Source of the DNA: a virus
Direction: 5' to 3' (one strand)
Length of the DNA: 64,000 nucleotides
Virus record (IMG/VR): IMGVR_UViG_3300042988_001550
Part shown: positions 1 through 64,000 of the stretch, piece after piece
Numbering within the stretch: position 1 is the first letter of the stretch
How the letters are laid out: the number at the start of each line of letters is the position of its first letter
Notes under the pieces: model-generated
The model's input: only the letters and a program-made list of their open reading frames with translations
Told to the model about the DNA's origin: nothing
The model's database searches: none
Position numbers and translations under genes: made by a program

Positions 1-74
1 AGATAACTGCCTCGTTCAGCAACATTCGTAACCCGTCCGCCCTAGGACTCAGAGCAGACGGTGTCGGTCTGCGG

Positions 75-1865
75 ATGAATAGCGCGACGCCGCGACTACT
101 GACCAGTCAGACCATGAGAGGTATTCGCCAGCTAGATCGTGAGCGCGGCTTCTCTCTTACGGACGAAGACGCCACATCAATTGCCGGCATGGTCAGCGAC
201 ACGCTGGCGATGGACACTGGCATGCAGGCAACGGCCATGTCCGGACCGACCGGGTCCAATAAAGTGGTAAACCAACTGCTTTCGGCCTTCTCCTCGCTTG
301 AGCGGTCTCTACAGGCTAACGCCACTGAGGTGCGCCGACTGAGCCTGGAAGGCCTTAAGATGGGTCTCACCCCAGAACAGATAACCAAGCTGGGAGAGAC
401 TGTCGGGAGAATGACCTTCAACTCCCAGTTCTCTAACGCTCAAGAAGCCACAGTAATGATGGGCTTGCGCCGAGAAGGTATATCAGGATACTACGGAAAC
501 GGTGACCGGTATGCTGTCCTTCAACGTAACCAAGCTGAGGCCATAAAGAATCAGCTACTTAGTCAAGGCAGAGGAACTGAGCTGTTTAGATATGGTGGCG
601 AGAATGCTACAGAAGCTGGGCTGCTCTACCAAGGCAGGATTGCTGCAAGAGGTGAGCAGTGGTTACAGAACAACGCCGGATCATTGGGAGTGCTGGCCGC
701 TCGCGGACAAATGCCTTCCAGCTTCTCGGATCTCGGGAACCAGCTAGGTCAGGTGTACTCTGCCGACCCGTTCGCTATGATCAATATGATGGCGGACCCA
801 GAGGCCAGACTAGATGCCGTCACTAATGCTGAAATCGCCTCATACCAGTTTGGTAAGATGGCTGGCAAGCAGATGCCGCAGCACGCCAGAGCAATAGCTA
901 TCCAATCAATTGCTAGACAAAATGGCGTCTCCATACCGGAGGCTGCTGAGATCTACAGACGATACCAGGCCCGAGAAGGTAGCCTAGCACTCATGTCAAA
1001 CAACATGGGCGTATCCGTAGATTCAATGCTGTTCACTGCTGCTAAGTACGATAGAGCAGGGTTGGCTCTCCCGGCGATCAGTTCTTCTGGATTAGCAAAA
1101 GCTGTTCAGAGCGGTAGCCTAGTCGACATGGTGATGGCGTATGATTCAGCCGATATCGGCGGCATTGGCGCCAAGATGATCAAATCTCGTACATCTTCTC
1201 TGCTCTCAGTCAAAGAACTTCAAGATCTCACGCCAACAGAACTGGTTAAGTACCTAGAGAAAGAGGTCAACGCTGGGAAGATATCCGTCGAGCAAGCTAA
1301 AGAACTAATACCGTCACTTCAAGTAAGCGATGTAGACGGAATGACTAGACTGTCGATTGATACCGTCGGGTTTAACTTATCAGAGCAGGCCCGCATCTCG
1401 TCTGAATACGTCGCTGCTGGCCGAGGCGGTTGGATAGGCGCGGTCATCGACGGCATGAACGAGAAAGCAAGTTCCGCATTTAACGCGCTTCACTGGTCCG
1501 TTGGTGATAGCGGACCTATCGGAAGCAAAATTGCTGGGTGGTCTGCTATAACGGGTGACGGTGCCCTGAGGGATAAGACACTTCTTAGAAAGAGTGTCGA
1601 GGGACTAACCGACGATACAGAGGAGCAGCGCCGAATAATGGATAGCATCGTTTCAATCCTCAATCAGGATGCCGGTGCTCCAGTATCTATAGAAGATCTG
1701 AACGGTGTCGGCGCTCTGGATAGTCGGGCTACCAAGGACGAGTTAATCAAGACAAACGTCTTCATCGACGCGTACAGAGCGATGAACAAGGTTAACAACC
1801 CTCCTCCGACTAGGGTGTACATCGCCGGTATTGATGAGACAGTCGCCACTGAGCTTCGAAGATGA
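75..1865 (+). CDS. hypothetical protein, 596 aa, possibly virion structural
   Basis: Long uninterrupted ORF at the head of a co-directional block with translationally coupled neighbours. No motif I recognise. Confidence 0.6.
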   Translation: MNSATPRLLTSQTMRGIRQLDRERGFSLTDEDATSIAGMVSDTLAMDTGMQATAMSGPTGSNKVVNQLLSAFSSLERSLQANATEVRRLSLEGLKMGLTPEQITKLGETVGRMTFNSQFSNAQEATVMMGLRREGISGYYGNGDRYAVLQRNQAEAIKNQLLSQGRGTELFRYGGENATEAGLLYQGRIAARGEQWLQNNAGSLGVLAARGQMPSSFSDLGNQLGQVYSADPFAMINMMADPEARLDAVTNAEIASYQFGKMAGKQMPQHARAIAIQSIARQNGVSIPEAAEIYRRYQAREGSLALMSNNMGVSVDSMLFTAAKYDRAGLALPAISSSGLAKAVQSGSLVDMVMAYDSADIGGIGAKMIKSRTSSLLSVKELQDLTPTELVKYLEKEVNAGKISVEQAKELIPSLQVSDVDGMTRLSIDTVGFNLSEQARISSEYVAAGRGGWIGAVIDGMNEKASSAFNALHWSVGDSGPIGSKIAGWSAITGDGALRDKTLLRKSVEGLTDDTEEQRRIMDSIVSILNQDAGAPVSIEDLNGVGALDSRATKDELIKTNVFIDAYRAMNKVNNPPPTRVYIAGIDETVATELRR

Positions 1866-2449
1866 GACGCACAATCGCTAGGCTTCAGTTTCCGCCGACA
1901 CCGTTAAAGCCGTCACTACCGGTCGATCCCAACAGAGATACAACCGTGAATCTAGAGGCGGTTCCTACAACGGCGTACTCTGCGTTTGCTACAACAATCG
2001 GCCGAGGCGACGAATATCGAACACTTGCGATCGATCTCGTCAGCGTAGACCGCACGGGTAAGGAGGTAGTAGTTATGAAGACATACACCGACTTTATCCT
2101 CGCAGGAGTAACTGAAGGTCGCGCAGAGCGAGCAGACCCAACCTACACCTTTGGTCATCCTGTTACGCACACATCATCAGGTGAACAACCAAAAATCTAT
2201 GTATTCCAGCTGAACTGCCTGATCAACAAGATTGACGGAGACAGCGCCCTAGCCCTGATGGAAACATTCAAGAGTGATATCCGCGCGTCACTTCTTGCCA
2301 AGAATGGGTCGAGAATGGTGAGAATGCAGTACCGTAACCGCGTCGTATACGGTGCTCCGGTCTCCATCGATATTCAGTACAGCGCAGAGCAGCCCGCAGT
2401 CGTAGCAGCCGTTCTTTCAGTGTTTGTTACAGACGAGTACACTAGATGA
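1862..2449 (+). CDS. hypothetical protein, 195 aa; N-terminus paralogous to the next gene
   Basis: Stop/start overlap with both neighbours. N-terminus MRRTIARLQFP matches MRRTLARLQAP of the following ORF. Confidence 0.6.
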   Translation: MRRTIARLQFPPTPLKPSLPVDPNRDTTVNLEAVPTTAYSAFATTIGRGDEYRTLAIDLVSVDRTGKEVVVMKTYTDFILAGVTEGRAERADPTYTFGHPVTHTSSGEQPKIYVFQLNCLINKIDGDSALALMETFKSDIRASLLAKNGSRMVRMQYRNRVVYGAPVSIDIQYSAEQPAVVAAVLSVFVTDEYTR

Positions 2450-3036
2450 GAAGAACCCTTGCCAGGCTACAGGCCCCCACACGGTTGCCCAGCACGACCG
2501 ACGGTTTCGTACCCGACGACGTTCTGACGGTACTGCAGAACTCTGTTCGGCTTTACGGCAGTCAGGCGCAGACGCTGTACGAGAACAACCGGTCTAGATT
2601 CCGCCTATTGGATCTAGATGCCACCGGAACACCAGCAATCCCGGTAACCTCGTTCGATCAAATGATCGTCTCGTCGGTATCCGAGTCGCTCAAAGACCGT
2701 ATTCAGCTCATGAGCAGCTCAGACGCCCAGAAGATGTACACATTCGGCGAGGAACATAGAATCCTGATGGTGGAGATGGTTTTGATTGACACCAACTCCG
2801 GAACCACAGTTGTTGGTGACTACGATAGATGGACCGGCGCAACCTTCCGCTCGTGGGAGAGCTTCTACGAGAAGGCTAGAATATCTGAGTGTGCTAAGAA
2901 CTCCCAGCTGGTTGAATTCCGATACGGTGGGTCGTTACTGTACGGTGCCATGCTGTCAGAGAACGTCTTGTTTAATGCTCAGAATCCAAACCAACTTCGC
3001 GTCTCTATCTCCATGATAGTGTCAGCATCCTTCTGA
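2446..3036 (+). CDS. hypothetical protein, 196 aa, tandem paralog
   Basis: ATGA overlap with the preceding ORF and a shared N-terminal motif. Confidence 0.6.
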   Translation: MRRTLARLQAPTRLPSTTDGFVPDDVLTVLQNSVRLYGSQAQTLYENNRSRFRLLDLDATGTPAIPVTSFDQMIVSSVSESLKDRIQLMSSSDAQKMYTFGEEHRILMVEMVLIDTNSGTTVVGDYDRWTGATFRSWESFYEKARISECAKNSQLVEFRYGGSLLYGAMLSENVLFNAQNPNQLRVSISMIVSASF

Positions 3037-5180
3037 TGGAATCCTTTGTATACAGTCGATGGCGCGTACTCCTTGACGGGGTTGAGGTTCCCTACCAGGA
3101 GCTGTCAACTTCTTTTAGCACCGGAGCAGGTGCACAAGCGGTCATCAGCCTAGAACCGGACGCGCTGATCGCCGACATCAACGCCCAAACGATAGTCCAC
3201 ATCTTCATCAGAGATCACGCAGCCACTGGCGACAGTCCCGAAGATTACCTCCTGTTCTTTGAGGGAATGGTTATCGGGTATGAGCACTCGAAGAGCCCAA
3301 CGTCTAGATCGCTAACACTACAGTGTGTCGGCCTGATTAACATCCTAGACCAGTTTAAGGCGTACGCTCTAGCTATCGGGCCGCTGCTGTACTCCAGCCT
3401 GCTAACCGGAAGTACGCAGCTACCTATCTTCATACCGAACAACGAGATATCGGTTAATCAGCCGCAGATCAGTGCGTTGGTGGAGATGGCCGGTGTAATG
3501 TCCGCCGAGGGCGCGGTAGTATACGCTGACAAGCTCGTTCAGGTAGTAGAGAAGACCGCGAAGTACAACGTACTCCTAAGACAGCATCTGCTGCGCTTTA
3601 GGCTTCTTGACAGATTTGTCGGAATACCAGATAACGTCATTGGGTCACTACTATCCGCCGAAGTAGTGTCGTCGCTGATCTCTAATATTGACGCCGCTGT
3701 CTCAGCAGAGTTCTCTGTGATGGACATAGTACAGTACTTCGCCAGTATTGGTTTCTATATCACGTCCCCGATACCGCTACCCCACACCCCAAAACAACCG
3801 CCAACATCTGGAACGCTACCACCGGATCAATACACGATCACGCGAACGCACCAAAGAAACGATCACGTTATCCATCCCCAGATGTACACGATACTTCCGC
3901 CGCCGTGTAACATCGTGTTCCCGGAAAGCCTAATCAGCCTCTCAGTTGTTCGTAACAAGCTGGTTGAGCCAACCCGGTACATGATGTTTGATCCGGCAGC
4001 AGCTTATGGCGGGTATCGGATGCTTAGCTACTTTGCGCCAGCGGACATCGTCGATAGAGCGGATGCTACCACGCCACAGCAGCTCGCAGGTATTCCACTA
4101 AGGACACCTAATACCACGAATCCGTACACTGAGCAGGGAGAAGCTGGAGAGATAAACCTCCTTAAGTCCTTCTCTGCCAGGGAGTTAGAGAAAGGGCTCC
4201 TAGCAAGTGTTCAGAATATGCAGACCAGAGAACACAGCTTCTCTCTCATAGCTGCGAAGCTCATAACTGACCGCAATGAAGCAGTTAGTCAGAACATTGA
4301 CCTAGTAAACCACTTCTACGAGTTGAAGCAGTTCTCTGGCACGTCCGCAACCGTAGTCATCACGGGACACCGCTGGATCGTCCCAGGCTTCTCGTGCGTA
4401 ATCCACGACAACGATATCATCTACCACGGGAACGTTGTATCCGTCAACTTCAGCAGGTCTACGAATGGTAGCGAAACCACTACCGTGGTTATGGACTACG
4501 TCAGACCGCTGTCGCAACTGCAGGTACGGTCAGGGGAACTAGCAGCGGATATCCAGCGAGTGGAGCAGGAGTTTTTGAATGTAGCCACTCCTCCCAATGT
4601 GTCGCTGCTGCAGGAGTTGTCGACAAAGTACGCGCTACCAGTACCGCCCTACTTCACGAGTGACGCGCTGATCGATCTCAAGCAACTCGATGATACTTAC
4701 GCGACGGTGCTAGGGTGCAAGCGGTTCTACTCTACAACCAGTGCCCAACCAGCGCTCGACGGGGCGTTAACCGCAGATATACCACAGAGACGGCTGATAC
4801 TCCTGAAAGAGTACCTAGTGGGAGTTCAGCGCATTCTTGACATCTTCAAGAATCGTCCGAAGACGCTAACTGAGCAGGAAGCTAGAATATGCTCCAGAGA
4901 CGCTACGACTCTGTCCACTTTCCTGGTTCAGAATGAGCTAGAGCTTCAATCAATCGGATCAGCTTCGTCGTGGGTACTGTTGCCTAAAAAAAGCGTCAAC
5001 GGGTGGGACGACAGTATCTTTAGCAAGCTAGTGGCGGACGATAAGGACGCTACTGGCGCGATCGCTTCTGCCAGAGAAAAGTTTAGTACAGCAGGTCAGT
5101 TGAAGACCGGCAACAGACAAGCGCCTATAATTCTCTACGCACTGAAACACTTCACAAAACGACTGTTTGATGGTGGTTGA
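3036..5180 (+). CDS. hypothetical protein, 714 aa, likely structural
   Basis: Long ORF coupled to the upstream gene. No motif I recognise. Confidence 0.6.
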   Translation: MESFVYSRWRVLLDGVEVPYQELSTSFSTGAGAQAVISLEPDALIADINAQTIVHIFIRDHAATGDSPEDYLLFFEGMVIGYEHSKSPTSRSLTLQCVGLINILDQFKAYALAIGPLLYSSLLTGSTQLPIFIPNNEISVNQPQISALVEMAGVMSAEGAVVYADKLVQVVEKTAKYNVLLRQHLLRFRLLDRFVGIPDNVIGSLLSAEVVSSLISNIDAAVSAEFSVMDIVQYFASIGFYITSPIPLPHTPKQPPTSGTLPPDQYTITRTHQRNDHVIHPQMYTILPPPCNIVFPESLISLSVVRNKLVEPTRYMMFDPAAAYGGYRMLSYFAPADIVDRADATTPQQLAGIPLRTPNTTNPYTEQGEAGEINLLKSFSARELEKGLLASVQNMQTREHSFSLIAAKLITDRNEAVSQNIDLVNHFYELKQFSGTSATVVITGHRWIVPGFSCVIHDNDIIYHGNVVSVNFSRSTNGSETTTVVMDYVRPLSQLQVRSGELAADIQRVEQEFLNVATPPNVSLLQELSTKYALPVPPYFTSDALIDLKQLDDTYATVLGCKRFYSTTSAQPALDGALTADIPQRRLILLKEYLVGVQRILDIFKNRPKTLTEQEARICSRDATTLSTFLVQNELELQSIGSASSWVLLPKKSVNGWDDSIFSKLVADDKDATGAIASAREKFSTAGQLKTGNRQAPIILYALKHFTKRLFDGG

Positions 5181-5181
5181 T

Positions 5182-5892
5182 ATGAGTTTACTTCAAAAAT
5201 CGATGTTGAATGATGCCGCACTGGTGACCCGAGCAAAGAGTGGTGATAAGATTGCCATCAATGAGCTCATCCGTCAGAACAAGGATCTGATTGACGCTAA
5301 GGTGGCCAACTACCGTAAGGCGCCAGTGCCGTCTGCTGCTGTAGAGGGCGAGGCGCTAAACCTGTTCCTGATCGCATTGGATAAGTACACGCCAGCCAGC
5401 GGCGCGAACTTCCGTACGTACTTTGAGCACATGTTAAGAGGACTTAACCGGTACGTTAACACGAACAAGAACATTGCCCGCATCCCGGAGAACAAGTTCT
5501 TGCGGATGAGACACTACATGAACATCCGGTCCCTGCTAACCGCGCAACTAAACAGACAGCCGAACCTCGATGAGCTTTCTGATGAGACTGGTTGGAACAA
5601 AACCGACGTGCAGGCTATGGAGCAGGCGCTCCAGCAGAAGGACCTGGCCGCGATGGATTTTGAGGAGCAAGGGAAGGCAAAGCAGCTGGAATCGAGGATG
5701 TACGAGACCAGCGAGTTCCTATACGCATCTCTGACCCCGCAAGAAAAGCAGATCTACGATTTTTCGCTTGGCGCTCACGGAAAGGCCACTATAACTAGTG
5801 TAGAAGAGTTAGCTAAGAAAACCGGAATGTCCAGCGACCAGGTTTACAAGATTCGCCGACAGATCTCTCAACGAATCGCCCAACACCTGTGA
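5182..5892 (+). CDS. sigma-70 family RNA polymerase sigma factor-like protein
   Basis: The N-terminal segment INELIRQNKDLIDAKVANYRK resembles sigma region 2. The C-terminal TSVEELAKKTGMSSDQVYKIRRQISQRI resembles the region-4 helix-turn-helix. The ORF frame opens at TTG 5167; I chose ATG 5182, which follows a GGTGG ribosome-binding site. Confidence 0.6.
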   Translation: MSLLQKSMLNDAALVTRAKSGDKIAINELIRQNKDLIDAKVANYRKAPVPSAAVEGEALNLFLIALDKYTPASGANFRTYFEHMLRGLNRYVNTNKNIARIPENKFLRMRHYMNIRSLLTAQLNRQPNLDELSDETGWNKTDVQAMEQALQQKDLAAMDFEEQGKAKQLESRMYETSEFLYASLTPQEKQIYDFSLGAHGKATITSVEELAKKTGMSSDQVYKIRRQISQRIAQHL

Positions 5893-5917
5893 TCTGGTCC
5901 GTTAACAAAGGATCAAA

Positions 5918-6640
5918 ATGTCAGATGTAAAAGACCGGATGTTCATCATCAGCGACATCCACGTTCCCTTCCACAATAGAGCCGCTACCGCCACTGCCCT
6001 CGACTACATCAAAGCAGAGAAGCCGAAGTACTTAACAATCAACGGAGACGCTATTGACTTTTACGCGGTCTCCAAGTACTCCAGAGATCCGAAGCGTCGA
6101 CTGCAAGTACAGCACGAAATTGATGAGTTCCACGACTTTCTAGACCAGGTTCGCGATGCGGTGCCTAATGCTCAGATCTTCTTTGTTGAGGGAAATCACG
6201 AGCAGCGCTGGAACAAGTACCTGAGAGAGTGCGCGTCAGAGCTTGAAGGAGTAACCGGCATGTCGTTGACAGAAGTCCTGTCGCTCGATAAGCGCCGCAT
6301 CAGCTTCACGCCGTCTGGTCTAACGTACGGCAGCTGCTCTATCGTCCACGGAGACGGCCTGTTCGGCGGAAAAGCCGGGTTCACGGCCACAAAGTGGATG
6401 GAGAGATATATGGGTAGCGTGGCTGTTGGGCACATCCACCGACTGGCTATCGTCCACCGCCGAACCGCCAACAAAGAGCGCGTATTCGGTTTGGAATGTG
6501 GTACACTCAGTTCACTAGATCCCGGCTACGAGAAGACATCGTTTGCCGACTGGCAGACTGGTTTCGCTAGCCTGACGCGCTACAAGAACGGGGTAATCGT
6601 CCCCAACATCTACGAAGTGATCGACGGCAACGTATTCTAA
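5918..6640 (+). CDS. calcineurin-like metallophosphoesterase
   Basis: Ordered motifs SDIHVP (DxH), INGDAIDF (GD), EGNHEQR (GNHE), HGD and GHIH (GHxH). Confidence 0.75.
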   Translation: MSDVKDRMFIISDIHVPFHNRAATATALDYIKAEKPKYLTINGDAIDFYAVSKYSRDPKRRLQVQHEIDEFHDFLDQVRDAVPNAQIFFVEGNHEQRWNKYLRECASELEGVTGMSLTEVLSLDKRRISFTPSGLTYGSCSIVHGDGLFGGKAGFTATKWMERYMGSVAVGHIHRLAIVHRRTANKERVFGLECGTLSSLDPGYEKTSFADWQTGFASLTRYKNGVIVPNIYEVIDGNVF

Positions 6641-6945
6641 TGAAGCCGACATGGTCCCCGCCCATTCAGTTCGCGAGAATAACACGGATCTATCCTCCGT
6701 GGCCTAAGAACTGGTTAAGAGATAGTAAGCCGGGGCACATGTTCCTGTTTGACCCGCTGCACGACAAAGACCGTGGCGGAATCCTGCGCCTGACCCGTGA
6801 AGGTTTGTATGTGTCTGTGACCCGTGAACAGGCCTATCGTGGTGAGATCATTCCGTGGCCAGGTAGGGATCCGCAGTATGCCGGTATAAAGGTCTGCGGC
6901 GATGTTTACGAAATAGTCGAGCTAAAAAAAGATGCCAGGGGTTAA
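6640..6945 (+). CDS. hypothetical protein, 101 aa
   Basis: ATGA-coupled to the upstream phosphoesterase gene. Confidence 0.45.
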   Translation: MKPTWSPPIQFARITRIYPPWPKNWLRDSKPGHMFLFDPLHDKDRGGILRLTREGLYVSVTREQAYRGEIIPWPGRDPQYAGIKVCGDVYEIVELKKDARG

Positions 6946-6957
6946 CCTGGCATCCGT

Positions 6958-7680
6958 CTAGGAGGGCGTCTCGTTGCTAGCAGGCTCAACGACGGGGATC
7001 GTCGTCGTAGCCGCATCAGTAGCGAGAACATCAGTGTTGGCAGGCGTGTTCGTCAGAAACACGCGATCGATGCCAAGATTCTTGTTGACCTTGTCCAGGC
7101 TGAACATCTCCGCGATCTTCGCCATCAGCTTGGGGTTCTGGCTCAGTCTACGACCGTTCGCGCTCTTCTTCATGTCCACCACGTAAGCATCGTGGTAGCG
7201 TTTGGCGAAGCGAGCCGGTTCGCTAGCCCAGCGACCGTAGTAGCAGTAGTACCCGCGATTCGTCGCCGGATCAACCGTAACACGGTCAATCTGGTCAACC
7301 ACCACGTGCGTCCAACCCGGAGGCGGAAGGTCCGGGAGGAAAATACGCATACCAATGTACTCGCCAGGCTTGCGAGCATTCTCCAGCCAGTTCGTGCAGA
7401 AGCGATGGGCCTTGTCCCAATTCGCCACATCATACATGAGAGGCAGAACGCCGAGGTTCTCGATATCGCCGGATACGGCGTAAGCGACATAGCCCAACAC
7501 GATCGTGTTGCCCAGGCTCATGGGAGGCTGTTCGCGAACGTCAATATCGTGCGCCATCAGGCCGGCTTCCGCATGCACAGTCGCAGGACGCCAGATAGCG
7601 TCACCGTGGCTCAGTCGGCGGTAGAACTGTTGTTCCTCTGTGAGGAAGTTGCTTCCGCTGTTGTTGTTGTCGTAAGTCAT
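6958..7680 (-). CDS. hypothetical protein, 240 aa
   Basis: Long ORF whose stop overlaps the start of the next minus-strand gene. Confidence 0.55.
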   Translation of the reverse strand: MTYDNNNSGSNFLTEEQQFYRRLSHGDAIWRPATVHAEAGLMAHDIDVREQPPMSLGNTIVLGYVAYAVSGDIENLGVLPLMYDVANWDKAHRFCTNWLENARKPGEYIGMRIFLPDLPPPGWTHVVVDQIDRVTVDPATNRGYYCYYGRWASEPARFAKRYHDAYVVDMKKSANGRRLSQNPKLMAKIAEMFSLDKVNKNLGIDRVFLTNTPANTDVLATDAATTTIPVVEPASNETPS

Positions 7681-8456
7681 AGTTTAACAGTCTTGAGGAC
7701 GTCGAAGTCGGGGTTAAGACCGTCAGGTGTATACCCTCTCGGATTGCTGAGAAGGGTTGTCTGACCGATAGTAATGTGAACATTTTCATGTTGGTGGCCA
7801 AATATCCAGAGGTCGGCCTTCTCAATGAGTGAGTCACAATCAGTGCAGAAATAAGCCCAGGAGACCTCGTCGCGACGGTTACGCCATTTTGGGTGAATCG
7901 CCGTCTCGTGGGGTAGGTGATGCGTTACCACAACAGTCTTGCCGTCGAAAGGTTTGGCTAGCTCGTCGGCCAACCAATCTACGCAGAGCGTGTGAATGTT
8001 GTAGATGTCGACCGGTAACAAACGCCGACCCTCATTTTTGATGAGAGCGTAGTCGTTCATTCTGTTACCCGCAACCATCATCTTGAGAGGGTTGCCGCCG
8101 TCAAAGTCCGTCCACATCGTTGTACCGAGGAAGCGCACTCCGTCGATTACAACAGCTTCCCTCTCCAGAACATGGACGTTTGGGAGGTCGCTTAGCAGCT
8201 CCTTGATATTGTCCAGCAGGTTATTCATGTCGTGGTAGTAGAACTCGTGGTTCCCTAAAACGTAAACAACATGGCGGACGATGGACGCCCATGTCCTGAT
8301 GGTTTCAACTGCTTTAGTGCCGACATGGACATCCCCAGCCAGCACTAGCACGTCCACATTGGATAGATCCGGATTAAAGAGAATCGGGTATCCGTAGGAG
8401 TCAAAGAAACCCTCATCAAACTCCAGATGAAGGTCGCTCATCGCTCGTATCTTCAA
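7677..8456 (-). CDS. calcineurin-like metallophosphoesterase
   Basis: Ordered motifs SDLHLEF, LAGDVH, GNHEFY, THHLP and GHQHEN. Confidence 0.75.
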   Translation of the reverse strand: MKIRAMSDLHLEFDEGFFDSYGYPILFNPDLSNVDVLVLAGDVHVGTKAVETIRTWASIVRHVVYVLGNHEFYYHDMNNLLDNIKELLSDLPNVHVLEREAVVIDGVRFLGTTMWTDFDGGNPLKMMVAGNRMNDYALIKNEGRRLLPVDIYNIHTLCVDWLADELAKPFDGKTVVVTHHLPHETAIHPKWRNRRDEVSWAYFCTDCDSLIEKADLWIFGHQHENVHITIGQTTLLSNPRGYTPDGLNPDFDVLKTVKL

Positions 8457-8496
8457 GTTAGTGATCCTTCAAAAAAAGAGTGTTGATCGGCATACT

Positions 8497-8505
8497 CTTA
8501 TGACA
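8497..8505 (+). promoter_or_regulatory. CTTATGACA motif copy (divergent intergenic region)
   Basis: Exact 9-mer. A TATAGCATAG box lies 46 nt downstream, then a ribosome-binding site and ATG 8573. Confidence 0.4.
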
Positions 8506-8572
8506 AGAATTTCCAGTTTTTTCTATGTTTCTGCTCATGGTGCAATACCATTATAGCATAGGAGACAGTTGA

Positions 8573-8851
8573 ATGAGCACACACCCGCTGGTCGATCAGT
8601 TTTGCCAGGCAGCCGACAAGTTTGCAGCAGTTACCGAAATTGCCGACAACCTTCAGAAGAAACGTATCGGTCTTTTTGAAACAATGATTACGATCTGGAA
8701 AGAGCTGCCACCGGCTGGCCGGGCTGAGGCTAGCGACCACCTTGTCAACCTCAATAAAGAGAGTAAACTTTCATTGCCGGGCGAGCACGCTTTTGTGGCT
8801 AGATTCAAGGACGCCGTGGCGAAATCGACTCAACTAAGGAGACAGGTATGA
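8573..8851 (+). CDS. hypothetical protein, 92 aa
   Basis: AGGAGA ribosome-binding site 8 nt upstream. A CTTATGACA motif and a TATAGCATAG box lie further upstream. Confidence 0.5.
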   Translation: MSTHPLVDQFCQAADKFAAVTEIADNLQKKRIGLFETMITIWKELPPAGRAEASDHLVNLNKESKLSLPGEHAFVARFKDAVAKSTQLRRQV

Positions 8852-9042
8852 AAGAAGGATGGAAGACAACTGAGGCGTGGGTTGTGGCTATTGTCAGCTA
8901 CCTAACGTCCGATGTGGTCATGAGCGAGAACGACGCCCAGGTCAAGATGGTTGCTTTAGCGTGCGGAACGCTCGCGGCCATGATGTACATCTGGAGCAGA
9001 ACGAAGGTCAAGGAAGTGGTCGGAGAAGAGGTGCAAGAATGA
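8848..9042 (+). CDS. small membrane protein, holin-like (two TM segments, charged C-terminus)
   Basis: Hydrophobic stretches AWVVAIVSYL and MVALACGTLAAMMYIW, then a charged tail KVKEVVGEEVQE. Translationally coupled to the upstream ORF and to the downstream lipoprotein. Confidence 0.45.
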   Translation: MKEGWKTTEAWVVAIVSYLTSDVVMSENDAQVKMVALACGTLAAMMYIWSRTKVKEVVGEEVQE

Positions 9043-9380
9043 AGCATCTTCTACTCCTTCCGCTGCTACTTATCCCTCTAGGGTGTGCAGCGATCGCTGA
9101 CCTTCTGAGTACACCGACAGAACCGCCCCCGGCCACGGCTCCCGAAGAACCGGGCACAGGGGAACCGCCCCCGACAGCTGCTCCCGCACCGGCCCCCGAG
9201 GGCACGGTTGGGGGCACGCTAGCCGACATCGTTGGTGGACTTATCGGCGCACTGACGGGTAACCCTGTCGCCACGGTGGCTACTACAGCCGCAGTGTCGA
9301 TCGGTATCGGATCCTTTGTCAAGAAGTACCAGTCCAAGAAGAAAGAACCGGCCGCACCCACCAAGACTGAGGCTAAGTAA
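9039..9380 (+). CDS. lipoprotein with Pro-rich linker and a C-proximal glycine-zipper hydrophobic segment (spanin-like architecture)
   Basis: The internal start MKHLLLLPLLLIPLGCAA is a lipoprotein signal with lipobox LGC. It is followed by TEPPPATAPEEPGTGEPPP and then GGLIGALTGNPVATVATTAAVSIGIGSFV. The track's longer ORF (8877 start) is an N-terminal extension. Confidence 0.55.
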   Translation: MKHLLLLPLLLIPLGCAAIADLLSTPTEPPPATAPEEPGTGEPPPTAAPAPAPEGTVGGTLADIVGGLIGALTGNPVATVATTAAVSIGIGSFVKKYQSKKKEPAAPTKTEAK

Positions 9381-9643
9381 CTCAGTCTGTTTGCCGGCGT
9401 TATTTTGACCCCTAAGTGGCGGATATTTCTATAGCATAGAAGTGTCCGCTTTTGTTTTTATGACACACTACACGCGAGCTCAAGACGTTGTTCCCGGAGA
9501 CTACCTCCTCAACCAGAAGACTACTGTGAAAGTAACCAGAGTCGAGAGACACGACGCAGAGATCATTCTGCACCTTTCAAACGGCAAGGTAGACCGCTTG
9601 AAGCCCAATGACAATGTTGCCCTCCTCCCTACCTACGATGACG

Positions 9644-10210
9644 ATGAAGCGTAAGCCGCTATACGTCCTGTTTTACACTGTAAACACTCCGTATGCTGAC
9701 GAGGCAGCGGAGTGTGTAAAAACACTGCGAGAGTTTCACCTCGACTACCACATCTACCCGGTACACAGCGAGGGATCGTGGGAGAAGAACACTCAGATAA
9801 AGGCTCGTGTTATTCAGCAAGCCCTGAAATCCACAGATCGGCCAATCGTGTATGTTGACGCAGACTCGCGTATCAAAAGTTATCCGATCTTATTGGATCA
9901 AATCGAGTGCGACGTGGCTTTCCACTACTTCCGTGGGGTGGAGCTACTCTCTGGTACGCTGTACTTTGGCAACACTGAGCGAGGCCGCAAGCTCGTAGAC
10001 GAGTGGGTTGCCGAGAACATCAAGTACCCCGGAGAGTGGGATCAAAAGGTGCTTCAACATGTTGTCGAGCGCCAGCACGATATTGAGTGGCTAATGCTTC
10101 CAGAAGAATACGTGTACGTTAGCCACCTATCGTCCACAAACAAAACCCCAGTCATTTTTCACACCCAGGCCAGCAGACGGCTCAAGGATCAAGTCAATGC
10201 AACCGCCTAA
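9644..10210 (+). CDS. nucleotide-diphospho-sugar transferase-like protein
   Basis: VYVDADS (DxD-like) motif with a GT-A-like layout. I moved the start to MKRKPLYVLFY. Confidence 0.4.
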   Translation: MKRKPLYVLFYTVNTPYADEAAECVKTLREFHLDYHIYPVHSEGSWEKNTQIKARVIQQALKSTDRPIVYVDADSRIKSYPILLDQIECDVAFHYFRGVELLSGTLYFGNTERGRKLVDEWVAENIKYPGEWDQKVLQHVVERQHDIEWLMLPEEYVYVSHLSSTNKTPVIFHTQASRRLKDQVNATA

Positions 10211-10961
10211 GAAGTACTTTATCGTGTCCGGCGTCTTCAACGCTGAACGGTATATCCGAAGATGCGTCGAGGCTGTCAATGATCAGGTGATCGACGGCTT
10301 CGAGGTGACACATGTAATCATCGATGACGGCTCAACCGATGCTACCGCGTCGGTTATAGCTAAAGTGCCACAAGTACCCCATATTCGCCGACACGTAATC
10401 ACCCACCCGAGAAATCTAGGGTCGGTAGACGCGCAAATGGCCGGCTTTGCTTATGCTCAGAACAATGGCCACGATCACGACGTTATCATCCAACTGGACG
10501 GAGATGATTGGTTTTGCACAGACGAAGCGATCAAAACTGTTCATGATACGTACGTAGAGACCGGTTGCGGTGCGACGTATGGAGATTGGGTTGGAACTTA
10601 CGGTGGCAAATCTAATTGCCGCCTACCAAACTGGTCTAATCTGCACGAGGACCTGAGGAGTAACGGCTGGTGCTTCTCGCACCTTAGAACATTCAGAACA
10701 GGCTACACCCGTCACCTTGACGTCGAGGATTTTAAGGACCCGACAAGAGGCGGTGCGTTCTTTAACGCGGCGTACGATGCGGTAGTCTGTCTGCCGATCT
10801 TCGAGTTTGCCGGAAAAGACAAGGTGGTCTGGATACGTACCCCATTGATCTACTACAACCAAGAGAATCCTCTGGCGGAAGCTCGGTTGCGCCTGAATGA
10901 TCAGAATCACTGTGCATTCGCTAGCTATGACAAAAAAATGCGCGCCCAGGTTGATATTTGA
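10197..10961 (+). CDS. family 2 glycosyltransferase
   Basis: Classic GT2 signature HVIIDDGSTDAT, plus DGDDWF. Confidence 0.7.
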   Translation: MQPPKKYFIVSGVFNAERYIRRCVEAVNDQVIDGFEVTHVIIDDGSTDATASVIAKVPQVPHIRRHVITHPRNLGSVDAQMAGFAYAQNNGHDHDVIIQLDGDDWFCTDEAIKTVHDTYVETGCGATYGDWVGTYGGKSNCRLPNWSNLHEDLRSNGWCFSHLRTFRTGYTRHLDVEDFKDPTRGGAFFNAAYDAVVCLPIFEFAGKDKVVWIRTPLIYYNQENPLAEARLRLNDQNHCAFASYDKKMRAQVDI

Positions 10962-11881
10962 TGCGTCCCATGAAAAGTACCTTCGACACCGTCGCTAGAA
11001 CCACGTTCGATTACAGGAAGCTCGTCGCATCTAGATCCTTTGGAATAGGTACAAGCGGAGACCTCACTGTTGTAATACCTGCCAGATCTCGCGCGTCTTT
11101 CCTTAAACCCACTATACGGTGCTTCAAGGCTGCGGAGCAACTTCTACTAGAGTCAGCAAACCCGAAACGGATAAACTACGTTTTGGTAGAATACTCGCAT
11201 CAGCGTGAGCATGAGGATAGCTGTAAGGATCTAGGTATTGGGTACATTTGGATAGCGTCTAGACCGGATCAGCAGTTCAATAAGTGTCTGGCAATGAACT
11301 GTGGTGCGGTCGCATTCCCGACGTCAAGTTTTTACCTTTTTCATGACATCGATTGTCTAGTACAACGGTCGTTCTTCGTAGATCTGTTCGACAACATTAA
11401 AGCCAGAGACTGTCGCGCAATCCAGGCCTTCTACGGAAGACGCCTGCTTTACCTAAACAAGTCAGCAACAGAGTGCGCGATTGCCGGAGCACTCAATGTT
11501 GATGACATCGACGCTAGTACGCCCGGCATTGTTGTTGGACCTGCCGGAGCACCCGGTGGATCAATCGCCATCGATAGAGAGCTGTTTATAGAGGTTGGCG
11601 GGTTTGATGACGAACTGTTTGCTGGATATGCTCCAGAAGACCGGTTTTTTTGGAACAAGCTGGAGTTGTTAACCAAGGTAGACACGGCGCACAATCCGGT
11701 AATAGAGATGGTGCATATGCACCACGAGTCTGCTATCGGCACAAATCCGTTAAGGAGCCAGTATATTAAGACTTGTGCAGAATTTGATGCCGCAAAACAT
11801 GCGGACAAGATGCGCCTGCTGACGATGAAGAAAAGTAAGCTGATTCCTCACATAACCGCCGAGACGATCAGGTCGTCGTGA
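10958..11881 (+). CDS. glycosyltransferase-like protein (GT-A type)
   Basis: LTVVIPARSRASFL near the N-terminus, FHDIDC, and a later FDDELFAGYAPEDRFF. Confidence 0.45.
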   Translation: MMRPMKSTFDTVARTTFDYRKLVASRSFGIGTSGDLTVVIPARSRASFLKPTIRCFKAAEQLLLESANPKRINYVLVEYSHQREHEDSCKDLGIGYIWIASRPDQQFNKCLAMNCGAVAFPTSSFYLFHDIDCLVQRSFFVDLFDNIKARDCRAIQAFYGRRLLYLNKSATECAIAGALNVDDIDASTPGIVVGPAGAPGGSIAIDRELFIEVGGFDDELFAGYAPEDRFFWNKLELLTKVDTAHNPVIEMVHMHHESAIGTNPLRSQYIKTCAEFDAAKHADKMRLLTMKKSKLIPHITAETIRSS

Positions 11882-12693
11882 TCTTCGTCAACATAAAGGG
11901 CGGGCTATGTAACTCGATGTTCCAGATAGCCGCCGCACATGCTATGGCTATCGAGACTAATTCTGAGTTCTCGGTGCCGAACTTTGACTATCACCTTGAG
12001 TTCATCAATAGCCGCTGGCACATACAGGCGGCCGACGCAACCCATAACAGTGTCAACAATGCTCAAGAGTATCGACAGTTTCTAAAAGTCAAAACAGCTA
12101 AACCTCCGCCACGTTGCGGTCAATACACTTACCCGTTCCACTTTGTTGACACAATTCCTAGAGACGAGCATTTTACAATTGACGGATACTTCCAATCTGA
12201 GAAGTACTTTCGAGGCAAACACGCGGCGGTTAGAGAGCTGTTTCGCATTCCAGAAACGTTAGAGAACACCATTCAGTCAAAGTACCGACAGCTGCTTGAT
12301 GGAACAACGATCGCACTACATGTGCGCCGAGCAGACTACATGTTGTACCCTAATCACCACCCGACGTTGTCGGCTGACTATTATGAGAAGGCTGTAGACG
12401 CCATCGGCAAGTATGACCGAGTGCTGGTATTCTCTGACGATAAAAACTGGAGCAACAGTTCCCTGAAATTTGACAACATGGTTCCCATAACTCAAGAGAA
12501 GGACTATATCGAGCTATTCCTGATGTCGAAGTGTTCTCACAACATCATCAGTAATTCAAGCTTCTCGTGGTGGGGGGCATGGTTAAATCAATCGATTGAC
12601 AAGAAAGTGGTTGGACCTTCTCGGTGGTTTGGTAAGGCATATGATCACTTCAATACAGCCGACATTCTTCCAACTAACTGGATACGTATCTGA
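11878..12693 (+). CDS. alpha-1,2-fucosyltransferase-like protein (GT11 family)
   Basis: GT11 motifs IALHVRRADYM (HxRRxD) and ISNSSFSWWGAWLN. Confidence 0.65.
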   Translation: MIFVNIKGGLCNSMFQIAAAHAMAIETNSEFSVPNFDYHLEFINSRWHIQAADATHNSVNNAQEYRQFLKVKTAKPPPRCGQYTYPFHFVDTIPRDEHFTIDGYFQSEKYFRGKHAAVRELFRIPETLENTIQSKYRQLLDGTTIALHVRRADYMLYPNHHPTLSADYYEKAVDAIGKYDRVLVFSDDKNWSNSSLKFDNMVPITQEKDYIELFLMSKCSHNIISNSSFSWWGAWLNQSIDKKVVGPSRWFGKAYDHFNTADILPTNWIRI

Positions 12694-13109
12694 TGGATAC
12701 CTTTTACTCTCGCGTCTCTCCGAACGATCTGCTGCACATCGTCTATCGCGCAGACGACTTCAAACAGCCGCGTCAAGAAATCGTCCCTGGCAGCAACTTC
12801 ATTCAATGTGCGGCACTGCGACTACCTAAAGAGAAAACGTTCAGAGCACATAAGCACATCACTAAACAACGCTCGTACGATAATCAGATCGCCCAAGAGT
12901 CGTGGATAGTGGTTAAGGGAAGTGTGCGGTGCTTCTTTTACGACTTAGATGATACCCTACTCTCAACATCGACACTGGGTCCCGGTGACGCGAGTTTCAC
13001 CTTAAAGGGTGGTCATAACTATCTAGTACTTGAAGACGATACTATCGTGTACGAGTACAAGACAGGTCCGTATGAAGGGCAGTCACTAGATAAGGTGTTT
13101 TTGTCTTGA
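12693..13109 (+). CDS. cupin-fold protein (sugar epimerase or WbuC-like)
   Basis: Small beta-rich ORF inside the sugar cluster with a histidine-containing cupin-like core. Assignment is tentative. Confidence 0.35.
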   Translation: MDTFYSRVSPNDLLHIVYRADDFKQPRQEIVPGSNFIQCAALRLPKEKTFRAHKHITKQRSYDNQIAQESWIVVKGSVRCFFYDLDDTLLSTSTLGPGDASFTLKGGHNYLVLEDDTIVYEYKTGPYEGQSLDKVFLS

Positions 13110-14059
13110 AGTTGCACCATGTCACCATCAGTGGAACAGGGTCTTACCTGCCGACTACTGTCGTAACAAACGAGAGTCTAGAAAAGACTGTAGATACTAC
13201 AGCGGATTGGATTTTTTCTAAGCTAGGGATCAAAGAGCGGCGTGTAGCACAAGAGGAACTGCCGTCATATATGGGACTTGAGGCGGCAAAGATGGCGATG
13301 GCCTCCGCAGGGATCAGTAAAGAGGATCTCGGCATGATCATAGTGGCCACGTCTAGCCCAGAGCAGATTTCTCCGGCCACCGCCTGCGTGATCCACAACA
13401 AACTCGGGATTCGCAAGAACGTTCCAGCGTTTGATATAAACGCTGTCTGTTCTGGCTTCTTGTACGCTGTGTCTCTGGCGGCCACCATGGTAAGCCATGG
13501 AACGTATGATCACGTTCTTGTTATCGCAACTGAGGCCTACTCGAAGATTACAGACTGGCACGATAAGCACTGTGTCTTCTTCGGAGACGGTGCCGGTGCT
13601 GTCGTTGTTAGTAGATCAGAAACAGGCTGGATGTCGTTTCTCCTAGAGGCAAACGGCTCCGGTACCGGGATGACCGGGTTCAAGCTACCGTTAAACTCGG
13701 TGTTTACGATGCGTGGTAAAGAAGTTTGGGATCAGGCGGTTAAGGTCATCCCTGACTCCATTAGGCAAGTGATGGCTCAATGTGATATAGGAATTGATGA
13801 CATCAGCCTGATCATCCCACATCAACCAAGTATTCACATCCTCAAGCAGGTAGCCGAACAACTAAACTGCCCGTTCTCGAAGGTCAAGACCGTCATGGAC
13901 AGGTATGCAAACATTGCAGGAGCGTCAATTCCTATCGCACTAGACGAGGCTGTGCGTCAGCAACAGGTTCGTCGCGGAGACCTCATCGTTTTATCAGCTA
14001 TAGGCTCTGGATGGACGTGGGGTTCGATGGTAGTTAGGTACGAGGGAGCAACATGCTAG
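13106..14059 (+). CDS. 3-oxoacyl-ACP synthase III (FabH/KAS III)-like
   Basis: ISGTGSYLP, catalytic-Cys context DINAVCSGF, GDGAGAVVV, HQPS, and GNIAGASIPIALDEA with Asn. Confidence 0.75.
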   Translation: MKLHHVTISGTGSYLPTTVVTNESLEKTVDTTADWIFSKLGIKERRVAQEELPSYMGLEAAKMAMASAGISKEDLGMIIVATSSPEQISPATACVIHNKLGIRKNVPAFDINAVCSGFLYAVSLAATMVSHGTYDHVLVIATEAYSKITDWHDKHCVFFGDGAGAVVVSRSETGWMSFLLEANGSGTGMTGFKLPLNSVFTMRGKEVWDQAVKVIPDSIRQVMAQCDIGIDDISLIIPHQPSIHILKQVAEQLNCPFSKVKTVMDRYANIAGASIPIALDEAVRQQQVRRGDLIVLSAIGSGWTWGSMVVRYEGATC

Positions 14060-14589
14060 ATAAGTTCAAAAAAGTCGGCGTCGATGTGCGAGTCAGCGAT
14101 CTGGCGGTAATTACCAGACCACACTTGATCGAGCTTGGAGACCATATCTCCATCGACCAGTGGGTCTATTTTTCCACGCAGGCCCGTCTAGGCTCGTACA
14201 TCCATATCGCACCGTCGGTGTCAATTATTGGAGGAGCAGACGCGCTGCTGGTGATGGAAGACTTCACTAACATCGGGTCCGGTGGCCGCATCGTGTGCGC
14301 ATCCGACGACTTCACCCAGGGCCTAATCGCCCCAGTCGTCCCAATCGAGTTCAGGACAGTGATAAACAAGCCCGTGACATTCAAGCGGTACTCAACTCTT
14401 GGAGTGAACTGTTCAGTGCTTCCCGGAGTAACCCTTGCTGAGGGGAGCATCGTTGGCGCCAACTCTGTGGTAACGAAAGACACGGAGCCGTGGATGATCT
14501 ATGCCGGTACTCCGGCGAGACCAATCAAGATGCGAGAAAAGACACGAATCATCGAGAGTGGTAAGAAATTGATGAATTACCCGGACTGA
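14053..14589 (+). CDS. hexapeptide-repeat (left-handed beta-helix) acyltransferase
   Basis: Repeated [LIV]-G-x-x-x-x hexads (ISIDQWVYFS..., IGSGGRIV, VGANSVV). Typical of PerB/WbbJ-type N-acetyltransferases. Confidence 0.7.
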   Translation: MLDKFKKVGVDVRVSDLAVITRPHLIELGDHISIDQWVYFSTQARLGSYIHIAPSVSIIGGADALLVMEDFTNIGSGGRIVCASDDFTQGLIAPVVPIEFRTVINKPVTFKRYSTLGVNCSVLPGVTLAEGSIVGANSVVTKDTEPWMIYAGTPARPIKMREKTRIIESGKKLMNYPD

Positions 14590-14613
14590 TCCTATAAGAC
14601 CGAACACGTAGCC

Positions 14614-15216
14614 ATGAACCTTAGAGAGCTTGCGCGGTGGGAGCATGACAACGGCCCTACAACACATTTTGTACAGTATGACCTGACTCCAGAAAGTGTC
14701 TGTTTCGATGTCGGGGCATATATTGGACAATACGCGCAGCTGATGCACGACAGATATTCTTGCCGGGTGTTCTGCTTTGAACCAGTGCGGGCGCATTTTG
14801 AGCAGCTAGTTTCCCGGCTACAAGGTAGATCTGGTATACAGTGCTTCAATGTCGGTCTCGGTCCAGAGGACACTAACCAGATCATAGCCATCAATGCCGA
14901 CTCGTCGAGCCTATTTTGTCTTAGCGACCGTATTGAGCTTGTCACAATTAGGTCCATAGACGCTGTTATGCGCGAAACCGCAGTCGGACAGATTGATCTG
15001 ATCAAGATCAACATAGAAGGCGGAGAGTACGCACTGCTTGATCATTGCCTAGGTACCGGACTCATCACAAGGTTTAGAAACATCCAGGTACAGTTTCATG
15101 ACTTTTTTCCCGACGCTGTTCACAGACGCAATACAATTAGAGACAAACTGTCGCTGACACACGACATAACATATGATTACGAGTTTGTGTGGGAAAATTG
15201 GAAACTAAGAACCTAA
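14614..15216 (+). CDS. FkbM-family methyltransferase
   Basis: FDVGAYIGQY (SAM motif I), then a FEP...F...FNVGLG pattern. Confidence 0.6.
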   Translation: MNLRELARWEHDNGPTTHFVQYDLTPESVCFDVGAYIGQYAQLMHDRYSCRVFCFEPVRAHFEQLVSRLQGRSGIQCFNVGLGPEDTNQIIAINADSSSLFCLSDRIELVTIRSIDAVMRETAVGQIDLIKINIEGGEYALLDHCLGTGLITRFRNIQVQFHDFFPDAVHRRNTIRDKLSLTHDITYDYEFVWENWKLRT

Positions 15217-15234
15217 TCAGAACAGTAGAGGACT

Positions 15235-15831
15235 GTGATGTCTTTTGACAGTGTGAGAGAGTTTGAGGATCAACTAGCTGCCTTTTTTGGGGCACCGCAC
15301 GCCATCGCTGTAGACTCGTGCACGCACGGGATCGAGCTGTGTCTGCGATACACCAACGAACGCAGCATCAGTGTTCCAAAACGAACATACATCTCTATTC
15401 CATTCTTGGCGAAGAAGTTACAGATTGACCTCTTTTGGCGCGACGAGTCCTGGGTAGACCACTATCAGGTTGCTCCGTCTATCGTCGACGCAGCTGTTTT
15501 ATGGAAACCTAACAGCTACAAGCCTGGACACATGATGAGCGTGAGCTTTCAGTTTCAAAAACACCTGTCGCTTGGGCGTGGCGGAGTTATTCTTCTAGAC
15601 GACCCGGTCGCCGCCAAGGCACTGAAAAAGATGTCCTACGACGGACGTCTTCCCGGTATTCCGTGGAGAGAGCAGGACATCGAGACTGTCGGGTATCACT
15701 ACTACATGACGCCAGAAACAGCTCAACTCGGCTTGAGTAAGCTCCCAGCCGCGATAGCCACAACGCCACGACAGTGGGTTGTCACTGATTGGCCCGACCT
15801 CACTAAAATGACTGTGTTCAAGCCCTCATGA
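15235..15831 (+). CDS. DegT/DnrJ/EryC1-like aminotransferase, half-length form
   Basis: N-terminal EFEDQLAAFFGAPHAIAVDSCTHGIELCL and C-terminal SFQFQKHLSLGRGGVILLDD both match the DegT family. The central ~150 aa, including the PLP-lysine region, seem to be missing. Confidence 0.45.
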   Translation: MMSFDSVREFEDQLAAFFGAPHAIAVDSCTHGIELCLRYTNERSISVPKRTYISIPFLAKKLQIDLFWRDESWVDHYQVAPSIVDAAVLWKPNSYKPGHMMSVSFQFQKHLSLGRGGVILLDDPVAAKALKKMSYDGRLPGIPWREQDIETVGYHYYMTPETAQLGLSKLPAAIATTPRQWVVTDWPDLTKMTVFKPS

Positions 15832-16811
15832 AAACCGCACTGATCACCGGAATCTCTGGACAAGATGGTAGCTATCTATCTGAGCACCTATTGTCCCTGG
15901 GATATACCGTTCACGGCATTGTGAGAAGACACTCGGTTGCTGAGAATCAGGATGTGCGCATCCGATCACTCAACGTACACACCCACTATGGCGACCTGCT
16001 TGACATCTTCTCACTTCAGCGTGTGCTAGCAGAAGTCAAACCGGACGAGATTTACAACCTGGCTGCAATGAGTCATGTCAGAATTAGCTTCGACATGCCA
16101 TCGTTTACTATCCAGACCAACGCCCTAGGGGTCCTGAACATTCTGGAGGCGTACAGAACAGCTGTACCAACAGCACGATTCTATCAGGCTAGCTCGTCAG
16201 AGATGTTTGGAAACTCTGTCGATAGCGACGGCGTTCAACGACTAACTACCCCGATGAATCCCGTAAGCCCCTACGGGTGTGCAAAGCTACTAGGTTACAA
16301 TCTCGTGCGGCACTACCGCAATGCGTACAAACTTCACGCGTGTAACGGTATCCTGTTCAACCACGAGTCTCCAAGAAGAGGCACGAACTTCGTCACGAAC
16401 AAGGTTGTTCGTGGAGCAGTAGAGATCTATCTCGGCCAACGGAAGGAGCTCGTACTTGGTAACCTCGACTCCGTTCGAGACTGGGGACACGCAAAAGACT
16501 ACACGCGCGGTATGCACGCAATCGTTAACCACAGCACTCCCGATGACTTCATTATTGCGTCAGGAGAGGGCCGCTCTGTTCGTGACTTGTGTGAAGCGGT
16601 GTTCTCTAACCTAGGACTCGATTACCGAGACCTCGTCCGACAGGAGGGCCGATTCATGCGCCCAGAGGAGCTGAAATATTTGAGAGGCGATTCCAGTAAG
16701 ATCCGAGAGCAGCTCGGCTGGCGCCCAGAATACACTTTCGACAGTATGATCAAGGAAATGATTACGTACTGGATGAACACCTTACAGCTACCAAGTAAGG
16801 CGGTAAAGTGA
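15828..16811 (+). CDS. gmd: GDP-mannose 4,6-dehydratase
   Basis: N-terminal ALITGISGQDGSYLSEHLLSLGYTVHGIVRR, SSSEMFG, YGCAKL (YxxxK), NHESPRRG, and a GMD-like C-terminus. Confidence 0.85.
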   Translation: MKTALITGISGQDGSYLSEHLLSLGYTVHGIVRRHSVAENQDVRIRSLNVHTHYGDLLDIFSLQRVLAEVKPDEIYNLAAMSHVRISFDMPSFTIQTNALGVLNILEAYRTAVPTARFYQASSSEMFGNSVDSDGVQRLTTPMNPVSPYGCAKLLGYNLVRHYRNAYKLHACNGILFNHESPRRGTNFVTNKVVRGAVEIYLGQRKELVLGNLDSVRDWGHAKDYTRGMHAIVNHSTPDDFIIASGEGRSVRDLCEAVFSNLGLDYRDLVRQEGRFMRPEELKYLRGDSSKIREQLGWRPEYTFDSMIKEMITYWMNTLQLPSKAVK

Positions 16812-16823
16812 TTACACTTAGGT

Positions 16824-17138
16824 GTGAAATCTTACCCGAAGCAGTTCAAGTACGGCGGCATAAAGTACCGGATCATTTCTGAAGAAATGCCAGGGTTCTC
16901 TGGTATGGTTACCAAGGAACCGCCCGTAATCCGTATCTCTCCAAAAGACAACCAAACTGCGGAGGAGTATCGTAAGACGCTCCTCCACGAAATTCTTCAC
17001 GTGATTCTCTGGAATTGTGCCCAGAACAAACAGTCCTTCCTTAGACTTAAGGAAGAGACCTTGGTTGCCTTCTTAGAGAAGGAGATGTTCGAGGCCAAGC
17101 GTCTGAACCCTAAACTCTTCAAGTTTCTTTTTGGATGA
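16824..17138 (+). CDS. small HExxH metallopeptidase-like protein
   Basis: LLHEILHVIL contains HExxH. Otherwise unrecognised. Confidence 0.35.
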   Translation: MKSYPKQFKYGGIKYRIISEEMPGFSGMVTKEPPVIRISPKDNQTAEEYRKTLLHEILHVILWNCAQNKQSFLRLKEETLVAFLEKEMFEAKRLNPKLFKFLFG

Positions 17139-17515
17139 CCCTTCCCAAAACAATAACCATCGCCGTTCCTGATCGACCGCTATTTATGATCAAATCAAGA
17201 CGGCTACGTAAAAATTCAGACGGTGTGCAGATGACAGGGCAGCTAGACACCGAAAAGCAGGAGCTGATCATTCACGCTAGCCTAGACGAACGGCAACAGT
17301 CTGCCGCGCTCATAACCCTCTTGTCCATCCTTAACGAGGATCCAGCATACAAGGGACACCTGGCCCCAACACTTAATGAGAGCCTCTATAAGGTAGAGTG
17401 GTATACTTCAGGTAAGCCAGCTGCTGTGGCGACCAAACCGTCAAAGGACGCGACTAGGACCCAGGTTTTAGACATGGGTGACGACATCAAGATGATTAAG
17501 AGAGTAGGACACTAA
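17135..17515 (+). CDS. hypothetical protein, 126 aa
   Basis: Translationally coupled to neighbours. Confidence 0.5.
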   Translation: MTLPKTITIAVPDRPLFMIKSRRLRKNSDGVQMTGQLDTEKQELIIHASLDERQQSAALITLLSILNEDPAYKGHLAPTLNESLYKVEWYTSGKPAAVATKPSKDATRTQVLDMGDDIKMIKRVGH

Positions 17516-18864
17516 TGAGCACCCCGACACCGATCACTGATCCCGTAACTGTGGAAGACGTGGTCGATCCCGTAGAGACTGATCTGAGCCCCGGAGACAA
17601 CGGTTATCCGTGGCAGCTAGCTTTCGATAAGCACATTATCGTCGAGCCCGGCAAGATTACCCTGCCTGATGGCAAGGTTGTTACAACCGCCGCAGACGGC
17701 GGACCAATTAGATACGAGCTGGCAGAAGCTATTAGACTGTCTTGGACACACCGCTGCCTGAGCATTAAGTGCCGTGGCAGTATCCGTGGCGCCGTGCTTG
17801 GCGTATACGACAAGGGTAAGGCAGATCACGTTGCGTGGCCTATCCCGATCGGTGGCGTTGTGATTCGCAGCGATGATCCTAGAAATCCGGCCACAATTGA
17901 GCAGATCGATTTCGGCGGCGATACCCGCAATACTACGGGAAGCACTGGGGTTCGTCAGATCCTGATCAAGGGCGTAAAGCTCAAGAACACGTTCTGGCCC
18001 AGCACTGGTGCGTCCTCAAAGAGCCCTGTCCTCGTCCGAATGGGCTCGTGGCTAGGATTGATCGGTATTCACGACTGCGAGTTCATTTCATCCGACCCGG
18101 CAGCTTTCCAGGGCTGGGGAATGATGTGGGGTGTCCGTGGCCACGGTCGTGCCCGCTGGGACCTGCGTCGCAACAAGACGGTGAAGCTGCAAGAGCACTT
18201 CTTCTACCTAGACAGCCCAGGCGCAGACGGCGGCGGCCCGTCGTACTTCTGTGCTAACGTGCAAGGCGGACCAAGCGGTCGCACCGGCCTACAGATCGTC
18301 AATAGAGCCACGCCAGGAGCCCCCGACTACGGTGGACCTACTGGACTAGGCAGCCTGTACATCCAGCGTAACAGCTTCTGGTGTGCCGGCGGTGGCGGTG
18401 GCGCCAACATTACGATTGCCGGGCACCTTGGGGACGTCTTCATCGAGGACAACGACCTAACATGCTCTGGTCCCCACGGAGGCATCGTTATCTGGGCGGA
18501 CGGCGGTAAGGGACTTCACAAGACAGCCGACGGCTTCATTGTTCCCTACGCTCGACTGATCAATAACAAGATCTCGGCCACAGGCGTGGACCGCTCAGCT
18601 ATTGCCGTGTCCGGAACCGGCGAACTGATCATCGACGACTTCGATATTGAAACGAACCGCACGGCGATCGACCTGTTCAACTCCAACGGCGGTGGCGTAC
18701 CTAACGGTATTGTGACCGTAACGGCTGGGATCGATCGTGAGTCTCAGAAAGTAATCACGCCTCTTCCGCAGTACCCCGGCTTTGCCAAGGCGTGGGTCAA
18801 GATGAAGCTACGTGGGCGCGTCCTAACCAACGCAGAAATTCTGCAGTACCAGCGCTGGGCGTAG
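17515..18864 (+). CDS. right-handed beta-helix protein (possible tailspike or polysaccharide depolymerase)
   Basis: Gly- and Asn-rich repeats with pectate-lyase-like turns (IHDCEFISSD, NITIAGHLGDVFIEDNDL, NNKISATG). Confidence 0.45.
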   Translation: MSTPTPITDPVTVEDVVDPVETDLSPGDNGYPWQLAFDKHIIVEPGKITLPDGKVVTTAADGGPIRYELAEAIRLSWTHRCLSIKCRGSIRGAVLGVYDKGKADHVAWPIPIGGVVIRSDDPRNPATIEQIDFGGDTRNTTGSTGVRQILIKGVKLKNTFWPSTGASSKSPVLVRMGSWLGLIGIHDCEFISSDPAAFQGWGMMWGVRGHGRARWDLRRNKTVKLQEHFFYLDSPGADGGGPSYFCANVQGGPSGRTGLQIVNRATPGAPDYGGPTGLGSLYIQRNSFWCAGGGGGANITIAGHLGDVFIEDNDLTCSGPHGGIVIWADGGKGLHKTADGFIVPYARLINNKISATGVDRSAIAVSGTGELIIDDFDIETNRTAIDLFNSNGGGVPNGIVTVTAGIDRESQKVITPLPQYPGFAKAWVKMKLRGRVLTNAEILQYQRWA

Positions 18865-18899
18865 TGGCTTCCAGACCGAGTAATGACAAGCTGTTGACG

Positions 18900-19295
18900 A
18901 TGGAGGCGAGAATCGCCACCATCGAAGCTAATTACCTCCGTCTGCTTGAGAATACACACGCCACAGCCGACGCTCTTGAAAGACACGCAGAGCGCTCATC
19001 TGAGGCAATTGAAGGACTCATATCAAAGCTCGCTGCCGCCAAGGTTCCTCAATGGGGAGCCCTGGCGTCATGGGCAGCTGTGATTCTCACAATCGTTGGC
19101 CTTCTTCTAGCCAGCATCAACAGGGATCAGGCGAAGATCTCAACCGAACTCGATAAACAGCGAGAGCAGATTGAAGTGCTAAAAGAGAAGCTCTCCTCAA
19201 TGTCTACTGAGGTAGCTGAGCTAAAAACAAGGCAGCAGATCACGACTGATGTCATCTTGCCAGATATGCTAGACAAGATAAAGCAGACTAAGTAA
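18900..19295 (+). CDS. coiled-coil protein with one TM segment
   Basis: Started at internal MEARIATIEANYL. Has WAAVILTIVGLLLA and heptad-like stretches, and ends just before a strong terminator. Confidence 0.45.
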   Translation: MEARIATIEANYLRLLENTHATADALERHAERSSEAIEGLISKLAAAKVPQWGALASWAAVILTIVGLLLASINRDQAKISTELDKQREQIEVLKEKLSSMSTEVAELKTRQQITTDVILPDMLDKIKQTK

Positions 19296-19331
19296 AAAAG
19301 AAGGGGTGGTTTCGGCCACCCCTTCCCGTTT
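19295..19331. terminator. bidirectional rho-independent terminator
   Basis: AAGGGGTGG-tttcg-CCACCCCTT hairpin with an A-run on one side and a T-rich run on the other. Lies between convergent genes. Confidence 0.7.
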
Positions 19332-19635
19332 ATCTGACCGGACGTTCCTTGGAGAAGCGTCTAGGACGCATCGGGTCGAACATCCCGATCTCTTCTTCAA
19401 TGAACTGTTCCAGCTCGTACCAGTGGCACTTCATGTCGTAGTGCCCATCCTGTTCCGCGATAGCGCGCGTGACCTTACGCCCACCGACGTAGCACACAAG
19501 GTCAGTGCTCCATTCCGCGCGGTCCAGTCCGTACGTACGGAGAAAGCGCACAACCGCCTCAACGACACTAGGGCCGTTGGGGTAGTTTGCCTGGTTAGGC
19601 TGAGTGGTATTCACTCTTGTCGTTCTAGTAGCCAT
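19330..19635 (-). CDS. hypothetical protein, 101 aa
   Basis: ORF whose stop overlaps the start of the next minus-strand gene. Confidence 0.5.
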   Translation of the reverse strand: MATRTTRVNTTQPNQANYPNGPSVVEAVVRFLRTYGLDRAEWSTDLVCYVGGRKVTRAIAEQDGHYDMKCHWYELEQFIEEEIGMFDPMRPRRFSKERPVR

Positions 19636-20339
19636 TAGACTTTCGTCTCGTTTTCGGTAGCGTTTTCGGTAGCGTCTTCCTCATCGAAGATCGCCAGCTC
19701 GTCTTCGAGCTCTTTCGGGTATTTGCAGCCTGTGTGAACCATGTAGATGATGGCAATAGCGACAATCTGATTGTTGACGCGCTTGTATAGGCAAACGTAC
19801 CCACCGTCGCCGTATCCCGATGAAGAGACGACGCCGCGACTCAACGTACCAGCGTATTTCCGATCACCGCTATCACCGCAACAGGTGCGCTCGCAGCACC
19901 CACCGTAGAACGCGTCACCTAAACGCTCACTACGGTTCTTCCACATCTCGTCCTTGGGCTTGTCTGACTCTTCAAGAACGCCATCGTTGCGGTAGAACGT
20001 GTCGTCGAAGATACCAGCCTGGCCAGAATCAACCCCGACATGGAAATCCGCGACCTCCCACTGGCTGTAGTCGTTGGCGGCGCCAGCACTAATCAGTTCC
20101 TGGTGATCGGTGTGTGCAGCCATCAACTCGTGTACGCGATTGTATTCCCAGCGCGCAATAATGTCGGTGACATCAGCAGGGCAAGCCGGGCTGTGGACAA
20201 TAGCAGTCTCCCACGTTCCAGGAAGAACATCAGAGAGGCCGCCCATGCACCAGGTGCCGCGCTCATAGCACGGATCGGAAACAACAACCTTACCAGACGT
20301 AAGCTGGATACTGCCCAGCTTTTTGAAAAGAAGATCCAT
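19635..20339 (-). CDS. hypothetical protein, 234 aa, acidic C-terminus
   Basis: Long ORF. No motif I recognise. Confidence 0.55.
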   Translation of the reverse strand: MDLLFKKLGSIQLTSGKVVVSDPCYERGTWCMGGLSDVLPGTWETAIVHSPACPADVTDIIARWEYNRVHELMAAHTDHQELISAGAANDYSQWEVADFHVGVDSGQAGIFDDTFYRNDGVLEESDKPKDEMWKNRSERLGDAFYGGCCERTCCGDSGDRKYAGTLSRGVVSSSGYGDGGYVCLYKRVNNQIVAIAIIYMVHTGCKYPKELEDELAIFDEEDATENATENETKV

Positions 20340-20419
20340 TTTCTCGGTTTCTTACTAACAGAGCAAAAAAACAATGTGACAGTAATAAAAGGGTGGGAGA
20401 TTTCTCCCCCACCCCCTAT

Positions 20420-20807
20420 TGGTGACTTCGCTGGGATTTGAACCCAGGACCAACTGGTTAAACGTACCACTACAGCTTTCGCTGCCATACCAGACGCCAC
20501 AATCGTTAAACGCCCGCTGTTTGGTGGTCTGGACTATGCCTTTATCCAGGAGTCCGAGACGATGCTACGGAGCTGGATAGGTGATTATAGTCTCTACACG
20601 TCCTCACACGGCTTAGCGCCGAATTGTGACTGTACATACGATTACAGCCCTAGCAAGTTTCGCTCGGCGTTAGGGGTAGGTTCGAATGCCCCCTCTTTTA
20701 AGAGAGCCCTACTACCCATTCACCGAATTTACACCGTTTCACTGCACCATTACTGATACAGTGGCCCTTATTGAGCCAGTTGCTCTACCAGACTGAGCTA
20801 CGAAGTC
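20420..20807 (-). tRNA. tRNA-Lys(UUU) interrupted by a 311-nt group I intron (5' exon 20774..20807, 3' exon 20420..20462)
   Basis: The spliced exons give a canonical 77-nt cloverleaf: GACTTCG/CGAAGTC, GCTC/GAGC, ACTGG/CCAGT, CTGGG/CCCAG, loop CTTTTAA, and an encoded CCA. Confidence 0.75.
20463..20773 (-). other. group I intron within the tRNA-Lys anticodon loop (after U33)
   Basis: P1 pairs the exon end TGGCT with the internal guide GGCCA, including the U.G pair at the splice site. The intron ends in G. R-like (TAGAGACTATAA) and S-like (AAGGCATAGTCC) elements supply the P7 pairing GACTA/TAGTC. Confidence 0.7.
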
Positions 20808-20961
20808 GTTGTTTCAAAGAACGATACCGACCTGCTGGAACAGGTAGACCGATGCGTCAATTCTAGAGGCGAATCCGTCCCGCACAAACTCCCAAGAGCC
20901 TGTTTCGGGATTCTTCGCCTCAATTCCCCAGTTGTCCGCGAACAGCTTGATGCGGAACTCT

Positions 20962-21207
20962 CTAGCACCCGCGAATAACATCTTCGCCCCCTCGTCGGAA
21001 ACGTGCGATCGTCTGATCACCGGTTTGGCTGTGCCACTCCAGGATGTCTGTTTGAGGAACAGCTTGATTGGCCGGAGTAGCCTGCTTCTCAGCCTCCTCA
21101 GCAACACGTTCGATGGCGTCCATGATCACGCTACCAAGCAGCGTTCGATAGAACGCGTTGTTCATGGTTTTCAGGACAGCGATGTCCGACATGTTGAAGC
21201 CTGTCAT
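20962..21207 (-). CDS. hypothetical protein, 81 aa
   Basis: Coupled by ATGA overlap to the upstream small coiled-coil ORF. Confidence 0.4.
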   Translation of the reverse strand: MTGFNMSDIAVLKTMNNAFYRTLLGSVIMDAIERVAEEAEKQATPANQAVPQTDILEWHSQTGDQTIARFRRGGEDVIRGC

Positions 21208-21413
21208 ACTGTCCTCCTGAGGACATCTTTAGCATCCTCTAGCGCACGGATAGCTGTTCCCAGATCTTCTTCAGCCTCACAGGCATCGTTAGTTAGCTCT
21301 TCAGCCAACTCGACGAGTTTGTTCAGCTCATGCTGCTTATCTTGCAGCTGCTTTACGAGCTTCTCCAGCTTTTGGATCACCCGATCCTTGGCGTTTTTTT
21401 CTTTCTTGACCAT
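21204..21413 (-). CDS. small coiled-coil protein, 69 aa
   Basis: Lys/Glu-rich heptad sequence KLEKLVKQLQDKQHELNKLVELAEEL. Confidence 0.45.
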   Translation of the reverse strand: MVKKEKNAKDRVIQKLEKLVKQLQDKQHELNKLVELAEELTNDACEAEEDLGTAIRALEDAKDVLRRTV

Positions 21414-21430
21414 GTACTCCCTGTGGTTGG

Positions 21431-21452
21431 TGGTACCCCCGGCAGGATTCGA
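21431..21452 (-). pseudogene. 3' fragment of the same tRNA type (half T-loop, acceptor 3' strand, CCA)
   Basis: TCGAATCCTGCCGGGGGTACCA. The acceptor CGGGGGT is complementary, with a G.U pair, to the GCCCCCG of the 5' fragment. Confidence 0.5.
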
Positions 21453-21460
21453 GGGTAGTG

Positions 21461-21537
21461 TGGTGCGCCAGGTAGGACTCGAACCTACAACTTACCGGGT
21501 AGAAACCGGTGTGTCTATCCAATTGACTTACTGGCGC
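21461..21537 (-). tRNA. tRNA-Arg(UCU)
   Basis: GCGCCAG/CTGGCGC, ACCGG/CCGGT with loop TTTCTAC, GTAGG-TTCGAGT-CCTAC, and an encoded CCA. The D-stem is weak. Confidence 0.7.
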
Positions 21538-21539
21538 GG

Positions 21540-21956
21540 TTATGGAGCGAGTCGGTAATCAGATGCAAAACGCACCCCTACCAACTGCTTATTTCTAGGA
21601 GGCCTAGTTCTGAGTGTGACGGACTTTTCTACATCGTCCTTACCAACATAGTAGACCTCTTTTGTATTTGGACAGTAGATGGCAATCACGTCATACTCCG
21701 CCTTATCCATTGGAGTTATGTGCGTGCCGTGTCTATCATTCCAACATGAACGGAGATTGACGGTGATTGCGCCCTTTCTATCCACCTCGCGGTACTTAAC
21801 CTGAATTCTTGAGAATGCCTGACCGTCCCAAGAAACCAAATCAAATGTCTGAAATTCAGATAGAGGCACGAGCACAATCCGCCCCTGCTCAGCCAGATCT
21901 GCCGCAACCTTCATTACGCCCAGGTCGCCTTTAGTTTTAGTGTGATGATGCTTCAT
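21540..21956 (-). CDS. PD-(D/E)XK nuclease-like protein (Hjc-type resolvase or homing-endonuclease-like)
   Basis: The core GRIVLVPLSEF...FDLVSWDG...SRIQVKY fits a D...(E/Q)VK nuclease pattern. It sits between a tRNA 5' fragment and tRNA-Arg. Confidence 0.45.
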   Translation of the reverse strand: MKHHHTKTKGDLGVMKVAADLAEQGRIVLVPLSEFQTFDLVSWDGQAFSRIQVKYREVDRKGAITVNLRSCWNDRHGTHITPMDKAEYDVIAIYCPNTKEVYYVGKDDVEKSVTLRTRPPRNKQLVGVRFASDYRLAP

Positions 21957-21985
21957 GTGTAAAGCATAGCGACACCAGCAGATTA

Positions 21986-22021
21986 GGCAACCGTTGCTCT
22001 ATCCAGCTGAGCTACGGGGGC
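21986..22021 (-). pseudogene. 5' fragment of an Arg-type tRNA (acceptor, D-arm and half the anticodon arm)
   Basis: GCCCCCG-TA-GCTC-AGCTGGATA-GAGC-A-ACGGT-TGCC is a perfect tRNA 5' half. The matching 3' end sits at 21431..21452, with no anticodon 3' stem, variable loop or T-stem 5' strand between them. Confidence 0.55.
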
Positions 22022-22029
22022 ATTGTTAG

Positions 22030-22812
22030 TTAATGATCCGCAAACTGCGGATCATTATTTTGAAGACCTGCCTTACGCAGTTCTTTGGTGTTCAGTTGCT
22101 TACCAGGAGTGACATCGCGCTCTTCTCTGAAGAAGCGGTGCATTCTGGTATAGTGCCAATTTCCGTCCGCATCCTGCATATAAGACGAGTAATCGACCTC
22201 ATCGTATGCAACCGTTCTGGTCACGATGACAGCTCGGAACCAGCAACCGTTGCGGTACAGGAGATCGAGGCACTTGTTGTCTCTATAGGCCACGTCCGCG
22301 TCATCGAGCCGGATCTGACCTTTGTACTGATCTCCGCGCCACTTCATGTATGTACGGCGACTCTTCTGAAGGATACCACAAGCATCCACATAGAATCGCT
22401 CACCGGACACGTAGTACCACCTTGCCATCTCTTTGACGAGCAGGTGGCGGTAATCAGTTTCCACGCGACCCGTGAGGTAATGGAGCAGCCAACGACCTGA
22501 CGGCGATCTATAGTCGTACAGCCGACGCAGCTCGGAGTAAACCGCATCCCACGGTCTTCCAACATGGGCCTGGAGAAACTTCTCCAAAGGAGATATGCTC
22601 CAGAAAGGGCTCCGGCGGTCCAAGCGACCGTCAACGAAGATCATCGTTCGCTCCGGCAGGCTATCCTCGGGCAGGTGCTGGAGGTTACCGCGATTGATTC
22701 TACCACGGAACTTCGACCGCGACCTTCTACCCCTCGAACGACCGCGTTCGAGGATATCCTTATCAAGTCTCTTTGTGTCTCGCATCTGGCTTTCGTGTTT
22801 AGTGGTAAACAA
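22030..22812 (-). CDS. hypothetical protein, about 251 to 260 aa
   Basis: Long ORF. The track uses a TTG start; an ATG start at 22785 is an alternative. Confidence 0.55.
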   Translation of the reverse strand: MFTTKHESQMRDTKRLDKDILERGRSRGRRSRSKFRGRINRGNLQHLPEDSLPERTMIFVDGRLDRRSPFWSISPLEKFLQAHVGRPWDAVYSELRRLYDYRSPSGRWLLHYLTGRVETDYRHLLVKEMARWYYVSGERFYVDACGILQKSRRTYMKWRGDQYKGQIRLDDADVAYRDNKCLDLLYRNGCWFRAVIVTRTVAYDEVDYSSYMQDADGNWHYTRMHRFFREERDVTPGKQLNTKELRKAGLQNNDPQFADH

Positions 22813-22846
22813 AAGAGGTAGCCAAACAATCTGCAGACTACATAAG

Positions 22847-22855
22847 TCTTATGAC
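22847..22855 (+). promoter_or_regulatory. CTTATGACA motif copy (palindromic form CATAAG-T-CTTATG)
   Basis: Exact 9-mer between two minus-strand genes. Confidence 0.4.
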
Positions 22856-22895
22856 ACATATTGTTGGTGGTTGGCGGGGGAACCCGCCAACCACG

Positions 22896-23387
22896 TCACT
22901 TATTGTGCGGGTTTACTTTTGACTTCCAGCGTTTGCCTTGAGAGACTCTGCCGAAATCGATGCAAACCATCTTGCCGTTTATCGTACCGAGGTTGGCGTG
23001 GTGCAGGTCCCATGTATTCAGTTTAGCTTCCCGGATCTTATCCAGAAACGCCTCTGTGGGCGCACGTCTACCAACATTCTGAGCAACCTGCGTGAAGTAG
23101 CCGTAGACCTTGGTCCGATTAAGACCATCAAATCCACGCTCACCGTACGGTACAAAAAGGTGGAAGCGTTGCCCGACTGCTGGAGCTAGCTTCTTCTTGT
23201 GACCGTAGTATTGCCCATAGAACGAATGATCCCGCTCCTGCTTAGTTGGGAACAGTTTGATACCTGTCGAGTCGCTAATCCGGATGAACCCACTCTCCAC
23301 TCCAGTGGACATCTTGGATCCCCCCAATAGCGAGGACATTATCAGCAATTTGTTGTGCTTCGTCATCCGAAGCGATGCGATTGTCAT
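22896..23387 (-). CDS. small protein-kinase-like protein
   Basis: DLHHANLG (catalytic-loop-like HxDxxxxN) and VCIDFG (DFG). The N-terminus is probably shorter than the track shows, because it overlaps the upstream gene. Confidence 0.4.
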   Translation of the reverse strand: MTIASLRMTKHNKLLIMSSLLGGSKMSTGVESGFIRISDSTGIKLFPTKQERDHSFYGQYYGHKKKLAPAVGQRFHLFVPYGERGFDGLNRTKVYGYFTQVAQNVGRRAPTEAFLDKIREAKLNTWDLHHANLGTINGKMVCIDFGRVSQGKRWKSKVNPHNK

Positions 23388-23823
23388 TGACTTGTGTTGG
23401 CCAGTAGTAAGGAATGTCTGGTCCTTCTGTCCAACCGAATCTTCCGTAATATAGCGGGTCCTTCCTTAACAGGTTAGACCTATGTGATGCGTGAAAACGC
23501 TCGTTCCTGAACCAAGGAGGACACTCCATTAGTATTGGAGCTGGGGTCAGTGGCATCCTATTACGGCGACCACGCCTCTCCCATTCCCGTATGGACTCAT
23601 TGTAGTAGACGGCCAACATACGCTCATAACCTTGCCACATCAGCCTGGCTGGATGGTTTACCCATCCACGGCGAGAACGAGGTACGGTGCCGTCTACTTT
23701 CGGTAAATCTACGCCCAAACTGCGAAGAAGCTGTCCGGCCTCGATTCTCTGCTTACCTAGCCGCCTATTGTCTAGACACTGCAATGACAGGCGAATATCT
23801 GGGTAAGGGAGAAAGGTCTGCAC
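23275..23823 (-). CDS. hypothetical protein, 182 aa (weak resemblance to pyrimidine-dimer glycosylase N-termini)
   Basis: MQTFLPYPD...LDNRRLGKQRIEAGQLL has a T4 EndoV-like pattern. This is low-confidence recall. Confidence 0.5.
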   Translation of the reverse strand: MQTFLPYPDIRLSLQCLDNRRLGKQRIEAGQLLRSLGVDLPKVDGTVPRSRRGWVNHPARLMWQGYERMLAVYYNESIREWERRGRRNRMPLTPAPILMECPPWFRNERFHASHRSNLLRKDPLYYGRFGWTEGPDIPYYWPTQVNDNRIASDDEAQQIADNVLAIGGIQDVHWSGEWVHPD

Positions 23824-24677
23824 TACTTGTTGGGCATCGCCATGTTGAGCATGAGGCCGCTACCGTCGGTCATGAAGGTCGGCAGCCTGCCATCCCATTT
23901 CTGGAGGTACTCGTACGGGATGAGTGCCGGATTGTTTTCCAGAGCTCGCGCACGCTGCTCCAGTTCGAAGGAACGGGCCTCAGCAATCGTTCTGATTGAG
24001 ATAGCTTCCTGCTCCGCAGACTGCCGCTTCGCCGTAGCGATTTCGACCATCTGTTGGGCTTCAAGACGCTGTCTCTCCAGAATCGCGCGCTGCTGCTCGA
24101 CTTCCTGCTCAGCCTTCTTCTTCTGAACGATGGCGATCTGAACAGCCTCGGGAGGCGTCAGGTCTTTCGACAATACGCGCTCGATAGTAGCATGCTTACC
24201 CGCGTACTCTTGAAGCTGGTTCATGATGGCCAGCTGGAAAGCCTCTTGGCCCTCCTGCTTGAAGAAGTCTTCGCTAGCCTTGATTGTCTTGCTAGCCTCT
24301 CTACATGACGAGCGGAATCCCTGGACGATGACCTTGTCCTTCAGCTCCTGCATCCCACCAATCTCCAGGATGATCTCGTGGACATTAGCTAGGTTCGGGC
24401 GCCACTGGACAGAGAAATCACCGACGATTCTCTGCTGATCCTGAGCGAACAGCGACACGTCCTCCAGATCTTCACTTTGGAGGCGCCCGTCGAATTCAAC
24501 CCAGTCATAGAACGGGTTGGTCCACGCCGGTTCCGTCAGCGTTTCCTTCTGGAGTTCACCGAACAGCTTGGCCACCTTGACGTGACCAGGCTCGACGGTC
24601 TCCCACGCGTTGGCAGCAAACGCGATGCTGATGACCGCCACAATGGCTGCCACAACTAGTCCTACGATCTTTCCCAT
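23823..24677 (-). CDS. SPFH/band-7 (stomatin/prohibitin/HflC-like) membrane protein
   Basis: N-terminal TM segment, then an SPFH core (GHVKVAKLFGELQKETLTEPAWTNPFYDWVEFD...RIVGDFSVQWRP) and a long Glu/Gln-rich coiled coil. Confidence 0.7.
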   Translation of the reverse strand: MGKIVGLVVAAIVAVISIAFAANAWETVEPGHVKVAKLFGELQKETLTEPAWTNPFYDWVEFDGRLQSEDLEDVSLFAQDQQRIVGDFSVQWRPNLANVHEIILEIGGMQELKDKVIVQGFRSSCREASKTIKASEDFFKQEGQEAFQLAIMNQLQEYAGKHATIERVLSKDLTPPEAVQIAIVQKKKAEQEVEQQRAILERQRLEAQQMVEIATAKRQSAEQEAISIRTIAEARSFELEQRARALENNPALIPYEYLQKWDGRLPTFMTDGSGLMLNMAMPNK

Positions 24678-24868
24678 TAGAAGAAGTCCCCTTCTTTGAT
24701 CAGGTCAATGACCTGGTCTGGCGTCATCTTACTCTGATAACGCATCTGTTGCGTCAACTTGGAAATCATCGAACGCTTGAGGCTGGACTTTTCCAGCTCT
24801 CTGCCGATCATGATACCGACGAACACGCCGATACCAGCCACGGCAAGAATCATCAAAAACCAGAGCAT
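24677..24868 (-). CDS. small membrane protein, possible NfeD-like partner of the SPFH protein
   Basis: 63 aa with the N-terminal TM segment MLWFLMILAVAGIGVFVGIMIG. Its stop abuts the start of the SPFH gene. Confidence 0.45.
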   Translation of the reverse strand: MLWFLMILAVAGIGVFVGIMIGRELEKSSLKRSMISKLTQQMRYQSKMTPDQVIDLIKEGDFF

Positions 24869-24898
24869 TGCTCTCCTTGTTGGTTACTACTTTGAAGG

Positions 24899-24975
24899 TG
24901 GTCGGGGCGGCCGGATTCCAACCGACGACCTGCTGGACCCAAACCAGCCGCTCTAGCAAACTGAGCTACGCCCCG
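24899..24975 (-). tRNA. tRNA-Pro(UGG)
   Basis: CGGGGCG/CGCCCCG, GCTC/GAGC, GCTGG/CCAGC with loop TTTGGGT, GTCGG-TTGGAAT-CCGGC, and an encoded CCA. Confidence 0.75.
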
Positions 24976-24979
24976 AAGA

Positions 24980-25064
24980 TGGTAGGGATGACGGGAGTCG
25001 AACCCGTACGCCTTTCGACACAGCGGCCTAAACGCTGCGCGTCTGCCAATTCCGCCACATCCCC
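24980..25064 (-). tRNA. tRNA-Leu(UAG), long variable arm
   Basis: GGGGATG/CATCCCT (G.U), CAGCG/CGCTG with loop TTTAGGC, a 13-nt variable arm, ACGGG-TTCGACT-CCCGT, and CCA. Confidence 0.7.
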
Positions 25065-25070
25065 ACCCGA

Positions 25071-25460
25071 TTAATTGACTGTGTTGAAGTTTAGCACGGA
25101 GAACGGTATCTGCTCAGTATCACCGTACCCAGCCATCACCAGATCCGAATACATCACCGACGATCGGTATGTGTTCATTGAGTGGATGATGATATGAGGT
25201 ACACGCTCCTTGCAGATATCGCTAACATTCGCCACCATGTACCGAACCACCTCAGTACCTGAATTGACATCAGGCGGTTCGACACACTCTTGGTTCTCTC
25301 CCAGATCGTGGTCCAGGAATATTAGATCGAAGGTGTGCGCTTTCAGTAAGGACTTGGCCTCCTCAGCCGTCTTGCACATCTTCAGATCAGTCCCAACCAG
25401 ACAGCGGGTGAATTTCGCTATCCGGTTGGGATTGTCCTCTACGATGAGGATACGTGTCAT
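25071..25460 (-). CDS. stand-alone response-regulator receiver (CheY-like) domain protein
   Basis: The internal start MTRILIVEDNPNRIAKF gives a receiver fold, with an acidic pocket DLIFLDHDLG. The track's long N-terminal extension overlaps the upstream gene and is rejected. Confidence 0.6.
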   Translation of the reverse strand: MTRILIVEDNPNRIAKFTRCLVGTDLKMCKTAEEAKSLLKAHTFDLIFLDHDLGENQECVEPPDVNSGTEVVRYMVANVSDICKERVPHIIIHSMNTYRSSVMYSDLVMAGYGDTEQIPFSVLNFNTVN

Positions 25461-26089
25461 ACCTGGTAGGTCGGCTGCCACTTCACCGTGGTCTGGCCAT
25501 TCTCCACAACCGGCTTCGGAGCCCACACGTGTCGGGTCTTTGCCGGGCGAGGCCAGGTGGCCATGATGCCGCGAGGCTGAACAGTCAGATCGCGCAGACG
25601 GTAGAACGCCGCTGTCGGATCGAACTTCTCGTTCACAGCTTCCACGATCACGGTGTAGCCACCAGGAGTCGTCGAGACATTGCCGAAGCCCACGATGCGC
25701 ACGTGGTTGTACAGCTTGGCGTTCTGACCAAGAATGGTCTCCAAGCACCACGGACGATTCAGGAACCGCTCGATGCAGGTCAGGCGACCCTGGCGACGGT
25801 TGTACCCGTCACGCTTGGTCACGGTGACAGTTTCCATCTGCTTCGTCTTGCGGTTCTTGCGCGTCACCCGGACCTCGTACTCCTCTTCGAGGCAACGAGA
25901 GACTTCCATCGCCGGCTGCTTTGACGGGTAGTTGTCCGGCCAGAACGAGCAGATCGTGGCCCCACCGTGGAACGACGGAGTCAGCCGCCCACGGATGTAT
26001 TCCTCCGGACGGAGGTGGATCGTCGACATACCCGCCACAAGGCGCGGGAATTTGTCCTCCGAGCCTTTCACAAACACTGAGATTTCCAT
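25457..26089 (-). CDS. hypothetical protein, 210 aa
   Basis: ATGA-coupled to the downstream receiver gene. A CTTATGACA motif and a GATC hairpin lie upstream. Confidence 0.55.
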   Translation of the reverse strand: MEISVFVKGSEDKFPRLVAGMSTIHLRPEEYIRGRLTPSFHGGATICSFWPDNYPSKQPAMEVSRCLEEEYEVRVTRKNRKTKQMETVTVTKRDGYNRRQGRLTCIERFLNRPWCLETILGQNAKLYNHVRIVGFGNVSTTPGGYTVIVEAVNEKFDPTAAFYRLRDLTVQPRGIMATWPRPAKTRHVWAPKPVVENGQTTVKWQPTYQV

Positions 26090-26134
26090 GTTCGGTTACA
26101 GTACGCTAGTACTGCCCAAAAGAGTTACAAAAAA

Positions 26135-26173
26135 CAAGTGATCCAATACTAGAGGATCATTTCTCTTATGACA
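26135..26173 (+). promoter_or_regulatory. Composite element GATCCAAT-N6-GGATCA-TTTCTCTTATGACA
   Basis: Exact 9-mer with an adjacent 6-bp GATCCA/TGGATC hairpin. A near-identical block lies at 60203..60257. Confidence 0.45.
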
Positions 26174-26203
26174 TAAAAACAAGGACTTGTGGTCCTTGTT
26201 AGG

Positions 26204-26294
26204 TGGTGCTGACGGTAAGAGTCGAACTTACCGGGACCGGTTAGGTATCATCGGATTTACAGTCCGACCTCGCGCCCTACGAGACTACGTCAGC
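26204..26294 (-). tRNA. tRNA-Tyr(GUA), type II
   Basis: GCTGACG/CGTCAGC, TCGGA/TCCGA with loop CTGTAAA, a long variable arm, GTAAG-TTCGACT-CTTAC, and CCA. Confidence 0.7.
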
Positions 26295-26296
26295 TT

Positions 26297-26372
26297 TGGT
26301 GGGGATAGCGGGATTCGAACCCGCACTTAACGGATTTTAAGTCCGCTGCCTCGGCCGTTGGGCTATATCCCC
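26297..26372 (-). tRNA. tRNA with anticodon UAA (Leu by anticodon) but a short 5-nt variable arm
   Basis: A clean 76-nt type I cloverleaf: GGGGATA/TATCCCC, GCGGA/TCCGT with loop CTTAAAA, GCGGG-TTCGAAT-CCCGC, A73 and CCA. Confidence 0.6.
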
Positions 26373-26378
26373 ATTGGC

Positions 26379-26861
26379 CTATTTGAGCTCTGGACGCAAC
26401 TCACCGTTCGGTGTTAGGAAGTTACCGAAGGCGAAATACTTCCTGGCGCGTTCTCTGAACGATTCCGCAAAGGTTCCTTCAGCCGCCTCTTCGTCTGGCA
26501 GGTTGAGCCAATACTGCCATCTCTCTCGAATGTGCTCGTTTGCTTCTTTGAGAGGCCAGTAGCACGATTGCGCCGAGTGCCACGTACCTGCATCATCTAT
26601 GATGCAGACATTCGTTAAGACCCATGTCTTACGTCCGACGATGTTCCAGACGTACTCAATCTCTTTGATTTGACGATTGAAGCCGTCGCATACCATCACA
26701 TAATCACCGACGCGCAACTTGATGTAAGGTTCTAGCGCCGTCAAATCATGTGAATACTTCTTGGCGATGCGTCTACGACCCTTGTAAGTCCTTCCAGGGA
26801 TCTGTACGTCAGGACCGTCGGCAACTTCGAGGATGACCGTGATATCTTCGCGGTACTTCAT
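26379..26861 (-). CDS. hypothetical protein, 160 aa
   Basis: ORF nested between two tRNA pairs. Confidence 0.55.
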   Translation of the reverse strand: MKYREDITVILEVADGPDVQIPGRTYKGRRRIAKKYSHDLTALEPYIKLRVGDYVMVCDGFNRQIKEIEYVWNIVGRKTWVLTNVCIIDDAGTWHSAQSCYWPLKEANEHIRERWQYWLNLPDEEAAEGTFAESFRERARKYFAFGNFLTPNGELRPELK

Positions 26862-26874
26862 GTTTCTTGGTTGT

Positions 26875-26952
26875 TGGTGGGCCTTGAGGGGATCGAACCC
26901 TCGAACCTCCTCGATGTAAACGAGGCGCTCTAACCAGCTGAGCTAAAGGCCC
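26875..26952 (-). tRNA. tRNA-Val(UAC)
   Basis: GGGCCTT/AAGGCCC, GCTC/GAGC, CCTCG/CGAGG with loop TTTACAT, CGAGG-GTTCGAT-CCCTC, and CCA. Confidence 0.8.
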
Positions 26953-26960
26953 GTAAAAGG

Positions 26961-27052
26961 TGGCGGAAGGTGAGGGACTCGAACCCACAAGACCTTGTTG
27001 AAGGGTCCGCTGGTTTTCAAAACCAGTTGCTTGCCAATTCACACAACCTTCC
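26961..27052 (-). tRNA. tRNA-Ser(UGA), type II
   Basis: GGAAGGT/ACCTTCC, CTGGT/ACCAG with loop TTTGAAA, a 21-nt variable hairpin, discriminator G73, and CCA. Confidence 0.7.
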
Positions 27053-27061
27053 GCCTTGAAC

Positions 27062-27376
27062 CTAGAGAAGCTCCAGCGCCTTGTCGGACACCGAGCTGAG
27101 ATACGCCTTCGTGAAGATGCGCTCCGCTTCCTTCCGGTCGGAAAGAAGCAACCGCATTGCCGTCTTCTCGATGGTGCTCACCACCGGAAGCACGCGACGA
27201 GATCGCTTGTAGGCGACCCGGCCGTGGGCGTTCGAGTAGTAGTACGTCGCGACAGTGCTCGGCATGAGACCGAGCTCCTCGCTGACGGCGAAGAACGCCG
27301 CCCGCAGCGATTTCCCGTGGTCGAGAATCGCGGTCTGAACCATGCGCTTGACGCGCGCCTGTGTGGTAAACATGCT
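27062..27376 (-). CDS. HTH DNA-binding protein, paralogous to the next gene
   Basis: Started at internal MSMFTTQARV. The HTH-like segment is GKSLRAAFFAVSEELGLMPSTVATYY. The track's N-terminal extension (MARTG...KCHKS) runs through the CTTATGACA motif and is rejected. Confidence 0.55.
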   Translation of the reverse strand, partial: SMFTTQARVKRMVQTAILDHGKSLRAAFFAVSEELGLMPSTVATYYYSNAHGRVAYKRSRRVLPVVSTIEKTAMRLLLSDRKEAERIFTKAYLSSVSDKALELL

Positions 27377-27417
27377 CATTGATCTAGTCTCCTTGTAGGA
27401 CGAAATGTCCTTCAAAG

Positions 27418-27426
27418 ACTTATGAC
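27418..27426 (+). promoter_or_regulatory. CTTATGACA motif copy
   Basis: Exact 9-mer, 40 nt upstream (minus-strand sense) of the MSMF start of the HTH gene. Confidence 0.4.
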
Positions 27427-27428
27427 AC

Positions 27429-27821
27429 TTATAGATCGACTTTTGAGAAGATGTCCTGGATCCTGTCCTTGCCAATCATTTCTACCGCAGCGTCAAAGTC
27501 AGCCGCCAGAGCCTTAACGATTACCTTGAAGTGCCGTTGAGTTTCTGAGTCTGATTGGAAAGTAGTACGATCGCGGACAGGCTCTGTGGTATTAGCGGCA
27601 GCCGCTTGTTCGCTCTTATAGTGTTCCCACTTGTTGACGATAGTGCGACCAGACAGACCTACCTCGGCGCCAACAATATAGGCGGCACTGCGGATGGATT
27701 TTCCTTCCGCGAGGAGTTCCAGCATTCTCGCCTTGATAATACCGGTCTTATTGCTAACCGGTTTGTGATCAACTTCCGACCCAACAACGTGGAATGATTC
27801 AGGGAGAGGTATCTGCGACAT
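27429..27821 (-). CDS. HTH DNA-binding protein, paralog
   Basis: GKSIRSAAYIVGAEVGLSGRTIVNKW parallels the HTH segment of the previous gene. Confidence 0.55.
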   Translation of the reverse strand: MSQIPLPESFHVVGSEVDHKPVSNKTGIIKARMLELLAEGKSIRSAAYIVGAEVGLSGRTIVNKWEHYKSEQAAAANTTEPVRDRTTFQSDSETQRHFKVIVKALAADFDAAVEMIGKDRIQDIFSKVDL

Positions 27822-27851
27822 TTTCCTAGAAAGGCTTTCTGTTTCTTTAGT

Positions 27852-28640
27852 GTGCGCTTACAATTGGGTATGATACAGATACAGACAATAAGTGCCGCAG
27901 CCAGTTCTCTTCTAGAACCGAGAAACGGATTGGCTAGTTTCGCTATCAAGCCTAACTTCGACTTTAAGGATAAGGCTGTGGTTGTTCTCGGCAACTCACC
28001 AGCCGTCGGTAAAGTTGACGTTGAGCTGCTGAAACGGCTTCACACTATCGGTGTTAACCGTATCTTCAAAGCTATCACGCCGGACGTGTACCTGTTTACT
28101 GACAAGGTAATCGAGGAGGCGGAAGCTGAAAACATCAAGAAATTCGCTGGTCCGATCCTGACGTGGCAGAACTATGACAAGAGCTTTGTCCACGACATGC
28201 CGAATGCCCGGTACTTCTTGTTAGGGAATATGTCCAATCCAAACCTGTGGCACTGGCCGCAGAGCCTGAAGGATCCGCTGATCCGCGAGGGAACTACAAC
28301 CGCCTACTGCATCCAGCTAGCCATTCTTGGGCGGGCGCGGGCGGTCGGTATTCTTGGCGTGGACTTCTCAGTGCCCAACATCCAGTCCCTCGGTAAGACA
28401 GATACTCACTTCTACGGCTCTGGGGCTGCGACAAGATCCACGGGCGGCGGGGACTGGCAGATGCACGCACCGTTCTACTCTGCGATACCTAAATGGGCAG
28501 AGAAGTTCGGCGTCAAGGTGTTCAACCTATCACCGTTCGAATCTACTCCCATCCATAAAGCAGGTTGGCCAAAGCTGTCTCTAGAGGACTTTGCCAGAAA
28601 GTTCGGGGATCCTGATCCGGTAAAAGCGGATCAACTATGA
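27852..28640 (+). CDS. DUF115/MptE-like protein (motility-associated-factor-type putative glycosyltransferase)
   Basis: KAVVVLGNSPA...GVNRIF...DVYLFTD...EGTTTAYCIQLAILGRARAVGILGVDF matches the layout I recall for the DUF115 family. Confidence 0.4.
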   Translation: MRLQLGMIQIQTISAAASSLLEPRNGLASFAIKPNFDFKDKAVVVLGNSPAVGKVDVELLKRLHTIGVNRIFKAITPDVYLFTDKVIEEAEAENIKKFAGPILTWQNYDKSFVHDMPNARYFLLGNMSNPNLWHWPQSLKDPLIREGTTTAYCIQLAILGRARAVGILGVDFSVPNIQSLGKTDTHFYGSGAATRSTGGGDWQMHAPFYSAIPKWAEKFGVKVFNLSPFESTPIHKAGWPKLSLEDFARKFGDPDPVKADQL

Positions 28641-29041
28641 GGTATCTAGTACTACTGTTGCTGGCGTCTTGCCGGACATCAACGATTGAGTTCACCCCCT
28701 ACGAGGAAGTGATCCAATCTAGAAATGATCCGATCATTACAGCCGCGATAACAGAACCGCCTAGCACGCCGACAGAGCCGCCTAGCGTTCCTACAGAGTT
28801 ACCCCTACCAGAAGAAGTACAAGAGGTAGTAATTCCTCAAACAGTGGCAACCCCACCTTCGGTTTTAGTTGAGGACGCGGCTATAACAGCCGAACCTGCT
28901 CCGCACTGCGAACCTGCCCCAGATACGCAAGAGTTCGCGGTATGGAAGATCTGGCTTATAGTTATGGTAGTGGCTGTACTGTCTCTAACATGGGGAATAG
29001 TGTGCAAAAAGAACTCAGGTACCAGGGTTCCGCCAACGTAG
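28637..29041 (+). CDS. lipoprotein with Pro-rich linker and C-terminal TM segment (u-spanin-like architecture)
   Basis: MRYLVLLLLASC (lipobox LASC), PSTPTEPPSVPTELPLPEE, and a C-terminal VWKIWLIVMVVAVLSLTWGIV. Confidence 0.55.
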   Translation: MRYLVLLLLASCRTSTIEFTPYEEVIQSRNDPIITAAITEPPSTPTEPPSVPTELPLPEEVQEVVIPQTVATPPSVLVEDAAITAEPAPHCEPAPDTQEFAVWKIWLIVMVVAVLSLTWGIVCKKNSGTRVPPT

Positions 29042-29397
29042 TATCCCTGATCCTGCACGTCTGTAACAAGACGCTCGGGTTTCCTGTCGATGTAAAGCAC
29101 GGGACAGCCGCCAACGTATACGCGGAATATCAGTTTGAAGGCGGACTGTGTACACTGTTTACGAGATCGACTAAAGACCTGTACCACATCACCATCCACT
29201 TCAAACCGGTGGCTGAGGCAGAAGATGCGGTAACAAGAAAGATGAGTCAGGTCGGCGCGGCAGTTTCCGCTATCGTAGGTGTTCCCGATTTTTTGTCAGT
29301 TTTCTTCTTAGCACCGGAGGACAGTGATGGGACAACACGGCTGGCAGATCCGAATGGCTCTGGCAACGATGCACGACCAAGTAACCCGGATAGCTAA
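28942..29397 (+). CDS. hypothetical protein (start uncertain; overlaps the upstream gene)
   Basis: 151-aa ORF in a different frame. The overlap with 28637..29041 argues for a later start. Confidence 0.3.
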   Translation: MEDLAYSYGSGCTVSNMGNSVQKELRYQGSANVVSLILHVCNKTLGFPVDVKHGTAANVYAEYQFEGGLCTLFTRSTKDLYHITIHFKPVAEAEDAVTRKMSQVGAAVSAIVGVPDFLSVFFLAPEDSDGTTRLADPNGSGNDARPSNPDS

Positions 29398-29608
29398 TAA
29401 CTACTACCGAATCAATTCGAAGCTACCCGATTTTGACAAACTAGATGCCATGTGGCTGGCTGTGTCTGACGACATCAAAGACGCTAAGGTCAGAACCCAG
29501 CTTCGTCGGGTCAACTGTAACGGGTACCTACGTGGGCACAATAACGAGATAACGGTCATTTTGAGTATACCTGACAGTGTTAGCAACTACCTTCGGAGCG
29601 AGGAATGA
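29324..29608 (+). CDS. hypothetical protein, 94 aa
   Basis: Coupled to the next ORF. Confidence 0.45.
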   Translation: MMGQHGWQIRMALATMHDQVTRIANNYYRINSKLPDFDKLDAMWLAVSDDIKDAKVRTQLRRVNCNGYLRGHNNEITVILSIPDSVSNYLRSEE

Positions 29609-30084
29609 GCGCTAAGGACACCAACTACCTAAGCCACATTCGATTTGTTCATAGACCGTATAAGCGCCCAGACAAGCATTCCAGAGCCACCCCAAAACAA
29701 GCATTTGATCACACACGAGCATACCGGGTTCTGACCACCAACGTCTCCAATACCTTCGTCGATATCTCCACTAACCTCCACCAGGTTGTTGGGAAGATGG
29801 GCACGATTGATACCACCATCATCCCGATGTTCTACGTTGGAGCAGAAGAGGACATGGACAGGTTCCTGCGCTGGCTAAACAACGTCGGCATGCTCGATGA
29901 AGACGGTAAGCCGAGACCGCTATTCGTCATTGAACAGTACGTCGAAGACGTTCACGCAGAGAATAAAAACAACGTCCGGGAGGGTAGAGCCACTATTCAG
30001 CTCCTTTTCCCTAATCAGCTCGACTCTTTGATGGTTTTGACGGACTACTCGCCCAACAAATCAAAAAAGTACTCCATCTACTAA
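29605..30084 (+). CDS. hypothetical protein, 159 aa
   Basis: Followed by a GCCCG-cgtc-CGGGC plus T-run terminator. Confidence 0.55.
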   Translation: MSAKDTNYLSHIRFVHRPYKRPDKHSRATPKQAFDHTRAYRVLTTNVSNTFVDISTNLHQVVGKMGTIDTTIIPMFYVGAEEDMDRFLRWLNNVGMLDEDGKPRPLFVIEQYVEDVHAENKNNVREGRATIQLLFPNQLDSLMVLTDYSPNKSKKYSIY

Positions 30085-30096
30085 AAAATTGAGTTT

Positions 30097-30118
30097 GCCC
30101 GCGTCCGGGCCTTCTTTT
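30097..30118 (+). terminator. rho-independent terminator
   Basis: GCCCGCGTCCGGGC hairpin followed by CTTCTTTT. Confidence 0.6.
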
Positions 30119-30284
30119 AACCATCATAATTTACTCAACTGTCTCAGTTCTACTGATACAAACGATGGACTCTTTTTGTGACATATCCGGCGAGTTCGGG
30201 CCGGCTGGGAAGCAGAGAGGTAATCACCCGAATCTCCTTTCGGGGTGTGGGACAGTGGGGGCTAAAGCAAACAGAATTTCTTCT

Positions 30285-30302
30285 GTCATTAGTCTTATGA
30301 CA
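30285..30302 (+). promoter_or_regulatory. Palindromic TGTCATTAG-T-CTTATGACA site
   Basis: Two inverted half-sites with one mismatch; exact 9-mer core at 30294..30302; TAGAAT 12 nt downstream. Confidence 0.45.
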
Positions 30303-30320
30303 CGAAATGATTAGAATTTA

Positions 30321-30527
30321 GTGATGAGAACTCTCTATAAAGTCGCCATGGCTGTATACACAGGAATGGCGTATAATTCAAAACCAGAGCCGGACGCCAA
30401 GCATATACCCAGGTCACACCGGGGTACCGACATATCCGGAAACAACTCGTCGGTAAACCCAGGAATTTGGACAGAACATACCCCTAAAACTAAACCGAGA
30501 AAAGTGACCGATGTCTCACAGTATTAG
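30321..30527 (+). CDS. hypothetical small protein, 68 aa
   Basis: First ORF after the palindromic TGTCATTAG-T-CTTATGACA site. No ribosome-binding site seen; weak call. Confidence 0.35.
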   Translation: MMRTLYKVAMAVYTGMAYNSKPEPDAKHIPRSHRGTDISGNNSSVNPGIWTEHTPKTKPRKVTDVSQY

Positions 30528-30685
30528 GGTGAAGAAGATTCGACTGGTTGCGGGTAGACTTAAGGCTGGCCCTAATCCGGCTGGCTTCAATAAGCCGCAT
30601 CCTAAAACAACCCCAGGTAGCCCAGGCACGAACCACCCGACGGTTGTAGCTAAGAAACGTGCTTCCGCTTTTTTACGAGGACCAA

Positions 30686-30811
30686 ATGGACGAAGAATTT
30701 GACGATCTAGACGAGCTCGTTACTGACGAAGAGGACTCGAATGACGAGGACTACGACAGCGACGATGACGAAGATGATGACGAACTAGAACTCGATTATC
30801 CGACAGAGTAG
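30686..30811 (+). CDS. very acidic 41-aa peptide (MDEEFDDLDELVTDEEDSNDEDYDSDDDEDDDELELDYPTE)
   Basis: ATG at 30686 and TAG at 30809..30811, 27 of 41 residues Asp or Glu. Below the ORF-track length cutoff. Confidence 0.4.
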   Translation: MDEEFDDLDELVTDEEDSNDEDYDSDDDEDDDELELDYPTE

Positions 30812-30813
30812 CA

Positions 30814-30993
30814 ATGCCCGATCCCATCTCGATACCTGAGGTTCCCAGTGGACCTCTAGAGCCGAAGGCGAAGCTCAAGATCCCTGCTCACCCTCAGTTG
30901 AGGGAGAAACTGGACCAGGCGCTCGAAGCGGCGTTCGAGGCTAAGTACGAGAAGGAACAGGCTGAGGCAAAACGCGCCGGAGGGCGTAGATGA
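30814..30993 (+). CDS. hypothetical small protein, 59 aa
   Basis: Starts 3 nt after the acidic ORF, and its stop overlaps the next ATG. Confidence 0.4.
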   Translation: MPDPISIPEVPSGPLEPKAKLKIPAHPQLREKLDQALEAAFEAKYEKEQAEAKRAGGRR

Positions 30994-31196
30994 ACCTAGG
31001 CAAAGCCAGACACCTTTCGCGCAGATCCGGAGTTAGGTCCGGAATACCAGAGCATGTGGCTCTACCGAAATTCATGACACCTAACGAGATTAGAGTCGTA
31101 GTCGAATTGAAGCAGCGCCACCCGGATCGACCTTGGGAAGATCTTGTTGACGCGGTAATTAACACCACAGAGTTAAATGACGTCCGACACCTTTAG
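30990..31196 (+). CDS. hypothetical small protein, 68 aa
   Basis: ATGA coupling. Confidence 0.4.
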   Translation: MNLGKARHLSRRSGVRSGIPEHVALPKFMTPNEIRVVVELKQRHPDRPWEDLVDAVINTTELNDVRHL

Positions 31197-33138
31197 TCAA
31201 CAGATAAAACAGAAATCACTAGGCCGGAACTGTGTTACCGGCCTTATTGATTTTAGCGATATCTACAGTCGGTATAAAGACAGTTTGCAGGAGTCTAAGG
31301 CTACCGAACTGGAACTAGCCGATAACGCTAAGAACAACGAGTCGGCTTTCGGGAAGATGATGTCAAGCATCTTCAGCTCTACCGGAGCGAACACTTCTAG
31401 CAGCGTGAATGCCTTTGTGGGGCAAGATATTGATTCACTAGAGGATCTGTTATCAGCTGTCGGCTCTACAGTTGATACGATAATGGATCCGCTAGCGATA
31501 ACTGATGCGATCGCTACAACTGCCACAGCGACACTCGGAACAACTCTCGGGGCTGTAGGAGCATTTGATCCTAGTGTTCGCGACCTGCTTGTAAGCAATA
31601 CAAAAGAGCGCAGCAAGGGCGTCTGCGGTAAACGCAACATCCATCTCGCATCAAATACCTTTAGAGGGGTTGTCGCCTCCTATGGTCAGCTAAAGAGCGG
31701 TGCCCGCGAGATACAGCGCATAACTAAGGCGTTTGCAGCAGCTTCTGGCTCTGGTAACGGTTTTGGAGACGGCCTGAAATGGGTCGTCGGAAACACCTTA
31801 CTGGTCGGCTTGAATAACGAGCTGAGCATCCTGAAGCAGATCTGCGATACCGTTCAGGATCTGAACAAAGCGGTCGAGCGGCTGCGCCCATCAGACTACG
31901 TTACGAATCACCGCGAGATTGCGGCTGTTGTTAAGTTCCTGCTTGATAGAGCAGACACGTCTCTAGAGACTGTTAACAACATCATGCTGGCTGGTGGCGC
32001 TTTAGATGAGGCCGGCTACGAAGCTTCCAGGATTGACGTTGAGACTGCCAAAGACATCTTGAAAGGTGATTACTTTGGTGATCTGCTCAAGATCCTACCA
32101 ACGACCAGAATGCTTAAGGTTGTCGGCCTCTATGTAAAACTGTCCTTGCTGACAGAGACGTTCAACAAGACCTCAGATAGAAACAGAGAGGACGCGACCA
32201 ACTTCTTCGAGTTCGATCTGAACTTTACCAGAGCCACGCCCGGCATAGACGTCCTATACGGCCCGATAGTCAACGCTATCCGCTGCCGACTACAGCGTAC
32301 CGTCAGCGACATAACTGATACGATGTCAAAGGATCAATTACTGCTCTATCTCCTAAAAGAGAAGCAGTGGTATGCTGAGGCTTTGCTGACACTAGAGCTC
32401 TATAAAGGGCTGGAAGTGTTCGGTAAGGTGAAAAAAGCGCTCTCCTCAGGAGACCTAATGAAGGCACTGAACTTCCAGGTCGAGCTAGATACTGGGAGGA
32501 TGACAACAAGCTACTCAGGCTTGCGCGACAAAGACACCATCGTCGCCTACCTCACACTCTACATGGACTTCGTGAGGAAGAAGATCAACATGAACGTGCC
32601 AAGCTCGCTCGTCACATCTTACGGCGACCTTGCTACGTTTGAGATTGCGGAGTACATTAAGGAACGACCGGCGTTCCACGGAGCGTCGTTCGTCAAAGTG
32701 TTTGGTAGCAGTCTACCTCCAAATCTTCAAAACTTCGCCGCCAGTGCGCTTAGCAATCCGATAGAAGAGGCGCTTAGCCACCTAAGTCAGGACGCCCAGA
32801 ACGGTATCCTGTTAGCCCAAATGTACCTGGCCTTCCTTTCAGACGAGGATGCTGACTTAGCTACCGAGGCGCTTTCAAGAGGCGATCTGGTCACCTTCTT
32901 CAGTTTTGACTCAGTGGTCAATAAGCTCGGTCAGCACCTAGCGGAGCAATCCCTGTCCTTAGTTGCGTGCATCAGAAATGATCCGCGCCCTAACGTGGCC
33001 GCAATGACAGCTGCCAAGAGTGCCTACGAGGAGGCCCAGGATCAGGTAAGGGCTTCATCAATTTGGAAAGACGTCTACTACAATTCCCACGAGAAGCACA
33101 TCCAGACGACAATCCTCACAGATTTGGATGTTCAGTAG
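31177..33138 (+). CDS. hypothetical protein, 653 aa
   Basis: Long ORF followed by a terminator. Confidence 0.6.
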   Translation: MTSDTFSQQIKQKSLGRNCVTGLIDFSDIYSRYKDSLQESKATELELADNAKNNESAFGKMMSSIFSSTGANTSSSVNAFVGQDIDSLEDLLSAVGSTVDTIMDPLAITDAIATTATATLGTTLGAVGAFDPSVRDLLVSNTKERSKGVCGKRNIHLASNTFRGVVASYGQLKSGAREIQRITKAFAAASGSGNGFGDGLKWVVGNTLLVGLNNELSILKQICDTVQDLNKAVERLRPSDYVTNHREIAAVVKFLLDRADTSLETVNNIMLAGGALDEAGYEASRIDVETAKDILKGDYFGDLLKILPTTRMLKVVGLYVKLSLLTETFNKTSDRNREDATNFFEFDLNFTRATPGIDVLYGPIVNAIRCRLQRTVSDITDTMSKDQLLLYLLKEKQWYAEALLTLELYKGLEVFGKVKKALSSGDLMKALNFQVELDTGRMTTSYSGLRDKDTIVAYLTLYMDFVRKKINMNVPSSLVTSYGDLATFEIAEYIKERPAFHGASFVKVFGSSLPPNLQNFAASALSNPIEEALSHLSQDAQNGILLAQMYLAFLSDEDADLATEALSRGDLVTFFSFDSVVNKLGQHLAEQSLSLVACIRNDPRPNVAAMTAAKSAYEEAQDQVRASSIWKDVYYNSHEKHIQTTILTDLDVQ

Positions 33139-33174
33139 TTGCGCTACCCAATTAGCACACTAGAATCAATAGTA

Positions 33175-33211
33175 GAGGGTTAAAGCTTTCCCTCCTAATC
33201 ACTTTTTTTTT
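33175..33211 (+). terminator. rho-independent terminator
   Basis: GAGGG-ttaaagcttt-CCCTC hairpin, then CTAATCACTTTTTTTTT. Confidence 0.6.
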
Positions 33212-33220
33212 GGAGTAACC

Positions 33221-33490
33221 ATGGTTAACGATCTCGATCAAGTTTTTGCACAGGGCGTTGTTGACGGCATTGAAAAGACGGCTGCGAAGCGTAAGCCGAA
33301 ATCGATGCTCAAGGGCCTCGGTAAGAAGATCTCCGGCGCAGCCGGTTCGGCGAAGAAGTCGGCCGGTAAAGTGGGCAAGTGGGTGATGAAGAATAAGGGC
33401 AAGTCAGCTCTTATCGGTGCTGGTGCGGCAGCCGCCGGATACGGTGGTTACAAGCTGTATAAGCACATGAAGAACAAGAACAAAGAGTAG
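33221..33490 (+). CDS. Lys-rich small protein with a Gly/Ala-rich C-terminal hydrophobic patch
   Basis: GGAG ribosome-binding site; 89 aa, KK-rich; C-terminal SALIGAGAAAAGYGGY. Confidence 0.5.
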   Translation: MVNDLDQVFAQGVVDGIEKTAAKRKPKSMLKGLGKKISGAAGSAKKSAGKVGKWVMKNKGKSALIGAGAAAAGYGGYKLYKHMKNKNKE

Positions 33491-33532
33491 TCCAGTTCTA
33501 GTCGCTACCTAGGACCGCGCCCACGCAGAAAT

Positions 33533-33961
33533 GTGTGGGCGCTATACTTTCATAACATGGACTACAAGATACTGTCGGTTGACAGCGCAGGATCGGTGTC
33601 GCTGTCGTCTGGTAGCAATCCAGAGAGAGTGTCCGGGATCCAGGCTCTCGTACAGGTTGTACTGATTGAGCTACTGTCGTCGTTCGATCCCAGAACATCT
33701 AGAGGTTCTGATTTGATCAAGAATGCTAATGACGTGGCAATACAAGACCCGAGTCAATTCAAGAGTATTGCCGCAAAAGCACTAAACACTGCTCAAGCGC
33801 ACATTATAGCTAACCAGTCGCAATCTCAGTGGCTTTCCACATCTGAGAGACTGATAAAGCTGGAGATGCTGGACGCAAAAATGAACAGTGGTACGTTCTC
33901 TCTGGCGTTTAAACTCACTAACGCGGATAATCAGGACATCACTGTACAGCTTCCGCTATGA
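33533..33961 (+). CDS. hypothetical protein, 142 aa (faint gp25/GPW-like baseplate motif)
   Basis: LVQVVLIELLSSFDPRTSRGSDL resembles the gp25 family core, weakly. Confidence 0.5.
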   Translation: MWALYFHNMDYKILSVDSAGSVSLSSGSNPERVSGIQALVQVVLIELLSSFDPRTSRGSDLIKNANDVAIQDPSQFKSIAAKALNTAQAHIIANQSQSQWLSTSERLIKLEMLDAKMNSGTFSLAFKLTNADNQDITVQLPL

Positions 33962-35424
33962 ATCAGATCACTAACAGCATCCTTAGCGGGCTGATCAAGT
34001 TCGCGGAACTGAAGGATGGCGTGCAGCTGCAAGAGCAGCAAGAGCGCATAAAGAAGAAGCTCAAGAAAGCTCCCGGCCTCTTAGTGTATCACGGATTAGG
34101 ATCTGGTAAGACCTTGGCGAGTATTGCGGCGGGTGACGACCTGGGTGGGAAGGTCAACGTAGTTGTTCCGGCCGCGCTCCGCGAGAACTACCGCAAAGAA
34201 ATCAATCAGTACGTCGGGAAACCCAAAGCTGACTTCGATGTTTCCTCATACGAGAAGGCATCCAAAGACGGCTTCAAGCATGATCGTGCTTCTCTGACGG
34301 TGTTTGACGAAGCCCACAGAATGGGTGATCCGTCGTCAGCCAGAGGAGATCTGCCTAGAAAGGCTCCCGGCAAGGTTCTACTACTCACCGGCACCCCGGT
34401 TAAGAACAAGCCGTCAGAAGCGTTACCTCTCCTTCGAGGTATTGCGAGAGACCGTAAGCTGCCTAAGAATGTCCAAGACTTCGATCAGCGATTTGTTGGC
34501 GAGAAGGTGGTAAAGCCGGGACTGTTCGCACGATTGCGCGGAGTTAAGCCTGGTGTTGAGAAGTACCTCAAGAACAAGGGACAGTTGGCCGAGCTCATTC
34601 GCGGCAGAGTGGACTACCACCCGTCTCGTGGAGAGTTCCCCGAGGTTAGCCACGAGTTTGTTGAAACTGAGATGACACAGACCCAGTCCGATATCTACAA
34701 AGGACTGATGAGCAAGAACCCTCTGCTAGCGTACAAGATCAAGAATAACCTTCCTCCCGATAAGAAGGAATCAGAGCAGCTGAATGCCTTCCTGTCCGGC
34801 ATACGCCAGATATCGAATGACCCGGCTACCTATGACGTTCGGCAGACAGCCCGCCCTAATGAGCGTAGCCCGAAGATTCGCAAGATGTTCACAAACATCA
34901 TGGGCAACCTCTCTAAGGATCCCGGACATAAGCATCTCGTCTACTCTAACTACCTGCGGGCCGGTGTCATGCCGTTAGCGGAGGAACTATCCGCAGCCGG
35001 CGTTTCCTATGGCATCTTCCACGGTGGGCTGAGCGATAAGCAGCGTAAGCAGGTAGTCGATGACTACAACAACAACAAGCTGCAAGTGATTCTTATCAGC
35101 GGTGCTGGCGCTGAAGGCCTGGACCTAAAAGGTACGCGCACAGTACAGGTTATGGAGCCTCACTGGAACGCGGCCAGAATACGCCAGGTCGTCGGACGCG
35201 CCGTCCGAAACAAGAGTCACTCCCATCTTCCGCCCGACCAGCGCAACGTCAAGGTAGAGTACCACATGGTACGTCCTCCTCCGCAACAGAGAATGATGGG
35301 ACTTATCCCGTCTAAGTACGAACAGGGAGCAGACCGCTATCTGCTCTCACTGGCCCAGAAGAAACAGCGACTGGTTGACGAGATGTTGAACATCTTCCAA
35401 GAAGAAGGCATGCGCCATGAATAG
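33958..35424 (+). CDS. SNF2/RAD54-family superfamily-2 helicase
   Basis: Walker A GLGSGKT, DEAH-like FDEAHR, LLTGTPVKN, and C-terminal motifs V/VI (LISGAGAEGLDL, QVVGRAVR). Confidence 0.7.
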   Translation: MNQITNSILSGLIKFAELKDGVQLQEQQERIKKKLKKAPGLLVYHGLGSGKTLASIAAGDDLGGKVNVVVPAALRENYRKEINQYVGKPKADFDVSSYEKASKDGFKHDRASLTVFDEAHRMGDPSSARGDLPRKAPGKVLLLTGTPVKNKPSEALPLLRGIARDRKLPKNVQDFDQRFVGEKVVKPGLFARLRGVKPGVEKYLKNKGQLAELIRGRVDYHPSRGEFPEVSHEFVETEMTQTQSDIYKGLMSKNPLLAYKIKNNLPPDKKESEQLNAFLSGIRQISNDPATYDVRQTARPNERSPKIRKMFTNIMGNLSKDPGHKHLVYSNYLRAGVMPLAEELSAAGVSYGIFHGGLSDKQRKQVVDDYNNNKLQVILISGAGAEGLDLKGTRTVQVMEPHWNAARIRQVVGRAVRNKSHSHLPPDQRNVKVEYHMVRPPPQQRMMGLIPSKYEQGADRYLLSLAQKKQRLVDEMLNIFQEEGMRHE

Positions 35425-35734
35425 TTCTGCCATTGCAGCAAAGCTCGCCATCCACACGATCGCGGGTCTGACAAAGTCCGCTGGGATACCGGCACCCGCT
35501 ATTATCCGAAGAGGCCTGGAGCGGTTAGCTAGAAATCGCCGAGTCCCGAAGTTCGTTAGTGGTTCAGCAACAGGGGTCAAGAAACACCTCGTGCCTATCA
35601 ACTCAGCGAACGTCTCGGATACTGCAACAGACCTCGCTATTGGCGCCGGCATGGCGGTAGCTTCCGACCGTGTTGCTAAGCACGTGATCGATAAGCTGGA
35701 CGACAATAAGAAGAAAAAGTCACAGCAAACGTGA
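35417..35734 (+). CDS. hypothetical protein, 105 aa
   Basis: Short overlap with the helicase gene. Confidence 0.45.
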   Translation: MNSSAIAAKLAIHTIAGLTKSAGIPAPAIIRRGLERLARNRRVPKFVSGSATGVKKHLVPINSANVSDTATDLAIGAGMAVASDRVAKHVIDKLDDNKKKKSQQT

Positions 35735-35762
35735 TGTGATTTAATCACGTTTGAATCTACGA

Positions 35763-35795
35763 AGACTTACAGTGAAACGGCTGTAAGTCTTTTTG
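35763..35795 (+). terminator. rho-independent terminator
   Basis: AGACTTACAG-tgaaacgg-CTGTAAGTCT followed by TTTTG. A 9-bp inverted repeat AAACGTGAT/ATCACGTTT precedes it. Confidence 0.6.
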
Positions 35796-35842
35796 TAGTA
35801 GGATTCTATTGACTGTATACTTAACTGATTCGAGACGCACCT

Positions 35843-37816
35843 ATGGCCGTAGTAGAAAATCCCAATAGATTCAGCCTTCCGGTAGAGACGACTATTCGTC
35901 AGCTGCTGCTGGAGAAGCACCCCAAGCTAAACACAGCGCCGGGCTCGGCCATTTATGATCTAATCATAACACCTGCCGCTATCATCCAGCAGCAGATGCG
36001 CGACCGCATGCGTGTAATCCAGCGCAACCAGTCAATCGCTAACTTCGCTACGATGCTCCCAGAGGAAATGGATCGTCTGGCATCTAACTTCTTCGTCACC
36101 AGAAGAAGCGGAAGTAAGGCTACTGGACAGCAGCGAGTCTATTTCTCTACGCTACAGAACGTGACGATTTCCACCAGCGCGCAGTTCACGGACGAGACCG
36201 GCCTAACGTTCAATCCGTCACAGAACGTCTTCGTTTCCGCAGCAACCCTGGCGCTGAACAACGTGCCAGAGACCGGCGAGTACTACGTAGATGTCCCGAT
36301 AGTGTCCGAAGAGGTAGGAGAGAACTACAGACTCAAGGCAGGACAGATTGTTAGAGTCTCGGGAATTTCTGGAGCCTCTAGAACGATCAACCTATACGAC
36401 ATGAGCGGTGGCTCGTATCCGGAATCTAATAGCGAGCTCTACGTCAGAATCAAGAAGTCGTTGGCATCCAGGGACACTGTCAAAGCAGACAGCATTCGCT
36501 CACTGATCCTGGACAACTTCCCGTCGATCAAAGACGTGATTGTGCAAGGGTACGGCGACACACTGATGACAAGAGATGTCGCCAGCGTCGTGATGTCTGT
36601 TGATCGGATGTTTGAAGGATCTTTCGCTCAAAAGACTAACCTACCGCTCAATGCTAACGGGGACGTTGTGTGGACAGACGATTCTGGTGAAGTGATCGTA
36701 GCACCTATCGGCGGATACGTCGGAGCGATCTACGACCTCACCGGTAAGGACTTTAACAACCTTCGTATATCACTCGACGGTCGAGCATACGAGAACATCT
36801 CAATCCAGCCAGGGTTCAAGGTTCGTTTCCTAGATGACGCAGACTCGGACAGTGGTAAGTACTTCTTGGTCACCAAAGTAGAGGAGGTGCCTGTAGAACC
36901 AGGCGGAGATCCTATCAAGGTGATTAGACTAGACAGACCACTAACGTCTCTGACATCCGCCAGCACCGCCGCTGACGGTGCGGAATACACCATCTACGGC
37001 CACGTCAATACAAACACTTTCCACATCGGCGGGAAGGTGGACGTGTACATTAAGTCGGTTGAGGACCAGACGAAGTCAGTTGTTATCGGATCACTCCCGG
37101 CTACGCACGGCGACGCTATCTGCGAAGTACCGCTAGACTCGTCGTTCATTAGTGAGACCGGTCAGAACTACTTTGAACAAGGTATCGGCTTTGATAAGCC
37201 GGTGATCACGATTGTCAAGGTTGAGGAGATCGATCCGGTCGAGAACGATAGCGTGGTGAGAACGCTGATTCCAGATGTACACTACCGCGTCATCCGCAAA
37301 GAAATGCGCGGACGGTTTACTACCGCAGTATCAGATGTTCTGCGAATTGAAGGGACAGACACGTTCGCAGAGTCGGGGATCACTATCCCGACCTTCACTG
37401 GGGCACGGATCAAGGTCACTTACGTGACTAACCCGGACATCAACCTTATTCAGGAGTACATCAATCTTCCCACCAACAGGGACATTACTGGTGACACACT
37501 CGTGCTGCCGCCAGAAGTGGTTCAGTTGAACGTGACAATGTCATACAAAGGATCTAGATCCGTTAATGAGCTGTCAGAGCTAGTATCCCGATTCATTCAA
37601 AGTAAGGGATTCGCTCCGACTATCAGCGTGAACGAGTTGCTAACTGTTCTCTCATATTTCGGCGTAACGGACGTTACATTGCCGGTACTGTTCACCGCTA
37701 TCAAAGACAACGGCGACGGTACGTATACAGTCACCAATAGTGAAGACCGTATTCAGCTAGAAAGCACGCAAGTGTTTAAACCGGTTGCACAGTTAGCAAT
37801 CACTAAGACAGCCTGA
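35843..37816 (+). CDS. putative baseplate/tail structural protein, 657 aa
   Basis: Its position immediately upstream of the giant fiber-like ORF, with ATGA coupling, suggests a baseplate wedge protein. Confidence 0.55.
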   Translation: MAVVENPNRFSLPVETTIRQLLLEKHPKLNTAPGSAIYDLIITPAAIIQQQMRDRMRVIQRNQSIANFATMLPEEMDRLASNFFVTRRSGSKATGQQRVYFSTLQNVTISTSAQFTDETGLTFNPSQNVFVSAATLALNNVPETGEYYVDVPIVSEEVGENYRLKAGQIVRVSGISGASRTINLYDMSGGSYPESNSELYVRIKKSLASRDTVKADSIRSLILDNFPSIKDVIVQGYGDTLMTRDVASVVMSVDRMFEGSFAQKTNLPLNANGDVVWTDDSGEVIVAPIGGYVGAIYDLTGKDFNNLRISLDGRAYENISIQPGFKVRFLDDADSDSGKYFLVTKVEEVPVEPGGDPIKVIRLDRPLTSLTSASTAADGAEYTIYGHVNTNTFHIGGKVDVYIKSVEDQTKSVVIGSLPATHGDAICEVPLDSSFISETGQNYFEQGIGFDKPVITIVKVEEIDPVENDSVVRTLIPDVHYRVIRKEMRGRFTTAVSDVLRIEGTDTFAESGITIPTFTGARIKVTYVTNPDINLIQEYINLPTNRDITGDTLVLPPEVVQLNVTMSYKGSRSVNELSELVSRFIQSKGFAPTISVNELLTVLSYFGVTDVTLPVLFTAIKDNGDGTYTVTNSEDRIQLESTQVFKPVAQLAITKTA

Positions 37817-40800
37817 TGAGCACGAACAAGTTCGATCCGACGCCGTTATTCGACGCGCTCCCGTCCTTTTGGAAGGATTACTACAAGGACAAGGATGTTC
37901 TATCGACTGTGTATGAGGCATTGCTTCGTATTCAGGAGATCGACTACAATCGACTGTTCACAGTAGATGATTCAAAAACGCTGTCGTCTGTCCCAGTACT
38001 GACTCGATACCCCGTTGTCTACGATCAACTGAATGATTGGGAAACAACTGGTCAGAAGCACGCACACACAAAGATCAGCGTAGCCTTCGATCCGACACTG
38101 GTTACGCCCTTTGACGCGACCACACAGTACTATAGAATCCGCTTCCCAGACACGATCTTCAAGTACGATTCCCAGCTCTACTTAGATGGCCGAGCAATCC
38201 CGGCATCCTTCTACACGAAGGTTTTCGAGCCGTACTATTCTGGAGAGTTCACAGACGGGGAAACAGTGGGAACAACTGTTTACCTGCACGCGCAGCGCCT
38301 AGCACAATTGTTCGCAAAGCCGCTGTCAACTGAAGACTATGAGCTGATCACAGAAGATCCCGACCAGTTCGATAACTACGGAAATGTGTCCGAAGACCCG
38401 GAAGCGTTCGCAGACTACGGCAATCTCGGGTGGAGCGCTATAGAAGCTGTAACAACAGCGACAATGTATGCGTTCAAGTCTGTTCTCCCACTGAAAGCCG
38501 TTACAGACGGCAGCACTTCTAGCTTTGAGCTTGATCTGTCCCCTCAGACGTTATCCACGGATGAGTCTACGGTAGTTGTAGAGAGCGTGGACGTGACTGG
38601 CCGTGTGGCCGTCTCGTATGATTCGGCGTATACCACGGTAACTCCGGTAGGCAGCTTCTCGTGGCAGACTGGCCAGACGTTCAAAGTGACTTGGCAGGAC
38701 GGAACCATCCAGCAGGTTAGCGCCGCCACTGGCCTTCCGATCTATCTAACCAAACTTGATCCGATAGCATCGGTCCAACTTCTAACAAACTTCCAGATCT
38801 ACCCGTCAGTAACGACGGTAGATATCAACGGGGTTTCGGTCGGAAACAACCAGCTGTACCCTGGAACGATCGTTCGAGTTGTGGACAGCGTCGGTACCCA
38901 AAGCGCCGTAATCACTGACGCAACTAACCGGGTCACGTTCGAAAGACCGATCGACACAAACACCGCCAAGGTGTTTTTCCACGGAATCGACCTGCTCTCT
39001 GTAGATCTGACCGAGACGGCTCTCGACTTCAACACGCCACCGAACAAGTCAGTAACACTGCGGATCGATGGTGTGATCTCGAACGATCACCAGCACGTAA
39101 CTGAAACATTTGATATCGAGGTTATCACCCGGAATATCGTCCTAGCGAACACTCCAGCGACCGGTGCGATGACCGGTAACGAGTCTGAATTCCTTCCGTG
39201 CAGGGTGTTTAAGGACGGTCAGCTGCTACTGGCCGGAACCGACTATTCGCTGGTCGGATCGATCCTTATTTTTGAAGAGGATTTGCTGCCTCCGTGCAAA
39301 GTCTCCGTGTACTACGAGATCAGCGGTGAGGTTGCGCATACGCACTACCACCAGGTTTTCCAGAACCTGGCGTCCAATAACCGACTAACCATTGATAGAG
39401 AGGTATCTGCCGATGATACGTTCGAACTATACTACGACTCCCTGCTTAATACACACCAGAGTCAGCTTGATCTGGTCGGCGGCAGAAGCATCACTCTTGA
39501 CAATGTCTTCCCCGAAAACATCACCATTGTTTTCCACGGTATTCAGCGCGGTTGGGCATATCGGCATGTTATTGCCGACCGCATGGATGCGCGATACGGG
39601 TATAGAGGACACGTCAAATCAATTGGCTTTATCCAAGACGGCCTTATTACGGCTTCCGCAACGCTCTCGTCGCAAGACGGGGACATTGCTGTAGTTGAGG
39701 AAAACGGCGATACAGTCCTCTACTCGAACACCAAAGTAATAGATGCGTGGATGTTCGATGTCGATGTAGACGAGCAGCTTATCAGCAATGTGTGGGGGGC
39801 TCTAGTAGATAACGTAGAAGCCTCCACAGATGACCAAGCTGTTCGTATTACGAGCCTCCTTGCCGCCGCTAGATCTCCAGCGTTTGTCGCTAACATGGAG
39901 AACTTCGGATCAATTGTACTAGGGTCCAGGTTTCTCGAAGAAGACGGCGTCTCTCTAGGAATCCGTACAGACGATAACGGAGACCGGGTTGTATCTATCC
40001 GTCCTACCGATACCCAGAGTGACAACTTCGACGTCCAGCTGATCGATGGCGCCGAGGTCCGCATAACGGACGGAAGCGTTCTCCCGCGCCTGTTCGCTGT
40101 CAATAAACTGCTCTCGGTTATTGACAAAGACCTGTCATCTGTTCCTTGGCTCGCCTTCATGGCTGAGTCATTGTCTAGCGACTTCAGGTTTGCTAAGAGA
40201 CTCGACGCAAAGACGTCTAAGAAGCTGACTAGTGACAACGGCCAGTTCGATCAGGTTACCGGAGTCCTAACGGACTATTCGATCAACTTCTATGAAGAAG
40301 AAGTTCGCGTAGGTGACCAGATCCGCCTCGAATTCGCTATCTTCGACTTCACTCTACCCGATAACCCTCTTGAAGAGAGAGATCCGGTTGTAGCGAACGT
40401 TCTGGAAGTAATCAATCCTAACCAGATACGTATCAAGTCCCCAGAGATTGTCGACATCGCCGGATTCGGAGAAAACTCTTACGGCTCCGGACCGTTCGGT
40501 GGCGGGATCTATACGCCGTCTCTCAGATCCTATACCGTCTGGACACGTGTAACTAGGAAGCTAGACAGCTTCTATAAGCTCGACACCGCCCTAGCATCCG
40601 CCCAAGCGTTTGTGTCTGGTGAGGACGTTCAGCTGACGAACGAGGAGCTAGCTAAGCTCTTAAGACACCACGTCTTCGTTCTGAAGCTCAATTGGGATCG
40701 TATGGTATCAGCTGAGCAGCTGGCGACGTTGCAGCAGCTGATCAGAACCCTAAAGCCCGCTAAGACGACGGCTCTGGTGTATACCGAACTGGAAGATGGT

Positions 40801-43800
40801 AATGGTATTGCAGAGACGCTGGGATCTGAGCTAACAGAAGGTTCGCCTGAGCTAAGTGTTGCAGGTGATCGAGTAGCAGATGAGTTCTACACTGGAACCA
40901 GTTATCTTGGTGCGGATTACAGAACGCAGTCTTCCACAAACACGCTGCTCTACGATCCCGCCTCGTTCACTGTGGGACCGGCAGCATTCGCCCTTACTAA
41001 CGAACCCGACCTAGTTCCTAAGGACTCGCAGTACTACCTGACAGCTTCCAGAAACAGCATGATTGATGCTGGATCTGCCTGGGCAACTCTATACTCAGGT
41101 CAGCACGGTCTGGAAGGATTACTCCTCAAATCGACTCTAGTCACTGGGGTAGCCTCTTATGAGGTGTACCCCGTGTTCGGGTACCGCCCCAACGGGTTTG
41201 CTATCGAGTTCAACGGACAGCGCCGCCTGAACGTACCGTGGGTCTATCTAGCTGACGACTTCACGTTCCGCACATGGATGACGGTTCCCAGCGGCTCAAT
41301 TGGCGCTGGAGAAAGCCCGCAACTTCTAGCTCTTGGAAGCACAGGATTCCGTATCGGTCTTGGGTATGTGTCTGCATCGACATATGAAGTGGCGATCTAC
41401 CCGAGCCCGTCGCAGAGAATTGTTGTTGCTGAGTTCTCACCAGACACTGAGACATTCCTTTCAGTGACCTATCGCGAAGATGACAGTCAGTTTGAGACGA
41501 TCATCGCTGGTGGTAGGAACGGAAGCGGCACTACTTCTACGGATGCCGGCGTCACCGCGTCGTTCACTGGAACGCTGTTCCTTGGTGCTGGAAATACTGA
41601 TCCGATTCAAGACTCTGGTATCACCGCCACACTCGACGAGACAGTTCTGCTAGGCAGAGCAGCGTCTCCTGAGGAAGTTGCGTCGTGGTACTCTACCCGA
41701 TATTGGAGCGGTCCGCTGGGCGTCAGCGCTAACGGCTCTCCGCTATCCGAGCTGGGCGCGCAAATCGTCCTTCACTTCGATAAGGAAGACGCCCTTAGCA
41801 CCACGGTGTTCGATTACTCTGGAGAAGGTAATAACCTCTCGAAAGAGTCTGACGATGTTGATGACCTGGACAGCGACTGGTTCGTTTCTGGAATCATCGA
41901 CACGCCGCTGCCGTCTGAGAAAGACTACTTCCAGCTCGATCGTCGCGGCTACTACATCACGGATGGTAGAAGAGTAACCATTCCTGTCCTCGACGAGGAT
42001 GGTGTTCCGACTACGGTGGAATACACCGCCCGTTCTGGTGAAATCGCATACACCGCTCCCAATGTCGCTTACTACTTCACAGGGAGTAGCTGGCTCAAGG
42101 TAGATGCTTTCCCGTCCACCAGCTCGTCAGCCGTCAGCGTTAACCGCTGGACCGGACCTTATCAAGGGTTCTTTGAGAACGGGTACATTGACCCCAACAA
42201 CCAGGTTCGTTCTAGCGTCATACGGTTTGATGCAACACTCGGAACTGATCCCGCGTTCAAGTTCTCAGCTAAAAACAATGCCGCTATCAGCTCGATCAAG
42301 ATCGGCGGTACCGAGATCCTCGAAGTAGACACGAAAGCCGACATCGTCCAGCAACGTTGGGAAGTCGGTAACTCTTTCGTTCTTGCGGAAGCTGGTGCAG
42401 ATAACCAATCACCGAGAGAACAGTCGCTCTCCAGATACGTGTCGTCTACCTTCACCACAACTGGTGGAGTGGTTAGATCTTATCCAGCGTTCTCGCAGCT
42501 ATACACAGAGGTAAGCCCACCGCTAGAAGCGTCAGGCGACCTCTTCACGAAGCGGGTGAAGCTCGGCGTTGTAAACAACAATCACATTCTAGAGATAGAA
42601 TCATCGCTACAGCCGTATGCCTCGCTAAACAACGCTTACGTCGGCTGGGTCTATCAGCTGAGCCTATCTGATGCGCTGACCGAGGCGTTCTCTTTCCAGG
42701 TAGGGACTCAAGGTGCTGGTTACGGCCAGCCGATCTATCTTGGTAAGGCTGAGGAATCGGATAATCAGATCGAGACCACCTTTAAGGGCGGGGTCATTCT
42801 GACGAGTGTAGACAGAACGCTGGCAATCGGTATCTACCACCACGGACCGAGCAGACCGAACTACCGTATCGCCACTGATATCGAGTATCTGAGTACCCCG
42901 AACAGGGTTCTGCTGTCGTCTACGGAATACATCAGAAACTCTGGCGGCGTGGCCGGAGAGATGAGCAAGAAGCGCTATATCTGCGCCGGTAACTTTGTCG
43001 AAGTGGTATCGGCATTCGCGGAGCTGTATGCGCACCTGGAAGGACTTCCGGCTCCGACCTTCTCCTTCCCGGCGATAGCAATGCAGGCGGCTATTACCTC
43101 GCCGCTTAACCAGAACATCCTACTGAACCAGACAGTTGATTTTAACGTTCGCGCCATCAGTGCCTACGGAACGATCGACGCGCTGTACGCGGAGGATGTG
43201 ACAGCGACGGTTACCGACATTACAACCGGAACAGCTACGGACTACGTGGAGACGTTCGTTAACGGCGTGGCCGACTTCTCGGCTATACCGATGACGCAGA
43301 ACGGCTCTAAGTCAGTGTTCCTCACCAGCGGTTCGCTGCAGCCGGCTACTCTTTCACTAGATGTGTGGTGGCCTAAGCCTATCATCACTAGTATCACGCC
43401 CACTACAAGTGTTACCGGTACAGCGGACACTACCGTTCGGATCTTTGGCTCGCAGTTCTACTCTCCTCACGTAGCACAATGGCGGGCACCTGGATCAAAT
43501 ACATGGGTTGACCAAACAACCACATACGTCAGTCCTGGAGAGGTGCAGTTCTCTCTGCTGACCAGCATGAAGACGGTCGGTCGTCACGTGATTCGTGTAT
43601 CGACGCCGAGACTGCTGGGCGCTATATCTAACTCGGTGTTCCTACAGGTAACTGCGTCCGCGCCGGTATGGTCTCCGCACTACCTGTCGATCGACACCTA
43701 TCCGTCGACAACACTAATCAATTCCAGTAATCAGTACGCTGTGTCTCTAAGACACAGCCCGTCTGGTAACCTGGCCACAATCAACAGCGGTCGCGTAACA

Positions 43801-46800
43801 CTGACTGCTCAGCCGACTGGCTCGTTTACTGGAACCATGAGTGCGTGGGCATCGCCGGTTAACGGTGTCGCTCTGATTAACGGCTCAGTCAACAAGGCAG
43901 GTATCTACGACCTCCGCGCGGTCCACTCGCCACTGTCCGGTGGAGCAGCTAGAACGGACGTAGAGTATGCTGTACTTACTGTACAGAACCCGGACCCGGT
44001 TCTTAGCCGAGTGTCTCCGCCGTGGTTCTCACCTGAAGCGGCGTCTTTTGACGAGTTCCGGCTATTCGGCGCGAACTTTATCCAGAACGACAGTGTTGTA
44101 GAGTTCTGCCTTACTTCGCCGAACCACCCGAGCTTCTCTGGTTGGACAACCAGAACGACGGTATTTGATACCAGCTCTCAGATAATCGGTTATCTCACGA
44201 CCGGTGACATTGCATACGACTCGACAGAGAGATACAGATATGCGAGAGTGTCTACACGATACTCTGTGTCTGGCCTACCTTCAGCGTCAGTAAGCATTCT
44301 CGTGTCCCCCACCGCCGGAGTTCCGCCGGTCCCGACAGTATACAGCCCGTTCTTCCTAGGTGAAGTCGTCGAAGTCGGGTCGCTCACGTACAACGATCAG
44401 TTCGTTAACGAGACGGTCGACGTTCTAGTTCCTGTACTACACTCACTCATTCCGCTAGTATCGGCGTCAACAGCAACCGGATTGGTTAGAGTGGTGGCTT
44501 CCCCAGAGCTTCCTGAGTACACTGGCTCAGGCTCGGATAGCGCTGTTCCGCAAGTCGGCAACCAGATCGCCTTCCTATCTCCTCAGATATCGTCGTACGG
44601 TAGATATCGTCTATCCGCGACATACTCCCCCGGCGTCGGTGAGACAGCGGTTGTCGGTTCAGCCAGTGATTACTTCAACGTCTATCTAAGACCCGCCACG
44701 ATTAGCCGCGTGTCCCCGGTCATAACGAGCCCGCTCGGAACGCAGACGATCACGATCACTGGCGCAGGCTTCAACGTATCGAACAAGGTTTACCTGACGA
44801 ACGCCACCGCTAGCACGACTGTAACAGCTAGCCCGTCCTTCACGTCGGCTCAGAGCATTTCGTTCCAGCTATCCCCAGGAAACTACACAGGACAGCAGGA
44901 TCTTCTGCAGATCCAGGTAGGTACGCCGACTTGGAGCTACGCACTATCAAACAGTAGTTACCTAACACTGTATCCGACACCTAGCACCTACACGGTGTCT
45001 CTAAACCCAGACGTAAACAATCCGCCGCCTATCCTGACACAGACGATCGTTGTCGGAAACACGCTACCGACGATCGACGCACATGTCTTCGATAACGCCG
45101 GACAGCCTGCAACGTCTGTAACTGGCTTAGTGTCCCTCGCCATCACCAAGACCACAGGCGGTGTGGCTTACAGCGGAGCAGATTCGCCGGTCAACGGCTA
45201 CGCCTCCTTCTCTGGTATCACCGCTCCGGCGGCAGGTATCTACAACATCTCGGCTGAGTTCTCTCCGACCGGCGGAACTCCTGTAACAGCAGACGAGATC
45301 CAGTTCTACTCGCTAAACCCCGTCGGATACGCTACAAGCGTAAGCCCATCCACATTCGCGGCCAACGGTGTTCCGAGAACGATTAAGGTGTACGGCCAGA
45401 ACTTCCTTTCTGGAAGCACCGCTGTCCTGGTTAACGGAAGCGAGTCGGCTGCGTTTGTGCAGACAGTACACAGCCCGAAGGCGCTCACAGCAACACTAAG
45501 TACGTTCGCTTCTAACAGCGTCGGTACTCATCAGATCTCTATCAAGACGCAGTTTGCTGCTCCTGGCGGGCAGCCAGCTTATAGTGGTGTTTCTGTTCCT
45601 CTAACCATCACAGCTAACCCGTCGGCTCCAGCCGCTGGATCTGAGGAGAACCTGCCTGCTACCATCATCGTCTCTCCTCTAGGATATGCGAGAGTACGTT
45701 CACCTTCCGGACCAATCACGCCGATCTGGACACCTGTAGCTGTTCCAGGACAGGATCGCGGTAGCGATAGCCTGTGGCAGGCGTGCATCAATCGCGTTGG
45801 CCAGTACAACACGGCCAATCCTCCCGGTACTATCCAACCTACAGCGACCAGCCCCGGCGCTGCGGACGTGGTTGAAGTCACAGCCGGTATGTACTCTCAC
45901 GTCAAGTTCTACACCGGGAATGCAAGCGGTCCCCACGAGACAACAAACGCACAGGCTAGAGGACTCAGCCTAAGACAGCCCCTTATCATTCGTGCACGCA
46001 AGACTAACGGTGTTGCCGAGCCTGTAGTTATTCGCCCCTTCTCGTTCATCGACCCAGCAGACACGACATACGCGTGCATAACCTTCCAGGCAACACCAAC
46101 GTACAAGCCTGGCTTCATGCACTTCTACGATATTGGTTTCATGGGACGTCACTACGGTGTCGAGCATGTTCGATCAACGAACATGACCGGCTCGGTGGAC
46201 TACTACTATGAAGATCATCAGTTCCATCGTTGCCGTATCCTCGGCACGTATGACCATCGAACAATAGCGTTGGCGCCGTATAGGGTGACTCAATCAACCC
46301 AAAGTAATGTCCTCACTAATCAGAAGCACTGGAATTACCTAGGTCAGGAACTAATTGCTCCATCAACTAGCCCGTCCAATAGCTTCTTATGGAGAATGGA
46401 TATTCCAGCAGACCAGGTACATCGGGCGCTACATAGAAACCGTTATTGCGTCAGTGTGCCGGTCACCAGTCCGGCAGATCTGAATCCATTGCCCACCTGC
46501 CTAGGGGTTGTAATCGGCGCGGCACCGTCTAGTGAGTTTGTTTACACATCTAGCCAGAGCGTCTCGACTAGCAAGCTAATTCACCTCGGCCTTGATAAGG
46601 GAACCGGCGGCTCACCGCACTATGTTGAGCTGACATTGATGGCAGACGGTGAAAACGGCGGCGCAGGTGTAGCGAATTCCCGGTCAAATGTCTCTGTATG
46701 GAGCGGTTCTTGGCAGCTTCTCACTGTTACAAACGGAGTGGTTCCTGTCGGCACCGTTTACGACAATACTAAGTACCCCTTGACTGGTAGAGTTATTGGC

Positions 46801-49110
46801 GGCACGGCACTCTACCCGAACATCATCTTCCGCAATCCAGGGTACTACCACTTTACCGCTAGATTGCTGAACGGAGCTGGCGTAGAGATTCCGCTACCTA
46901 GTCCTGCCAAGAACATCTATGTTCAGGCAACCACACCGGGTATCTCTCAAAAAGAGACGTACATTGATAACAACTTCGTTGCAGTAAACCCCAACAACGC
47001 GGCTATTACATACGCTAAGACGTCTCTACCAAAACTAAAGGTAGTGAATAATCTCACAAGCATCTTCACCTTGCCTGTGAACGCTCTCTGTAACTACAAT
47101 CTGCTTCTAGCAGAGCAGCAGCCGGTTCAGGCTCCGATGATCACCGGTACGCTCGACTATACGATGGATTTGACCAGCTATAACGCTGGTTGGAGATGGG
47201 CGGACTCCTTCGGAACGCTCCTGTCCGGTAATCCAAGAGTATTGACCGGACAGATGATCAATGGTTTCGGTAACGTCTACTCGTCGCCGTCGCCGTCTGT
47301 AGCTGTCTATGGTAGACAAGGTCTGCGCTTAAAGTACACCGGTACGTCGACCACTTTCCTAAGTAACGCTGTAGCCGTCGTTGTCACTAAGCGGTCGGTA
47401 ACTCCTGCAGAAACAACACTAACAGTACCCACAAGCAACACACCGCCGCTAAAATACACGTTGGAATTTGTTGCTGGCGGATCAAGCACGACATACCAGA
47501 ACACTTCCGCGTCTGGTGCGTGGTGGCACTCAGTCAACGGTGGATACTCTGGATCGACTAACCTCGGCAGAGGTCGTGTCTTCTGTGCCAGCTGGCCAGG
47601 TAGCCCGAACCACCCGAACTACGATCCTGACACAACCGGCGTATTCTATCCCCATCCAGACGACTGCCCTTATCTGACGTACCCAGAAGGGCGCTCGATG
47701 AAACAGGGTAACCAGGTTTACACTGGCCAGGATTACCTGTGGGATGGTGGTTTCGTTGGCCACATCGCCGAAGAGCACGGGTTCTACTTCCACAACAACC
47801 GTAACGTGACAGTTAGAAATACACTGATCAAGTACACCGGTCGTACTGGAATCCAGAGTCTCAACTGGTGGCAAGATAACAAGCCAAGTGATACTGTCGG
47901 GGACCTTAACCACCCGAATAACCGAGAGAACGTGTCGCAGTTCGGCTACTCTCTGGTGTTCGAGAAGAACACGTTGAAGGATTGTGGGATTACCACACCG
48001 ACACGTCAGCTCACGGTAGCTGACTACGCGGGCAGTGTATACATCCGTAACAACAAGATGTTGTTAGGATTCAACGGCAAGCTGCGCCACTGGGAATCGA
48101 TCAATGCTGGCGCAATCGTCGTGTACGATGGTAGAGCCTTCGTACAGGCATTAGGCCTGCCTAATGATCACTGGAACATCTATCCAGATCACTTCATGGT
48201 CGATCAGTTCGATAACCCTGCGGTTGACTGGCAACACATTAAATTGGCCAATCTAGAGTACACACCAATAGGGTCGAGAGACTACTATCCTGGTGGAGCT
48301 GTGAACCCTTACATAGGATTGAGCCCGTCGCACCCGTACTACTACCTACGCAGACTGTTTGAAAACTATCCCAGACTCGGGTTTGCTTCAGGACAGCAGT
48401 ATCAGGTCGTGCAGAACGGTCTGGTAAACTGGACACCCAACCACCCGTATTACAACCGGGCGTACGGTCACCCTAGATTCTCTGCCGCGCCGTTCACTAA
48501 GTCGATCACCTTAACAAAGCCCCCGCCCAGTGGAACCGGTCCAAGCGTCAGCGTGACGTTAGGATCTCCGACAGTAGGGTTCTATGGTGGTACTCAAAAG
48601 GTTGGTGCCGTCTACGTAAGTGACAACATCATCTGGGGAAACAGCTGGATCTCCGGCGCTAGACCCCTAGCAACCGCACTATCAGGAGACCCGTACTTCA
48701 GCGAGTTTGTTCATGCTGACTGGGTTTCTCCTGGTATACGCCCACAAGGCATGATCGCCCTGGATACGACGGGTGGATATACTGGAACAGTGTTGCAGGA
48801 AGGAACAGGATTCCAGCACCCGCTGGTGGCCTTCGGAGGAATGCGTAACCTCATCCTTAACCACAACTCGATCAAGCCTGGCAACACAGTAGTCGGTAAG
48901 ATTGACCTGAATCCGAAACAGGCCACTGGCAACGACCTGTACTATCCTCCCATCCTATCAGTAACCGGCTCGCACAACATCTTTGCGACTGCTCCTGGTA
49001 AGTCCGCCGGATTCCGTTACTACTTCACGGACACGACAAATCCGATTGTAGCTGCCCTACGCAGCCAGCTTTTGAGCAGCGTCTCTCCCAGCCCTAACCT
49101 GTATTTCTGA
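37816..49110 (+). CDS. giant tail-fiber/adhesin-like protein, 3764 aa, with LamG-like, repeated IPT/TIG-like and beta-helix-like segments
   Basis: One 11.3 kb ORF. A LamG-like segment near nt 41260..41600 (TGTLFLGAGNT). At least four IPT/TIG-like units between nt 43380 and 45470 (PIITSITPTTSVTGTADTTVRIFGSQF, LSRVSPPWFSPEAASFDEFRLFGANF, ATISRVSPVITSPLGTQTITITGAGF, VSPSTFAANGVPRTIKVYGQNF). A beta-helix-like NNRNVTVRNTLIKYTG segment near nt 47560..48900. Confidence 0.8.
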   Translation: MSTNKFDPTPLFDALPSFWKDYYKDKDVLSTVYEALLRIQEIDYNRLFTVDDSKTLSSVPVLTRYPVVYDQLNDWETTGQKHAHTKISVAFDPTLVTPFDATTQYYRIRFPDTIFKYDSQLYLDGRAIPASFYTKVFEPYYSGEFTDGETVGTTVYLHAQRLAQLFAKPLSTEDYELITEDPDQFDNYGNVSEDPEAFADYGNLGWSAIEAVTTATMYAFKSVLPLKAVTDGSTSSFELDLSPQTLSTDESTVVVESVDVTGRVAVSYDSAYTTVTPVGSFSWQTGQTFKVTWQDGTIQQVSAATGLPIYLTKLDPIASVQLLTNFQIYPSVTTVDINGVSVGNNQLYPGTIVRVVDSVGTQSAVITDATNRVTFERPIDTNTAKVFFHGIDLLSVDLTETALDFNTPPNKSVTLRIDGVISNDHQHVTETFDIEVITRNIVLANTPATGAMTGNESEFLPCRVFKDGQLLLAGTDYSLVGSILIFEEDLLPPCKVSVYYEISGEVAHTHYHQVFQNLASNNRLTIDREVSADDTFELYYDSLLNTHQSQLDLVGGRSITLDNVFPENITIVFHGIQRGWAYRHVIADRMDARYGYRGHVKSIGFIQDGLITASATLSSQDGDIAVVEENGDTVLYSNTKVIDAWMFDVDVDEQLISNVWGALVDNVEASTDDQAVRITSLLAAARSPAFVANMENFGSIVLGSRFLEEDGVSLGIRTDDNGDRVVSIRPTDTQSDNFDVQLIDGAEVRITDGSVLPRLFAVNKLLSVIDKDLSSVPWLAFMAESLSSDFRFAKRLDAKTSKKLTSDNGQFDQVTGVLTDYSINFYEEEVRVGDQIRLEFAIFDFTLPDNPLEERDPVVANVLEVINPNQIRIKSPEIVDIAGFGENSYGSGPFGGGIYTPSLRSYTVWTRVTRKLDSFYKLDTALASAQAFVSGEDVQLTNEELAKLLRHHVFVLKLNWDRMVSAEQLATLQQLIRTLKPAKTTALVYTELEDGNGIAETLGSELTEGSPELSVAGDRVADEFYTGTSYLGADYRTQSSTNTLLYDPASFTVGPAAFALTNEPDLVPKDSQYYLTASRNSMIDAGSAWATLYSGQHGLEGLLLKSTLVTGVASYEVYPVFGYRPNGFAIEFNGQRRLNVPWVYLADDFTFRTWMTVPSGSIGAGESPQLLALGSTGFRIGLGYVSASTYEVAIYPSPSQRIVVAEFSPDTETFLSVTYREDDSQFETIIAGGRNGSGTTSTDAGVTASFTGTLFLGAGNTDPIQDSGITATLDETVLLGRAASPEEVASWYSTRYWSGPLGVSANGSPLSELGAQIVLHFDKEDALSTTVFDYSGEGNNLSKESDDVDDLDSDWFVSGIIDTPLPSEKDYFQLDRRGYYITDGRRVTIPVLDEDGVPTTVEYTARSGEIAYTAPNVAYYFTGSSWLKVDAFPSTSSSAVSVNRWTGPYQGFFENGYIDPNNQVRSSVIRFDATLGTDPAFKFSAKNNAAISSIKIGGTEILEVDTKADIVQQRWEVGNSFVLAEAGADNQSPREQSLSRYVSSTFTTTGGVVRSYPAFSQLYTEVSPPLEASGDLFTKRVKLGVVNNNHILEIESSLQPYASLNNAYVGWVYQLSLSDALTEAFSFQVGTQGAGYGQPIYLGKAEESDNQIETTFKGGVILTSVDRTLAIGIYHHGPSRPNYRIATDIEYLSTPNRVLLSSTEYIRNSGGVAGEMSKKRYICAGNFVEVVSAFAELYAHLEGLPAPTFSFPAIAMQAAITSPLNQNILLNQTVDFNVRAISAYGTIDALYAEDVTATVTDITTGTATDYVETFVNGVADFSAIPMTQNGSKSVFLTSGSLQPATLSLDVWWPKPIITSITPTTSVTGTADTTVRIFGSQFYSPHVAQWRAPGSNTWVDQTTTYVSPGEVQFSLLTSMKTVGRHVIRVSTPRLLGAISNSVFLQVTASAPVWSPHYLSIDTYPSTTLINSSNQYAVSLRHSPSGNLATINSGRVTLTAQPTGSFTGTMSAWASPVNGVALINGSVNKAGIYDLRAVHSPLSGGAARTDVEYAVLTVQNPDPVLSRVSPPWFSPEAASFDEFRLFGANFIQNDSVVEFCLTSPNHPSFSGWTTRTTVFDTSSQIIGYLTTGDIAYDSTERYRYARVSTRYSVSGLPSASVSILVSPTAGVPPVPTVYSPFFLGEVVEVGSLTYNDQFVNETVDVLVPVLHSLIPLVSASTATGLVRVVASPELPEYTGSGSDSAVPQVGNQIAFLSPQISSYGRYRLSATYSPGVGETAVVGSASDYFNVYLRPATISRVSPVITSPLGTQTITITGAGFNVSNKVYLTNATASTTVTASPSFTSAQSISFQLSPGNYTGQQDLLQIQVGTPTWSYALSNSSYLTLYPTPSTYTVSLNPDVNNPPPILTQTIVVGNTLPTIDAHVFDNAGQPATSVTGLVSLAITKTTGGVAYSGADSPVNGYASFSGITAPAAGIYNISAEFSPTGGTPVTADEIQFYSLNPVGYATSVSPSTFAANGVPRTIKVYGQNFLSGSTAVLVNGSESAAFVQTVHSPKALTATLSTFASNSVGTHQISIKTQFAAPGGQPAYSGVSVPLTITANPSAPAAGSEENLPATIIVSPLGYARVRSPSGPITPIWTPVAVPGQDRGSDSLWQACINRVGQYNTANPPGTIQPTATSPGAADVVEVTAGMYSHVKFYTGNASGPHETTNAQARGLSLRQPLIIRARKTNGVAEPVVIRPFSFIDPADTTYACITFQATPTYKPGFMHFYDIGFMGRHYGVEHVRSTNMTGSVDYYYEDHQFHRCRILGTYDHRTIALAPYRVTQSTQSNVLTNQKHWNYLGQELIAPSTSPSNSFLWRMDIPADQVHRALHRNRYCVSVPVTSPADLNPLPTCLGVVIGAAPSSEFVYTSSQSVSTSKLIHLGLDKGTGGSPHYVELTLMADGENGGAGVANSRSNVSVWSGSWQLLTVTNGVVPVGTVYDNTKYPLTGRVIGGTALYPNIIFRNPGYYHFTARLLNGAGVEIPLPSPAKNIYVQATTPGISQKETYIDNNFVAVNPNNAAITYAKTSLPKLKVVNNLTSIFTLPVNALCNYNLLLAEQQPVQAPMITGTLDYTMDLTSYNAGWRWADSFGTLLSGNPRVLTGQMINGFGNVYSSPSPSVAVYGRQGLRLKYTGTSTTFLSNAVAVVVTKRSVTPAETTLTVPTSNTPPLKYTLEFVAGGSSTTYQNTSASGAWWHSVNGGYSGSTNLGRGRVFCASWPGSPNHPNYDPDTTGVFYPHPDDCPYLTYPEGRSMKQGNQVYTGQDYLWDGGFVGHIAEEHGFYFHNNRNVTVRNTLIKYTGRTGIQSLNWWQDNKPSDTVGDLNHPNNRENVSQFGYSLVFEKNTLKDCGITTPTRQLTVADYAGSVYIRNNKMLLGFNGKLRHWESINAGAIVVYDGRAFVQALGLPNDHWNIYPDHFMVDQFDNPAVDWQHIKLANLEYTPIGSRDYYPGGAVNPYIGLSPSHPYYYLRRLFENYPRLGFASGQQYQVVQNGLVNWTPNHPYYNRAYGHPRFSAAPFTKSITLTKPPPSGTGPSVSVTLGSPTVGFYGGTQKVGAVYVSDNIIWGNSWISGARPLATALSGDPYFSEFVHADWVSPGIRPQGMIALDTTGGYTGTVLQEGTGFQHPLVAFGGMRNLILNHNSIKPGNTVVGKIDLNPKQATGNDLYYPPILSVTGSHNIFATAPGKSAGFRYYFTDTTNPIVAALRSQLLSSVSPSPNLYF

Positions 49111-49133
49111 GATATACTTGATCAGAGCCTAGC

Positions 49134-50558
49134 ATGAAAATCCTCAATTTTACCGATGGGATGAAGCCGCTGACAGCGGACATGAACAACATTCACCTTT
49201 ACACGGAGGATGCTGTCTACACGCTGTTGCAGGCTATGGGAAGTTCTGCCGGTAAGGTGCTTTTTGAAGCAATCGAACCGACCGCCGCTGTAGATGGTGA
49301 CGGCATCCTTTCAGTCGCTGTTGACGAACAACACTTCGCTATCGAAGGCGCCGTAACTACTGTTCCAGTAACGACTAATCTCTTCACTGGCCTAGATGTT
49401 TCAGATGCAAAGGTAGCCGTTTACTTCATTCTGAAGAAACAAGCTGTAGAGGAAGAGCGTAACTTCATTTCTCTAGAGAACGCCAACAACTACCTGATCC
49501 AACAGGATTTGACAACTGTTGTAGCGTATGAAGACGTCGGTCGTGTAGAAATGAACATTACGAAGGACGGCAGCACCCCGGCTGTTCCTATGCTAGGTGT
49601 TCAAGACACAGGATACGTTCTGCTAGGTACGTACGACTGGGACTATCTCACAGAAGAATTGACCTTCACGCTAAACACAGCGGAAGTGTTTACCCTGCCA
49701 GCAAACTTCCAGCAGCCGGTAACCGATCACGCCTCAAGCCACTTACCCGGCGGCGGAGACGCGATTCAACTAGCTGCTCTAGGTAACGTGTCTGGGGGTA
49801 GTCAGCCAGGCCTGATGCCTGCTGGAGCCTTAACCGCTGTCATGGGCAGCGTACAGGACATCGTCGCAACAGACGACTTCATTCAGATCGTAGCGACCGG
49901 TGACAACGAAGTATCGGGAAACGCGATCGATCCTAAGACGGTCGAGATCCACTTAGCCCTAGACGGATCTTTGGAGCAGAAAGAGGACGGCACCTTAGGT
50001 ATCGTCTTTAAGTCGGCCTCAGCGCTTAACGGTACCGATGACATCCCGGCCAGAGCGAACCATATTCACTCGCTGGTTGAGACGGGGATCATCTCCTACT
50101 CCCTGACAGCGGCAGTACCGCAAGACGGTTCTCTGCTTGGCAAGATGCTGGGACCATACACTGTATCGTCTTCGTATTCTGGCGGGACAGGAACCAGTGA
50201 CGTTGGCCGAATCATATCCGTCAGCGTGTCTTGGATCCCTCCGGGAATCCCCGGAAACTACTACGGGATTGATTGTGGATGGTCCGTCGTATCTGAGGCG
50301 GGAAGAGAAACAGTTGGTTGCCGACCGGTTGTTATGGGACGTTCAGCCTTCTACCTAGAAACAGGAAGCAAGGGACTAGCGTACCTGACACAGACGATGG
50401 TCGACCACATAAACGGGATAACCAACGGTATCGCAGGTACGCAGCCGAGAAGTCAGCCGAACTGGCTGTCCGGAACATACGCTGACGGTGGCAGACTACG
50501 CGTTGACGTGATTGCTGTTAGAGTCGGCGCCCACTCCGATCAGGTCGAGGTGCTATGA
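49134..50558 (+). CDS. hypothetical tail-associated protein, 474 aa
   Basis: Same operon as the giant ORF. Confidence 0.6.
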   Translation: MKILNFTDGMKPLTADMNNIHLYTEDAVYTLLQAMGSSAGKVLFEAIEPTAAVDGDGILSVAVDEQHFAIEGAVTTVPVTTNLFTGLDVSDAKVAVYFILKKQAVEEERNFISLENANNYLIQQDLTTVVAYEDVGRVEMNITKDGSTPAVPMLGVQDTGYVLLGTYDWDYLTEELTFTLNTAEVFTLPANFQQPVTDHASSHLPGGGDAIQLAALGNVSGGSQPGLMPAGALTAVMGSVQDIVATDDFIQIVATGDNEVSGNAIDPKTVEIHLALDGSLEQKEDGTLGIVFKSASALNGTDDIPARANHIHSLVETGIISYSLTAAVPQDGSLLGKMLGPYTVSSSYSGGTGTSDVGRIISVSVSWIPPGIPGNYYGIDCGWSVVSEAGRETVGCRPVVMGRSAFYLETGSKGLAYLTQTMVDHINGITNGIAGTQPRSQPNWLSGTYADGGRLRVDVIAVRVGAHSDQVEVL

Positions 50559-51094
50559 AACTAGCCGAGACCGCCACAGCCGTTATCAGCGGACACATCC
50601 GCGTATTCACAGCACCAGCAGAAAGTGATCCGCTGTCTCTGGATCAGTTGACAGCAATCATCGATCACAAGAACTTGATTGTCGATTCTGCCGAGACCGT
50701 GATGCTAGGTCTGCTCTCAAGAGACTTCTCTAACTACGCTCCCTACTACATCTGTATTGGTAGTGGTGGTGATACCGACAGAGATACCGGCTTCGACGCA
50801 GGAGAGCGCGTACCCCCCGACGTTAGCGATACGGCTATTAGATCACTTGTACTGCGCATCCCTATCATCCAGACGGACGTTGTGGATAACACGGTGACAT
50901 ACACCGCGATAGCCAGACCACACCAAGGACTTACTTCTGCGCTAAACGAGCTCACCCTCGAAACCATGAATAACACGCTCATTTCGCACTACGTTGAGCA
51001 GTCTGCGCCGGGTGAGGTTAGAGCGAAGAAGCACGTCAAGTCGTCTCTGGAATATCTCGTCATCCGCTGGTCGCTGACCTTTACGCTGAACTAA
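50555..51094 (+). CDS. hypothetical protein, 179 aa
   Basis: ATGA coupling. Confidence 0.55.
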   Translation: MKLAETATAVISGHIRVFTAPAESDPLSLDQLTAIIDHKNLIVDSAETVMLGLLSRDFSNYAPYYICIGSGGDTDRDTGFDAGERVPPDVSDTAIRSLVLRIPIIQTDVVDNTVTYTAIARPHQGLTSALNELTLETMNNTLISHYVEQSAPGEVRAKKHVKSSLEYLVIRWSLTFTLN

Positions 51095-51095
51095 A

Positions 51096-53420
51096 ATGCA
51101 AGAGATCTCAATCCAATACGGTGCTCTCGACACCTCTGCCCTACATAATGATCGATTCACCTCGATCATTGCGCCTGGAATCTACGCCGGTTACCAGGTT
51201 CGGCCAAGCACCGCTCCTGGGTATGTAGACATTATGCCCGGCTCCGATGACGTCTCGGTGCTGGTGACAGAAGAAGGCATCATCGTTCGGGAGACTAGCG
51301 GTGTTTACAGCGCCGTCCAGATCGCCGCTGCCGACCCTAACCTGCTAAGATACGATCTGATCGTTGCAGAGTTCCGCAGATCCTCTGTAGGTACATCGGA
51401 GCAAGATTACAAGGTAATTCGAGGACGTAACCAGGCTGACCTGGACACTGAACCAGTCAAGCCCTCAGCCGGAGCGTATCAGATACCTCTAGCCTATGTG
51501 CGGGTTCGGCCAAGATCTCAGTTCCCTGGATCATCCGCTGTACAGATAACGCTAGCCGATATTTACCAGATGCCCGCAGTTAGCTGGACGGCTGTATCTA
51601 GGCACGCAGACCTTAAACCTGTAATCTCGTCAGCCGACTCTCGAAGACTATATGTGTATCCAGGAGTCATGACTAACTCCGAGGGCACACGGTTTATCGA
51701 ATTCGCTGGCGGATTCTCAAGCGTCATTGACGACAATACTGTGGCCGAGAACAGCTACCAGTATTACCTGTTTGGTGTGTCTGATAGTGGCGAGGTTGCT
51801 GTCATCAGCCAATCTGATGACAAGGCTACGCTACCGGATCTGACAAACGACCTTCTTCCTGTGGCTATTGTGAAGGCACAGAAAATCGGCGGTAGCATTC
51901 GCCTACTAGAAGTCACAGACGTCCGTATTGGTATCGCTCGAAACATTAGTCCTATCGACAAGAGTCTGAGCTATCACGCGCTGTTCGCGAACTCGATCTT
52001 CAAGTACATGCGGATCGAGGCCTTTGACGACGACAGCGGGATTGACCTCTCGACTATCGAACTTCAAACGTCTGGTGAAAGTGATCTGCTGACCGCCGAG
52101 ATCAGCGGAGTTGACAGCTCGCTAACGATCACCTGGACTGGCACATCAAACCTGCCCACAGAACCTGTTGTCATCACAACAGAGGATCTAATGGCTGGTG
52201 GCAATCTAGGAACCATCAAGCACTTTATGATGGTGGCCGATAGCGCCATCAGCGGGCTACAGTTCTACTACTCAGGCTCGTCCAAAACTGGCGGGTTCAG
52301 TACCACAGCAATCAGCCCCGGATCAATTGTCAGAACTCCGGGACAAGGCGTTCGTAAACTGTTCTTGCAGATGGTTATACAGCCCTCTGCTTTTACAACG
52401 AACAAGCAGATCAAGATCAATAGTTTCGGAGTGTTCTTCCAGATCTCTGACGCCAGCCTGAGCGTACTATCTCTCAACGAGATTGGCCTCCTGTCGTTCT
52501 CCAAGACAATCCCGAACCTGATTGCTAACGGCGACTTCTACCACTGGTCGAAGAACCAAACAGACGGTTCCCGCCTACAGCTAAACTCCCAGGAGCCGGC
52601 CACATTCACACTCAACGAGTCGTCGAGGGTGCTGGCCGATGGTTGGTACGCCTCCCACTTAGGGTTCGGTATGAGTGGGGAGACCGTTCAGCGAGTGGTT
52701 AGAGACACCAGCGATTTCGCGGTAACAACAGCTATCGAGCTTGTTGCTGACGCAGTCCTAGACACAACCAATAGCGTGACAGTGCTAGAGTACCGTGTCG
52801 CGGCAGCTCAGGAACTAGTCGGTAAAGAAGTCACATTCGCTATCGGATACGAGAGCAGCCAACCAGCAACAGTGTCGATTGGCGTGGCACAATTCCGTCG
52901 CGGTGACAACGGACTTGAGGTGTTCGCAACAACCTCGGCAACCGGATCGCTACCTGTTGGAGAGATCATCGTAAACTCGGTACCTGTGTCTTCGTCGTGT
53001 GAGCAGATCAGCTTCTACGTCATGCTGACGCACTCAGTTGGTGCCGTGTACCGGCTGTACAACGCTAGAGCAGCTGCTGGCATGTTCAACAGCCTGGAAT
53101 ACAACCAAGCTCCGGACGCTAGATCTATCTTGCGGCAATACTACGAACGCGGTAGAGTTCTGAGTGCTACAAGATCCACGACTGGCGGACTGGTCGGAGC
53201 TTCTGCTCAGTTTGGAACACCCAAGGCAACAGAACTTGGTAGCGTCACTATTCGTCTTGCGGACGAAAGCACGTCTAACCGATCTGTAGGCGTCGGGGAG
53301 ATAACATTCGACGCGGACGCTGACGGCTTTGTAGTAACGACAACATCGACCGCTAACGGTGACGCAACGGTTGACCTAGACTGGGAAGCGTTCGTAGCTT
53401 ATGAGGGATCTGTGATATGA
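51096..53420 (+). CDS. hypothetical tail-fiber-like protein, 774 aa
   Basis: Long Ser/Thr/Gly-rich ORF in the tail block. Confidence 0.6.
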   Translation: MQEISIQYGALDTSALHNDRFTSIIAPGIYAGYQVRPSTAPGYVDIMPGSDDVSVLVTEEGIIVRETSGVYSAVQIAAADPNLLRYDLIVAEFRRSSVGTSEQDYKVIRGRNQADLDTEPVKPSAGAYQIPLAYVRVRPRSQFPGSSAVQITLADIYQMPAVSWTAVSRHADLKPVISSADSRRLYVYPGVMTNSEGTRFIEFAGGFSSVIDDNTVAENSYQYYLFGVSDSGEVAVISQSDDKATLPDLTNDLLPVAIVKAQKIGGSIRLLEVTDVRIGIARNISPIDKSLSYHALFANSIFKYMRIEAFDDDSGIDLSTIELQTSGESDLLTAEISGVDSSLTITWTGTSNLPTEPVVITTEDLMAGGNLGTIKHFMMVADSAISGLQFYYSGSSKTGGFSTTAISPGSIVRTPGQGVRKLFLQMVIQPSAFTTNKQIKINSFGVFFQISDASLSVLSLNEIGLLSFSKTIPNLIANGDFYHWSKNQTDGSRLQLNSQEPATFTLNESSRVLADGWYASHLGFGMSGETVQRVVRDTSDFAVTTAIELVADAVLDTTNSVTVLEYRVAAAQELVGKEVTFAIGYESSQPATVSIGVAQFRRGDNGLEVFATTSATGSLPVGEIIVNSVPVSSSCEQISFYVMLTHSVGAVYRLYNARAAAGMFNSLEYNQAPDARSILRQYYERGRVLSATRSTTGGLVGASAQFGTPKATELGSVTIRLADESTSNRSVGVGEITFDADADGFVVTTTSTANGDATVDLDWEAFVAYEGSVI

Positions 53421-53962
53421 GCTTTATTGTAAGCCAAACCATCGGTACTAGAAAGCTGTCTGGATTCTACCGAAAGGTAGATACAGAGGGAGCTGCTTCC
53501 AGATTCCAAAGTCAAGAGGCCGGTTATCAAGAGGTATTCGAGGTAGCTGATCTTACAGTGGAGAGTGCTACCAGTTACCTGATAACACTAAGCTCGTCGT
53601 ACATCGTCGGCGCACACCAGCTTATAGTGGCGCTGCGCTTTACCGACCAGCTTGGGTACCTTGTTCTTCCCCCTAGAGACCAAGACACAACCGGCCTGTC
53701 CTATGAGGAAGTCGACTCTCTAACGGTCCGCATCTACGGTGTCCTCGGTGGAGCAAATGACTTTACGCACGCGATGGTAGTTATCCCGCACACCGCGACG
53801 CCAGCCGTAAACCGTGAGAAGGTTGTCGTGCGTGACCAAGGCGATAACACAGCGATTGAGTTAGAAGGCCACGGAGACGGTGTCATGGTCCGCTCACCTA
53901 ACGGCAGCAAGTGGCTTATCCGCGTCGATGATAGCGGAAACCTCGTAACAGAGTCGAGGTAA
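53417..53962 (+). CDS. hypothetical protein, 181 aa
   Basis: ATGA coupling; last gene of the + block. Confidence 0.55.
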   Translation: MSFIVSQTIGTRKLSGFYRKVDTEGAASRFQSQEAGYQEVFEVADLTVESATSYLITLSSSYIVGAHQLIVALRFTDQLGYLVLPPRDQDTTGLSYEEVDSLTVRIYGVLGGANDFTHAMVVIPHTATPAVNREKVVVRDQGDNTAIELEGHGDGVMVRSPNGSKWLIRVDDSGNLVTESR

Positions 53963-53982
53963 AAAAGGGGGACAAGCCCCCG
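53961..53982 (-). terminator. rho-independent terminator for the minus-strand operon
   Basis: GGGGG-acaag-CCCCC hairpin followed, on the minus strand, by TTTTTT. Confidence 0.6.
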
Positions 53983-53986
53983 ACGA

Positions 53987-54349
53987 TCACCCGAAGCCGT
54001 TTCCTCTGGTGAGGGTCTGCGGCTCCGGATCTGGCACGCTGTTGTCAAACAGCTGGACGATATTACCGATCACGCCAATAGCGTGGTGTACGGTAATGTT
54101 GTTCTGGATGAGATCCAGTTGAACACCGCAGAGTGCCGTGAGAAGAGAAGCAATCTCTGCAATGATGCTGGCGCTGTCCTTGCTGAGGATAGACATACGA
54201 CCGTTGTTGCTTGTCAGCATACGACCGATATCTGACAGCGGGCTGTGTATCACGATCGACGCATCCTTGACGAGAGTTGAACAGTTCAACTGCACGGAGA
54301 AATGCTGTCCGGTGATATTGTAGGTGAGGTTTTTGGGGGGAGCTTCCAC
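53987..54349 (-). CDS. hypothetical protein, 120 aa
   Basis: Last gene of the minus-strand pilin-like operon. Confidence 0.5.
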   Translation of the reverse strand: MEAPPKNLTYNITGQHFSVQLNCSTLVKDASIVIHSPLSDIGRMLTSNNGRMSILSKDSASIIAEIASLLTALCGVQLDLIQNNITVHHAIGVIGNIVQLFDNSVPDPEPQTLTRGNGFG

Positions 54350-54624
54350 TAGCTCTTTACCTTGCTAAGGATGATCTGCTTTGTGGTGTGAAGGATGGTA
54401 GCGGCTAGCAGGTGAGCCGCTACGGTCACAAATACGGTTCTCATCTCAGCTTTGGCCTTCGCATCCAGCTCCCTAGTTAGCTGCTTAGCAGCCTCTATCG
54501 CTGTTAGCGCGTTTCGCTGTAGATGATTTTGCTTGGACAACTCAAAAAGAGCGTTGTAGTCGGTCACCGTAAAGGTTTCTGTTAGGTGGAATGCGGGGGA
54601 TCCAAGCAGCTTCGCGAGCCGCAA
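54349..54624 (-). CDS. hypothetical protein with C-terminal hydrophobic segment, 91 aa
   Basis: Ends in TVFVTVAAHLLAATILHT. Its stop overlaps the next start. Confidence 0.45.
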   Translation of the reverse strand: MRLAKLLGSPAFHLTETFTVTDYNALFELSKQNHLQRNALTAIEAAKQLTRELDAKAKAEMRTVFVTVAAHLLAATILHTTKQIILSKVKS

Positions 54625-54945
54625 GGATCCCCCTCTGGTGCCACGCGGACACCTCTCTGCTTACCAGATGTCACCCTGGTAAGTGTTCAATCAAGCGGCT
54701 TTCACCGCTTGTGTGGGAATCTCCCACAAGGCGTAACCACTTGCGTGGCTGGAGAGTAGCCTGTTATCTCTCTCCACTATTCTTATGCCACATCCACCAT
54801 CACTTCTTGCCGAAGATGACAGTGAAGCACCAGAGGTAGATGCAGAGATGCCATCGTTTTACCGACAGCACTGCACCTAACTCTTTGTGTGTCCAGTCGA
54901 CACTGGCGAAGAACGCTAGGCGCCAGAAGCGCCAGTAGACGTAGT

Positions 54946-55188
54946 TCACTGGTGAAGCGGGCACCGCCACGTCCGCTGCGCGTTCTCGATGAAGGACGCG
55001 AAGGCCGGATCGTTTGCGTCCCCACGGTACACAGACGTTTCTTCGCAGAACGTCCGGCCACATTTCAGCGTGACCGCCAGCTGCTGGCCCGACCTCTTCG
55101 GTACCGGTGCCAGCAGGATGGCCGCAGTGGCAACGACAAACAGGCCGATGACGAAGATCGACCCGTACACGAGGATCTTTTGGATCAC
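54946..55188 (-). CDS. small membrane protein, 80 aa
   Basis: TM segment ILVYGSIFVIGLFVVATAAILLA. Overlaps the stop of the pilin-like gene. Confidence 0.45.
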   Translation of the reverse strand: MIQKILVYGSIFVIGLFVVATAAILLAPVPKRSGQQLAVTLKCGRTFCEETSVYRGDANDPAFASFIENAQRTWRCPLHQ

Positions 55189-55703
55189 GGAAATTCCTCC
55201 AGTTGGCGGCGGAACCTGTGTCCCACCGCTTCGGTTGCGGTTTCGAACGTTCCCCAGTCGTCGAGCCGGATTCGCTCAGCCAACCACTCGACATCCCCAG
55301 GAAGGACGTCGAGCTTGTGCTTCACGACCCATTCGACAACCTGACGACGAACAATCTCGTCGTTGATTACCTGATACTCCACGTTGCTGTAGAGCTGGTC
55401 ACGGCGGAAATTGGCTTCGAGATCAGTGATGGCCTGTTTCTGTAGGGCCACCAGCTGTTCAAGACGCTCGACTTCTGTACTGAGGTCTTTGGCCTCTGGT
55501 GCAGGGTCACTCGGCCGGCTCCGAACGGAGAAGCCGATTGATGCTCCAACGCTGGAGCGTTCTGGTGCTTCCACCACAGGGATCACCGCCGCTTCTCCAG
55601 GATGAGGAGAGGCAATCCAGTAGATGAAGCCGAAGATCCCTCCGACCACGGCCATGAAGGCGACCATGATCACGAGTTCAATCAGAGTGAATCCCTTCTT
55701 CAT
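55185..55703 (-). CDS. type IV pilin/pseudopilin-like protein (class III signal peptide)
   Basis: The internal start MKKG-FTLIELVIMVAFMAVVGG matches the prepilin cleavage and N-methylation motif (G|FTLIEL with Glu at +5). The track's 5' extension overlaps the upstream gene and is rejected. Confidence 0.6.
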   Translation of the reverse strand: MKKGFTLIELVIMVAFMAVVGGIFGFIYWIASPHPGEAAVIPVVEAPERSSVGASIGFSVRSRPSDPAPEAKDLSTEVERLEQLVALQKQAITDLEANFRRDQLYSNVEYQVINDEIVRRQVVEWVVKHKLDVLPGDVEWLAERIRLDDWGTFETATEAVGHRFRRQLEEFP

Positions 55704-56173
55704 GAGTTCACCGTGACATTGCTGCCGGGAGGAATCGTGGTGGTATAGCCACCAGCCGTGTACGAGACGTTGTCTCCACCCGGCGGAGCGTCGTTGTAGA
55801 TCGTCACCGAGGTGCCGCTGCCGTTGAATTCGACAGTACCGCCGGTTGCGTGGATCTCGCCCTTGCAGCCAGTGGAGACCTTGACGGTATCGCCGGCCTC
55901 GACGCCCTTCACCTCGAATTTCGCGTTGTTGCCGAACGAGACCTCCGAGTTGGTGGTGCAGAAGCAGTCGACGTGGTCGACCTTGCCGCAAGGAGCGGCG
56001 GTCTTCGGCGTGACCTTGGCCTTGCCACGGGAGTCCTTGCGGTTCTCCACCTGGACATCCTTGTTGTCATGCTTCTCGCCGGGCTTGACTTCCTGGTACC
56101 CCGCTCCCGTGCTCTGCGCAAAAGCAAAGATCGAGAGCACGAACAGCGCCACAATTGCTGCGATGTGTTTCAT
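55700..56173 (-). CDS. secreted Cys-containing Gly/Thr-rich protein with signal peptide
   Basis: MKHIAAIVALFVLSIFAFA|QS signal peptide and six Cys. Stop and start overlap the pilin-like gene (ATGA). AAAGGA ribosome-binding site; motif plus terminator upstream. Confidence 0.55.
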   Translation of the reverse strand: MKHIAAIVALFVLSIFAFAQSTGAGYQEVKPGEKHDNKDVQVENRKDSRGKAKVTPKTAAPCGKVDHVDCFCTTNSEVSFGNNAKFEVKGVEAGDTVKVSTGCKGEIHATGGTVEFNGSGTSVTIYNDAPPGGDNVSYTAGGYTTTIPPGSNVTVNS

Positions 56174-56202
56174 GTGTAGAGGGTCCTTTATCCCTCATAG
56201 TA

Positions 56203-56211
56203 CTTATGACT
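56203..56211 (+). promoter_or_regulatory. CTTATGACT variant motif
   Basis: Minus strand reads terminator, TCTTTTT, AGTCATAAGTAC, 22 nt, AAAGGA, ATG 56173. Confidence 0.4.
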
Positions 56212-56243
56212 AAAAAGAGGGTACTAGTTGTTACTAGTACCCC
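56211..56243 (-). terminator. rho-independent terminator
   Basis: Minus strand reads GGGTACTAGT-aacaa-CTAGTACCC then TCTTTTT. Confidence 0.6.
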
Positions 56244-56247
56244 CAGA

Positions 56248-57081
56248 TCACGAAACAGTCTTGAACGTCTTCTGGAGAAGCGCGAACTTCTTGCGAAGCT
56301 CCTTGTTCTCTTGACGAATGGACTCGATCTCCTTCACGAAGTTGGTGACCGTCATGAGGGCACGCACCAGGTCAGATGTCTGGTCGCCCTTCACCTTTGC
56401 CGCCTTCTTCGTGACCGGCTGAACCGGCGCGGGCTGCGTAGTCGTTGCCGGAGCAGCACTGACTTCCAGCACTTGCTCCTTGACGACCTTGTTGTCAGGC
56501 TTGTCGGCCTTGTGGACGTTGTTGACCTGCAGCCACTTCATGACTGCGAAGCCAATCGACGACGGCGATGAGCTGAGACCGAATTCGCGGGCAATCGGAC
56601 CCAACTTCTCTGCGATCTTCGAGATGGTGTCTCCCGCTTCTCGGGAAGACCGGACCATGTCGGAATGGAGCTCGACGAATGCCTTGAGCTCCCCACGCTC
56701 TGCTTTTGCTGTCATCATCATCGGTTCCGGCTGTGTTGCAACCGGCTTGGAGATTACCTGTTCACGCGTCTCGACGATCTCCTTAGCGTCGAGCCACGCA
56801 GCCAACGAGCGACTCAATGCCCTTGGCTTGAAAACACCATTGAACGTTCTGTCAGAATACACCTTCCGACAGTGGGTAAACACGTTGTGATTGCAAAAAG
56901 TCGTAAACACAACCAACGCAATCTCGGCATCCACACCGGGAGGATAGTGTTTCCTGTCACGAAAAATAACGCGCGAGGACCTGCGCACCTCGGGAGAAAA
57001 CTTGTTCTCTCCTCCTCCCACCACAAGAACCCGTGATCCTGAAGGCAATGCCGCTAACCGCTGATCAAGTGTTTGATTCAT
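56248..57081 (-). CDS. DUF2325-like N-terminal domain protein with C-terminal coiled coil
   Basis: Started at MNQTLDQ, which follows an AGGAGGG ribosome-binding site. RVLVVGGG...AEIALVVFTTFCNHNVF resembles DUF2325. The MCHK extension is rejected. Confidence 0.5.
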   Translation of the reverse strand: MNQTLDQRLAALPSGSRVLVVGGGENKFSPEVRRSSRVIFRDRKHYPPGVDAEIALVVFTTFCNHNVFTHCRKVYSDRTFNGVFKPRALSRSLAAWLDAKEIVETREQVISKPVATQPEPMMMTAKAERGELKAFVELHSDMVRSSREAGDTISKIAEKLGPIAREFGLSSSPSSIGFAVMKWLQVNNVHKADKPDNKVVKEQVLEVSAAPATTTQPAPVQPVTKKAAKVKGDQTSDLVRALMTVTNFVKEIESIRQENKELRKKFALLQKTFKTVS

Positions 57082-57105
57082 TAAGCCCTCCTGTGGCTCA
57101 ACGAT

Positions 57106-57114
57106 CTTATGACA
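57106..57114 (+). promoter_or_regulatory. CTTATGACA motif copy
   Basis: Minus strand reads terminator, TTTCTTTTTT, AGCTAGAATGTGTCATAAGAT, 16 nt, AGGAGGG, ATG 57081. Confidence 0.5.
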
Positions 57115-57123
57115 CATTCTAGC

Positions 57124-57152
57124 TAAAAAAGAAAGCCACTTTCGTGACTTTC
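57124..57152 (-). terminator. rho-independent terminator
   Basis: Minus strand reads AAGTCAC-gaaa-GTGGCTT then TCTTTTTT, immediately before the GTCATAAG motif. Confidence 0.55.
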
Positions 57153-57159
57153 CTTGTAG

Positions 57160-57468
57160 CTAGAAGCGGATATCCGGACAGACGACCTTGACCAGCTGTA
57201 GATTGAGGTCATCCACTTGCTTCGACGAGATCCTCGTGACTGGGTATCTTCCCGATTTGACCAAGTCGATGCGACTCATGCAGACCACCCCTCGGGCATT
57301 CGCGTACACCGTCTCGTCGCCGAGTCGGAACTCGAAGTCGTCGGGGCTAAACCGGTCCCGACTGATTGGGAGGATAACGCACTTCATCTTCCCCGCTGGC
57401 GTCATTTGTGCGATGACAACGTGGCGCAAGAGCGCTACCTGATTCAGAACAGAACCAACATTGATCAT
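57160..57468 (-). CDS. CcdB/MazF-fold toxin-like protein
   Basis: 102 aa with the pattern HVVIAQMTPAGKMKCVILPISRD...ETVYANARGVVCMSRIDLVKSG...RISSKQVDDLNLQL. An AAGGAG ribosome-binding site and its own motif plus terminator flank it. Confidence 0.4.
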   Translation of the reverse strand: MINVGSVLNQVALLRHVVIAQMTPAGKMKCVILPISRDRFSPDDFEFRLGDETVYANARGVVCMSRIDLVKSGRYPVTRISSKQVDDLNLQLVKVVCPDIRF

Positions 57469-57488
57469 GTGTATTCTCCTTCTTGTAT

Positions 57489-57497
57489 CTTATGACA
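57489..57497 (+). promoter_or_regulatory. CTTATGACA motif copy
   Basis: Minus strand reads terminator, TTTCTTTTT, AGCTGGAATGTGTCATAAGAT, ACAAG, AAGGAG, ATG 57468. Confidence 0.5.
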
Positions 57498-57507
57498 CAT
57501 TCCAGCT

Positions 57508-57536
57508 AAAAAGAAAGCCACCGGTTAAGGTGGCCT
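57508..57536 (-). terminator. rho-independent terminator
   Basis: Minus strand reads GCCACC-ttaacc-GGTGGC then TTTCTTTTT. Confidence 0.65.
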
Positions 57537-57541
57537 TCTAA

Positions 57542-57570
57542 GATGGAGCCGACGATGGGATTTGAACCCA
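57542..57570 (-). pseudogene. tRNA 3'-end fragment (T-arm, acceptor 3' strand, CCA) with no matching 5' half
   Basis: ATGGG-TTCAAAT-CCCAT-CGTCGGC-T-CCA. I could not find the complementary acceptor strand within 120 nt. Confidence 0.4.
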
Positions 57571-58375
57571 TAACCCCTTCATTACCTGCCCACTTTGAAC
57601 TTTCGTTCGACTACATTACACTAGTCTAGTGGGATGGACTTTCTCTTCACCCTCGTCTTTACGTTAGGGTGCGCCGTGTAAAGTCTCTACACTTGCCCGG
57701 TTCTTTTAGGAACCTGCTAGCTCGGGATTGCCATTTTAAAGGTTTCCCCGACTTAGCGGCGTCCACTTTATAGGTTTCCCTAGAAAGGTCCGTAATCATG
57801 ACTTACTGCTGCGCTGAGTGTCAAACAACGTTCTCTCGAAAGGACAAAGCACGTTCTGTAAACGCATTCTGTTCTCGATCTTGTGCCGCCAGCTATAACA
57901 ACAGGAAGAAACCTAAGAGGGCGCGAAGCCGTCGGGATTCTAGTTGTGTTAGTTGCGGAAAAAGTACCCATAACCGTAGATTCTGCGATTTGGTGTGCTT
58001 CCACAGACTTAGGGCCGATACAAAGATCGCCAACTGGTTGTCAGGCCACGAGACGCGCGTCACCTCTCATCGAAGAGACGCTATCCGCTCCTGGCTGTTG
58101 AAGGACCAGCTAGAGAAGTGTGCCTTGTGCGCCCAATCAGGAAATTGGAACGGCAAGCCACTGCTTTTTGTTTTGGACCATATCAATGGAGACCACACCG
58201 ATAACAGCAGAACCAATCTACGCCTTATCTGTCATAACTGTGACTCACAGTTACCTACGTACAAAGGCAGAAATCGCGGTTTCGGGCGATACATCAGAAG
58301 ACAACGATACGCAGACGGTAAATCGTTCTAACAAATGAAGAGCTCTGCCAATTGAGCTACATCGGCAATTGAAAG

Positions 58376-58452
58376 TGGTGGCGGGGGTGAGATTCGAACT
58401 CACGACCTTCAGCTTATGAGGCTGACGAGCTACCGGACTGCTCTACCCCGAC
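58376..58452 (-). tRNA. tRNA-Met(CAU) (elongator-type, or Ile2 if lysidine-modified)
   Basis: GTCGGGG/CCCCGCC (one mismatch), GAGC/GCTC, TCAGC/GCTGA with loop CTCATAA, GTGAG-TTCGAAT-CTCAC, and CCA. Confidence 0.65.
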
Positions 58453-58455
58453 ACC

Positions 58456-58531
58456 TGGTCCACCCACTAGGATTTGAACCTAGGACCTTCCGCGTATCAG
58501 ACGGATGCTCTACCAACTGAGCTATGGGTGG
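58456..58531 (-). tRNA. tRNA-Ile(GAU)
   Basis: CCACCCA/TGGGTGG, GCTC/GAGC, loop CTGATAC, CTAGG-TTCAAAT-CCTAG, and CCA. Confidence 0.75.
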
Positions 58532-58533
58532 AT

Positions 58534-58609
58534 TGGTGGAGGCTAAGGGACTTGAACCCTTGGCCTATAGCTTGCAAAGCTATTGCTCTACCAGCTGAGC
58601 TAAGCCCCC
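58534..58609 (-). tRNA. tRNA-Ala(UGC)
   Basis: Acceptor GGGGGCT/AGCCTCC with the G3.U70 Ala identity pair; ATAGC/GCTAT with loop TTTGCAA; CCA. Confidence 0.8.
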
Positions 58610-58610
58610 A

Positions 58611-58688
58611 CTATTCTTTTGTTCTGTTGATTCGGAGGTCGATGGATGCGAGCGCCAGTACGACTAGAAAGACGATGACGTATTTCAT
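58611..58688 (-). CDS. 25-aa hydrophobic micro-ORF inside the tRNA array (MKYVIVFLVVLALASIDLRINRTKE)
   Basis: ATG preceded by AAAGGAA. The ORF exactly fills the tRNA-Asn/tRNA-Ala spacer. Confidence 0.3.
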   Translation of the reverse strand: MKYVIVFLVVLALASIDLRINRTKE

Positions 58689-58707
58689 GCATTCCTTTCT
58701 TGTTGGA

Positions 58708-58782
58708 TGGCTGTGGGGGCAGGACTTGAACCTACAACTGGCGCATTAACAGTGCGCTGCTCTACCATTGAGCTACCCCACA
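58708..58782 (-). tRNA. tRNA-Asn(GUU)
   Basis: TGTGGGG/CCCCACA, GCGCA/TGCGC with loop CTGTTAA, G73, and CCA. Confidence 0.75.
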
Positions 58783-58790
58783 GTGAGAGA

Positions 58791-58867
58791 TGGCGGAACT
58801 GACGGGACTTGAACCCGCGATCTTCGCCGTGACAGGGCGACGCTTTAGCCAACTAAGCTACAGTTCC
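58791..58867 (-). tRNA. tRNA-Asp(GUC)
   Basis: GGAACTG/CAGTTCC, TCGCC/GGCGA with loop CTGTCAC, G73, and CCA. Confidence 0.75.
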
Positions 58868-58990
58868 GAAAAAGAACTACCGTACTAACAGACATGTCTG
58901 CCAATTCCATCACTGCGTCCAGGTGAGACTCGAACTCACACGCAGCCGTCGCCGGTACTGCATCTGTGCTCCGGTAGTTCCTGAAAGGTG
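58868..58990 (-). other. degenerate tRNA-like element (intact T-arm, Leu/Ser-like D-loop remnant, partial copy of the tRNA-Asp 5' end)
   Basis: GTGAG-TTCGAGT-CTCAC flanked by CTGCGT/ACGCAG. Downstream lies TG-GAATTGGCAGAC. The pieces do not fold into a canonical cloverleaf in this order. Confidence 0.3.
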
Positions 58991-59064
58991 GGTGACCGGT
59001 GGGACTCGAACCCACAACCCCCAGGACCACAACCTAGTGTTCTAACCAATTGAACTACGGCCAC
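58991..59064 (-). tRNA. tRNA-His(GUG)
   Basis: GTGGCCG/CGGTCAC (G.U), CTAGG/CCTGG with loop TTGTGGT, C73, CCA not encoded. Confidence 0.65.
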
Positions 59065-59249
59065 ATCACAAGAAAAGGCGAGCAAGGTGTCCTGTAAGGG
59101 TTGTTTTACAAAGGTAACCCTCACAGAGCGGCTCGCCAGGACCCAAGTCTGCTAAACGTGGGTGTAACGATGTAAGCAAATTCGCCTAGGAACGATGGAT
59201 ATCTGCGAGATCGCGGAAGGTAACGTTCATAGTTCGGCTTACATCTATA

Positions 59250-59325
59250 TGGTGATCCCAGAGAGATTCGAACTCTCGTTGTCGGGTTGAAAACCCGGTG
59301 TCCTGACCGACTAGACGATGGGACC
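59250..59325 (-). tRNA. tRNA-Glu(UUC)
   Basis: GGTCCCA/TGGGATC, CCGGG/CCCGA with loop TTTTCAA, GAGAG-TTCGAAT-CTCTC, and CCA. Confidence 0.65.
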
Positions 59326-59446
59326 GTTGGTACGAAGGTGTCTAAGCTTCCCGTCACCCTATGAATTCCGATGCCCTCATCGGCGCTTTGCGGGCGCTCA
59401 CGGCTGTTGCTTAGACGATTACAGTAGGGTCTGTCTCCCTTATGGA

Positions 59447-59792
59447 TGGTGGACCTGGTCGGAGTCGAACCGACGTGTTTGAACTGTCGTTAGTATTCTT
59501 CTACACGCTTGTCCGATTTTTGTTCCACTGTCCAGGCATTAACCGGCAACTATCCCGGCAGTGGTTCCGCAGTATACGCCCTAGGTCGAAGCGGGTCTCT
59601 CCAGGGTGTCCTAATAGTTGCAGCCACTCCCTTATTAGGAATCAAGGGTGGCTGGGATTAGCGGAGTCTAGGCCGCCATCGCGAGCTGAGGTTCAGCATT
59701 TTAGTTTTCCCAAGAAGGATTAACGAGCTTACTTGAGATGCTCGGCGTGCTTCACTACATTTGACTGAACAAATCGAAACCAGTTCAGGCCC
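59447..59792 (-). ncRNA. ssrA: tmRNA (ssrA-like), 346 nt, tag ORF 59668..59697
   Basis: 5' GGGCCTG pairs with 3' CAGGTCC-A-CCA and includes the G3.U70 Ala identity pair. The T-arm is GTCGG-TTCGACT-CCGAC. GUGAAGCACGCCGAGCA parallels E. coli GGUGCAUGCCGAGG. The tag frame is aaaactaaaat-GCT GAA CCT CAG CTC GCG ATG GCG GCC TAG, giving (A)AEPQLAMAA. Confidence 0.7.
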
Positions 59793-60060
59793 GTGTTTTA
59801 CTATGTTCTACAGCTTTTTTGACAAAGAACAGGATCAACGCTTCGCGCTGCTCCTTATTAACAAGCACTTCATCAAAGTGCCCGTAAGGGCAAGTATAGC
59901 CGAAGATGTATTTAATGCCAGCGACAAGACGTCTCCAAAACGTAAACTTGGTGAGGTTTACGGAGAGCATAAGCTCGTCAGTTTTTGGAAAGTAGTGCCA
60001 GTGTAGCGTGTGTTCCGGTGTGGAACACGAACAGATTGTGTGGAAAGTTTCCATGTGTTT

Positions 60061-60173
60061 TGGTCGGCCCGGAGGGACTCGAACCCCCAACCCTCCGCAT
60101 ATCAGACGGCGCCCAGTTGTTACACCAGGGGCGGATCATAAATCCACTGCTCTACCATTGAGACTACGGGCCG
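60061..60173 (-). tRNA. tRNA-like gene with anticodon UAU (Ile-type) and a ~41-nt insertion between the anticodon stem and T-arm
   Basis: CGGCCCG/CGGGCCG, GTGGA/TCCGC with loop TTTATGA, GGGGG-TTCGAGT-CCCTC, A73, and CCA. It is 113 nt long. Confidence 0.4.
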
Positions 60174-60202
60174 GATTGTAGAGAAGTGAGGACAAAAGAA
60201 GT

Positions 60203-60257
60203 CCTTAAAGGAGAGATGTTTTTGATCCAATGAGAGTGGATCAATTTCTTATGACAC
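60203..60257 (+). promoter_or_regulatory. Composite element GATCCAAT-N6-GGATCA-ATTTCTTATGACA upstream (minus-strand sense) of the tRNA-like gene
   Basis: Same composite architecture as the block at 26135..26173. Confidence 0.45.
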
Positions 60258-60259
60258 AA

Positions 60260-60646
60260 TTATAGCTTAGTCTTGGTCTTCGTGGTCTGAAAAGTTGTGG
60301 TTTTTTCGACCAGCGTTTCAATTGGATAGCCTTTGCGCATCCAGTCAGCGGAGTTAATCGCCTGCAACCAGTCCGCTACCGTCGGGATGAATCCGCAATC
60401 TTCTTTGACGTGCTGCTCCCCAATCAACCGGGTAGGGATGACCTTACCATCACTGTTGGTGATCGTAGGACCAAAAGCAGCCTCAAGCATGAAGATGCCA
60501 GCCGAATGGTGCAGCATCGCTCGGTGACGGAAATCGGCGATATGTGCTTTTGACTGATCGAACCACAGATGTAGATCGTAATAGTCTTCCCACTTACCGC
60601 CAAAAAGAACCGCAGAGGATCTTGCGTGATCGTAGCAGGTACCCAT
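60260..60646 (-). CDS. hypothetical protein, 128 aa
   Basis: ATGA-coupled to the upstream ORF. Confidence 0.5.
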   Translation of the reverse strand: MGTCYDHARSSAVLFGGKWEDYYDLHLWFDQSKAHIADFRHRAMLHHSAGIFMLEAAFGPTITNSDGKVIPTRLIGEQHVKEDCGFIPTVADWLQAINSADWMRKGYPIETLVEKTTTFQTTKTKTKL

Positions 60647-61038
60647 TACTCACCTATCTTCAGGTGGCTAGACGACGTATCATATGTGATGGTGGCTTGG
60701 TTAACTGTAAGGACGGCGTCCCCGTTCCTAAGGTTGATGACAACCGAACCGTTCCCTCCCTCATTATTCCACCAATCTGGACCACCGTGGGCGACTTCCA
60801 TGGCGGCGTCCTTCAAGCTTCTATAAGCGTCACGTGCTGATTGAGCTGATACCTGTTTTTCAACAAGGATAGCTGTTAACCAGTCTGGGACGATCCTTTC
60901 AAAGTTCTGAGCCGGATGATGCGGGTGCGTTACATATGAGTCGTCAATATCACCGCTATCTCCACTCCCACTGAAAATGACCTCCATCGACTCAAAGCCT
61001 AGTTTCCTCAGAAGTCTTCTTGCTCTTTTTGTTTCCAC
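60646..61038 (-). CDS. hypothetical protein, 130 aa, acidic
   Basis: First ORF downstream (on the minus strand) of the long non-coding stretch. Confidence 0.5.
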   Translation of the reverse strand: METKRARRLLRKLGFESMEVIFSGSGDSGDIDDSYVTHPHHPAQNFERIVPDWLTAILVEKQVSAQSARDAYRSLKDAAMEVAHGGPDWWNNEGGNGSVVINLRNGDAVLTVNQATITYDTSSSHLKIGE

Positions 61039-61376
61039 GTTTTCCTTAGTAAAAGAATGGGGTAGCTACTCCCCATCCAGTGTTGACTTGTATTCCCAGT
61101 CGGTCACGTTTCACCGAACGGTCAACAGCAGAGCTGGTCGTCTTTGTTTTGTGTCGTCAGCCCTAGGTGTGAGACCGCTACAGTCACCTAGAACTTATCG
61201 TGCCGTGAGCTCACAGCACGAGACCATGGATTTCTCCCGCGCTAGTACTTAAGGTCGGTTTAGCGTCCACTAGCAGGACGTGTTAGTGCCCCCTACAGAT
61301 TGCTCTGTAGGGGGCGACCGTTAACCCTTTAAGCAGTTCAGCTGCTCATAGATCTTATGCCACAAATCCGCTGGAT

Positions 61377-62963
61377 TTAGTCCTTGGCGAAATTGCTGAT
61401 GAGAGCCGGAGTCTCGGTATCGTACCCGACGATGTCCAGCTGGTGCGGGTCTTGAGGATCCGCGATGGTGAAGCCGGTAGCCGTCATGCCGACGACGATG
61501 GCCTTGGCGTTGGGGCGGTTGCGTTCCTTGCGGAATCGATTCAGCGCCTGGTACGGCTGCACGCCGCCGTTCGTCTCATTGTCAGTCATGATGACGAAGC
61601 AATCCACGTCACGCTTCTGGGAGGTCGCGTACGAGTAGGCCGCCGAGCAGTCGGTTGATCCGAAGTTGTTCATGACAACCTTGTGCATAGCAGTCGCCAG
61701 GGTATCGTTTGCATGGATACCCAGGTCCTTGATCGTGCTGGCGAAGCCAACGATCTCGTGGTAGGGCTCACGTCGAGCCAAAACCATTGCCAGGCACGCG
61801 GTACCCATCGCCGGGGTGAACCCAGGGAAGACGGAGCCCGCCGAGCCGTACCCACCACCAGCCATCGACCCCGAAACGTCAAGCGCCAGCAAGAAGTTCT
61901 TGTTGGACGGTTCGACGTTGTTGAAGGCGTGGTAGAACAGCGCTTCCGTGACATCGGTGATGGTGCTCACCGGGGTCCAAGACAGGCTGCCCTTGATGCC
62001 ATGACCCTGACGGTACGTGTAGTAGGCGGCCAGCGCCTGCATCGGATGGATACGCGACTTTTTGATCGCTTCCTTATCCGACAGCTTCTGCTGGACCAAC
62101 TTCGTAGCCGAGCTGAGAGGCTTCAGCAAGCCGTTCGCCGTCATGCGCGCCAGGTTGCGGGTTAGCGCATTCAGCGGCATGTTCGGCAGCAAGGCTTCCC
62201 AGATCTCCGGATTCCCCAGCTGCTCCGTCGGAATCATTTCCCAGGTGATCGACTTGTTGCGTCGAATCACAGCGAGGATACCATTCTTGTCCGCCTTGCT
62301 GATTTCCTCCAGATCCGCGACGATCTGAGGAATACCTTCAGCAATCACATTCTTGCACGCCCACTGGAACAGTGCCTGCTGTTCCTTGAGAAGCGGCTTC
62401 GGGTGAGCCATGCGCAGCACGTCACGATGCGTCCACCCGTTGCGGTTGCGGTACTTGGCCATCTGATAGGCGAGGTCGTCGCCCTTCTTGTTGATGTACC
62501 AATCACCAACCGTCGTGCAGAGCATACGCCCCCAGCCGCGCATGTTCTGGACCTCTTCCGTGAACTGGAACAGGTGGGTACCCGTCCGGATCACCTGATA
62601 GAAGACGGCCTTGGCAGCCACCTTCGTCGCGAGGTCCTTGCTGCTCATCGCCATTGCCAAAGCAAAAATTGCGGGGTCTTGCTTCGGCGCACGCCCACCG
62701 ACGCTGATGTCGCGGATGACACCAACCGTCTTGGGACCGTCAGCATTGAGGCAGCGGGTCACCACCTCAGCATTGTCCACAGTCAGCTTGCGCTCGGACA
62801 CGTAGTACGTGCCGCCGCTCGACCCGAGAATCAGAAATCGTTCCAACCGCTTCCAGTCGTCAGTCTGGAACACATACCCACCGGTGTTGTTCAGTACCTG
62901 GTCTGAACGTGTCTTCTCGTGCACCGGTGCAGGAGTGTTCAGGATCTTGCCGTAGTTCTTCAC
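61377..62963 (-). CDS. rsr: Ro60/Rsr ortholog (TROVE domain plus C-terminal vWA/MIDAS)
   Basis: N-terminus NNTGGYVFQTDDWKRLERFLILGSSGGTYYVSERKLTVDNAEVV matches Ro60. The C-terminus has LALDVSGSM...TDNETNG (MIDAS). GTG start follows an AGGAGGG ribosome-binding site. Confidence 0.8.
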   Translation of the reverse strand: MKNYGKILNTPAPVHEKTRSDQVLNNTGGYVFQTDDWKRLERFLILGSSGGTYYVSERKLTVDNAEVVTRCLNADGPKTVGVIRDISVGGRAPKQDPAIFALAMAMSSKDLATKVAAKAVFYQVIRTGTHLFQFTEEVQNMRGWGRMLCTTVGDWYINKKGDDLAYQMAKYRNRNGWTHRDVLRMAHPKPLLKEQQALFQWACKNVIAEGIPQIVADLEEISKADKNGILAVIRRNKSITWEMIPTEQLGNPEIWEALLPNMPLNALTRNLARMTANGLLKPLSSATKLVQQKLSDKEAIKKSRIHPMQALAAYYTYRQGHGIKGSLSWTPVSTITDVTEALFYHAFNNVEPSNKNFLLALDVSGSMAGGGYGSAGSVFPGFTPAMGTACLAMVLARREPYHEIVGFASTIKDLGIHANDTLATAMHKVVMNNFGSTDCSAAYSYATSQKRDVDCFVIMTDNETNGGVQPYQALNRFRKERNRPNAKAIVVGMTATGFTIADPQDPHQLDIVGYDTETPALISNFAKD

Positions 62964-63007
62964 ATGCCCTCCTGTTGTTGGAAAAAAAAGAGCTAGAGCT
63001 CGAAAGT

Positions 63008-63016
63008 CTTATGACG
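63008..63016 (+). promoter_or_regulatory. CTTATGACG variant motif upstream of rsr
   Basis: Minus strand reads GTGGGGTGA-ttaagt-TCACCCCAC, TTTTTTT, AGCTCAAATATATCAGCAAACACGTCATAAGAC, 38 nt, AGGAGGG, GTG 62963. Confidence 0.45.
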
Positions 63017-63293
63017 TGTTTGCTGATATATTTGAGCTAAAAAAAGTGGGGTGAACTTAATCACCCCACAATCCGCCGCATAGACACTACCTAAAGTGCT
63101 CTCCGGGCCTAGTTGTCTTTTAGACGGTGGCCACTTACGAGACGGGACCGTAGTCCAGCAGGTCGTTGTCGTATTGAAGCGATATAGGGGTGAGCAAATT
63201 TGTGTGCGAGGGTGTTTTCTTGACCAGATAACCCTCACACTTCGGCTCACTTTTTCTATTTGTACAAGGCACTGGCGAAGCAAACCAGCTCAG

Positions 63294-63466
63294 CTAATAT
63301 ATCTGCAGAGCTCTTAAAGTTAGTTACCTCCAGTTCGTGACCAAAGGTCACGTGGTAATTTACACCTCCGAAGGAGGTGCACTTTTACCGTCGGTAAAGA
63401 GTGTTACGAGTGACCGAAGGTCAGAACTGGGGTAACTAACTTTAAGAGCTCTGCAGATATATTAGC
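63294..63466. repeat. 173-nt inverted-repeat element: 36-bp perfect stem plus a 6-bp extension, enclosing four short hairpins
   Basis: 63294..63329 (GCTAATATATCTGCAGAGCTCTTAAAGTTAGTTACC) is exactly complementary to 63431..63466. CAGTTC pairs with GAACTG after a 2/1-nt bulge. The inner loop contains GTGACCaaaGGTCAC, CACCTCCgaaGGAGGTG, TACCGtcGGTA and TGACCgaaGGTCA. Confidence 0.85.
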
Positions 63467-64000
63467 AGGGTGGTCCTTTGCGCATACATGTAGCTGTTCG
63501 GAAACGGGGGCGTATCGTCCGCGTTATGCCTCTGACTCATGCGCAGTAAATCAGAACATCTGCCGTTGTTTCGAATGATGCCCCAGCTAGGGCAGTGAAT
63601 GGGATCGGCACTTAGTGGAACGATGCAAGCGATTACCAGAGGTAGGTGTAGAGCCGGTCGCGTGCTGAAGCGTAGTTTACGGAGCTTCAGTAGCGCCGGC
63701 TCGTAACCTACCGGGGGTAATCGCAGAGCACCATTGTAGTACTGGTAGTTAGGTGAGCCTCAGCAACGTATCGTTGCCGTATGTCTATTCAGGCAGTACT
63801 GGTCCTAAATAAAGATCTGCCGATTTGTTCGATGGAAAAAGATGTGGCGGTGTTTCTGCGATCTTGCGTGAATCTGCCGCAGGATCTCCCTGCGTACCAT
63901 GCCGCACACACTGGGGCGCCAATGTCGTGGAAGACTTACCGGGGCCACCGAGAGGACAGCAACTGGCGCTAGCTGGCTGATGTCCTGTAGGTCCTGATCA

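Follow-up and report, generated by a model that had tools for sequence, protein, structure and literature searches.

In the 64-kb window (the whole stretch of viral DNA analysed), a repeated nonamer, CTTATGACA, is well supported by sequence comparison as the core of a strand-specific, leftward promoter. This promoter class is probably read by a sigma factor that the uncultured phage itself encodes. The original prediction of a phage-specific promoter holds in part, its main idea being favoured by strand specificity, co-oriented genes, conservation, the register of a -35-like element and recurrence in distant phages; we infer that the phage sigma, and not a host sigma, is the reader. A promoter of the sigma-70-family type would fire leftward on the minus strand, each copy heading a minus-strand transcription unit.

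Distribution of the signal in the window

The nonamer occurs in eight exact copies over the whole window, against 0.46 expected, with all eight on the + strand and the reverse-strand count at zero. None of 100 shuffled sequences reached eight copies, which confirms the over-representation first noted, and the motif is also the top over-represented 8-, 9- and 10-mer. The exact copies start at 8497, 22848, 26165, 27419, 30294, 57106, 57489 and 60248; five of these had been placed correctly, and three had been given one base off (22847, 27418 and 60249). All four one-mismatch copies proposed earlier exist, at 56203, 61354 and 63008 as stated and at 9457 in place of 9458. One-mismatch copies as a class are weakly above chance (21 against 12.7 expected, a number reached in 3 of 100 shuffles). 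Those at 56203, 61354 and 63008 match NGKCATAAG and score 19-29 bits with a position weight matrix (PWM), and a further site, TGGCATAAG at 54782-54790 (19 bits), had not been noted before. A PWM scan returned 12 matches of at least 15.9 bits, 12 of 12 on the minus strand, with the next-best match at 9.8 bits; shuffled sequence gave 0.45 matches at 12 bits or more. The sites and related copies are as follows.

8489..8524, minus strand: predicted promoter site, nonamer at 8497-8505, -35-like A-run, 15.9 bits; a metallophosphatase operon (8456-6958) follows, its TTG start 40 nt downstream; orthologues at L001:13126, L002:13409 and L018:12440
9449..9484, minus strand: degenerate copy of doubtful function, TGTCATAAA at 9457-9465, below 8 bits; breaks the otherwise invariant G; between two + strand genes and adjoining a hairpin; the orthologue at the equivalent place in relative L003 (L003:13871) is an exact copy
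22840..22875, minus strand: predicted promoter site, nonamer at 22848-22856, 29.4 bits, the best in the window; followed by minus-strand ORF 22812-22030, further ORFs and tRNA-Arg
26157..26192, minus strand: predicted promoter site, nonamer at 26165-26173, 27.4 bits; directly after the terminator (26200-26178) closing a tRNA-Tyr/Leu unit, and followed by the hairpin GATCC-N9-GGATC
27411..27446, minus strand: predicted promoter site, nonamer at 27419-27427, -35-like CAAAA, 18.5 bits; followed by ORF 27379-27062, tRNA-Ser, tRNA-Val, an ORF, tRNA-Leu and tRNA-Tyr
30284..30292, plus strand: degenerate mirror copy, TGTCATTAG, 9.8 bits against at least 15.9 for all others; breaks the invariant A at position 7, makes the palindrome reported originally, and is probably not a full-strength site
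30286..30321, minus strand: predicted promoter site, nonamer at 30294-30302, -35-like CTAAA, 28.3 bits
54774..54809, minus strand: candidate site, TGGCATAAG at 54782-54790, 19.2 bits, -35-like A-run absent; shares bases with the stop codon of ORF 55061-54783; ORF 54624-54349 lies 157 nt downstream
56195..56230, minus strand: predicted promoter site, AGTCATAAG at 56203-56211, 19.7 bits; adjoins the T-run of terminator 56244-56217, 29 nt upstream of ATG 56173
57098..57133, minus strand: predicted promoter site, nonamer at 57106-57114, 25.3 bits; after a hairpin and T-run (about 57152-57126), with ATG 57081 24 nt downstream and RBS GGAGG
57481..57516, minus strand: predicted promoter site, nonamer at 57489-57497, 20.0 bits; after terminator 57539-57512, with ATG 57468 20 nt downstream
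60240..60275, minus strand: predicted promoter site, nonamer at 60248-60256, 23.2 bits, orthologue at L008:4275; heads an RNA cluster comprising hairpin TGATCCA-N7-TGGATCA, a tRNA-like element (60173-60064), tmRNA (59792-59447) and seven tRNAs to 58376
61346..61381, minus strand: predicted promoter site, TGGCATAAG at 61354-61362, 29.2 bits, orthologue at L008:3122; just after the Ro60 stop codon and before a 338-nt ORF-free stretch, a candidate structured RNA, that runs to terminator 61078-61055
63000..63035, minus strand: predicted promoter site, CGTCATAAG at 63008-63016, -35-like CAAAT, 19.3 bits, orthologue at L008:1470; downstream of terminator 63069-63046, 44 nt from the Ro60/TROVE gene start at 62963

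The intergenic placement claimed for the repeat holds: 11 of 13 sites lie wholly inside the gene-free 7.5% of the window, a fraction computed against a generous list of ORFs and RNA genes. The other two are a site that overlaps a stop codon and one within a 96-aa ORF, itself doubtful, as no gene is called there on an identical public contig. All 12 strong sites are on the minus strand ahead of minus-strand genes or transcription units, and the gene classes behind the sites are tRNAs, tmRNA, Ro60, a phosphoesterase, small ORFs and candidate non-coding RNAs. At several sites the RBS and start codon follow within 20-44 nt; others precede RNA genes. No ORF follows the 30294 site, which probably drives a non-coding RNA of about 200 nt ending near a GC hairpin and T-run (about 30097-30085), for which no Rfam match was found. 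The label of a late or middle promoter is unsupported, as the motif lies on the non-structural strand, with tRNAs, tmRNA and accessory genes, and not with the structural genes.

About a third of the copies follow immediately on the terminator that closes the unit before. Of the terminators described ahead of four genes, three were recovered (56244-56217, 57539-57512 and 63069-63046), and the hairpin and T-run upstream of 57114 were read straight from the sequence. The accompanying AGCT(A/G)GAAT block is present at 57106 and 57489 but displaced at 63008 and absent at 56203, and a related block, AGCTATAAT, is found at 60248. The larger block common to the 26165 and 60248 sites is real and is conserved in relative L008. 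In terminator-proximal copies the T-run stands in place of the -35-like element, an arrangement compatible with extended -10 promoters, which do not need a -35.

Architecture and conservation of the signal

In the minus-strand reading, the complete signal is asymmetric, with the nonamer as its core: cCAAAA, 13 nt, T-R-TG-K-CATAAG-A, 4 nt, TG. In motif numbering TRTG occupies positions -2 to 2, an A position 10 and TG positions 15-16, and the block invariant across sites is G-K-CATAAG-A. Among 36 NGKCATAAG sites in 153 kb (the window and its relatives; 39 sites once L018 is added), 22 carry an A-run in fixed register at positions -17..-14 and 14 lack it; the -35-like element holds about 0.4-0.7 bits per position. 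Neither this A-run nor the conserved TG at the predicted start had been noticed originally.

These parts fit the geometry of a sigma-70 holoenzyme: a -35-like c(C/T)AAAa, a 16-bp spacer, TG at -15/-14 and a -10 hexamer, CATAAG, that runs from C at -12 and A at -11 to the invariant G at -7, with A next at -6. The holoenzyme would start where a conserved T(-1)G(+1) lies, and G16 is the predicted +1. The -10 hexamer put forward originally, TAAGAT, is rejected: its last base shows no conservation (T in 13 of 36 sites), and it is CATAAG, preceded by TG, that fits the geometry. Canonical TTGACA and TATAAT matches near the sites are not above chance.

Five related metagenomic contigs carry the signal at corresponding intergenic positions, giving 39 sites with none on the opposite strand. 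The relatives' sites lie in orthologous divergent or intergenic regions, including those upstream of tmRNA and of a reverse-transcriptase operon, and the motif stays as the gene content around it varies. In Salmonella phage Arash, 34 of 36 GNTATAAG sites are on the non-structural strand, and the 30 NGGTATAAG sites of that strand give the consensus tCCAATAA-N13-TGGTATAAG-N5-TG; that of Vibrio phage D69 is tCAAyAw-N13-TGnTATAAG-N5-TG. Position 3 varies between and within lineages, like the n of TGn.

The predicted reader and competing explanations

The proposed reader lies outside the sites listed above.

5182..5892, plus strand: sigma-70-family factor with regions 2, 3 and 4, region 1 absent

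This ORF, described earlier as sigma-70-like, is a genuine sigma in which regions 2 to 4 were found; the frame opens at TTG 5167, and homologues begin at ATG 5182. It is 27% identical to Arash gp10, and the gp10-type sigma is the sole transcription protein found in common between the window and Arash; a further sigma of Arash, gp196, could do the reading in that phage. No RNA polymerase core gene was found in the window. The most likely reader would be an RNA polymerase holoenzyme carrying this sigma. The sigma would act without region 1.2, which in the host primary sigma contributes to the binding of T at -7. Counting against this assignment, the sigma has a region 4, yet the -35-like element is weakly conserved.

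The signal resembles extended -10 promoters (TGn; TRTGn in Gram-positives) in that TG stands exactly one base ahead of a six-base -10-like element, in the TRTG context, the A at -11, the predicted start 7 nt after the hexamer, and a -35 that appears dispensable, since terminator-proximal copies lack it. A promoter read by the host primary sigma as an extended -10 early promoter (TRTGn-YATAAG), with the phage sigma playing no part, is the alternative to be taken most seriously, although we consider it unlikely. The TG at -15/-14 in its TRTG context speaks for it, as does TATAAG after TG in Arash and D69, a 5/6 match to TATAAT and one base off a host extended -10. Moreover, in other phages, such as T4, it is usually the host that transcribes small early-type genes equipped with a promoter and terminator of their own. 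However, at -7, where the T of primary-sigma promoters is one of the most conserved bases, about 100 sites from three lineages with different hosts all have G. The -12 base in the window's clade is C, the -35-like CCAAAA or CCAATAA is unlike TTGACA, the architecture follows the phage clade and not the host, and distinct host-like GCTAYAMT -10 elements occur elsewhere in these genomes.

The terminator-plus-promoter units might instead be mobile cassettes whose repeats mainly serve recombination or gene shuffling, which is compatible with a promoter role but improbable as the main explanation. The order terminator, T-run, motif and short gene is seen at five or more sites in the window and also at several in L007, and gene content near sites differs among relatives while the motif is kept. 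Against this, most sites (22 of 36) have the -35-like element instead of a terminator, and the repeat is short (about 17-36 bp).

The proposal of an operator for a dimeric regulator, with inverted half-sites TGTCATAAG/CTTATGACA, has in its favour the palindromes at 30284-30302 (near-perfect) and 22841-22856 (partial), and consensus positions 3-7 (TCATA) do mirror positions 13-17 (TATGA). It is very improbable and was rejected: all 39 clade sites have one orientation relative to genes, positions 13-14 reach only 55% conservation against an invariant left half, covariation is absent (G at position 3 never occurs with C at position 17), the symmetry is missing in Arash and D69, and an asymmetric upstream element stands in fixed register. 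By chance wnTGa, the downstream portion of the consensus, mirrors CATA, and this produces the inverted repeats seen at 22848 and 30284-30302. A role in RNA, be it that of a conserved 5′ leader or of an element for processing or stability, would suit the copies in leaders near ribosome-binding sites and the conserved hairpin after two of them, but is just as hard to credit. The motif stands at varying distances ahead of protein genes, tRNAs, tmRNA and non-coding stretches; it is coupled to an element 13 nt upstream, which is placed right behind the tail of the previous terminator or overlaps it; and it fits holoenzyme geometry exactly.

Relation to known systems and a probable phage promoter code

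Several phages encode sigmas with their own promoters, including SPO1 (gp28 and gp33/34), phiEco32 (gp36) and T4 (gp55, late). Like these, the window has a phage sigma-family protein and a gene class under its own compact, conserved, non-host consensus. Unlike them, it has a different consensus, a sigma that keeps regions 2, 3 and 4 and whose gene lies among virion-protein genes, with an Arash homologue detected in virions, and controlled genes that are non-structural or encode tRNAs and are not late structural genes. The sigma-28 class (FliA, SigD) recognizes TAAA-N15-GCCGATAA; the likeness lies in an A-rich -35 (CTAAA or CCAAAA), a 13-14 nt spacer, an eight-base -10 block with an ATAA end and a sigma that spans regions 2-4 in about 240 aa, whereas the -10 blocks agree at ATAA only (TGKCATAA versus GCCGATAA). 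FliA/WhiG is the second-best NCBIfam match of the window sigma, and all scores are far below family cut-offs, so that neither the sigma nor its promoter belongs to the sigma-28 class.

In T4-type phages, PeSL cassettes place host sigma-70 early promoters behind a terminator stem-loop and have a proposed role in recombination and gene shuffling (PMC2839356, PMC4122927). Here too a terminator stem-loop leads straight into a conserved promoter, and the unit recurs between genes that are small and variable; the consensus, however, is non-host and many copies lack a terminator. The jumbo phages phiKZ and AR9, with multisubunit RNA polymerases that are injected or phage-encoded, likewise have a phage-wide, host-independent promoter code. 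TATG is frequent in the start region here, its conserved G falling on the predicted +1, compared with the phiKZ late consensus (-3)TATG(+1) (PMC7618050). Arash encodes homologues of beta and beta′, found in its virions (PMC10585845). The polymerases of phiKZ and AR9 have highly diverged sigma-like subunits and no -35/-10 architecture, whereas here both architecture and sigma are clearly bacterial-type.

The sigma may enter the cell with the DNA and switch on the minus-strand units early. This possibility and the early timing are suggested by a sigma gene in a + strand operon without such a promoter, by the Arash sigma gene being syntenic with virion-protein genes, and by detection of gp10 in Arash virions (100% coverage, 467 spectra), in a proteome whose authors caution that abundant non-structural enzymes were detected too (PMC10585845). 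As relatives with the same unusual sigma have the same promoter design, this phage probably brings its own promoter code.

Abundance, strand and placement of the 9-mer

The 9-mer CTTATGACA occurs exactly eight times in the window, always on the + strand, against an expectation of 0.46, and no shuffle reached eight copies; its over-representation, asserted in the original prediction, is thus upheld. An unbiased k-mer count likewise returned this motif as the top over-represented 8-, 9- and 10-mer of the window, with zero reverse-strand copies. Because the neighboring genes lie on the minus strand, the element is to be read as TGTCATAAG, and sites are named here by their minus-strand-first coordinate. 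Exact copies start at 8497, 22848, 26165, 27419, 30294, 57106, 57489 and 60248; five of these starts agree with those first proposed, and the other three had been placed one base off. The four predicted one-mismatch copies are also present (9457, one base from its predicted place, and 56203, 61354 and 63008), but as a class such copies are only weakly above chance (21 vs. 12.7 expected, with 21 reached in 3 of 100 shuffles), and these four therefore need judging by a better model. As a second motif, TATAGCATAG was not significant, with two exact + strand copies (8552 and 9430).

Alignment of every NGKCATAAG in the window and related metagenomic contigs (n = 36 sites, with position 1 being the T of TGTCATAAG; the relatives’ sites are partly orthologous, so the 36 are not fully independent) gave a consensus that is longer than the 9-mer, asymmetric, and bipartite, with a non-conserved 13-nt spacer. 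It begins with c(C/T)AAAa at consensus positions -19 to -14, followed by a non-conserved stretch, an A/T-rich segment from -6 to -3, and T-R-T-G from -2 to 2, where T is found at position 1 in 27/36 sites and G at position 2 in 36/36. Position 3 is T or G (T in 24/36), positions 4-9 read CATAAG in all 36 sites, and A follows at position 10 in 32; further downstream, T occupies position 15 in 29/36, G position 16 in 30/36, and A position 17. A weight matrix built from this consensus finds 12 window sites scoring 15.9-29.4 bits, all on the minus strand. The runner-up, at 9.8 bits, is a degenerate mirror copy at 30284 on the + strand, and scores of 12 bits and above arise 0.45 times in shuffled sequence. 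Beyond the sites initially listed, the scan finds 54782-54790, and it drops 9457, in which A replaces the invariant G.

The motif had been described as intergenic, and 11 of 13 sites do fall wholly inside the 7.5% of the window left uncovered by a generous set of ORFs and RNA genes. One of the remaining two overlaps a stop codon, and the other is inside a 96-aa ORF of doubtful status, which has no gene call on an identical public contig. Without exception, the sites are co-oriented with the genes or RNA genes downstream.

Motif sites and the units downstream of them
8505, minus strand: heads the metallophosphatase operon
22856, minus strand: heads ORFs, then tRNA-Arg
26173, minus strand: heads ORFs, then tRNA-Leu and tRNA-Pro
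27427, minus strand: heads an ORF, then four tRNAs
30302, minus strand: heads an ORF-free stretch of ~200 nt that ends in a hairpin and T-run
56211, 57114 and 57497, minus strand: small ORFs, with ribosome-binding site and ATG 20-29 nt past the 9-mer
60256, minus strand: heads a tRNA-like element, tmRNA and seven tRNAs
61362, minus strand: heads a 338-nt ORF-free stretch that ends in a terminator
63016, minus strand: heads the Ro60/TROVE gene

Terminators directly upstream of the motif, a further element of the original prediction, were borne out at 26200-26178, 56244-56217, 57539-57512 and 63069-63046, and a fifth was found upstream of 57114 by sequence inspection. The order of terminator stem-loop then motif, between variable small genes, characterizes sites 26173, 56211, 57114, 57497 and 63016, and it recurs in L007, a piece of a related contig (L007:7743, 11619, 12407, 17085 and 18183). 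No motif copy lies on the + strand, which carries the structural-type genes: a baseplate-J-like gene, the IPT/TIG protein of 3764 aa, and a glycosyltransferase/FabH-like block.

RNA genes, host-like elements and plus-strand islands

Several RNA features lie near motif sites. The Ro60/TROVE protein is full-length (61377-62963, minus strand; Pfam TROVE and vWA_Ro60), and the 338-nt ORF-free stretch downstream of it (61045-61350, minus strand) has its own copy of the predicted promoter and a terminator at its end. The first ~130 nt of this stretch are conserved in L008, a piece of another related contig, and contain a hairpin, CCCCnACAGAGnAATCTGTnGGGG, and a block, GTCCTGCTAGYGGACG...CTTAAGTRCTAGCGCGG. 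The stretch is a candidate Ro60-partner (Y-like) RNA; in Rfam searches near Ro60 there was no Y-RNA match at threshold, and YrlA did not match the stretch. Another candidate RNA of ~200 nt (30085-30290, minus strand) would run from promoter 30302 to a GC hairpin and T-run, with an internal hairpin, CACACCCCGAAAGGAGATTCGGGTG; Rfam had no match for this 30.1-30.3 kb candidate.

The window carries 14 tRNAs in three minus-strand clusters. A tRNA gene at 58366-57545 (minus strand) is apparently split in its anticodon loop by a ~750-nt group I intron (Rfam 57.6 bits; core 57809-57617), with GCCGATGTAGCTCAATTGGCAGAGCTCTTCATT as 5′ exon and GGGTTCAAATCCCATCGTCGGCTCCA as the end of the 3′ exon, and the intron region carries an HNH-like ORF (57798-58331, + strand) on its other strand. 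The tmRNA (59447-59792, minus strand) encodes a short tag, AEPQLAMAA, and is conserved at L008:4730-5075; in L007, a tmRNA-like 5′ end (GGGGGTGTACCGGTTTCGACGG) is found 17 nt past the 9-mer of promoter 13062, where ARAGORN called no tmRNA. The first RNA past promoter 60256 is a 110-nt element (60064-60173, minus strand; Rfam tRNA 44 bits, no ARAGORN call) that may be a tRNA-like domain or an interrupted tRNA. A palindrome, (T)GATCC(A)-N7-9-(T)GGATC(A), is present at 60215-60238 and 26130-26152 (both minus strand) and conserved at L008:4289-4310. It occupies the predicted +2 to +25 of two promoters, at 26173 with a T-run behind it in an attenuator-like arrangement, and it may act as a 5′ RNA hairpin or bind a regulator at a site overlapping the start.

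Host-like -10 elements of the form GCTAYAMT were also seen. One (GCTATACT, with CTGGCA 17 bp upstream) lies ahead of the tmRNA, and L008 has it too. In relatives, such an element precedes the sigma-containing + strand operon (L002:1644, L003:1973 and L018:469), and further ones are found in the window at 8557 (minus strand, 44 nt upstream of site 8505), 33541 (+ strand) and 60266 (minus strand, abutting site 60256). This proximity to the phage motif suggests dual promoters. With its GC prefix, the element is similar to -10 elements of alphaproteobacteria, a weak hint to the host.

The 3764-aa ORF (37816-49110, + strand) is presumably a giant tail fiber or adhesin. An N4-like phage, suspected from this ORF, was rejected: only IPT/TIG domains are recognizable, the ORF follows the baseplate-J-like gene, and it has no match in phage collections, either nucleotide or protein, among 50,697 phage records. 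In relatives, a reverse transcriptase (RVT_1) operon lies behind the same predicted promoter, and a diversity-generating retroelement targeting the giant-ORF-type protein is possible. A + strand block at 9608-18864 holds genes for glycosyltransferases, a FabH-like 3-oxoacyl-ACP synthase III and a nucleotide-sugar epimerase; in the relatives this place is taken by methyltransferases, UDP-glucose dehydrogenase and a radical SAM protein, and the block is a variable sugar or lipid modification island.

The signal in metagenomic relatives and distant phages

The window’s phage is undescribed; its genome is roughly 120-170 kb long, of which the window covers 64 kb. In IMG/VR, no close relatives turned up with a protein query, with the extended motif or with a 32-mer from L003. 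Homologues of the sigma factor, 58-92% identical, are present on metagenomic contigs of up to 166 kb, and the relatives’ sequence used here consists of pieces: 20 kb round the sigma gene in L001, L002, L003 and L018, and 21 kb and 5 kb round Ro60 homologues in L007 and L008, respectively. The motif is found at equivalent intergenic places in these relatives, always parallel to the genes and with zero copies on the opposite strand. It lies in the divergent region beside the phosphatase operon, ahead of the reverse-transcriptase operon, both upstream and downstream of Ro60, and ahead of tmRNA, tRNAs and small ORFs behind terminators. The signal is unchanged where the flanking sequence has diverged.

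Among isolates, similarity was detectable only in Salmonella phage Arash (OQ632216), three Vibrio phages, and Pseudanabaena phage PA-SR01. Vibrio phages D69 (OZ195729), D148 and D181 have weak partial sigma matches, and PA-SR01 matches in the helicase only. In Arash, the sigma homologue gp10 is 27% identical to that of the window and the helicase 37%; window ORFs matching the Arash genome by tblastn are sigma, a phosphoesterase, two structural proteins, the helicase and an HNH protein. Arash is laid out like the window, with structural genes on one strand and tRNAs and non-structural genes on the other. The k-mer with the strongest over-representation in Arash is CTTATACCA, or TGGTATAAG when read on the non-structural strand. 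For GNTATAAG, 34 of 36 Arash sites lie on that strand, mostly with a ribosome-binding site and ATG within ~15-35 nt. The 30 non-structural-strand sites of NGGTATAAG give tCCAATAA (-20 to -14), 13 nt, TGGTATAAG, w-a-a-n-g, and TG-TA (positions 15-18), and D69 has tCAAyAw, 13 nt, TG-(T/C/G)-TATAAG, 5 nt, and TG-ta. The register of all three parts is thus common to lineages with different hosts, and the variable position 3 behaves like the ‘n’ of the extended -10 TGn. The Arash paper is without the word ‘promoter’ (PMC10585845), and a literature search with the motif strings gave nothing relevant among the papers inspected. We regard the predicted pair of sigma factor and promoter as new, with an unusual -10 base, a spread across a large uncultured phage group, and a possible virion-delivered mode of action.

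Probable promoter class, candidate sigma factor and significance

Given its position, orientation, conservation and geometry, the 9-mer signal is very probably a promoter. If the -10 hexamer is set at positions 4-9, TG comes to lie at -15/-14, the A of position 10 at -6, and T15-G16, exactly 7 nt past the hexamer, at -1/+1, a location suggestive of a holoenzyme start point. The TAAGAT first put forward as the -10 was discarded, as its last base is not conserved. The T-R-T-G segment corresponds to the ‘-16 region’ of Gram-positive promoters. Between the -35-like hexamer (consensus -19 to -14) and the -10 there are 16 bp; c(C/T)AAAa is in fixed register in 22/36 sites, with modest information content, and in the other 14 it is missing or shifted, most of these having a terminator T-run there. 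Arash and D69 have a related -35-like element in the same register. Every conserved part would sit at a contact of a sigma-70-family holoenzyme and the spacer is unconserved, which would argue for a bacterial-type polymerase and against a T7-type promoter or an N4-type hairpin. T7-like polymerases use a continuous ~20-bp block from -17 to +6, unlike the bipartite signal of the window with its unconserved 13-nt spacer, and no T7-like polymerase was found among the screened window ORFs (Pfam and PHROGs on a subset; ORF comparison with the Arash genome). N4-type virion-polymerase promoters are DNA hairpins ahead of the start, with a 5-7 bp stem and 3-nt loop, whereas the sole possible stem here (positions 3-7 with 13-17) is 55-80% complementary and shows no covariation.

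As in sigma-70-family promoters, the signal carries A at -11 of a -10-like element that lies ahead of the transcribed genes and points the same way; it differs from the canonical TTGACA-17-TATAAT class in its G at -7, C at -12 and CCAAAA. The G at -7 is invariant in ~100 sites from three lineages and the C at -12 is found in the window’s clade, while the -35-like element is CCAAAA or CCAATAA vs. TTGACA; consensus scans gave no excess of canonical promoters. The signal would work like an extended -10 promoter of a dedicated sigma, with TG at -15/-14 one base before the hexamer and a variable position 3 (T/C/G in D69). Sigma-28/FliA promoters have a -10 block of GCCGATAA and a -35 of TAAA, ~15 nt apart; the motif resembles them in its A-rich -35 and 13-14 nt spacing, but only the ATAA of its -10 block matches, and it belongs neither to this class nor to the canonical sigma-70 one. 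A + strand reading of ATGACA as a -35 was discarded, with no -10 at the right spacing and downstream genes on the other strand, as was a sigma-54 reading of TGGCAT, where GG is not conserved (position 3 is T in 24/36) and there is no GC at -12.

The window’s sigma-like ORF (5167-5892, + strand; probable start 5182 by alignment to homologues) does belong to the sigma-70 family, as originally predicted, with regions 2, 3 and 4 in order and alignable to solved sigma factors. In profile searches, positions 8-239 align to SigA, SigF, SigB and RpoS chains with E down to 2e-15, and the protein also hits the sigma factor family PHROG 351 at 3e-13; FRTY..LRG (region 2), ARIPEN (region 3.0) and a C-terminal helix-turn-helix are recognizable. 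In NCBIfam it comes closest to SigF and FliA/WhiG, with every score far below the family cut-off. It therefore represents a family apart, for which 294 cluster representatives were found at E ≤ 1e-30, with ~300 clusters at 50% identity in metagenomes. The protein begins at region 2.1, without region 1.2. In primary sigmas, region 1.2 helps form the pocket for T at -7, and its loss would fit another base at this position. In Arash, gp10 has a similar setting, behind large virion proteins in a + strand block. Arash gp206 joins beta to the N-terminal half of beta′ in one protein (Pfam support); its homologues, 45-95% identical, are abundant in metagenomes, with hundreds of homologues of the Arash-type polymerase. 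Neither the window nor 153 kb of relatives’ sequence yielded a polymerase core gene, the relatives’ contigs were absent from the best 120 of 425 matches to gp206, and a 653-aa ORF upstream of the helicase has no similarity to Arash gp216. In purified Arash virions, gp10 was detected with 100% coverage, along with the beta-beta′N fusion gp206, beta′C gp216 and helicase gp217, although the authors caution that abundant enzymes may contaminate the virion preparation (PMC10585845).

That the phage sigma reads the promoter is somewhat favored, because the consensus is non-host, it persists across hosts, and the gp10-type sigma is the only transcription protein found common to the window and Arash. 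In its logic the signal resembles phage-sigma promoters. The serious rival, which we judge rather unlikely, is that the host primary sigma reads the motif as an extended -10; the TATAAG of Arash and D69 would suit it, while the invariant G at -7, the foreign -35 and the separate host-like GCTAYAMT elements elsewhere in the clade speak against it. A possible PeSL-like role in gene shuffling is compatible with the anatomy; the layout of terminator then conserved promoter between variable small genes is like that of PeSL cassettes. An RNA-level element is unlikely: the signal is coupled to an upstream element just past, or overlapping, the preceding terminator’s tail, and the motif precedes every kind of gene. 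The operator for a dimeric regulator, initially offered as an alternative, is rejected, as conservation is asymmetric, all sites share one orientation, positions 3-7 and 13-17 do not covary (G3 never occurs with C17), and the symmetry is missing in Arash and D69.

If the phage sigma is the reader, a holoenzyme containing it would recognize the promoter class that heads the leftward non-structural units. The sigma gene has no motif ahead of it and lies in a structural-type operon, making packaging or a host-type-promoter route likely. Sigma could be packaged and act at the outset of the following infection, a course hinted at by the Arash virion data; alternatively, it could be made from a host-type promoter and then switch on the motif units as a second wave. 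The A-run is missing in copies directly behind a terminator. Extended -10 promoters can work without a -35, so these terminator-proximal copies may be weaker or differently regulated. We tentatively entertain the fuller possibility that sigma is a virion protein injected with the DNA, that TGnYATAAG sites are its early promoters, and that a phage-encoded, bacterial-type beta/beta′ core is co-injected in some phages of the wider clade, e.g., Arash.

The proposed promoter model (-35 CCAAwAA, 13 nt, TGnYATAAG, 5 nt, TG) would serve a large, nearly all uncultured group of 130-190 kb phages, and since Arash is culturable on Salmonella, it is directly testable there. A compact orthogonal pair of sigma and promoter would be a candidate synthetic-biology part, and a bacterial-type sigma that accepts G for T at -7 would inform how sigma region 2 reads the non-template strand. 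If injection of sigma is true, the kinds of virion-delivered transcription system would number three, the other two being the N4 single-subunit and phiKZ/AR9 multisubunit virion polymerases, and this one would be the first to rely on a recognizable sigma-70-family factor whose -35, extended -10 and -10 elements (G at -7) form a code of their own. Virion delivery of sigma would then represent a new strategy of host-independent early transcription.

Follow-up and report, generated by a model that had tools for sequence, protein, structure and literature searches.

GDP-perosamine is made by Gmd, Per and the N-acetyltransferase PerB in E. coli O157 and Caulobacter, and by Gmd, Per and the N-formyltransferase WbkC in Brucella. 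Anthrose is made by the AntA-D pathway of Bacillus anthracis/cereus and is carried on the exosporium glycoprotein BclA; its N-acyltransferase, AntD, uses a beta-hydroxyacyl-CoA. The acetoacetyl-CoA synthase NphT7 is a CoA-using relative of FabH / KAS III, and in E. coli FabH the Arg of the HQAN.R motif docks ACP. Anthrose is 2-O-methyl-4-(3-hydroxy-3-methylbutanamido)-4,6-dideoxyglucose, and the fibrils of Mimivirus bear 2-O-methyl-N-acetyl-viosamine (PMC9614988). Islands of sugar and LPS genes, with clustered glycosyltransferases and NDP-sugar enzymes, are found in large lytic cyanophages and huge phages (S-SCSM2R, P-SSM2, LR756502). S-SCSM2R has a short DegT-family gene whose published annotation is 'AHBA synthase / antibiotic synthesis gene', with no remark on its length (PMC12801897). 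Mycobacteriophage glycosyltransferases decorate capsid and tail-tube proteins, according to Freeman et al. (2023) as cited in PMC12619734.

Here we describe a sugar island within a 64-kb stretch of DNA from a large uncultured phage (the window). Like the GDP-perosamine pathways, it has Gmd as its entry, a DegT-family step with a lysine aligned to Per K186, and then an N-modifying enzyme; a sister island (L010) has a WbkC-like formyltransferase. Unlike those pathways, it has an aminotransferase-like protein of 198 amino acids (aa) instead of about 370, adds a core cupin, FabH and FkbM, and has a left-handed beta-helix (LbH) acyltransferase that matches PerB at E 4e-4. That acyltransferase shows 36% full-length identity to AntD, and the predicted product shares with anthrose an N-beta-(hydr)oxyacyl group and an O-methyl group on a 4-amino-4,6-dideoxyhexose. 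The island sugar would belong, however, to the GDP-manno series, from Gmd, whereas anthrose is of the dTDP-gluco series; its acyl donor would come from FabH rather than from the enoyl-CoA hydratase AntA, and its aminotransferase is half-size and in a phage context. Mimivirus also encodes a 4,6-dehydratase, an aminotransferase and an N-acyltransferase leading to an O-methylated 4-acylamino-4,6-dideoxyhexose that decorates virion fibres (PMC9614988), but it is a giant virus of eukaryotes, its sugars are UDP-linked, its aminotransferase is full-size and the group added is acetyl. Islands of the S-SCSM2R type resemble ours in overall content; the FabH-LbH module has not been reported for them. Virion glycosylation, as ascribed to mycobacteriophages in the source cited above, is one candidate fate for the island sugar, although those phages use host nucleotide sugars and are not known to encode a sugar-building pathway of this kind.

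Results

Ten + strand ORFs, mostly overlapping, span positions 9608-16811 of the window. Their products are, in gene order, four soluble glycosyltransferases, a cupin, FabH, an acyltransferase of the hexapeptide type, a methyltransferase (FkbM), a DegT-like protein and Gmd. All ten genes listed in an earlier note on this DNA were found, on the + strand and essentially at the coordinates given there, except that the first ORF begins at 9608 and not at 9644. The domain searches proposed in that note gave family assignments far above chance (Pfam, NCBIfam and PDB matches). From 5' to 3' the ORF junctions measure -14, -4, -4, -1, -4, -7, +24, +18 and -4 nt, and this spacing is operon-like. A terminator-like hairpin (9418..9450, + strand; 15-bp stem and T-run) lies just 5' of the island, and a bidirectional one (19300..19327) lies at the coding-strand switch; they are the probable 5' and 3' limits of the transcription unit. 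Four + strand ORFs of 104, 126, 449 and 167 aa without assigned function (16824..19295; junction gaps +12, -4 and -1 nt) are apparently transcribed together with the island, and the 449-aa ORF had no match in Pfam, PHROG, PDB or INPHARED. The gene overlaps and the position between two hairpins also favour reading the ten island genes as one sugar-pathway operon.

The last island gene (15828..16811, + strand) encodes a GDP-mannose 4,6-dehydratase of 327 aa (Pfam GDP_Man_Dehyd, 5e-112), and its start overlaps the stop of the DegT-like gene by 4 nt. Its top 11 PDB matches are all GDP-mannose 4,6-dehydratases, at about 258-299 bits compared with 125 bits for Rmd, and the alignment shows the GILFNHESPRRG motif; against TIGR01472 it scores 362 bits, under the equivalog cutoff of 415. 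Homology thus confirms a true Gmd as the entry point of the pathway, as had been proposed. The reported absence of a GDP-fucose synthase gene (fcl/wcaG) also held, as phmmer with the GMER-like protein of a relative matched Gmd alone in the window.

Directly upstream, the DegT-like gene (15235..15831, + strand) encodes a PLP-family protein here called mini-DegT, which matches Pfam DegT in two stretches (61.9 bits, cutoff 19.8). At 198 aa it is about 170 residues short of every characterised sugar aminotransferase: it has no N-terminal arm, one beta-alpha unit fewer and no C-terminal domain at all, while the PLP lysine, Asp and Ser are kept. Profile comparison gave GDP-perosamine synthase as best match, with Lys109 aligned to the Schiff-base Lys186, the K186A entry included. 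An AF2 model has a pLDDT of 85, its lowest-confidence part being the catalytic loop (108-113; below 50), and the top Foldseek matches are all sugar aminotransferases, with TM-scores of 0.6-0.73 (query) and 0.35-0.40 (target). Among 50 relatives of 31-55% identity, D85, S104, T/S30 and H/N155 are kept in all 50 and K109 in 49. The earlier call of a DegT-type aminotransferase following Per logic needs amending: the protein is a minimal form with putative activity and not a normal Per enzyme. There are at least 8,000 homologues, all of about 195-214 aa; the family occurs on at least 597 viral contigs and makes up 858 clusters in a representative library. Its members include ORF305 of S-SCSM2R (50% identity) and a protein of the 642-kb phage LR756502 (67% identity), and the gene usually lies immediately 5' of Gmd and close to the same cupin.

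From its sequence, mini-DegT is predicted to aminate the Gmd product as a minimal sugar aminotransferase. It could instead be a degenerate or non-catalytic partner of Gmd (a stabiliser, regulator or scaffold) or catalyse another PLP reaction, in which case the product would be a non-aminated 6-deoxyhexose, O-acylated by LbH and O-methylated by FkbM. Such a role would suit the extensive loss of structure, the nearly constant tie to Gmd and the full-length DegT genes that coexist with it in some islands; in L011 and L016 a full-length DegT adjoins the cupin alongside mini-DegT, so the two are not simply interchangeable. LbH enzymes can also be O-acyltransferases, and the island LbH scores similarly with the O-acetyltransferases WbbJ and WcaF (NCBIfam). 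A mere scaffold, however, would not need the PLP residues, and their conservation, together with that of the Thr and the cross-subunit Asn/His position, counts against it. So do the amine-specific neighbours (the WbkC-like N-formyltransferase of L010 and the AntD-like N-acyltransferase here), the fusions of some relatives with GNAT acetyltransferases, and the lack of any other aminotransferase candidate in most islands. We consider the non-aminating alternative unlikely.

In a set of 80 IMG/VR loci the conserved core consists of cupin, mini-DegT and Gmd: 64 of the loci have Gmd, which starts a median of 26 nt downstream from mini-DegT, 61 have the cupin, and a recognisable full-length DegT occurs in only about 8. 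Across these loci the slot between cupin and mini-DegT carries interchangeable amine-modifying enzymes, including LbH (23/80), small class I SAM methyltransferases (24/80) and, in L010, the formyltransferase, which among PDB entries is closest to the Brucella GDP-perosamine N-formyltransferase (5VYS, 8e-15). The cupin of the island (12693..13109, + strand; 138 aa) is WbuC-like with a metal motif, and is predicted to be a keto-sugar epimerase or a 3,4-ketoisomerase. Its structural matches fit both activities alike, and the amine could therefore sit at C3. An FdtA-type 3,4-ketoisomerase would yield an N-acyl-3-amino-3,6-dideoxyhexose (mycosamine-like) rather than a perosamine-like sugar. Consistent with this, the cupin is similar in length to FdtA/QdtA chains (132-144 aa), its top Foldseek matches are FdtA, QdtA, FdtD and WlaRA, and an H-x-H pair (H53, H55) is present. 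Those matches, however, have E-values of only 0.02-0.1, Pfam gave no FdtA match, and WbuC-family cupins classically bind metal through the H-x-H...E...H motif. Moreover, the downstream modifiers fit 4-amino enzymes far better than 3-amino ones: LbH matches AntD at 2e-27 and QdtC at 4e-8, and the L010 formyltransferase matches WlaRD at 7.5e-4, compared with 8e-15 for WbkC. A C3 amine is thus doubtful, and a C4 amine is the preferred reading.

The FabH-type KAS III (13106..14059, + strand; 317 aa) scores above NCBIfam thresholds (NF006829, 338 bits, cutoff 249; TIGR00747, 317.8 bits), aligns end to end with Aquifex FabH 2EBD (268 bits) and has the full-length FabH fold with a Cys115/His239/Asn269 triad. 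It departs from known FabH enzymes in lying in a sugar operon with no ACP encoded nearby, and in having HQPSIH for HQAN.R (HQP[SN]I[NH] in 118 of the 120 closest homologues). The next gene (14053..14589, + strand; 178 aa) encodes LbH (Pfam Hexapep, 32.5 bits), an AntD-like sugar N-acyltransferase whose best PDB match is AntD (3VBI-3VBP; residues 5-169 against 32-195). Entry 3VBN is AntD (PMC6031040). The PerB-type acyltransferase previously suggested finds little support, the resemblance to PerB being weak. FabH is predicted to make a beta-ketoacyl donor for LbH. Its intact triad and high scores would also suit an auxiliary metabolic gene with no link to the sugar, one that enhances fatty-acid synthesis in the host and sits in the island by chance. 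But FabH overlaps both neighbours (-4 and -7 nt), always adjoins LbH, lying directly upstream of it in at least five independent islands of very different GC content (L014, L016, L121 and L122 have this arrangement), and has the HQAN.R motif replaced in its clade; LbH sequence covaries with FabH presence (72-80% identity to LbH of FabH-bearing islands, 41-54% to that of FabH-less ones), and no further fatty-acid genes were found in the window. We judge a chance insertion very improbable. A 3-hydroxyacyl group, also raised earlier, gains from an SDR ketoreductase that accompanies FabH-LbH in L014, L016 and L121, but no ketoreductase, nor an ACP or full-length DegT, was found in the window. The FkbM-family SAM methyltransferase that follows (14614..15216, + strand; 200 aa; TIGR01444, 71.7 bits, cutoff 37.7; Pfam Methyltransf_21, 1.7e-11) is predicted to be a sugar O-methyltransferase.

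Three of the four glycosyltransferases claimed for the island were assigned by Pfam: a 200-aa GT-A type nucleotide-diphospho-sugar transferase (9608..10210; Pfam Nucleotid_trans, 25.9 bits, cutoff 22), which is soluble, with no hydrophobic segment; a 254-aa GT2 enzyme (10197..10961; Glycos_transf_2, 4.7e-19, 69 bits; GtrB-like phrog_841, 2e-10); and a 271-aa enzyme of the GT11 fucosyltransferase family (11878..12693; Glyco_transf_11, 9e-19, 68 bits; phrog_2644, 8.6e-57), all on the + strand. The remaining one (10958..11881, + strand; 307 aa), 38% identical to a gene of the related island L014, is only a probable GT-A glycosyltransferase because its Pfam score is under threshold (Glyco_tranf_2_2, 1.7e-5, 24.9 bits, cutoff 27.3). 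A GT11 gene also lies next to the cassette in L006, L011, L014, L016, L034 and L121; the island GT11 likely uses the GDP-activated 6-deoxy sugar. Phage glycosyltransferases put diverse glycans on DNA, according to Pyle et al. (2024) as cited in PMC12619734, and the island enzymes are all soluble, as hypermodification of bases in the phage DNA would allow. However, the window ORFs that were scanned include no base-hydroxymethylase and no other gene for DNA modification, the same cassette lies in a bacterial O-antigen locus (L034) with WecA-like and Wzy_C genes, and GT11, GT2 and AntD-like enzymes belong to polysaccharide or glycoprotein synthesis. Modification of DNA rather than of proteins or polysaccharides is hardly credible. 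As to acceptors, the giant fiber ORF, described as Ser/Thr-rich, contains 19% Ser+Thr, which is marginal beside the 12-19% of neighbouring proteins, and the argument from its composition is weak. Virion glycosylation, remodelling of the host surface and masking of the receptor, the three fates raised earlier, are all compatible with the sequence. The ORF at 27852-28640, taken to be DUF115/Maf-like, had no Pfam or PHROG match, and by phmmer it resembled an MptE-like protein of locus L003 only weakly (5.8e-5).

Discussion

We think it fairly probable that the island genes form a single operon whose soluble cytoplasmic enzymes convert host GDP-mannose into a decorated amino-6-deoxyhexose and pass it to a putative acceptor. 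Homology shows that Gmd forms GDP-4-keto-6-deoxymannose. The cupin would then epimerise or isomerise this keto sugar and mini-DegT would transaminate it, most likely at C4, giving a perosamine-type sugar. FabH may join acetyl-CoA and a malonyl thioester into a short beta-ketoacyl donor, which may be CoA-linked, since the ACP-docking Arg is missing and the window has no ACP. The AntD-like LbH would move the short acyl group, beta-keto or beta-hydroxy, onto the amine; the 3-hydroxyacyl form would be made by the ketoreductase in relatives and here might be made by host FabG, although the exact acyl group is a guess given the lack of ketoreductase and ACP genes in the window. FkbM would O-methylate the sugar, and GT11 and the three GT-A enzymes would build a glycan on the acceptor, which may be a virion or a host glycan. 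An N-acylated, O-methylated amino-6-deoxyhexose, as first suggested, remains the likely product in light of the full-length match to AntD, and we predict a GDP-series analogue of anthrose.

The real novelty of the island is its half-size aminotransferase-like protein. Mini-DegT represents a very common yet unstudied family of aquatic phages and bacteria.

Organization and setting of the sugar island

Ten plus-strand ORFs with mostly overlapping starts and stops make up the sugar island, which runs from 9608 to 16811. Domain searches identified a GT-A protein (Nucleotid_trans), a GT2, a GT11 (68.2 bits against a Pfam gathering threshold of 23.9), FabH, a hexapeptide transferase (LbH), an FkbM methyltransferase, a DegT-family protein and Gmd. 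All families listed in the earlier note were borne out by these searches, the third glycosyltransferase, a probable GT2-like protein, and the cupin being found at scores below threshold. A 15-bp terminator-like hairpin (9418–9450) lies just 5' of the island and a bidirectional hairpin is present at 19300–19327; given these two flanking hairpins, the transcription unit probably extends over four unknown ORFs up to 19295. A 449-aa ORF with Gly-rich repetitive stretches (17515–18864, plus strand) is apparently co-transcribed with the sugar island and had no match in Pfam, PHROGs, PDB or INPHARED. No membrane-spanning segments were found in the 13 ORFs between 9608 and 18864, and Pfam and NCBIfam searches of the island gave no family match to an initiating polyprenyl-phosphate transferase, a flippase/polymerase or an ABC exporter.

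The earlier observation of a sugar island is therefore confirmed, and its interpretation, which followed the logic of GDP-perosamine and N-acyl-perosamine synthesis, is partly supported. The island belongs to a known class, the phage nucleotide-sugar islands. What stands out most in it had been overlooked: an abundant and conserved half-size DegT-like protein (mini-DegT) coupled to Gmd. Second comes a recurrent FabH–LbH pair, a putative acylation module.

The window comes from a large tailed phage that has not been cultured. Its GC content is about 52% (48–51% in the island), a near-identity DNA search of INPHARED returned no near match to window or island, and the helicase it encodes is 35–37% identical to those of cultured phages. 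Fourteen tRNA genes lie in two arrays (21461–27052 and 58376–59792), together with a tmRNA gene (59447–59792; tag peptide AEPQLAMAA). Adjoining the tRNA/tmRNA array is a Ro60 homologue (61377–62963, minus strand; TROVE and vWA_Ro60 domains, phrog_850), near which a Y-RNA-like partner might be encoded. ORFs at 5918–6640 (plus strand), 7677–8456, 23823–24677 and 25071–25751 (all minus strand) encode two calcineurin-like phosphoesterases, an SPFH/Band 7 protein and a protein with a cyclic-phosphate-processing receiver domain (cREC_REC). On the plus strand between 35843 and 49110, a gp6-like baseplate wedge gene is directly followed by a 3,764-aa ORF. Its product, described earlier as a Ser/Thr-rich giant fibre, is only marginally rich in these residues (19% Ser+Thr) and contains no collagen-like repeats. 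An ORF taken to be DUF115/Maf-like (27852–28640, plus strand) had no match in Pfam and PHROG searches; phmmer gave a weak match (5.8e-5) to an MptE-like protein of a related sugar island, L003.

A half-size DegT-like protein

Mini-DegT (15235–15831, plus strand) matched the Pfam DegT/DnrJ/EryC1 model at 61.9 bits (threshold 19.8), in two separated stretches. Its ORF is not extendable and encodes 198 aa, against approximately 360–420 aa for sugar aminotransferases; its relatives in the PDB are all 358–424 aa, and it does not have their two-domain architecture. HMMER aligned residues 1–53 with residues 35–90 of the GDP-perosamine synthase Per, and residues 99–178 with Per 179–255. K109 falls exactly on the Schiff-base Lys186 of Per, and the K186A entry agrees. 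A confident AF2 model (pLDDT 85) was compared with known structures using Foldseek; every top match was a sugar aminotransferase, covered over just 35–40% of its length. Mini-DegT has no N-terminal arm and no C-terminal domain at all, and it also lacks one beta-alpha unit.

So short a protein could be the product of a miscalled or split gene. This reading was dropped, since an upstream stop bounds the ORF, no separate ORF for the C-terminal domain was detected in the window, and thousands of homologues are equally short. At least 8,000 homologues are present in a large protein collection, the best 120 being 194–214 aa long and 70–76% identical; 858 clusters in a representative library are nearly all 190–260 aa, and at least 597 viral contigs in IMG/VR carry a relative. 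Across 50 relatives of 31–55% identity, D85, S104, F105, G116 and G117 are invariant, K109 is kept in 49, and all 50 have Thr or Ser at position 30 and His or Asn at position 155. This conservation argues for selection for PLP chemistry, in which D85, from its place in a predicted strand, would contact the pyridine nitrogen. Pfam, NCBIfam and PHROG hold no dedicated model for the family, no solved structure of this length was found, and the literature searched does not describe a half-size DegT family. The sole described cultured-phage copy that we found, in Synechococcus phage S-SCSM2R, is annotated as an AHBA-synthase 'antibiotic' gene (PMC12801897).

No other aminotransferase is encoded in the 64-kb window or in most related islands, which makes mini-DegT the strongest candidate for amination. 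Some islands, however, have both a full-size DegT adjoining the cupin and a mini-DegT adjoining Gmd. Fusions of mini-DegT to GNAT acetyltransferases also occur. We propose, as a serious possibility that falls somewhat short of being probable, that mini-DegT represents a new minimal, catalytically active class of PLP sugar aminotransferase, possibly an obligate partner of Gmd, and that it provides the standard amination step of a cupin/mini-DegT/Gmd cassette found very commonly among aquatic phages and marine bacterial O-antigen loci. In an obligate partnership, the labile 4-keto sugar would pass directly between the two enzymes.

Distribution of the cassette in phages and bacteria

In every phage context examined, mini-DegT lies in a large-phage sugar island, and the contigs also carry genes for Cpn60, clamp loader, gp32, a RecA-family (UvsX-like) recombinase or PhoH. 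Of the best 80 IMG/VR loci, 64 have Gmd, whose start lies a median of 26 nucleotides downstream of mini-DegT, and 61 have a cupin of 136–140 aa. LbH (23 of 80), FabH (6) and a ketoreductase (4) are less frequent, and just approximately 8 of these 80 loci have a recognisable full-length DegT. Identities to the window proteins are 55–65% for cupin, 61–76% for mini-DegT and 63–75% for Gmd; the GC content of the other cassette loci is 30–37%.

The slot between cupin and mini-DegT is filled by interchangeable enzymes of sugar-amine-modifying kinds, which speaks for the formation of an amine: LbH in the window and many other loci, a small class I SAM methyltransferase in 24 loci, and a formyltransferase in locus L010. 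The best solved match of this formyltransferase is the Brucella GDP-perosamine N-formyltransferase (8e-15), and the mini-DegT of L010 is, among the matches listed, the closest relative of the window protein (76% identity).

Two bacterial loci were also found. On a 380-kb SAR11-like single-cell contig (L034, 7049–12823), cupin, LbH-like, mini-DegT and Gmd genes occur in that order, and their neighbours encode a GMER-like protein, a WecA-like initiating transferase, a Wzy_C ligase, GT11 and a full-size DegT; this cassette is within a bacterial O-antigen locus. In a Bdellovibrio isolate (L037, 4657–9088), mini-DegT stands beside a radical SAM/SPASM enzyme and a short SDR, in place of Gmd. A radical SAM gene also adjoins mini-DegT in S-SCSM2R and L010. 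Sugar islands in L003 (17905–19089), L006 (14687–18284), L016 (15598–19230), L007 (14702–18855) and L011 (14113–18262) contain unusual enzymes: a RuBisCO-large-subunit-like protein; a TPP-dependent enzyme with an acetaldehyde dehydrogenase and an HMGL-like aldolase; and a DHQ-synthase-like protein with an HpcH/HpaI aldolase. These enzymes suggest branched-chain or higher-carbon sugars.

Gmd and the cupin

The top 11 PDB matches of Gmd (15828–16811) are all GDP-mannose 4,6-dehydratases, at 258–299 bits, whereas Rmd and a heptose dehydratase scored 125 and 123 bits. The Pfam match has an E-value of 5e-112 and the GILFNHESPRRG motif is present; the score against the NCBIfam equivalog TIGR01472, 361.9 bits, is under the cutoff of 415. 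From these comparisons the identity of Gmd is secure, the protein being a divergent and short (327 aa) member of its family.

The cupin was detected only by a sub-threshold WbuC model (TIGR04366, 35 bits; cutoff 42) and by structure prediction. Several homologues are named WbuC family by JGI, and H53-x-H55...E69...H108, the metal-binding signature of that family, is invariant. Sequence and profile searches of the PDB gave chance matches only. With a confident predicted model (pLDDT 85), Foldseek ranked the 3,4-ketoisomerases FdtA, QdtA, FdtD and WlaRA first, at E-values of just 0.02–0.1. The WbuC papers that we found state nothing about function. We conclude that the cupin probably acts on the keto sugar, as either an isomerase or an epimerase. 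The downstream enzymes match 4-amino-specific enzymes better, and thus an amine at C4 is more likely. A mannose-6-phosphate-isomerase role is unlikely, since other genes for GDP-mannose supply are absent.

A putative FabH–LbH acylation module

LbH (14053–14589, plus strand) aligned over its whole length with AntD (99 bits, E = 2e-27, 36% identity), compared with approximately 44 bits or less for the next class, 36.5 bits for QdtC and 23.5 bits (E = 4e-4) for PerB. AntD catalyses N-acylation in the anthrose pathway (PDB entry identity: PMC6031040). The adjacent FabH, with the ketoreductase of relatives, suggests that LbH may transfer a beta-hydroxyacyl group from CoA onto a 4-amino-4,6-dideoxyhexose.

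FabH (13106–14059), whose gene overlaps those of the cupin and LbH, is a full-length KAS III with the triad Cys115/His239/Asn269. It scored 268 bits to Aquifex FabH, 338 bits vs 249 for NF006829 and 317.8 vs 292.1 for TIGR00747. In four other islands (L014, L016, L121 and L122), a FabH of 61–66% identity is again directly upstream of LbH; LbH is 72–80% identical to the window protein in FabH-bearing islands and 41–54% elsewhere. In related islands, FabH often has an SDR ketoreductase as a companion, and in some cases a PhyH-type hydroxylase. This arrangement fits a route in which FabH, ketoreductase and LbH act in turn to supply a short 3-oxo or 3-hydroxyacyl group; neither a ketoreductase nor an ACP was found in the window. 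A PhyH-family Fe/2OG hydroxylase follows LbH in L014 (6533–7438), L121 (10475–11383) and L122 (8645–9565), at the position of FkbM in the window, and hints at acyl-chain hydroxylation.

The arginine of the HQAN.R motif docks ACP in E. coli FabH. Canonical PDB FabHs in our alignment carry the motif, while the window FabH has HQPSIH, lacking the arginine, and 118 of 120 close homologues have HQP[SN]I[NH]. With this motif replaced in nearly all of the clade, a donor bound to CoA is plausible, by analogy with NphT7, and would fit the CoA dependence of an AntD-like transferase. A peptide-pattern scan of IMG/VR returned no FabH relatives, and tblastn matches in INPHARED, at 39% identity or less, were to unrelated or unannotated records outside sugar islands and were set aside. 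No description of a phage FabH within a sugar cluster was found in the literature searched.

Predicted product and possible targets

The predicted product is a GDP-activated, O-methylated amino-6-deoxyhexose with a short N-linked beta-oxo- or hydroxyacyl group. GT11 enzymes use GDP-6-deoxyhexose donors, and GT11, which recurs beside the cassette, is the natural candidate transferase. The product would be a manno-series analogue of anthrose, and also an analogue of the 2-O-methyl-N-acetyl-viosamine carried by Mimivirus fibrils (PMC9614988). A search of the whole window found no full-length DegT or GMER-like enzyme.

With no initiating transferase, flippase or polymerase, the island could not build a lipid-linked polymer alone. 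Its bacterial twin in an O-antigen locus favours interference with, or mimicry of, a host surface glycan. Glycosylation of the virion is equally possible, given the co-transcription with late-looking unknown ORFs and the viral precedents. DNA glycosylation was considered as well, and the window ORFs that were scanned include no genes that would support it.

Annotation of large-phage sugar islands usually proceeds one gene at a time, and the islands then receive no further attention. Here they reveal a portable core of cupin, half-size PLP enzyme and Gmd with swappable tailoring modules, common to many aquatic phages and bacterial O-antigen loci. The FabH–LbH pair would be a new route supplying unusual N-acyl groups to sugars. 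If mini-DegT is active, it would redefine the minimal architecture of a fold-type I sugar aminotransferase, offer a compact enzyme for GDP-amino sugars, and give a concrete role to many environmental genes labelled 'aminotransferase', 'AHBA synthase' or 'hypothetical'. The identity of the glycan and its acceptor would tell whether these phages mask their own particles or remodel the host surface.

What the first reader, a model, noticed from the sequence alone, without database searches (positions are those of the whole stretch)
20420..20807. tRNA-Lys(UUU) split by a 311-nt ORF-less group I intron inserted after U33
The two exons (20774..20807 and 20420..20462, minus strand) join into a perfect 77-nt tRNA-Lys with loop CUUUUAA. 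The intervening 311 nt show group I hallmarks: P1 with the exon end TGGCU paired to the internal guide GGCCA, including the U.G pair at the 5' splice site; a terminal G; and R/S-like elements (UAGAGACUAUAA and AAGGCAUAGUCC) that supply the P7 pairing GACUA/UAGUC. Bacterial and phage tRNA group I introns are known mainly in tRNA-Leu(UAA), fMet, Ile and Arg, so tRNA-Lys with an insertion between positions 33 and 34 is unusual. The ORF track's 20562..20756 ORF lies antisense inside the intron and is not credible.
Basis: partly seen in the sequence, partly recalled or inferred. Interest (0 to 1): 0.7.

Follow-up and report, generated by a model that had tools for sequence, protein, structure and literature searches.

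The report
Self-splicing intron splits phage tRNA-Lys
A lysine tRNA gene carried by an uncultivated large phage is interrupted in its anticodon loop by a 311-base group I (self-splicing) intron of the type long known from bacterial tRNA genes. The feature is real, but it is a new member of a known family rather than a new kind of element.

Summary
Exons 20807..20774 and 20462..20420 (minus strand) join into a canonical 77-nt tRNA-Lys(UUU). The 311 nt between them are a group I intron.

Rfam RF00028 gives only 20.1 bits, below its 50-bit threshold. I built a covariance model from 13 published bacterial tRNA introns. It hits the window at exactly two places. One is this intron (73.4 bits, E~3e-21, full length), and that match ends on the predicted terminal G.

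All helices P1-P10 can be drawn with standard pairs. Several carry compensatory changes relative to the bacterial consensus. The guide sequence co-varies with the exon across relatives. No endonuclease ORF is present.

The rarity claim is overstated:
- Position 33/34 is the classical tRNA-fMet site.
- tRNA-Lys(UUU) introns at 34/35 are already listed for Actinomycetota.
- I found at least 6 further Lys 33/34 cases and 7 Lys 34/35 cases in public viral or metagenomic contigs, including GenBank huge phage LR756508.

I found no paper describing group I introns in phage tRNA genes; a 2014 review says none were known.

The window holds a second, missed case: tRNA-Thr(UGU) split by a 747-nt intron that carries an antisense HNH gene.

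Splicing itself is inferred, not shown.

The parts
20774..20807 (-). 5' exon of tRNA-Lys(UUU): acceptor 5' strand, D arm, anticodon stem 5' strand, C32 and U33. Its last base, U at 20774, is the base before the 5' splice site.
   Evidence: the joined exons give a 77-nt tRNA-Lys.
20463..20773 (-). Group I intron, 311 nt, IC3-like, without an endonuclease gene.
   Evidence: R1 covariance model: 73.4 bits, E 3e-21 over 20463..20740. RF00028: 20.1 bits. Helix map. ORF check.
20420..20462 (-). 3' exon: U34-U36 anticodon, A37 and A38, anticodon stem 3' strand, variable loop, T arm, acceptor 3' strand, A73 and CCA.
20762..20778 (-). P1 hairpin. Exon U29-U33 plus intron C1 (20778..20773) pair with the internal guide GGGCCA (20767..20762). 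U.G wobble is U(20774).G(20766). Loop is AAUAA. The loop bases UAAG (20770..20767) can pair with the first four 3'-exon bases UUUA (P10).
   Evidence: The guide co-varies with the exon sequence in relatives.
20742..20761 (-). P2, 8 bp, capped by a GUAA (GNRA) tetraloop.
   Evidence: direct reading.
20732..20735 (-). P3 5' strand GGUG. It pairs with CACC at 20583..20580.
   Evidence: GGUU/AACC in relatives L001 and L003 is a compensatory variant.
20664..20726 (-). P4 (UCGGUG/CGCCGA), J4/5 AA, P5 (GGGUAG/CUACCC) and a P5a hairpin extension.
   Evidence: P5 is GG/CC where the bacterial consensus has CC/GG.
20598..20663 (-). P6 (GCG/CGU) with a branched peripheral extension (P6a, P6b, P6c).
20588..20597 (-). 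J6/7 and the P7 5' strand: GUA-G[A]GACUA with a bulged A.
   Evidence: Identical to the invariant GUAGAGACU of all 13 bacterial seed introns.
20580..20583 (-). P3 3' strand CACC. It closes the P3/P7 pseudoknot.
20543..20579 (-). P8 (UAUCCAG/CUGGAUA) with an inner hairpin.
   Evidence: The first four pairs are UAUC/GAUA where the consensus has CACC/GGUG.
20531..20542 (-). J8/7 (AAGGCA) and the P7 3' strand (UAGUCC).
   Evidence: P7 pairs are invariant or co-varying across 25 distinct sequences.
20466..20528 (-). P9 domain: closing helix ACCAC/GUGGU, an inserted hairpin (about 20516..20491), and hairpin GCAGC-GAAA-GCUGU with a GNRA loop.
20463..20463 (-). Terminal G (omega G), the last base of the intron.
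   Evidence: The 3' end of the full-length R1 match falls exactly here.
20395..20408 (-). Terminator-like hairpin GGGAGAAATCTCCC followed by a T-rich tail, 12 nt after the CCA end.
   Evidence: This is a consensus scan only.

Best explanation
The locus is a phage-encoded tRNA-Lys(UUU) gene interrupted between U33 and U34 by a 311-nt group I intron. The intron belongs to the bacterial tRNA (IC3-like) type and carries no homing-endonuclease gene. Inferred mechanism: the gene is transcribed with the upstream small ORFs and the transcript ends at the hairpin just after the CCA. The intron folds into the P3-P9 core. The last five exon bases UGGCU pair with the guide GGCCA (P1), which places the U.G wobble at the splice site. 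A free guanosine bound in P7 attacks after U33. The terminal G (20463) then takes the same site. The guide-loop bases UAAG align the 3' exon UUUA (P10). The freed 3'-OH of U33 joins to U34, giving a 77-nt tRNA-Lys with anticodon UUU. Shown here: the sequence, the fold and family membership. Inferred: transcription, catalysis and use of the tRNA. The intron is most simply a tolerated selfish element. It belongs to a lineage that also sits after U33 in tRNA-Leu(UAA), tRNA-Met(CAU) and other tRNA-Lys genes on viral contigs.
For: Exons: the joined exons give a canonical tRNA-Lys(ttt), and the boundary is unique. Uninterrupted phage tRNA-Lys genes with the identical anticodon arm exist (L138-L140).

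Covariance model: R1 was built only from 13 published bacterial tRNA introns. On those seeds its structure is 97% paired, with a covariation score of 0.39 against 0.12 when shuffled. R1 hits the window at two places only. The target scores 73.4 bits, E 3e-21, over model positions 1-182, and the match ends on the predicted terminal G.

Core sequence: the invariant single-stranded stretches (GUAGAGACU, the A-rich J3/4 and J4/5, J8/7 AAGG.AUAGUCC, the GAAA loop) are all kept.

Helices: differences from the consensus fall in helices and are compensated. P5 is GG/CC instead of CC/GG, the third P6 pair is G-C instead of C-G, and P8 is UAUC/GAUA instead of CACC/GGUG. All pairs in P1-P10 are Watson-Crick or G.U.

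Family: across 30 matches (25 distinct sequences), 95.5% of cells are paired, 32 of 42 pairs show changes on both sides, and no shuffle or slid control comes close.

P1: the guide co-varies with the exon. Examples are UGGCU/GGCCA here, GCCU/GGGC in L012 and L253, GACU/GGUC in L257 and L220, ACUU/GAGU in the Lys 34/35 introns, and GGACU/GGUCC in the Leu introns.

Context: a terminator-like hairpin follows the gene. No ORF with a domain lies in the intron.
Against: There is no transcript or splicing data of any kind. RF00028 scores only 20.1 bits, below its gathering score of 50. P3 is only 4 bp (GGUG/CACC), with a U/U where the consensus has a closing C-G; this is a trait of the whole viral subfamily. 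A46 and C45 of the guide could instead extend P2, and P1 competes with the anticodon stem. The unconstrained fold is only modestly more stable than shuffles (z = -2.56). The only other copies of this exact locus are 100% identical, so purifying selection on this particular intron cannot be measured. R1 E-values are rough because calibration was shortened. The family alignment A2 was fitted to the model, which biases pair counts toward the structure.
Confidence: 0.87

Rival explanations
1. The intron is a catalytically dead relic, so the tRNA-Lys gene is a pseudogene. The fold is largely kept by descent but no longer splices.
For: No expression data exist. P3 is short with a U/U mismatch. RF00028 is sub-threshold. 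The same tRNA region holds clear tRNA gene debris: tRNA-Arg-like fragments around 22021 and 21431.
Against: Both exons are flawless. Every conserved joining segment is intact and the helix differences are compensated. The short P3 is shared by about 20 relatives that sit in otherwise intact tRNA genes. P1 and P10 fit this exon specifically.
Confidence: 0.08
2. The intron splices and is also kept because it is useful. It interrupts the DNA site that anticodon-loop-cutting homing endonucleases recognise, making the gene immune. It may move with the help of endonucleases encoded elsewhere in the tRNA cluster (collaborative homing).
For: A free-standing PF11645 PD-(D/E)XK endonuclease gene (E 6e-33) lies 730 bp upstream, next to tRNA-Arg(UCU) and between tRNA-Arg-like fragments. 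PD-(D/E)XK endonucleases are reported inside tRNA-fMet and tRNA-Arg(UCU) introns. The second intron in the window carries an HNH gene. The closest intron cores to this one sit in tRNA-Leu, not tRNA-Lys (80% against 67-70% identity), which suggests movement between tRNA genes.
Against: Three ORFs and a tRNA gene separate the endonuclease from the intron. Its target site is unknown. No intron-minus allele of this same phage was found. The identity ranking rests on a model-fitted alignment with variable regions. Nothing shows a benefit.
Confidence: 0.2
3. The 311 nt are not a group I intron. They are some other insertion or structured RNA, or two tRNA halves lying next to each other by chance.
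For: Weak Rfam matches to tmRNA (20.1 bits) and mascRNA (27 bits) overlap the 3' part.
Against: Those weak matches cover only the tRNA-like 3' exon. The R1 match is full length with E 3e-21 and exact boundaries. P7, J8/7 and J6/7 are identical to those of known introns.
Confidence: 0.01

Closest known systems
Bacterial tRNA group I introns of subgroup IC3: Azoarcus tRNA-Ile(CAU), Anabaena/cyanobacterial tRNA-Leu(UAA), and Synechocystis-type tRNA-fMet at 33/34
   Same: Same location class (anticodon loop). Same core: P3-P9 with GUAGAGACUA, AUAGUCC and a GAAA-capped P9 hairpin. U.G wobble at the 5' splice site and a terminal G. GNRA loops on P2 and P9. The anticodon-stem 5' strand is used in P1. 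The 33/34 site is the same as in tRNA-fMet.
   Different: The host is tRNA-Lys(UUU) on a phage genome. P3 is reduced to 4 bp. P5, P6, P8 and P9 carry large peripheral insertions, giving 311 nt against about 200-250. RF00028 is sub-threshold.
tRNA-Lys(UUU) introns at 34/35 in Actinomycetota (Table S5 of PMC13011429)
   Same: Same tRNA species and anticodon. Two of them (GCF_015277895.1, GCF_021582875.1) are labelled IC3, have the same core motifs, and were among the seeds of model R1.
   Different: They are inserted one nucleotide further 3' (after U34) and are chromosomal. Their guide is GAGU-like rather than GGCCA. Two others of the four are labelled IB2 and have a different P4 sequence.
Group I introns of phages in protein-coding genes (T4 td/nrdB/nrdD, SPO1 and Bastille DNA polymerase, Twort orf142)
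   Same: A self-splicing group I intron carried by a tailed phage. Homing-endonuclease genes are often nearby.
   Different: Those interrupt mRNAs and are mostly subgroup IA2. A 2014 review states that all phage introns then known were in protein-coding genes despite the many phage tRNA genes (PMC3984707). This one interrupts a tRNA and is IC3-like.
Patescibacteria tRNA-Asn/Asp introns at 35/36 (PMC13011429)
   Same: Anticodon-loop group I introns that standard tRNA finders miss.
   Different: Those belong to subgroup IA and are inserted at 35/36.

Membership tests
Group I intron | P1 helix formed by the 5' exon end and an internal guide, with a U.G wobble at the splice site | tested here: met
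   U30-A46, G31-C45, G32-C44, C33-G43, U34.G42, C35-G41. The guide co-varies with the exon in relatives.
Group I intron | G as the last intron nucleotide (omega G) | tested here: met
   G at 20463. The full-length R1 match ends there.
Group I intron | Conserved core: P4-P6 domain, P3-P7-P8 pseudoknot, J8/7 and J6/7 strands | tested here: met
   Every core helix is drawn with standard pairs. The core aligns to RF00028 and R1. Family covariation including P7: 95.5% paired, 32 of 42 pairs changed on both sides.
Group I intron | Rfam RF00028 score at or above the gathering threshold (50 bits) | tested here: not met
   20.1 bits, E 0.0096 for the 651-nt region. According to the Williams preprint none of the RF00028 seeds used then were bacterial, and that model is known to miss tRNA introns. 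I treat this as a sensitivity limit of the model, not as evidence against membership.
Group I intron | Guanosine-dependent self-splicing | not testable with these tools
   Needs an in vitro transcript with GTP and Mg2+, or RNA from infected cells.
Bacterial tRNA-type (IC3-like) group I introns | Significant full-length match to a covariance model built from bona fide bacterial tRNA introns | tested here: met
   R1 (13 seeds from Table S5 of PMC13011429, all labelled IC3 there): 73.4 bits, E 3e-21, positions 1-182.
Bacterial tRNA-type (IC3-like) group I introns | Insertion within the anticodon loop of a tRNA gene, with exons that form a normal tRNA | tested here: met
   Insertion between U33 and U34; 77-nt cloverleaf after joining.
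Bacterial tRNA-type (IC3-like) group I introns | Formal subgroup assignment with subgroup-specific covariance models (GISSD or Group1IntronDatabase) | not tested
   Those models are not available here. The assignment rests on similarity to IC3-labelled introns, for example the AAAUUCGGUGAA P4 region.
Mobile (endonuclease-bearing) group I intron | Homing-endonuclease ORF inside the intron | tested here: not met
   Sense ORFs are at most 31 aa. The antisense 64-aa ORF and the 125-aa overlapping ORF have no Pfam hit.
tRNA-Lys | Cloverleaf with anticodon UUU, U33, A37 and discriminator A73 | tested here: met
   ARAGORN on the joined exons; loop CUUUUAA; the gene ends ...GAAGUC-A-CCA.

The most novel reading that the evidence does not exclude
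This intron belongs to a phage-borne, recently mobile lineage of IC3 introns that colonises the same spot (after U33) in different tRNA species (Lys, Leu, Met) by re-tuning its guide sequence. Spread would be helped in trans by free-standing or intron-borne homing endonucleases that populate phage tRNA clusters. Intron carriage would protect the tRNA gene from those nucleases. If so, the textbook statement that phage group I introns avoid tRNA genes is simply an annotation artefact.
Probability: 0.3. Interest if true: 0.65.

Novelty: new member of a known kind. Interest (0 to 1): 0.45.

Why it matters
First, annotation. Default ARAGORN and the Rfam tRNA and group I models all miss this gene and the split tRNA-Thr in the same window. 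Phage tRNA inventories, and codon-usage or anti-defence arguments built on them, are therefore incomplete.

Second, a widely cited review states that all phage group I introns known in 2014 lay in protein-coding genes despite abundant phage tRNA genes. This window, more than 20 IMG/VR and metagenome contigs, and the GenBank huge phage LR756508 show that IC3 introns do occupy phage tRNA genes.

Third, the set of near-identical cores sitting after U33 in Lys, Leu and Met tRNAs, with matching guide changes, is a natural series for studying how a ribozyme retargets.

Fourth, phage tRNA-Lys(UUU) is of interest as a substitute for host tRNA-Lys cut by anticodon nucleases. This is my recollection and was not tested here. 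Whether the intron delays or gates its production is an open but testable question.

Tried and rejected
- blastn of the locus against 50,697 GenBank phage records found nothing at E 1e-5. With E up to 10, only short core matches appeared.
- The search for related loci with the downstream DUF4241 protein found no relatives in IMG/VR, so no intron-minus allele of this phage lineage could be recovered. The only other copies (Logan SRR35181315 and SRR35181316) are 100% identical.
- The loose 3'-junction pattern in IMG/VR returned mostly chance matches. Eight were real after filtering.
- The genome-contig scan gave 36 matches, none confirmed by R1.
- A MAFFT --add alignment of the intron to the seed alignment misplaced P4' onto a look-alike AAUUCGGCGCUAA in P6c. 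I discarded it in favour of the model-based alignment.
- phmmer of the PD-(D/E)XK protein against PDB sequences found nothing. R1 with filters off found no ribozyme remnant around that ORF, so it is free-standing.
- The weak Rfam tmRNA and mascRNA matches reflect only the tRNA-like 3' exon.
- A 2017 paper reporting 'group I introns' of 22-49 nt in cyanobacterial tRNA-Lys(CUU) (PMC5733544) was judged not comparable, because such lengths cannot hold a group I core.
- I could read only part of Table S5 of PMC13011429, and the table of the Williams preprint is an image. I therefore cannot exclude that Lys 33/34 is listed there.

Full report
**1. The observation**

On the minus strand, 20807..20774 reads GACTTCGTAGCTCAGTCTGGTAGAGCAACTGGCT. 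20462..20420 reads TTTAACCAGTTGGTCCTGGGTTCAAATCCCAGCGAAGTCACCA. ARAGORN calls the joined sequence a 77-nt tRNA-Lys(ttt) with all four stems perfect and anticodon loop CUUUUAA. With introns allowed it recovers the same gene from genomic sequence with a 311-nt intron.

The 5' exon has 34 nt because the D loop has one extra base, so its last base is canonical U33. The cut cannot be moved. The intron begins with C and ends with G, while the neighbouring exon bases are both U.

Default ARAGORN (15 genes) and Rfam at gathering thresholds both miss the gene. No other tRNA-Lys is called in the 64-kb window.

**2. What the 311 nt are**

Rfam RF00028 aligns 20513..20783 at only 20.1 bits, against a gathering score of 50. 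The alignment still places P3, P4, P5, P6, GUAGAGACUAUAA, P8 and AAGGCAUAGUCC correctly.

RF00028 is reported to be weak on bacterial tRNA introns, so I built an independent test. I copied 13 published bacterial tRNA introns (all labelled IC3 there) from Table S5 of PMC13011429. I aligned them from P3 to the terminal G (A1) and gave them a hand-drawn structure. On the seeds that structure is 97% paired. Its covariation score is 0.39 against 0.12 in shuffles, and about 0.03-0.08 when the partners are slid.

The resulting model R1 has 182 positions and 36 pairs. It hits the whole window, both strands, exactly twice:
- 57586..57765, 120.4 bits.
- The target, 20463..20740, 73.4 bits, E about 3e-21, model positions 1-182. 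Its last aligned base is the predicted terminal G at 20463.

E-values from this model are rough because calibration was shortened. The margin is nevertheless very large.

**3. Anatomy (window coordinates are in the parts list)**

| Element | Sequence or pairing |
|---|---|
| P1 | exon UGGCU plus intron C1 with guide GGGCCA; U.G wobble at the splice site; loop AAUAA |
| P10 | loop bases UAAG pair with the first 3'-exon bases UUUA |
| P2 | 8 bp with a GUAA tetraloop |
| P3 | GGUG/CACC |
| J3/4 | A-rich |
| P4 | UCGGUG/CGCCGA |
| J4/5 | AA |
| P5 | GGGUAG/CUACCC, plus a P5a hairpin |
| P6 | GCG/CGU, with a three-branch extension |
| P7 | G[A]GACUA/UAGUCC with the bulged A |
| P8 | UAUCCAG/CUGGAUA, plus an inner hairpin |
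| J8/7 | AAGGCA |
| P9 domain | closed by ACCAC/GUGGU; contains an inserted hairpin and a GCAGC-GAAA-GCUGU hairpin; then ACG with the terminal G |

Every listed pair is Watson-Crick or G.U.

The invariant single-stranded segments of the bacterial seeds are all retained. Differences lie in helices and are compensated. P5 is GG/CC instead of CC/GG. The third P6 pair is G-C instead of C-G. P8 is UAUC/GAUA instead of CACC/GGUG.

The weak spot is P3. It has four pairs, with a U/U where the consensus has a closing C-G.

There is no endonuclease gene. Sense ORFs within the intron are at most 31 aa. The antisense 64-aa ORF and the 125-aa GTG ORF that starts at 20500 have no Pfam match. A terminator-like hairpin follows the CCA. 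The upstream ORF ends 7 nt before the tRNA, so co-transcription is plausible. That is inference.

**4. Relatives**

An exact-match scan of IMG/VR with the two core elements found 16 contigs. R1 on 100 sources gave 30 matches. I spliced each one virtually at every upstream U or C and asked ARAGORN for a tRNA with the junction in the anticodon loop. The results were:
- tRNA-Lys(UUU) 33/34: the window, L012 and L090.
- tRNA-Lys(UUU) 34/35: L121, L137, L134, L035, L118 and L032.
- tRNA-Leu(UAA) 33/34: ten loci.
- tRNA-Met(CAU) 33/34: L007 and L010.
- Several introns outside tRNA genes, including one in crAss-like phage cr112_1 upstream of its replicative helicase (L017).

A metagenome scan for the Lys 33/34 3' junction added L257, L220, L253, L238 and L231/L218. 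The unannotated GenBank huge phage LR756508.1 carries tRNA-Lys(UUU) 34/35 and tRNA-Arg(UCU) 34/35 introns on either side of a tRNA-Glu.

A scan of 185,579 species-representative bacterial and archaeal genomes for the Lys 33/34 junction with this P9 signature gave 36 matches. R1 confirmed none of them. This signature is present in most, but not all, of the seed introns, so the negative result is suggestive only.

On the family alignment A2, with P7 added as a pseudoknot, 95.5% of cells pair. 32 of 42 pairs change on both sides. The covariation score is 0.48, against 0.14 when shuffled and 0.08 or less when slid. A2 is fitted to the model, which favours the structure.

P1, which is outside the model, is an independent check. 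The guide tracks the exon:
- UGGCU/GGCCA here.
- GCCU/GGGC in L012 and L253.
- GACU/GGUC in L257 and L220.
- ACUU/GAGU in the Lys 34/35 introns.
- GGACU/GGUCC in the Leu 33/34 introns.

Uninterrupted phage tRNA-Lys genes with the identical anticodon arm ACTGG-CTTTTAA-CCAGT exist (L138-L140).

Over consensus columns, the nearest cores to ours are tRNA-Leu introns (L005 and L015, 80%). The other Lys 33/34 introns are at 67-70%. This hints that intron lineages move between tRNA genes, but the measure is crude.

**5. Genome context**

The window is phage-like. It has a baseplate wedge protein, a virion structural protein, helicases whose best matches are Salmonella phage Arash (37%) and Pseudanabaena phage PA-SR01 (35%), a 3764-aa ORF, 14 ordinary tRNAs and a tmRNA. 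The host is unknown.

The same sequence occurs in Logan assemblies of SRR35181315 and SRR35181316.

**6. How it most likely works**

See Best explanation. Sequence, fold and family membership are shown here. Transcription, guanosine-initiated splicing and use of the tRNA are inferred from the established group I mechanism.

The main rival is an inactive relic, which I rate at about 0.08. A non-exclusive extra reading is that the intron gives immunity against, or is mobilised by, homing endonucleases of the tRNA cluster, which I rate at about 0.2. That reading rests on the neighbouring PF11645 endonuclease gene and on the HNH gene in the second intron. It has no direct support.

**7. Comparison with what is known**

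The intron works like, and by the tests available is a member of, the bacterial tRNA (IC3-type) group I introns.

Position 33/34 is the classical tRNA-fMet site (fMet.2Ug in Williams' nomenclature). Introns are now reported at nearly every anticodon-loop position. tRNA-Lys(UUU) at 34/35 is listed for four Actinomycetota.

I could not find the following in the searchable literature: (a) any description of a group I intron in a phage tRNA gene, and (b) tRNA-Lys at 33/34. On (a), Hausner et al. 2014 state that all phage introns then known were in protein-coding genes, and five further searches found nothing. I could not read the whole of Table S5 or the table image of the Williams preprint, so (b) is not certain.

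**8. Verdict**

The novelty is modest: a new member of a known kind, with a new host gene and site combination on a phage. The real practical point is that such genes are invisible to standard annotation. Interest 0.45.

Noticed in passing
window 57544..58366 (minus strand): A second split tRNA that every default tool missed: tRNA-Thr(UGU). The 5' exon is 58366..58333, the intron is 58332..57586 (747 nt, inserted after U34), and the 3' exon starts at 57585. Virtual splicing gives a 76-nt tRNA-Thr. The ribozyme core scores 120.4 bits with R1 and 57.6 bits with RF00028. The first ~535 nt of the intron carry a 177-aa HNH endonuclease ORF (57798..58331; phrog_10822, E 8e-19) on the opposite strand. 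P10 is strong (AUUAC:GUAAU) but P1 is only 3 weak pairs.
   Followed up: yes
window 21431..22021 (minus strand): A free-standing 138-aa PD-(D/E)XK endonuclease gene (21956..21540; PF11645, E 6e-33) sits directly upstream of an intact tRNA-Arg(UCU) (21537..21461). Both are bracketed by a tRNA-Arg-like 5' fragment (from 22021, GCCCCCGTAGCTCAGCTGGATAGAGCAACGG) and a matching 3' fragment (ending 21431...CGAATCCTGCCGGGGGTACCA). It looks as if an endonuclease-plus-tRNA cassette replaced the middle of an older tRNA gene. No ribozyme remnant is present. The N-terminus resembles that of the endonuclease inside a Bacteroidota tRNA-Arg(UCU) intron.
   Followed up: partly
window 60064..60173 and 61377..62963 (minus strand): A Ro60 orthologue (TROVE plus vWA_Ro60 domains) is encoded about 1.2 kb from a tRNA-like RNA. 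That RNA has anticodon-loop sequence UUUAUGA and a ~40-nt insertion in the variable region (RF00005, 44 bits; missed by ARAGORN). It could be a Y-RNA-like partner of Ro60. Rfam YrlA gave no match.
   Followed up: partly
window 59447..59792 (minus strand): A phage-encoded tmRNA (101 bits, tag AEPQLAMAA) lies next to a block of seven tRNA genes.
   Followed up: no
L259 (GenBank LR756508.1, 484-kb uncultured huge phage) 771..926 and 1168..1306: Two unannotated intron-split tRNAs flank a tRNA-Glu: tRNA-Lys(UUU) with a 193-nt intron after U34, and tRNA-Arg(UCU) with a 175-nt intron after U34. R1 scores are 107.6 and 95.9 bits. LR756511.1 (L258) also has an R1 match (85 bits) whose host gene I did not resolve.
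   Followed up: partly
L017 (MT774388.1, crAss-like phage cr112_1) 575..794: An IC3-like intron core (73 bits) lies in the unannotated gap between a hypothetical protein and the replicative DNA helicase. The isolates PhiCrAssBcn14-18 share the same 30-nt core match. It probably splits a protein-coding gene.
   Followed up: partly
L012 (two introns), L231 (two R1 matches), L044 (two R1 matches): Single viral contigs carry two related introns. For example, L012 has tRNA-Lys(UUU) 33/34 and tRNA-Leu(UAA) 33/34 about 1.6 kb apart.
   Followed up: partly
L001 4845..5178 and flanks: The intron-split gene has anticodon UAA but a short variable arm, which is not the long-arm type expected of bacterial tRNA-Leu. 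It sits directly upstream of a normal long-arm tRNA-Leu(UAA). Its identity is unclear.
   Followed up: no
L002, L003, L006, L008 (R1 matches at 117-118 bits): Four viral contigs share an almost identical intron that is not in a recognisable tRNA. The downstream sequence is GAAAAATTTCC... and the host gene was not determined.
   Followed up: no
window 37816..49110 (plus strand): A single 3764-aa ORF lies in the structural gene block downstream of the baseplate-wedge-like gene.
   Followed up: no
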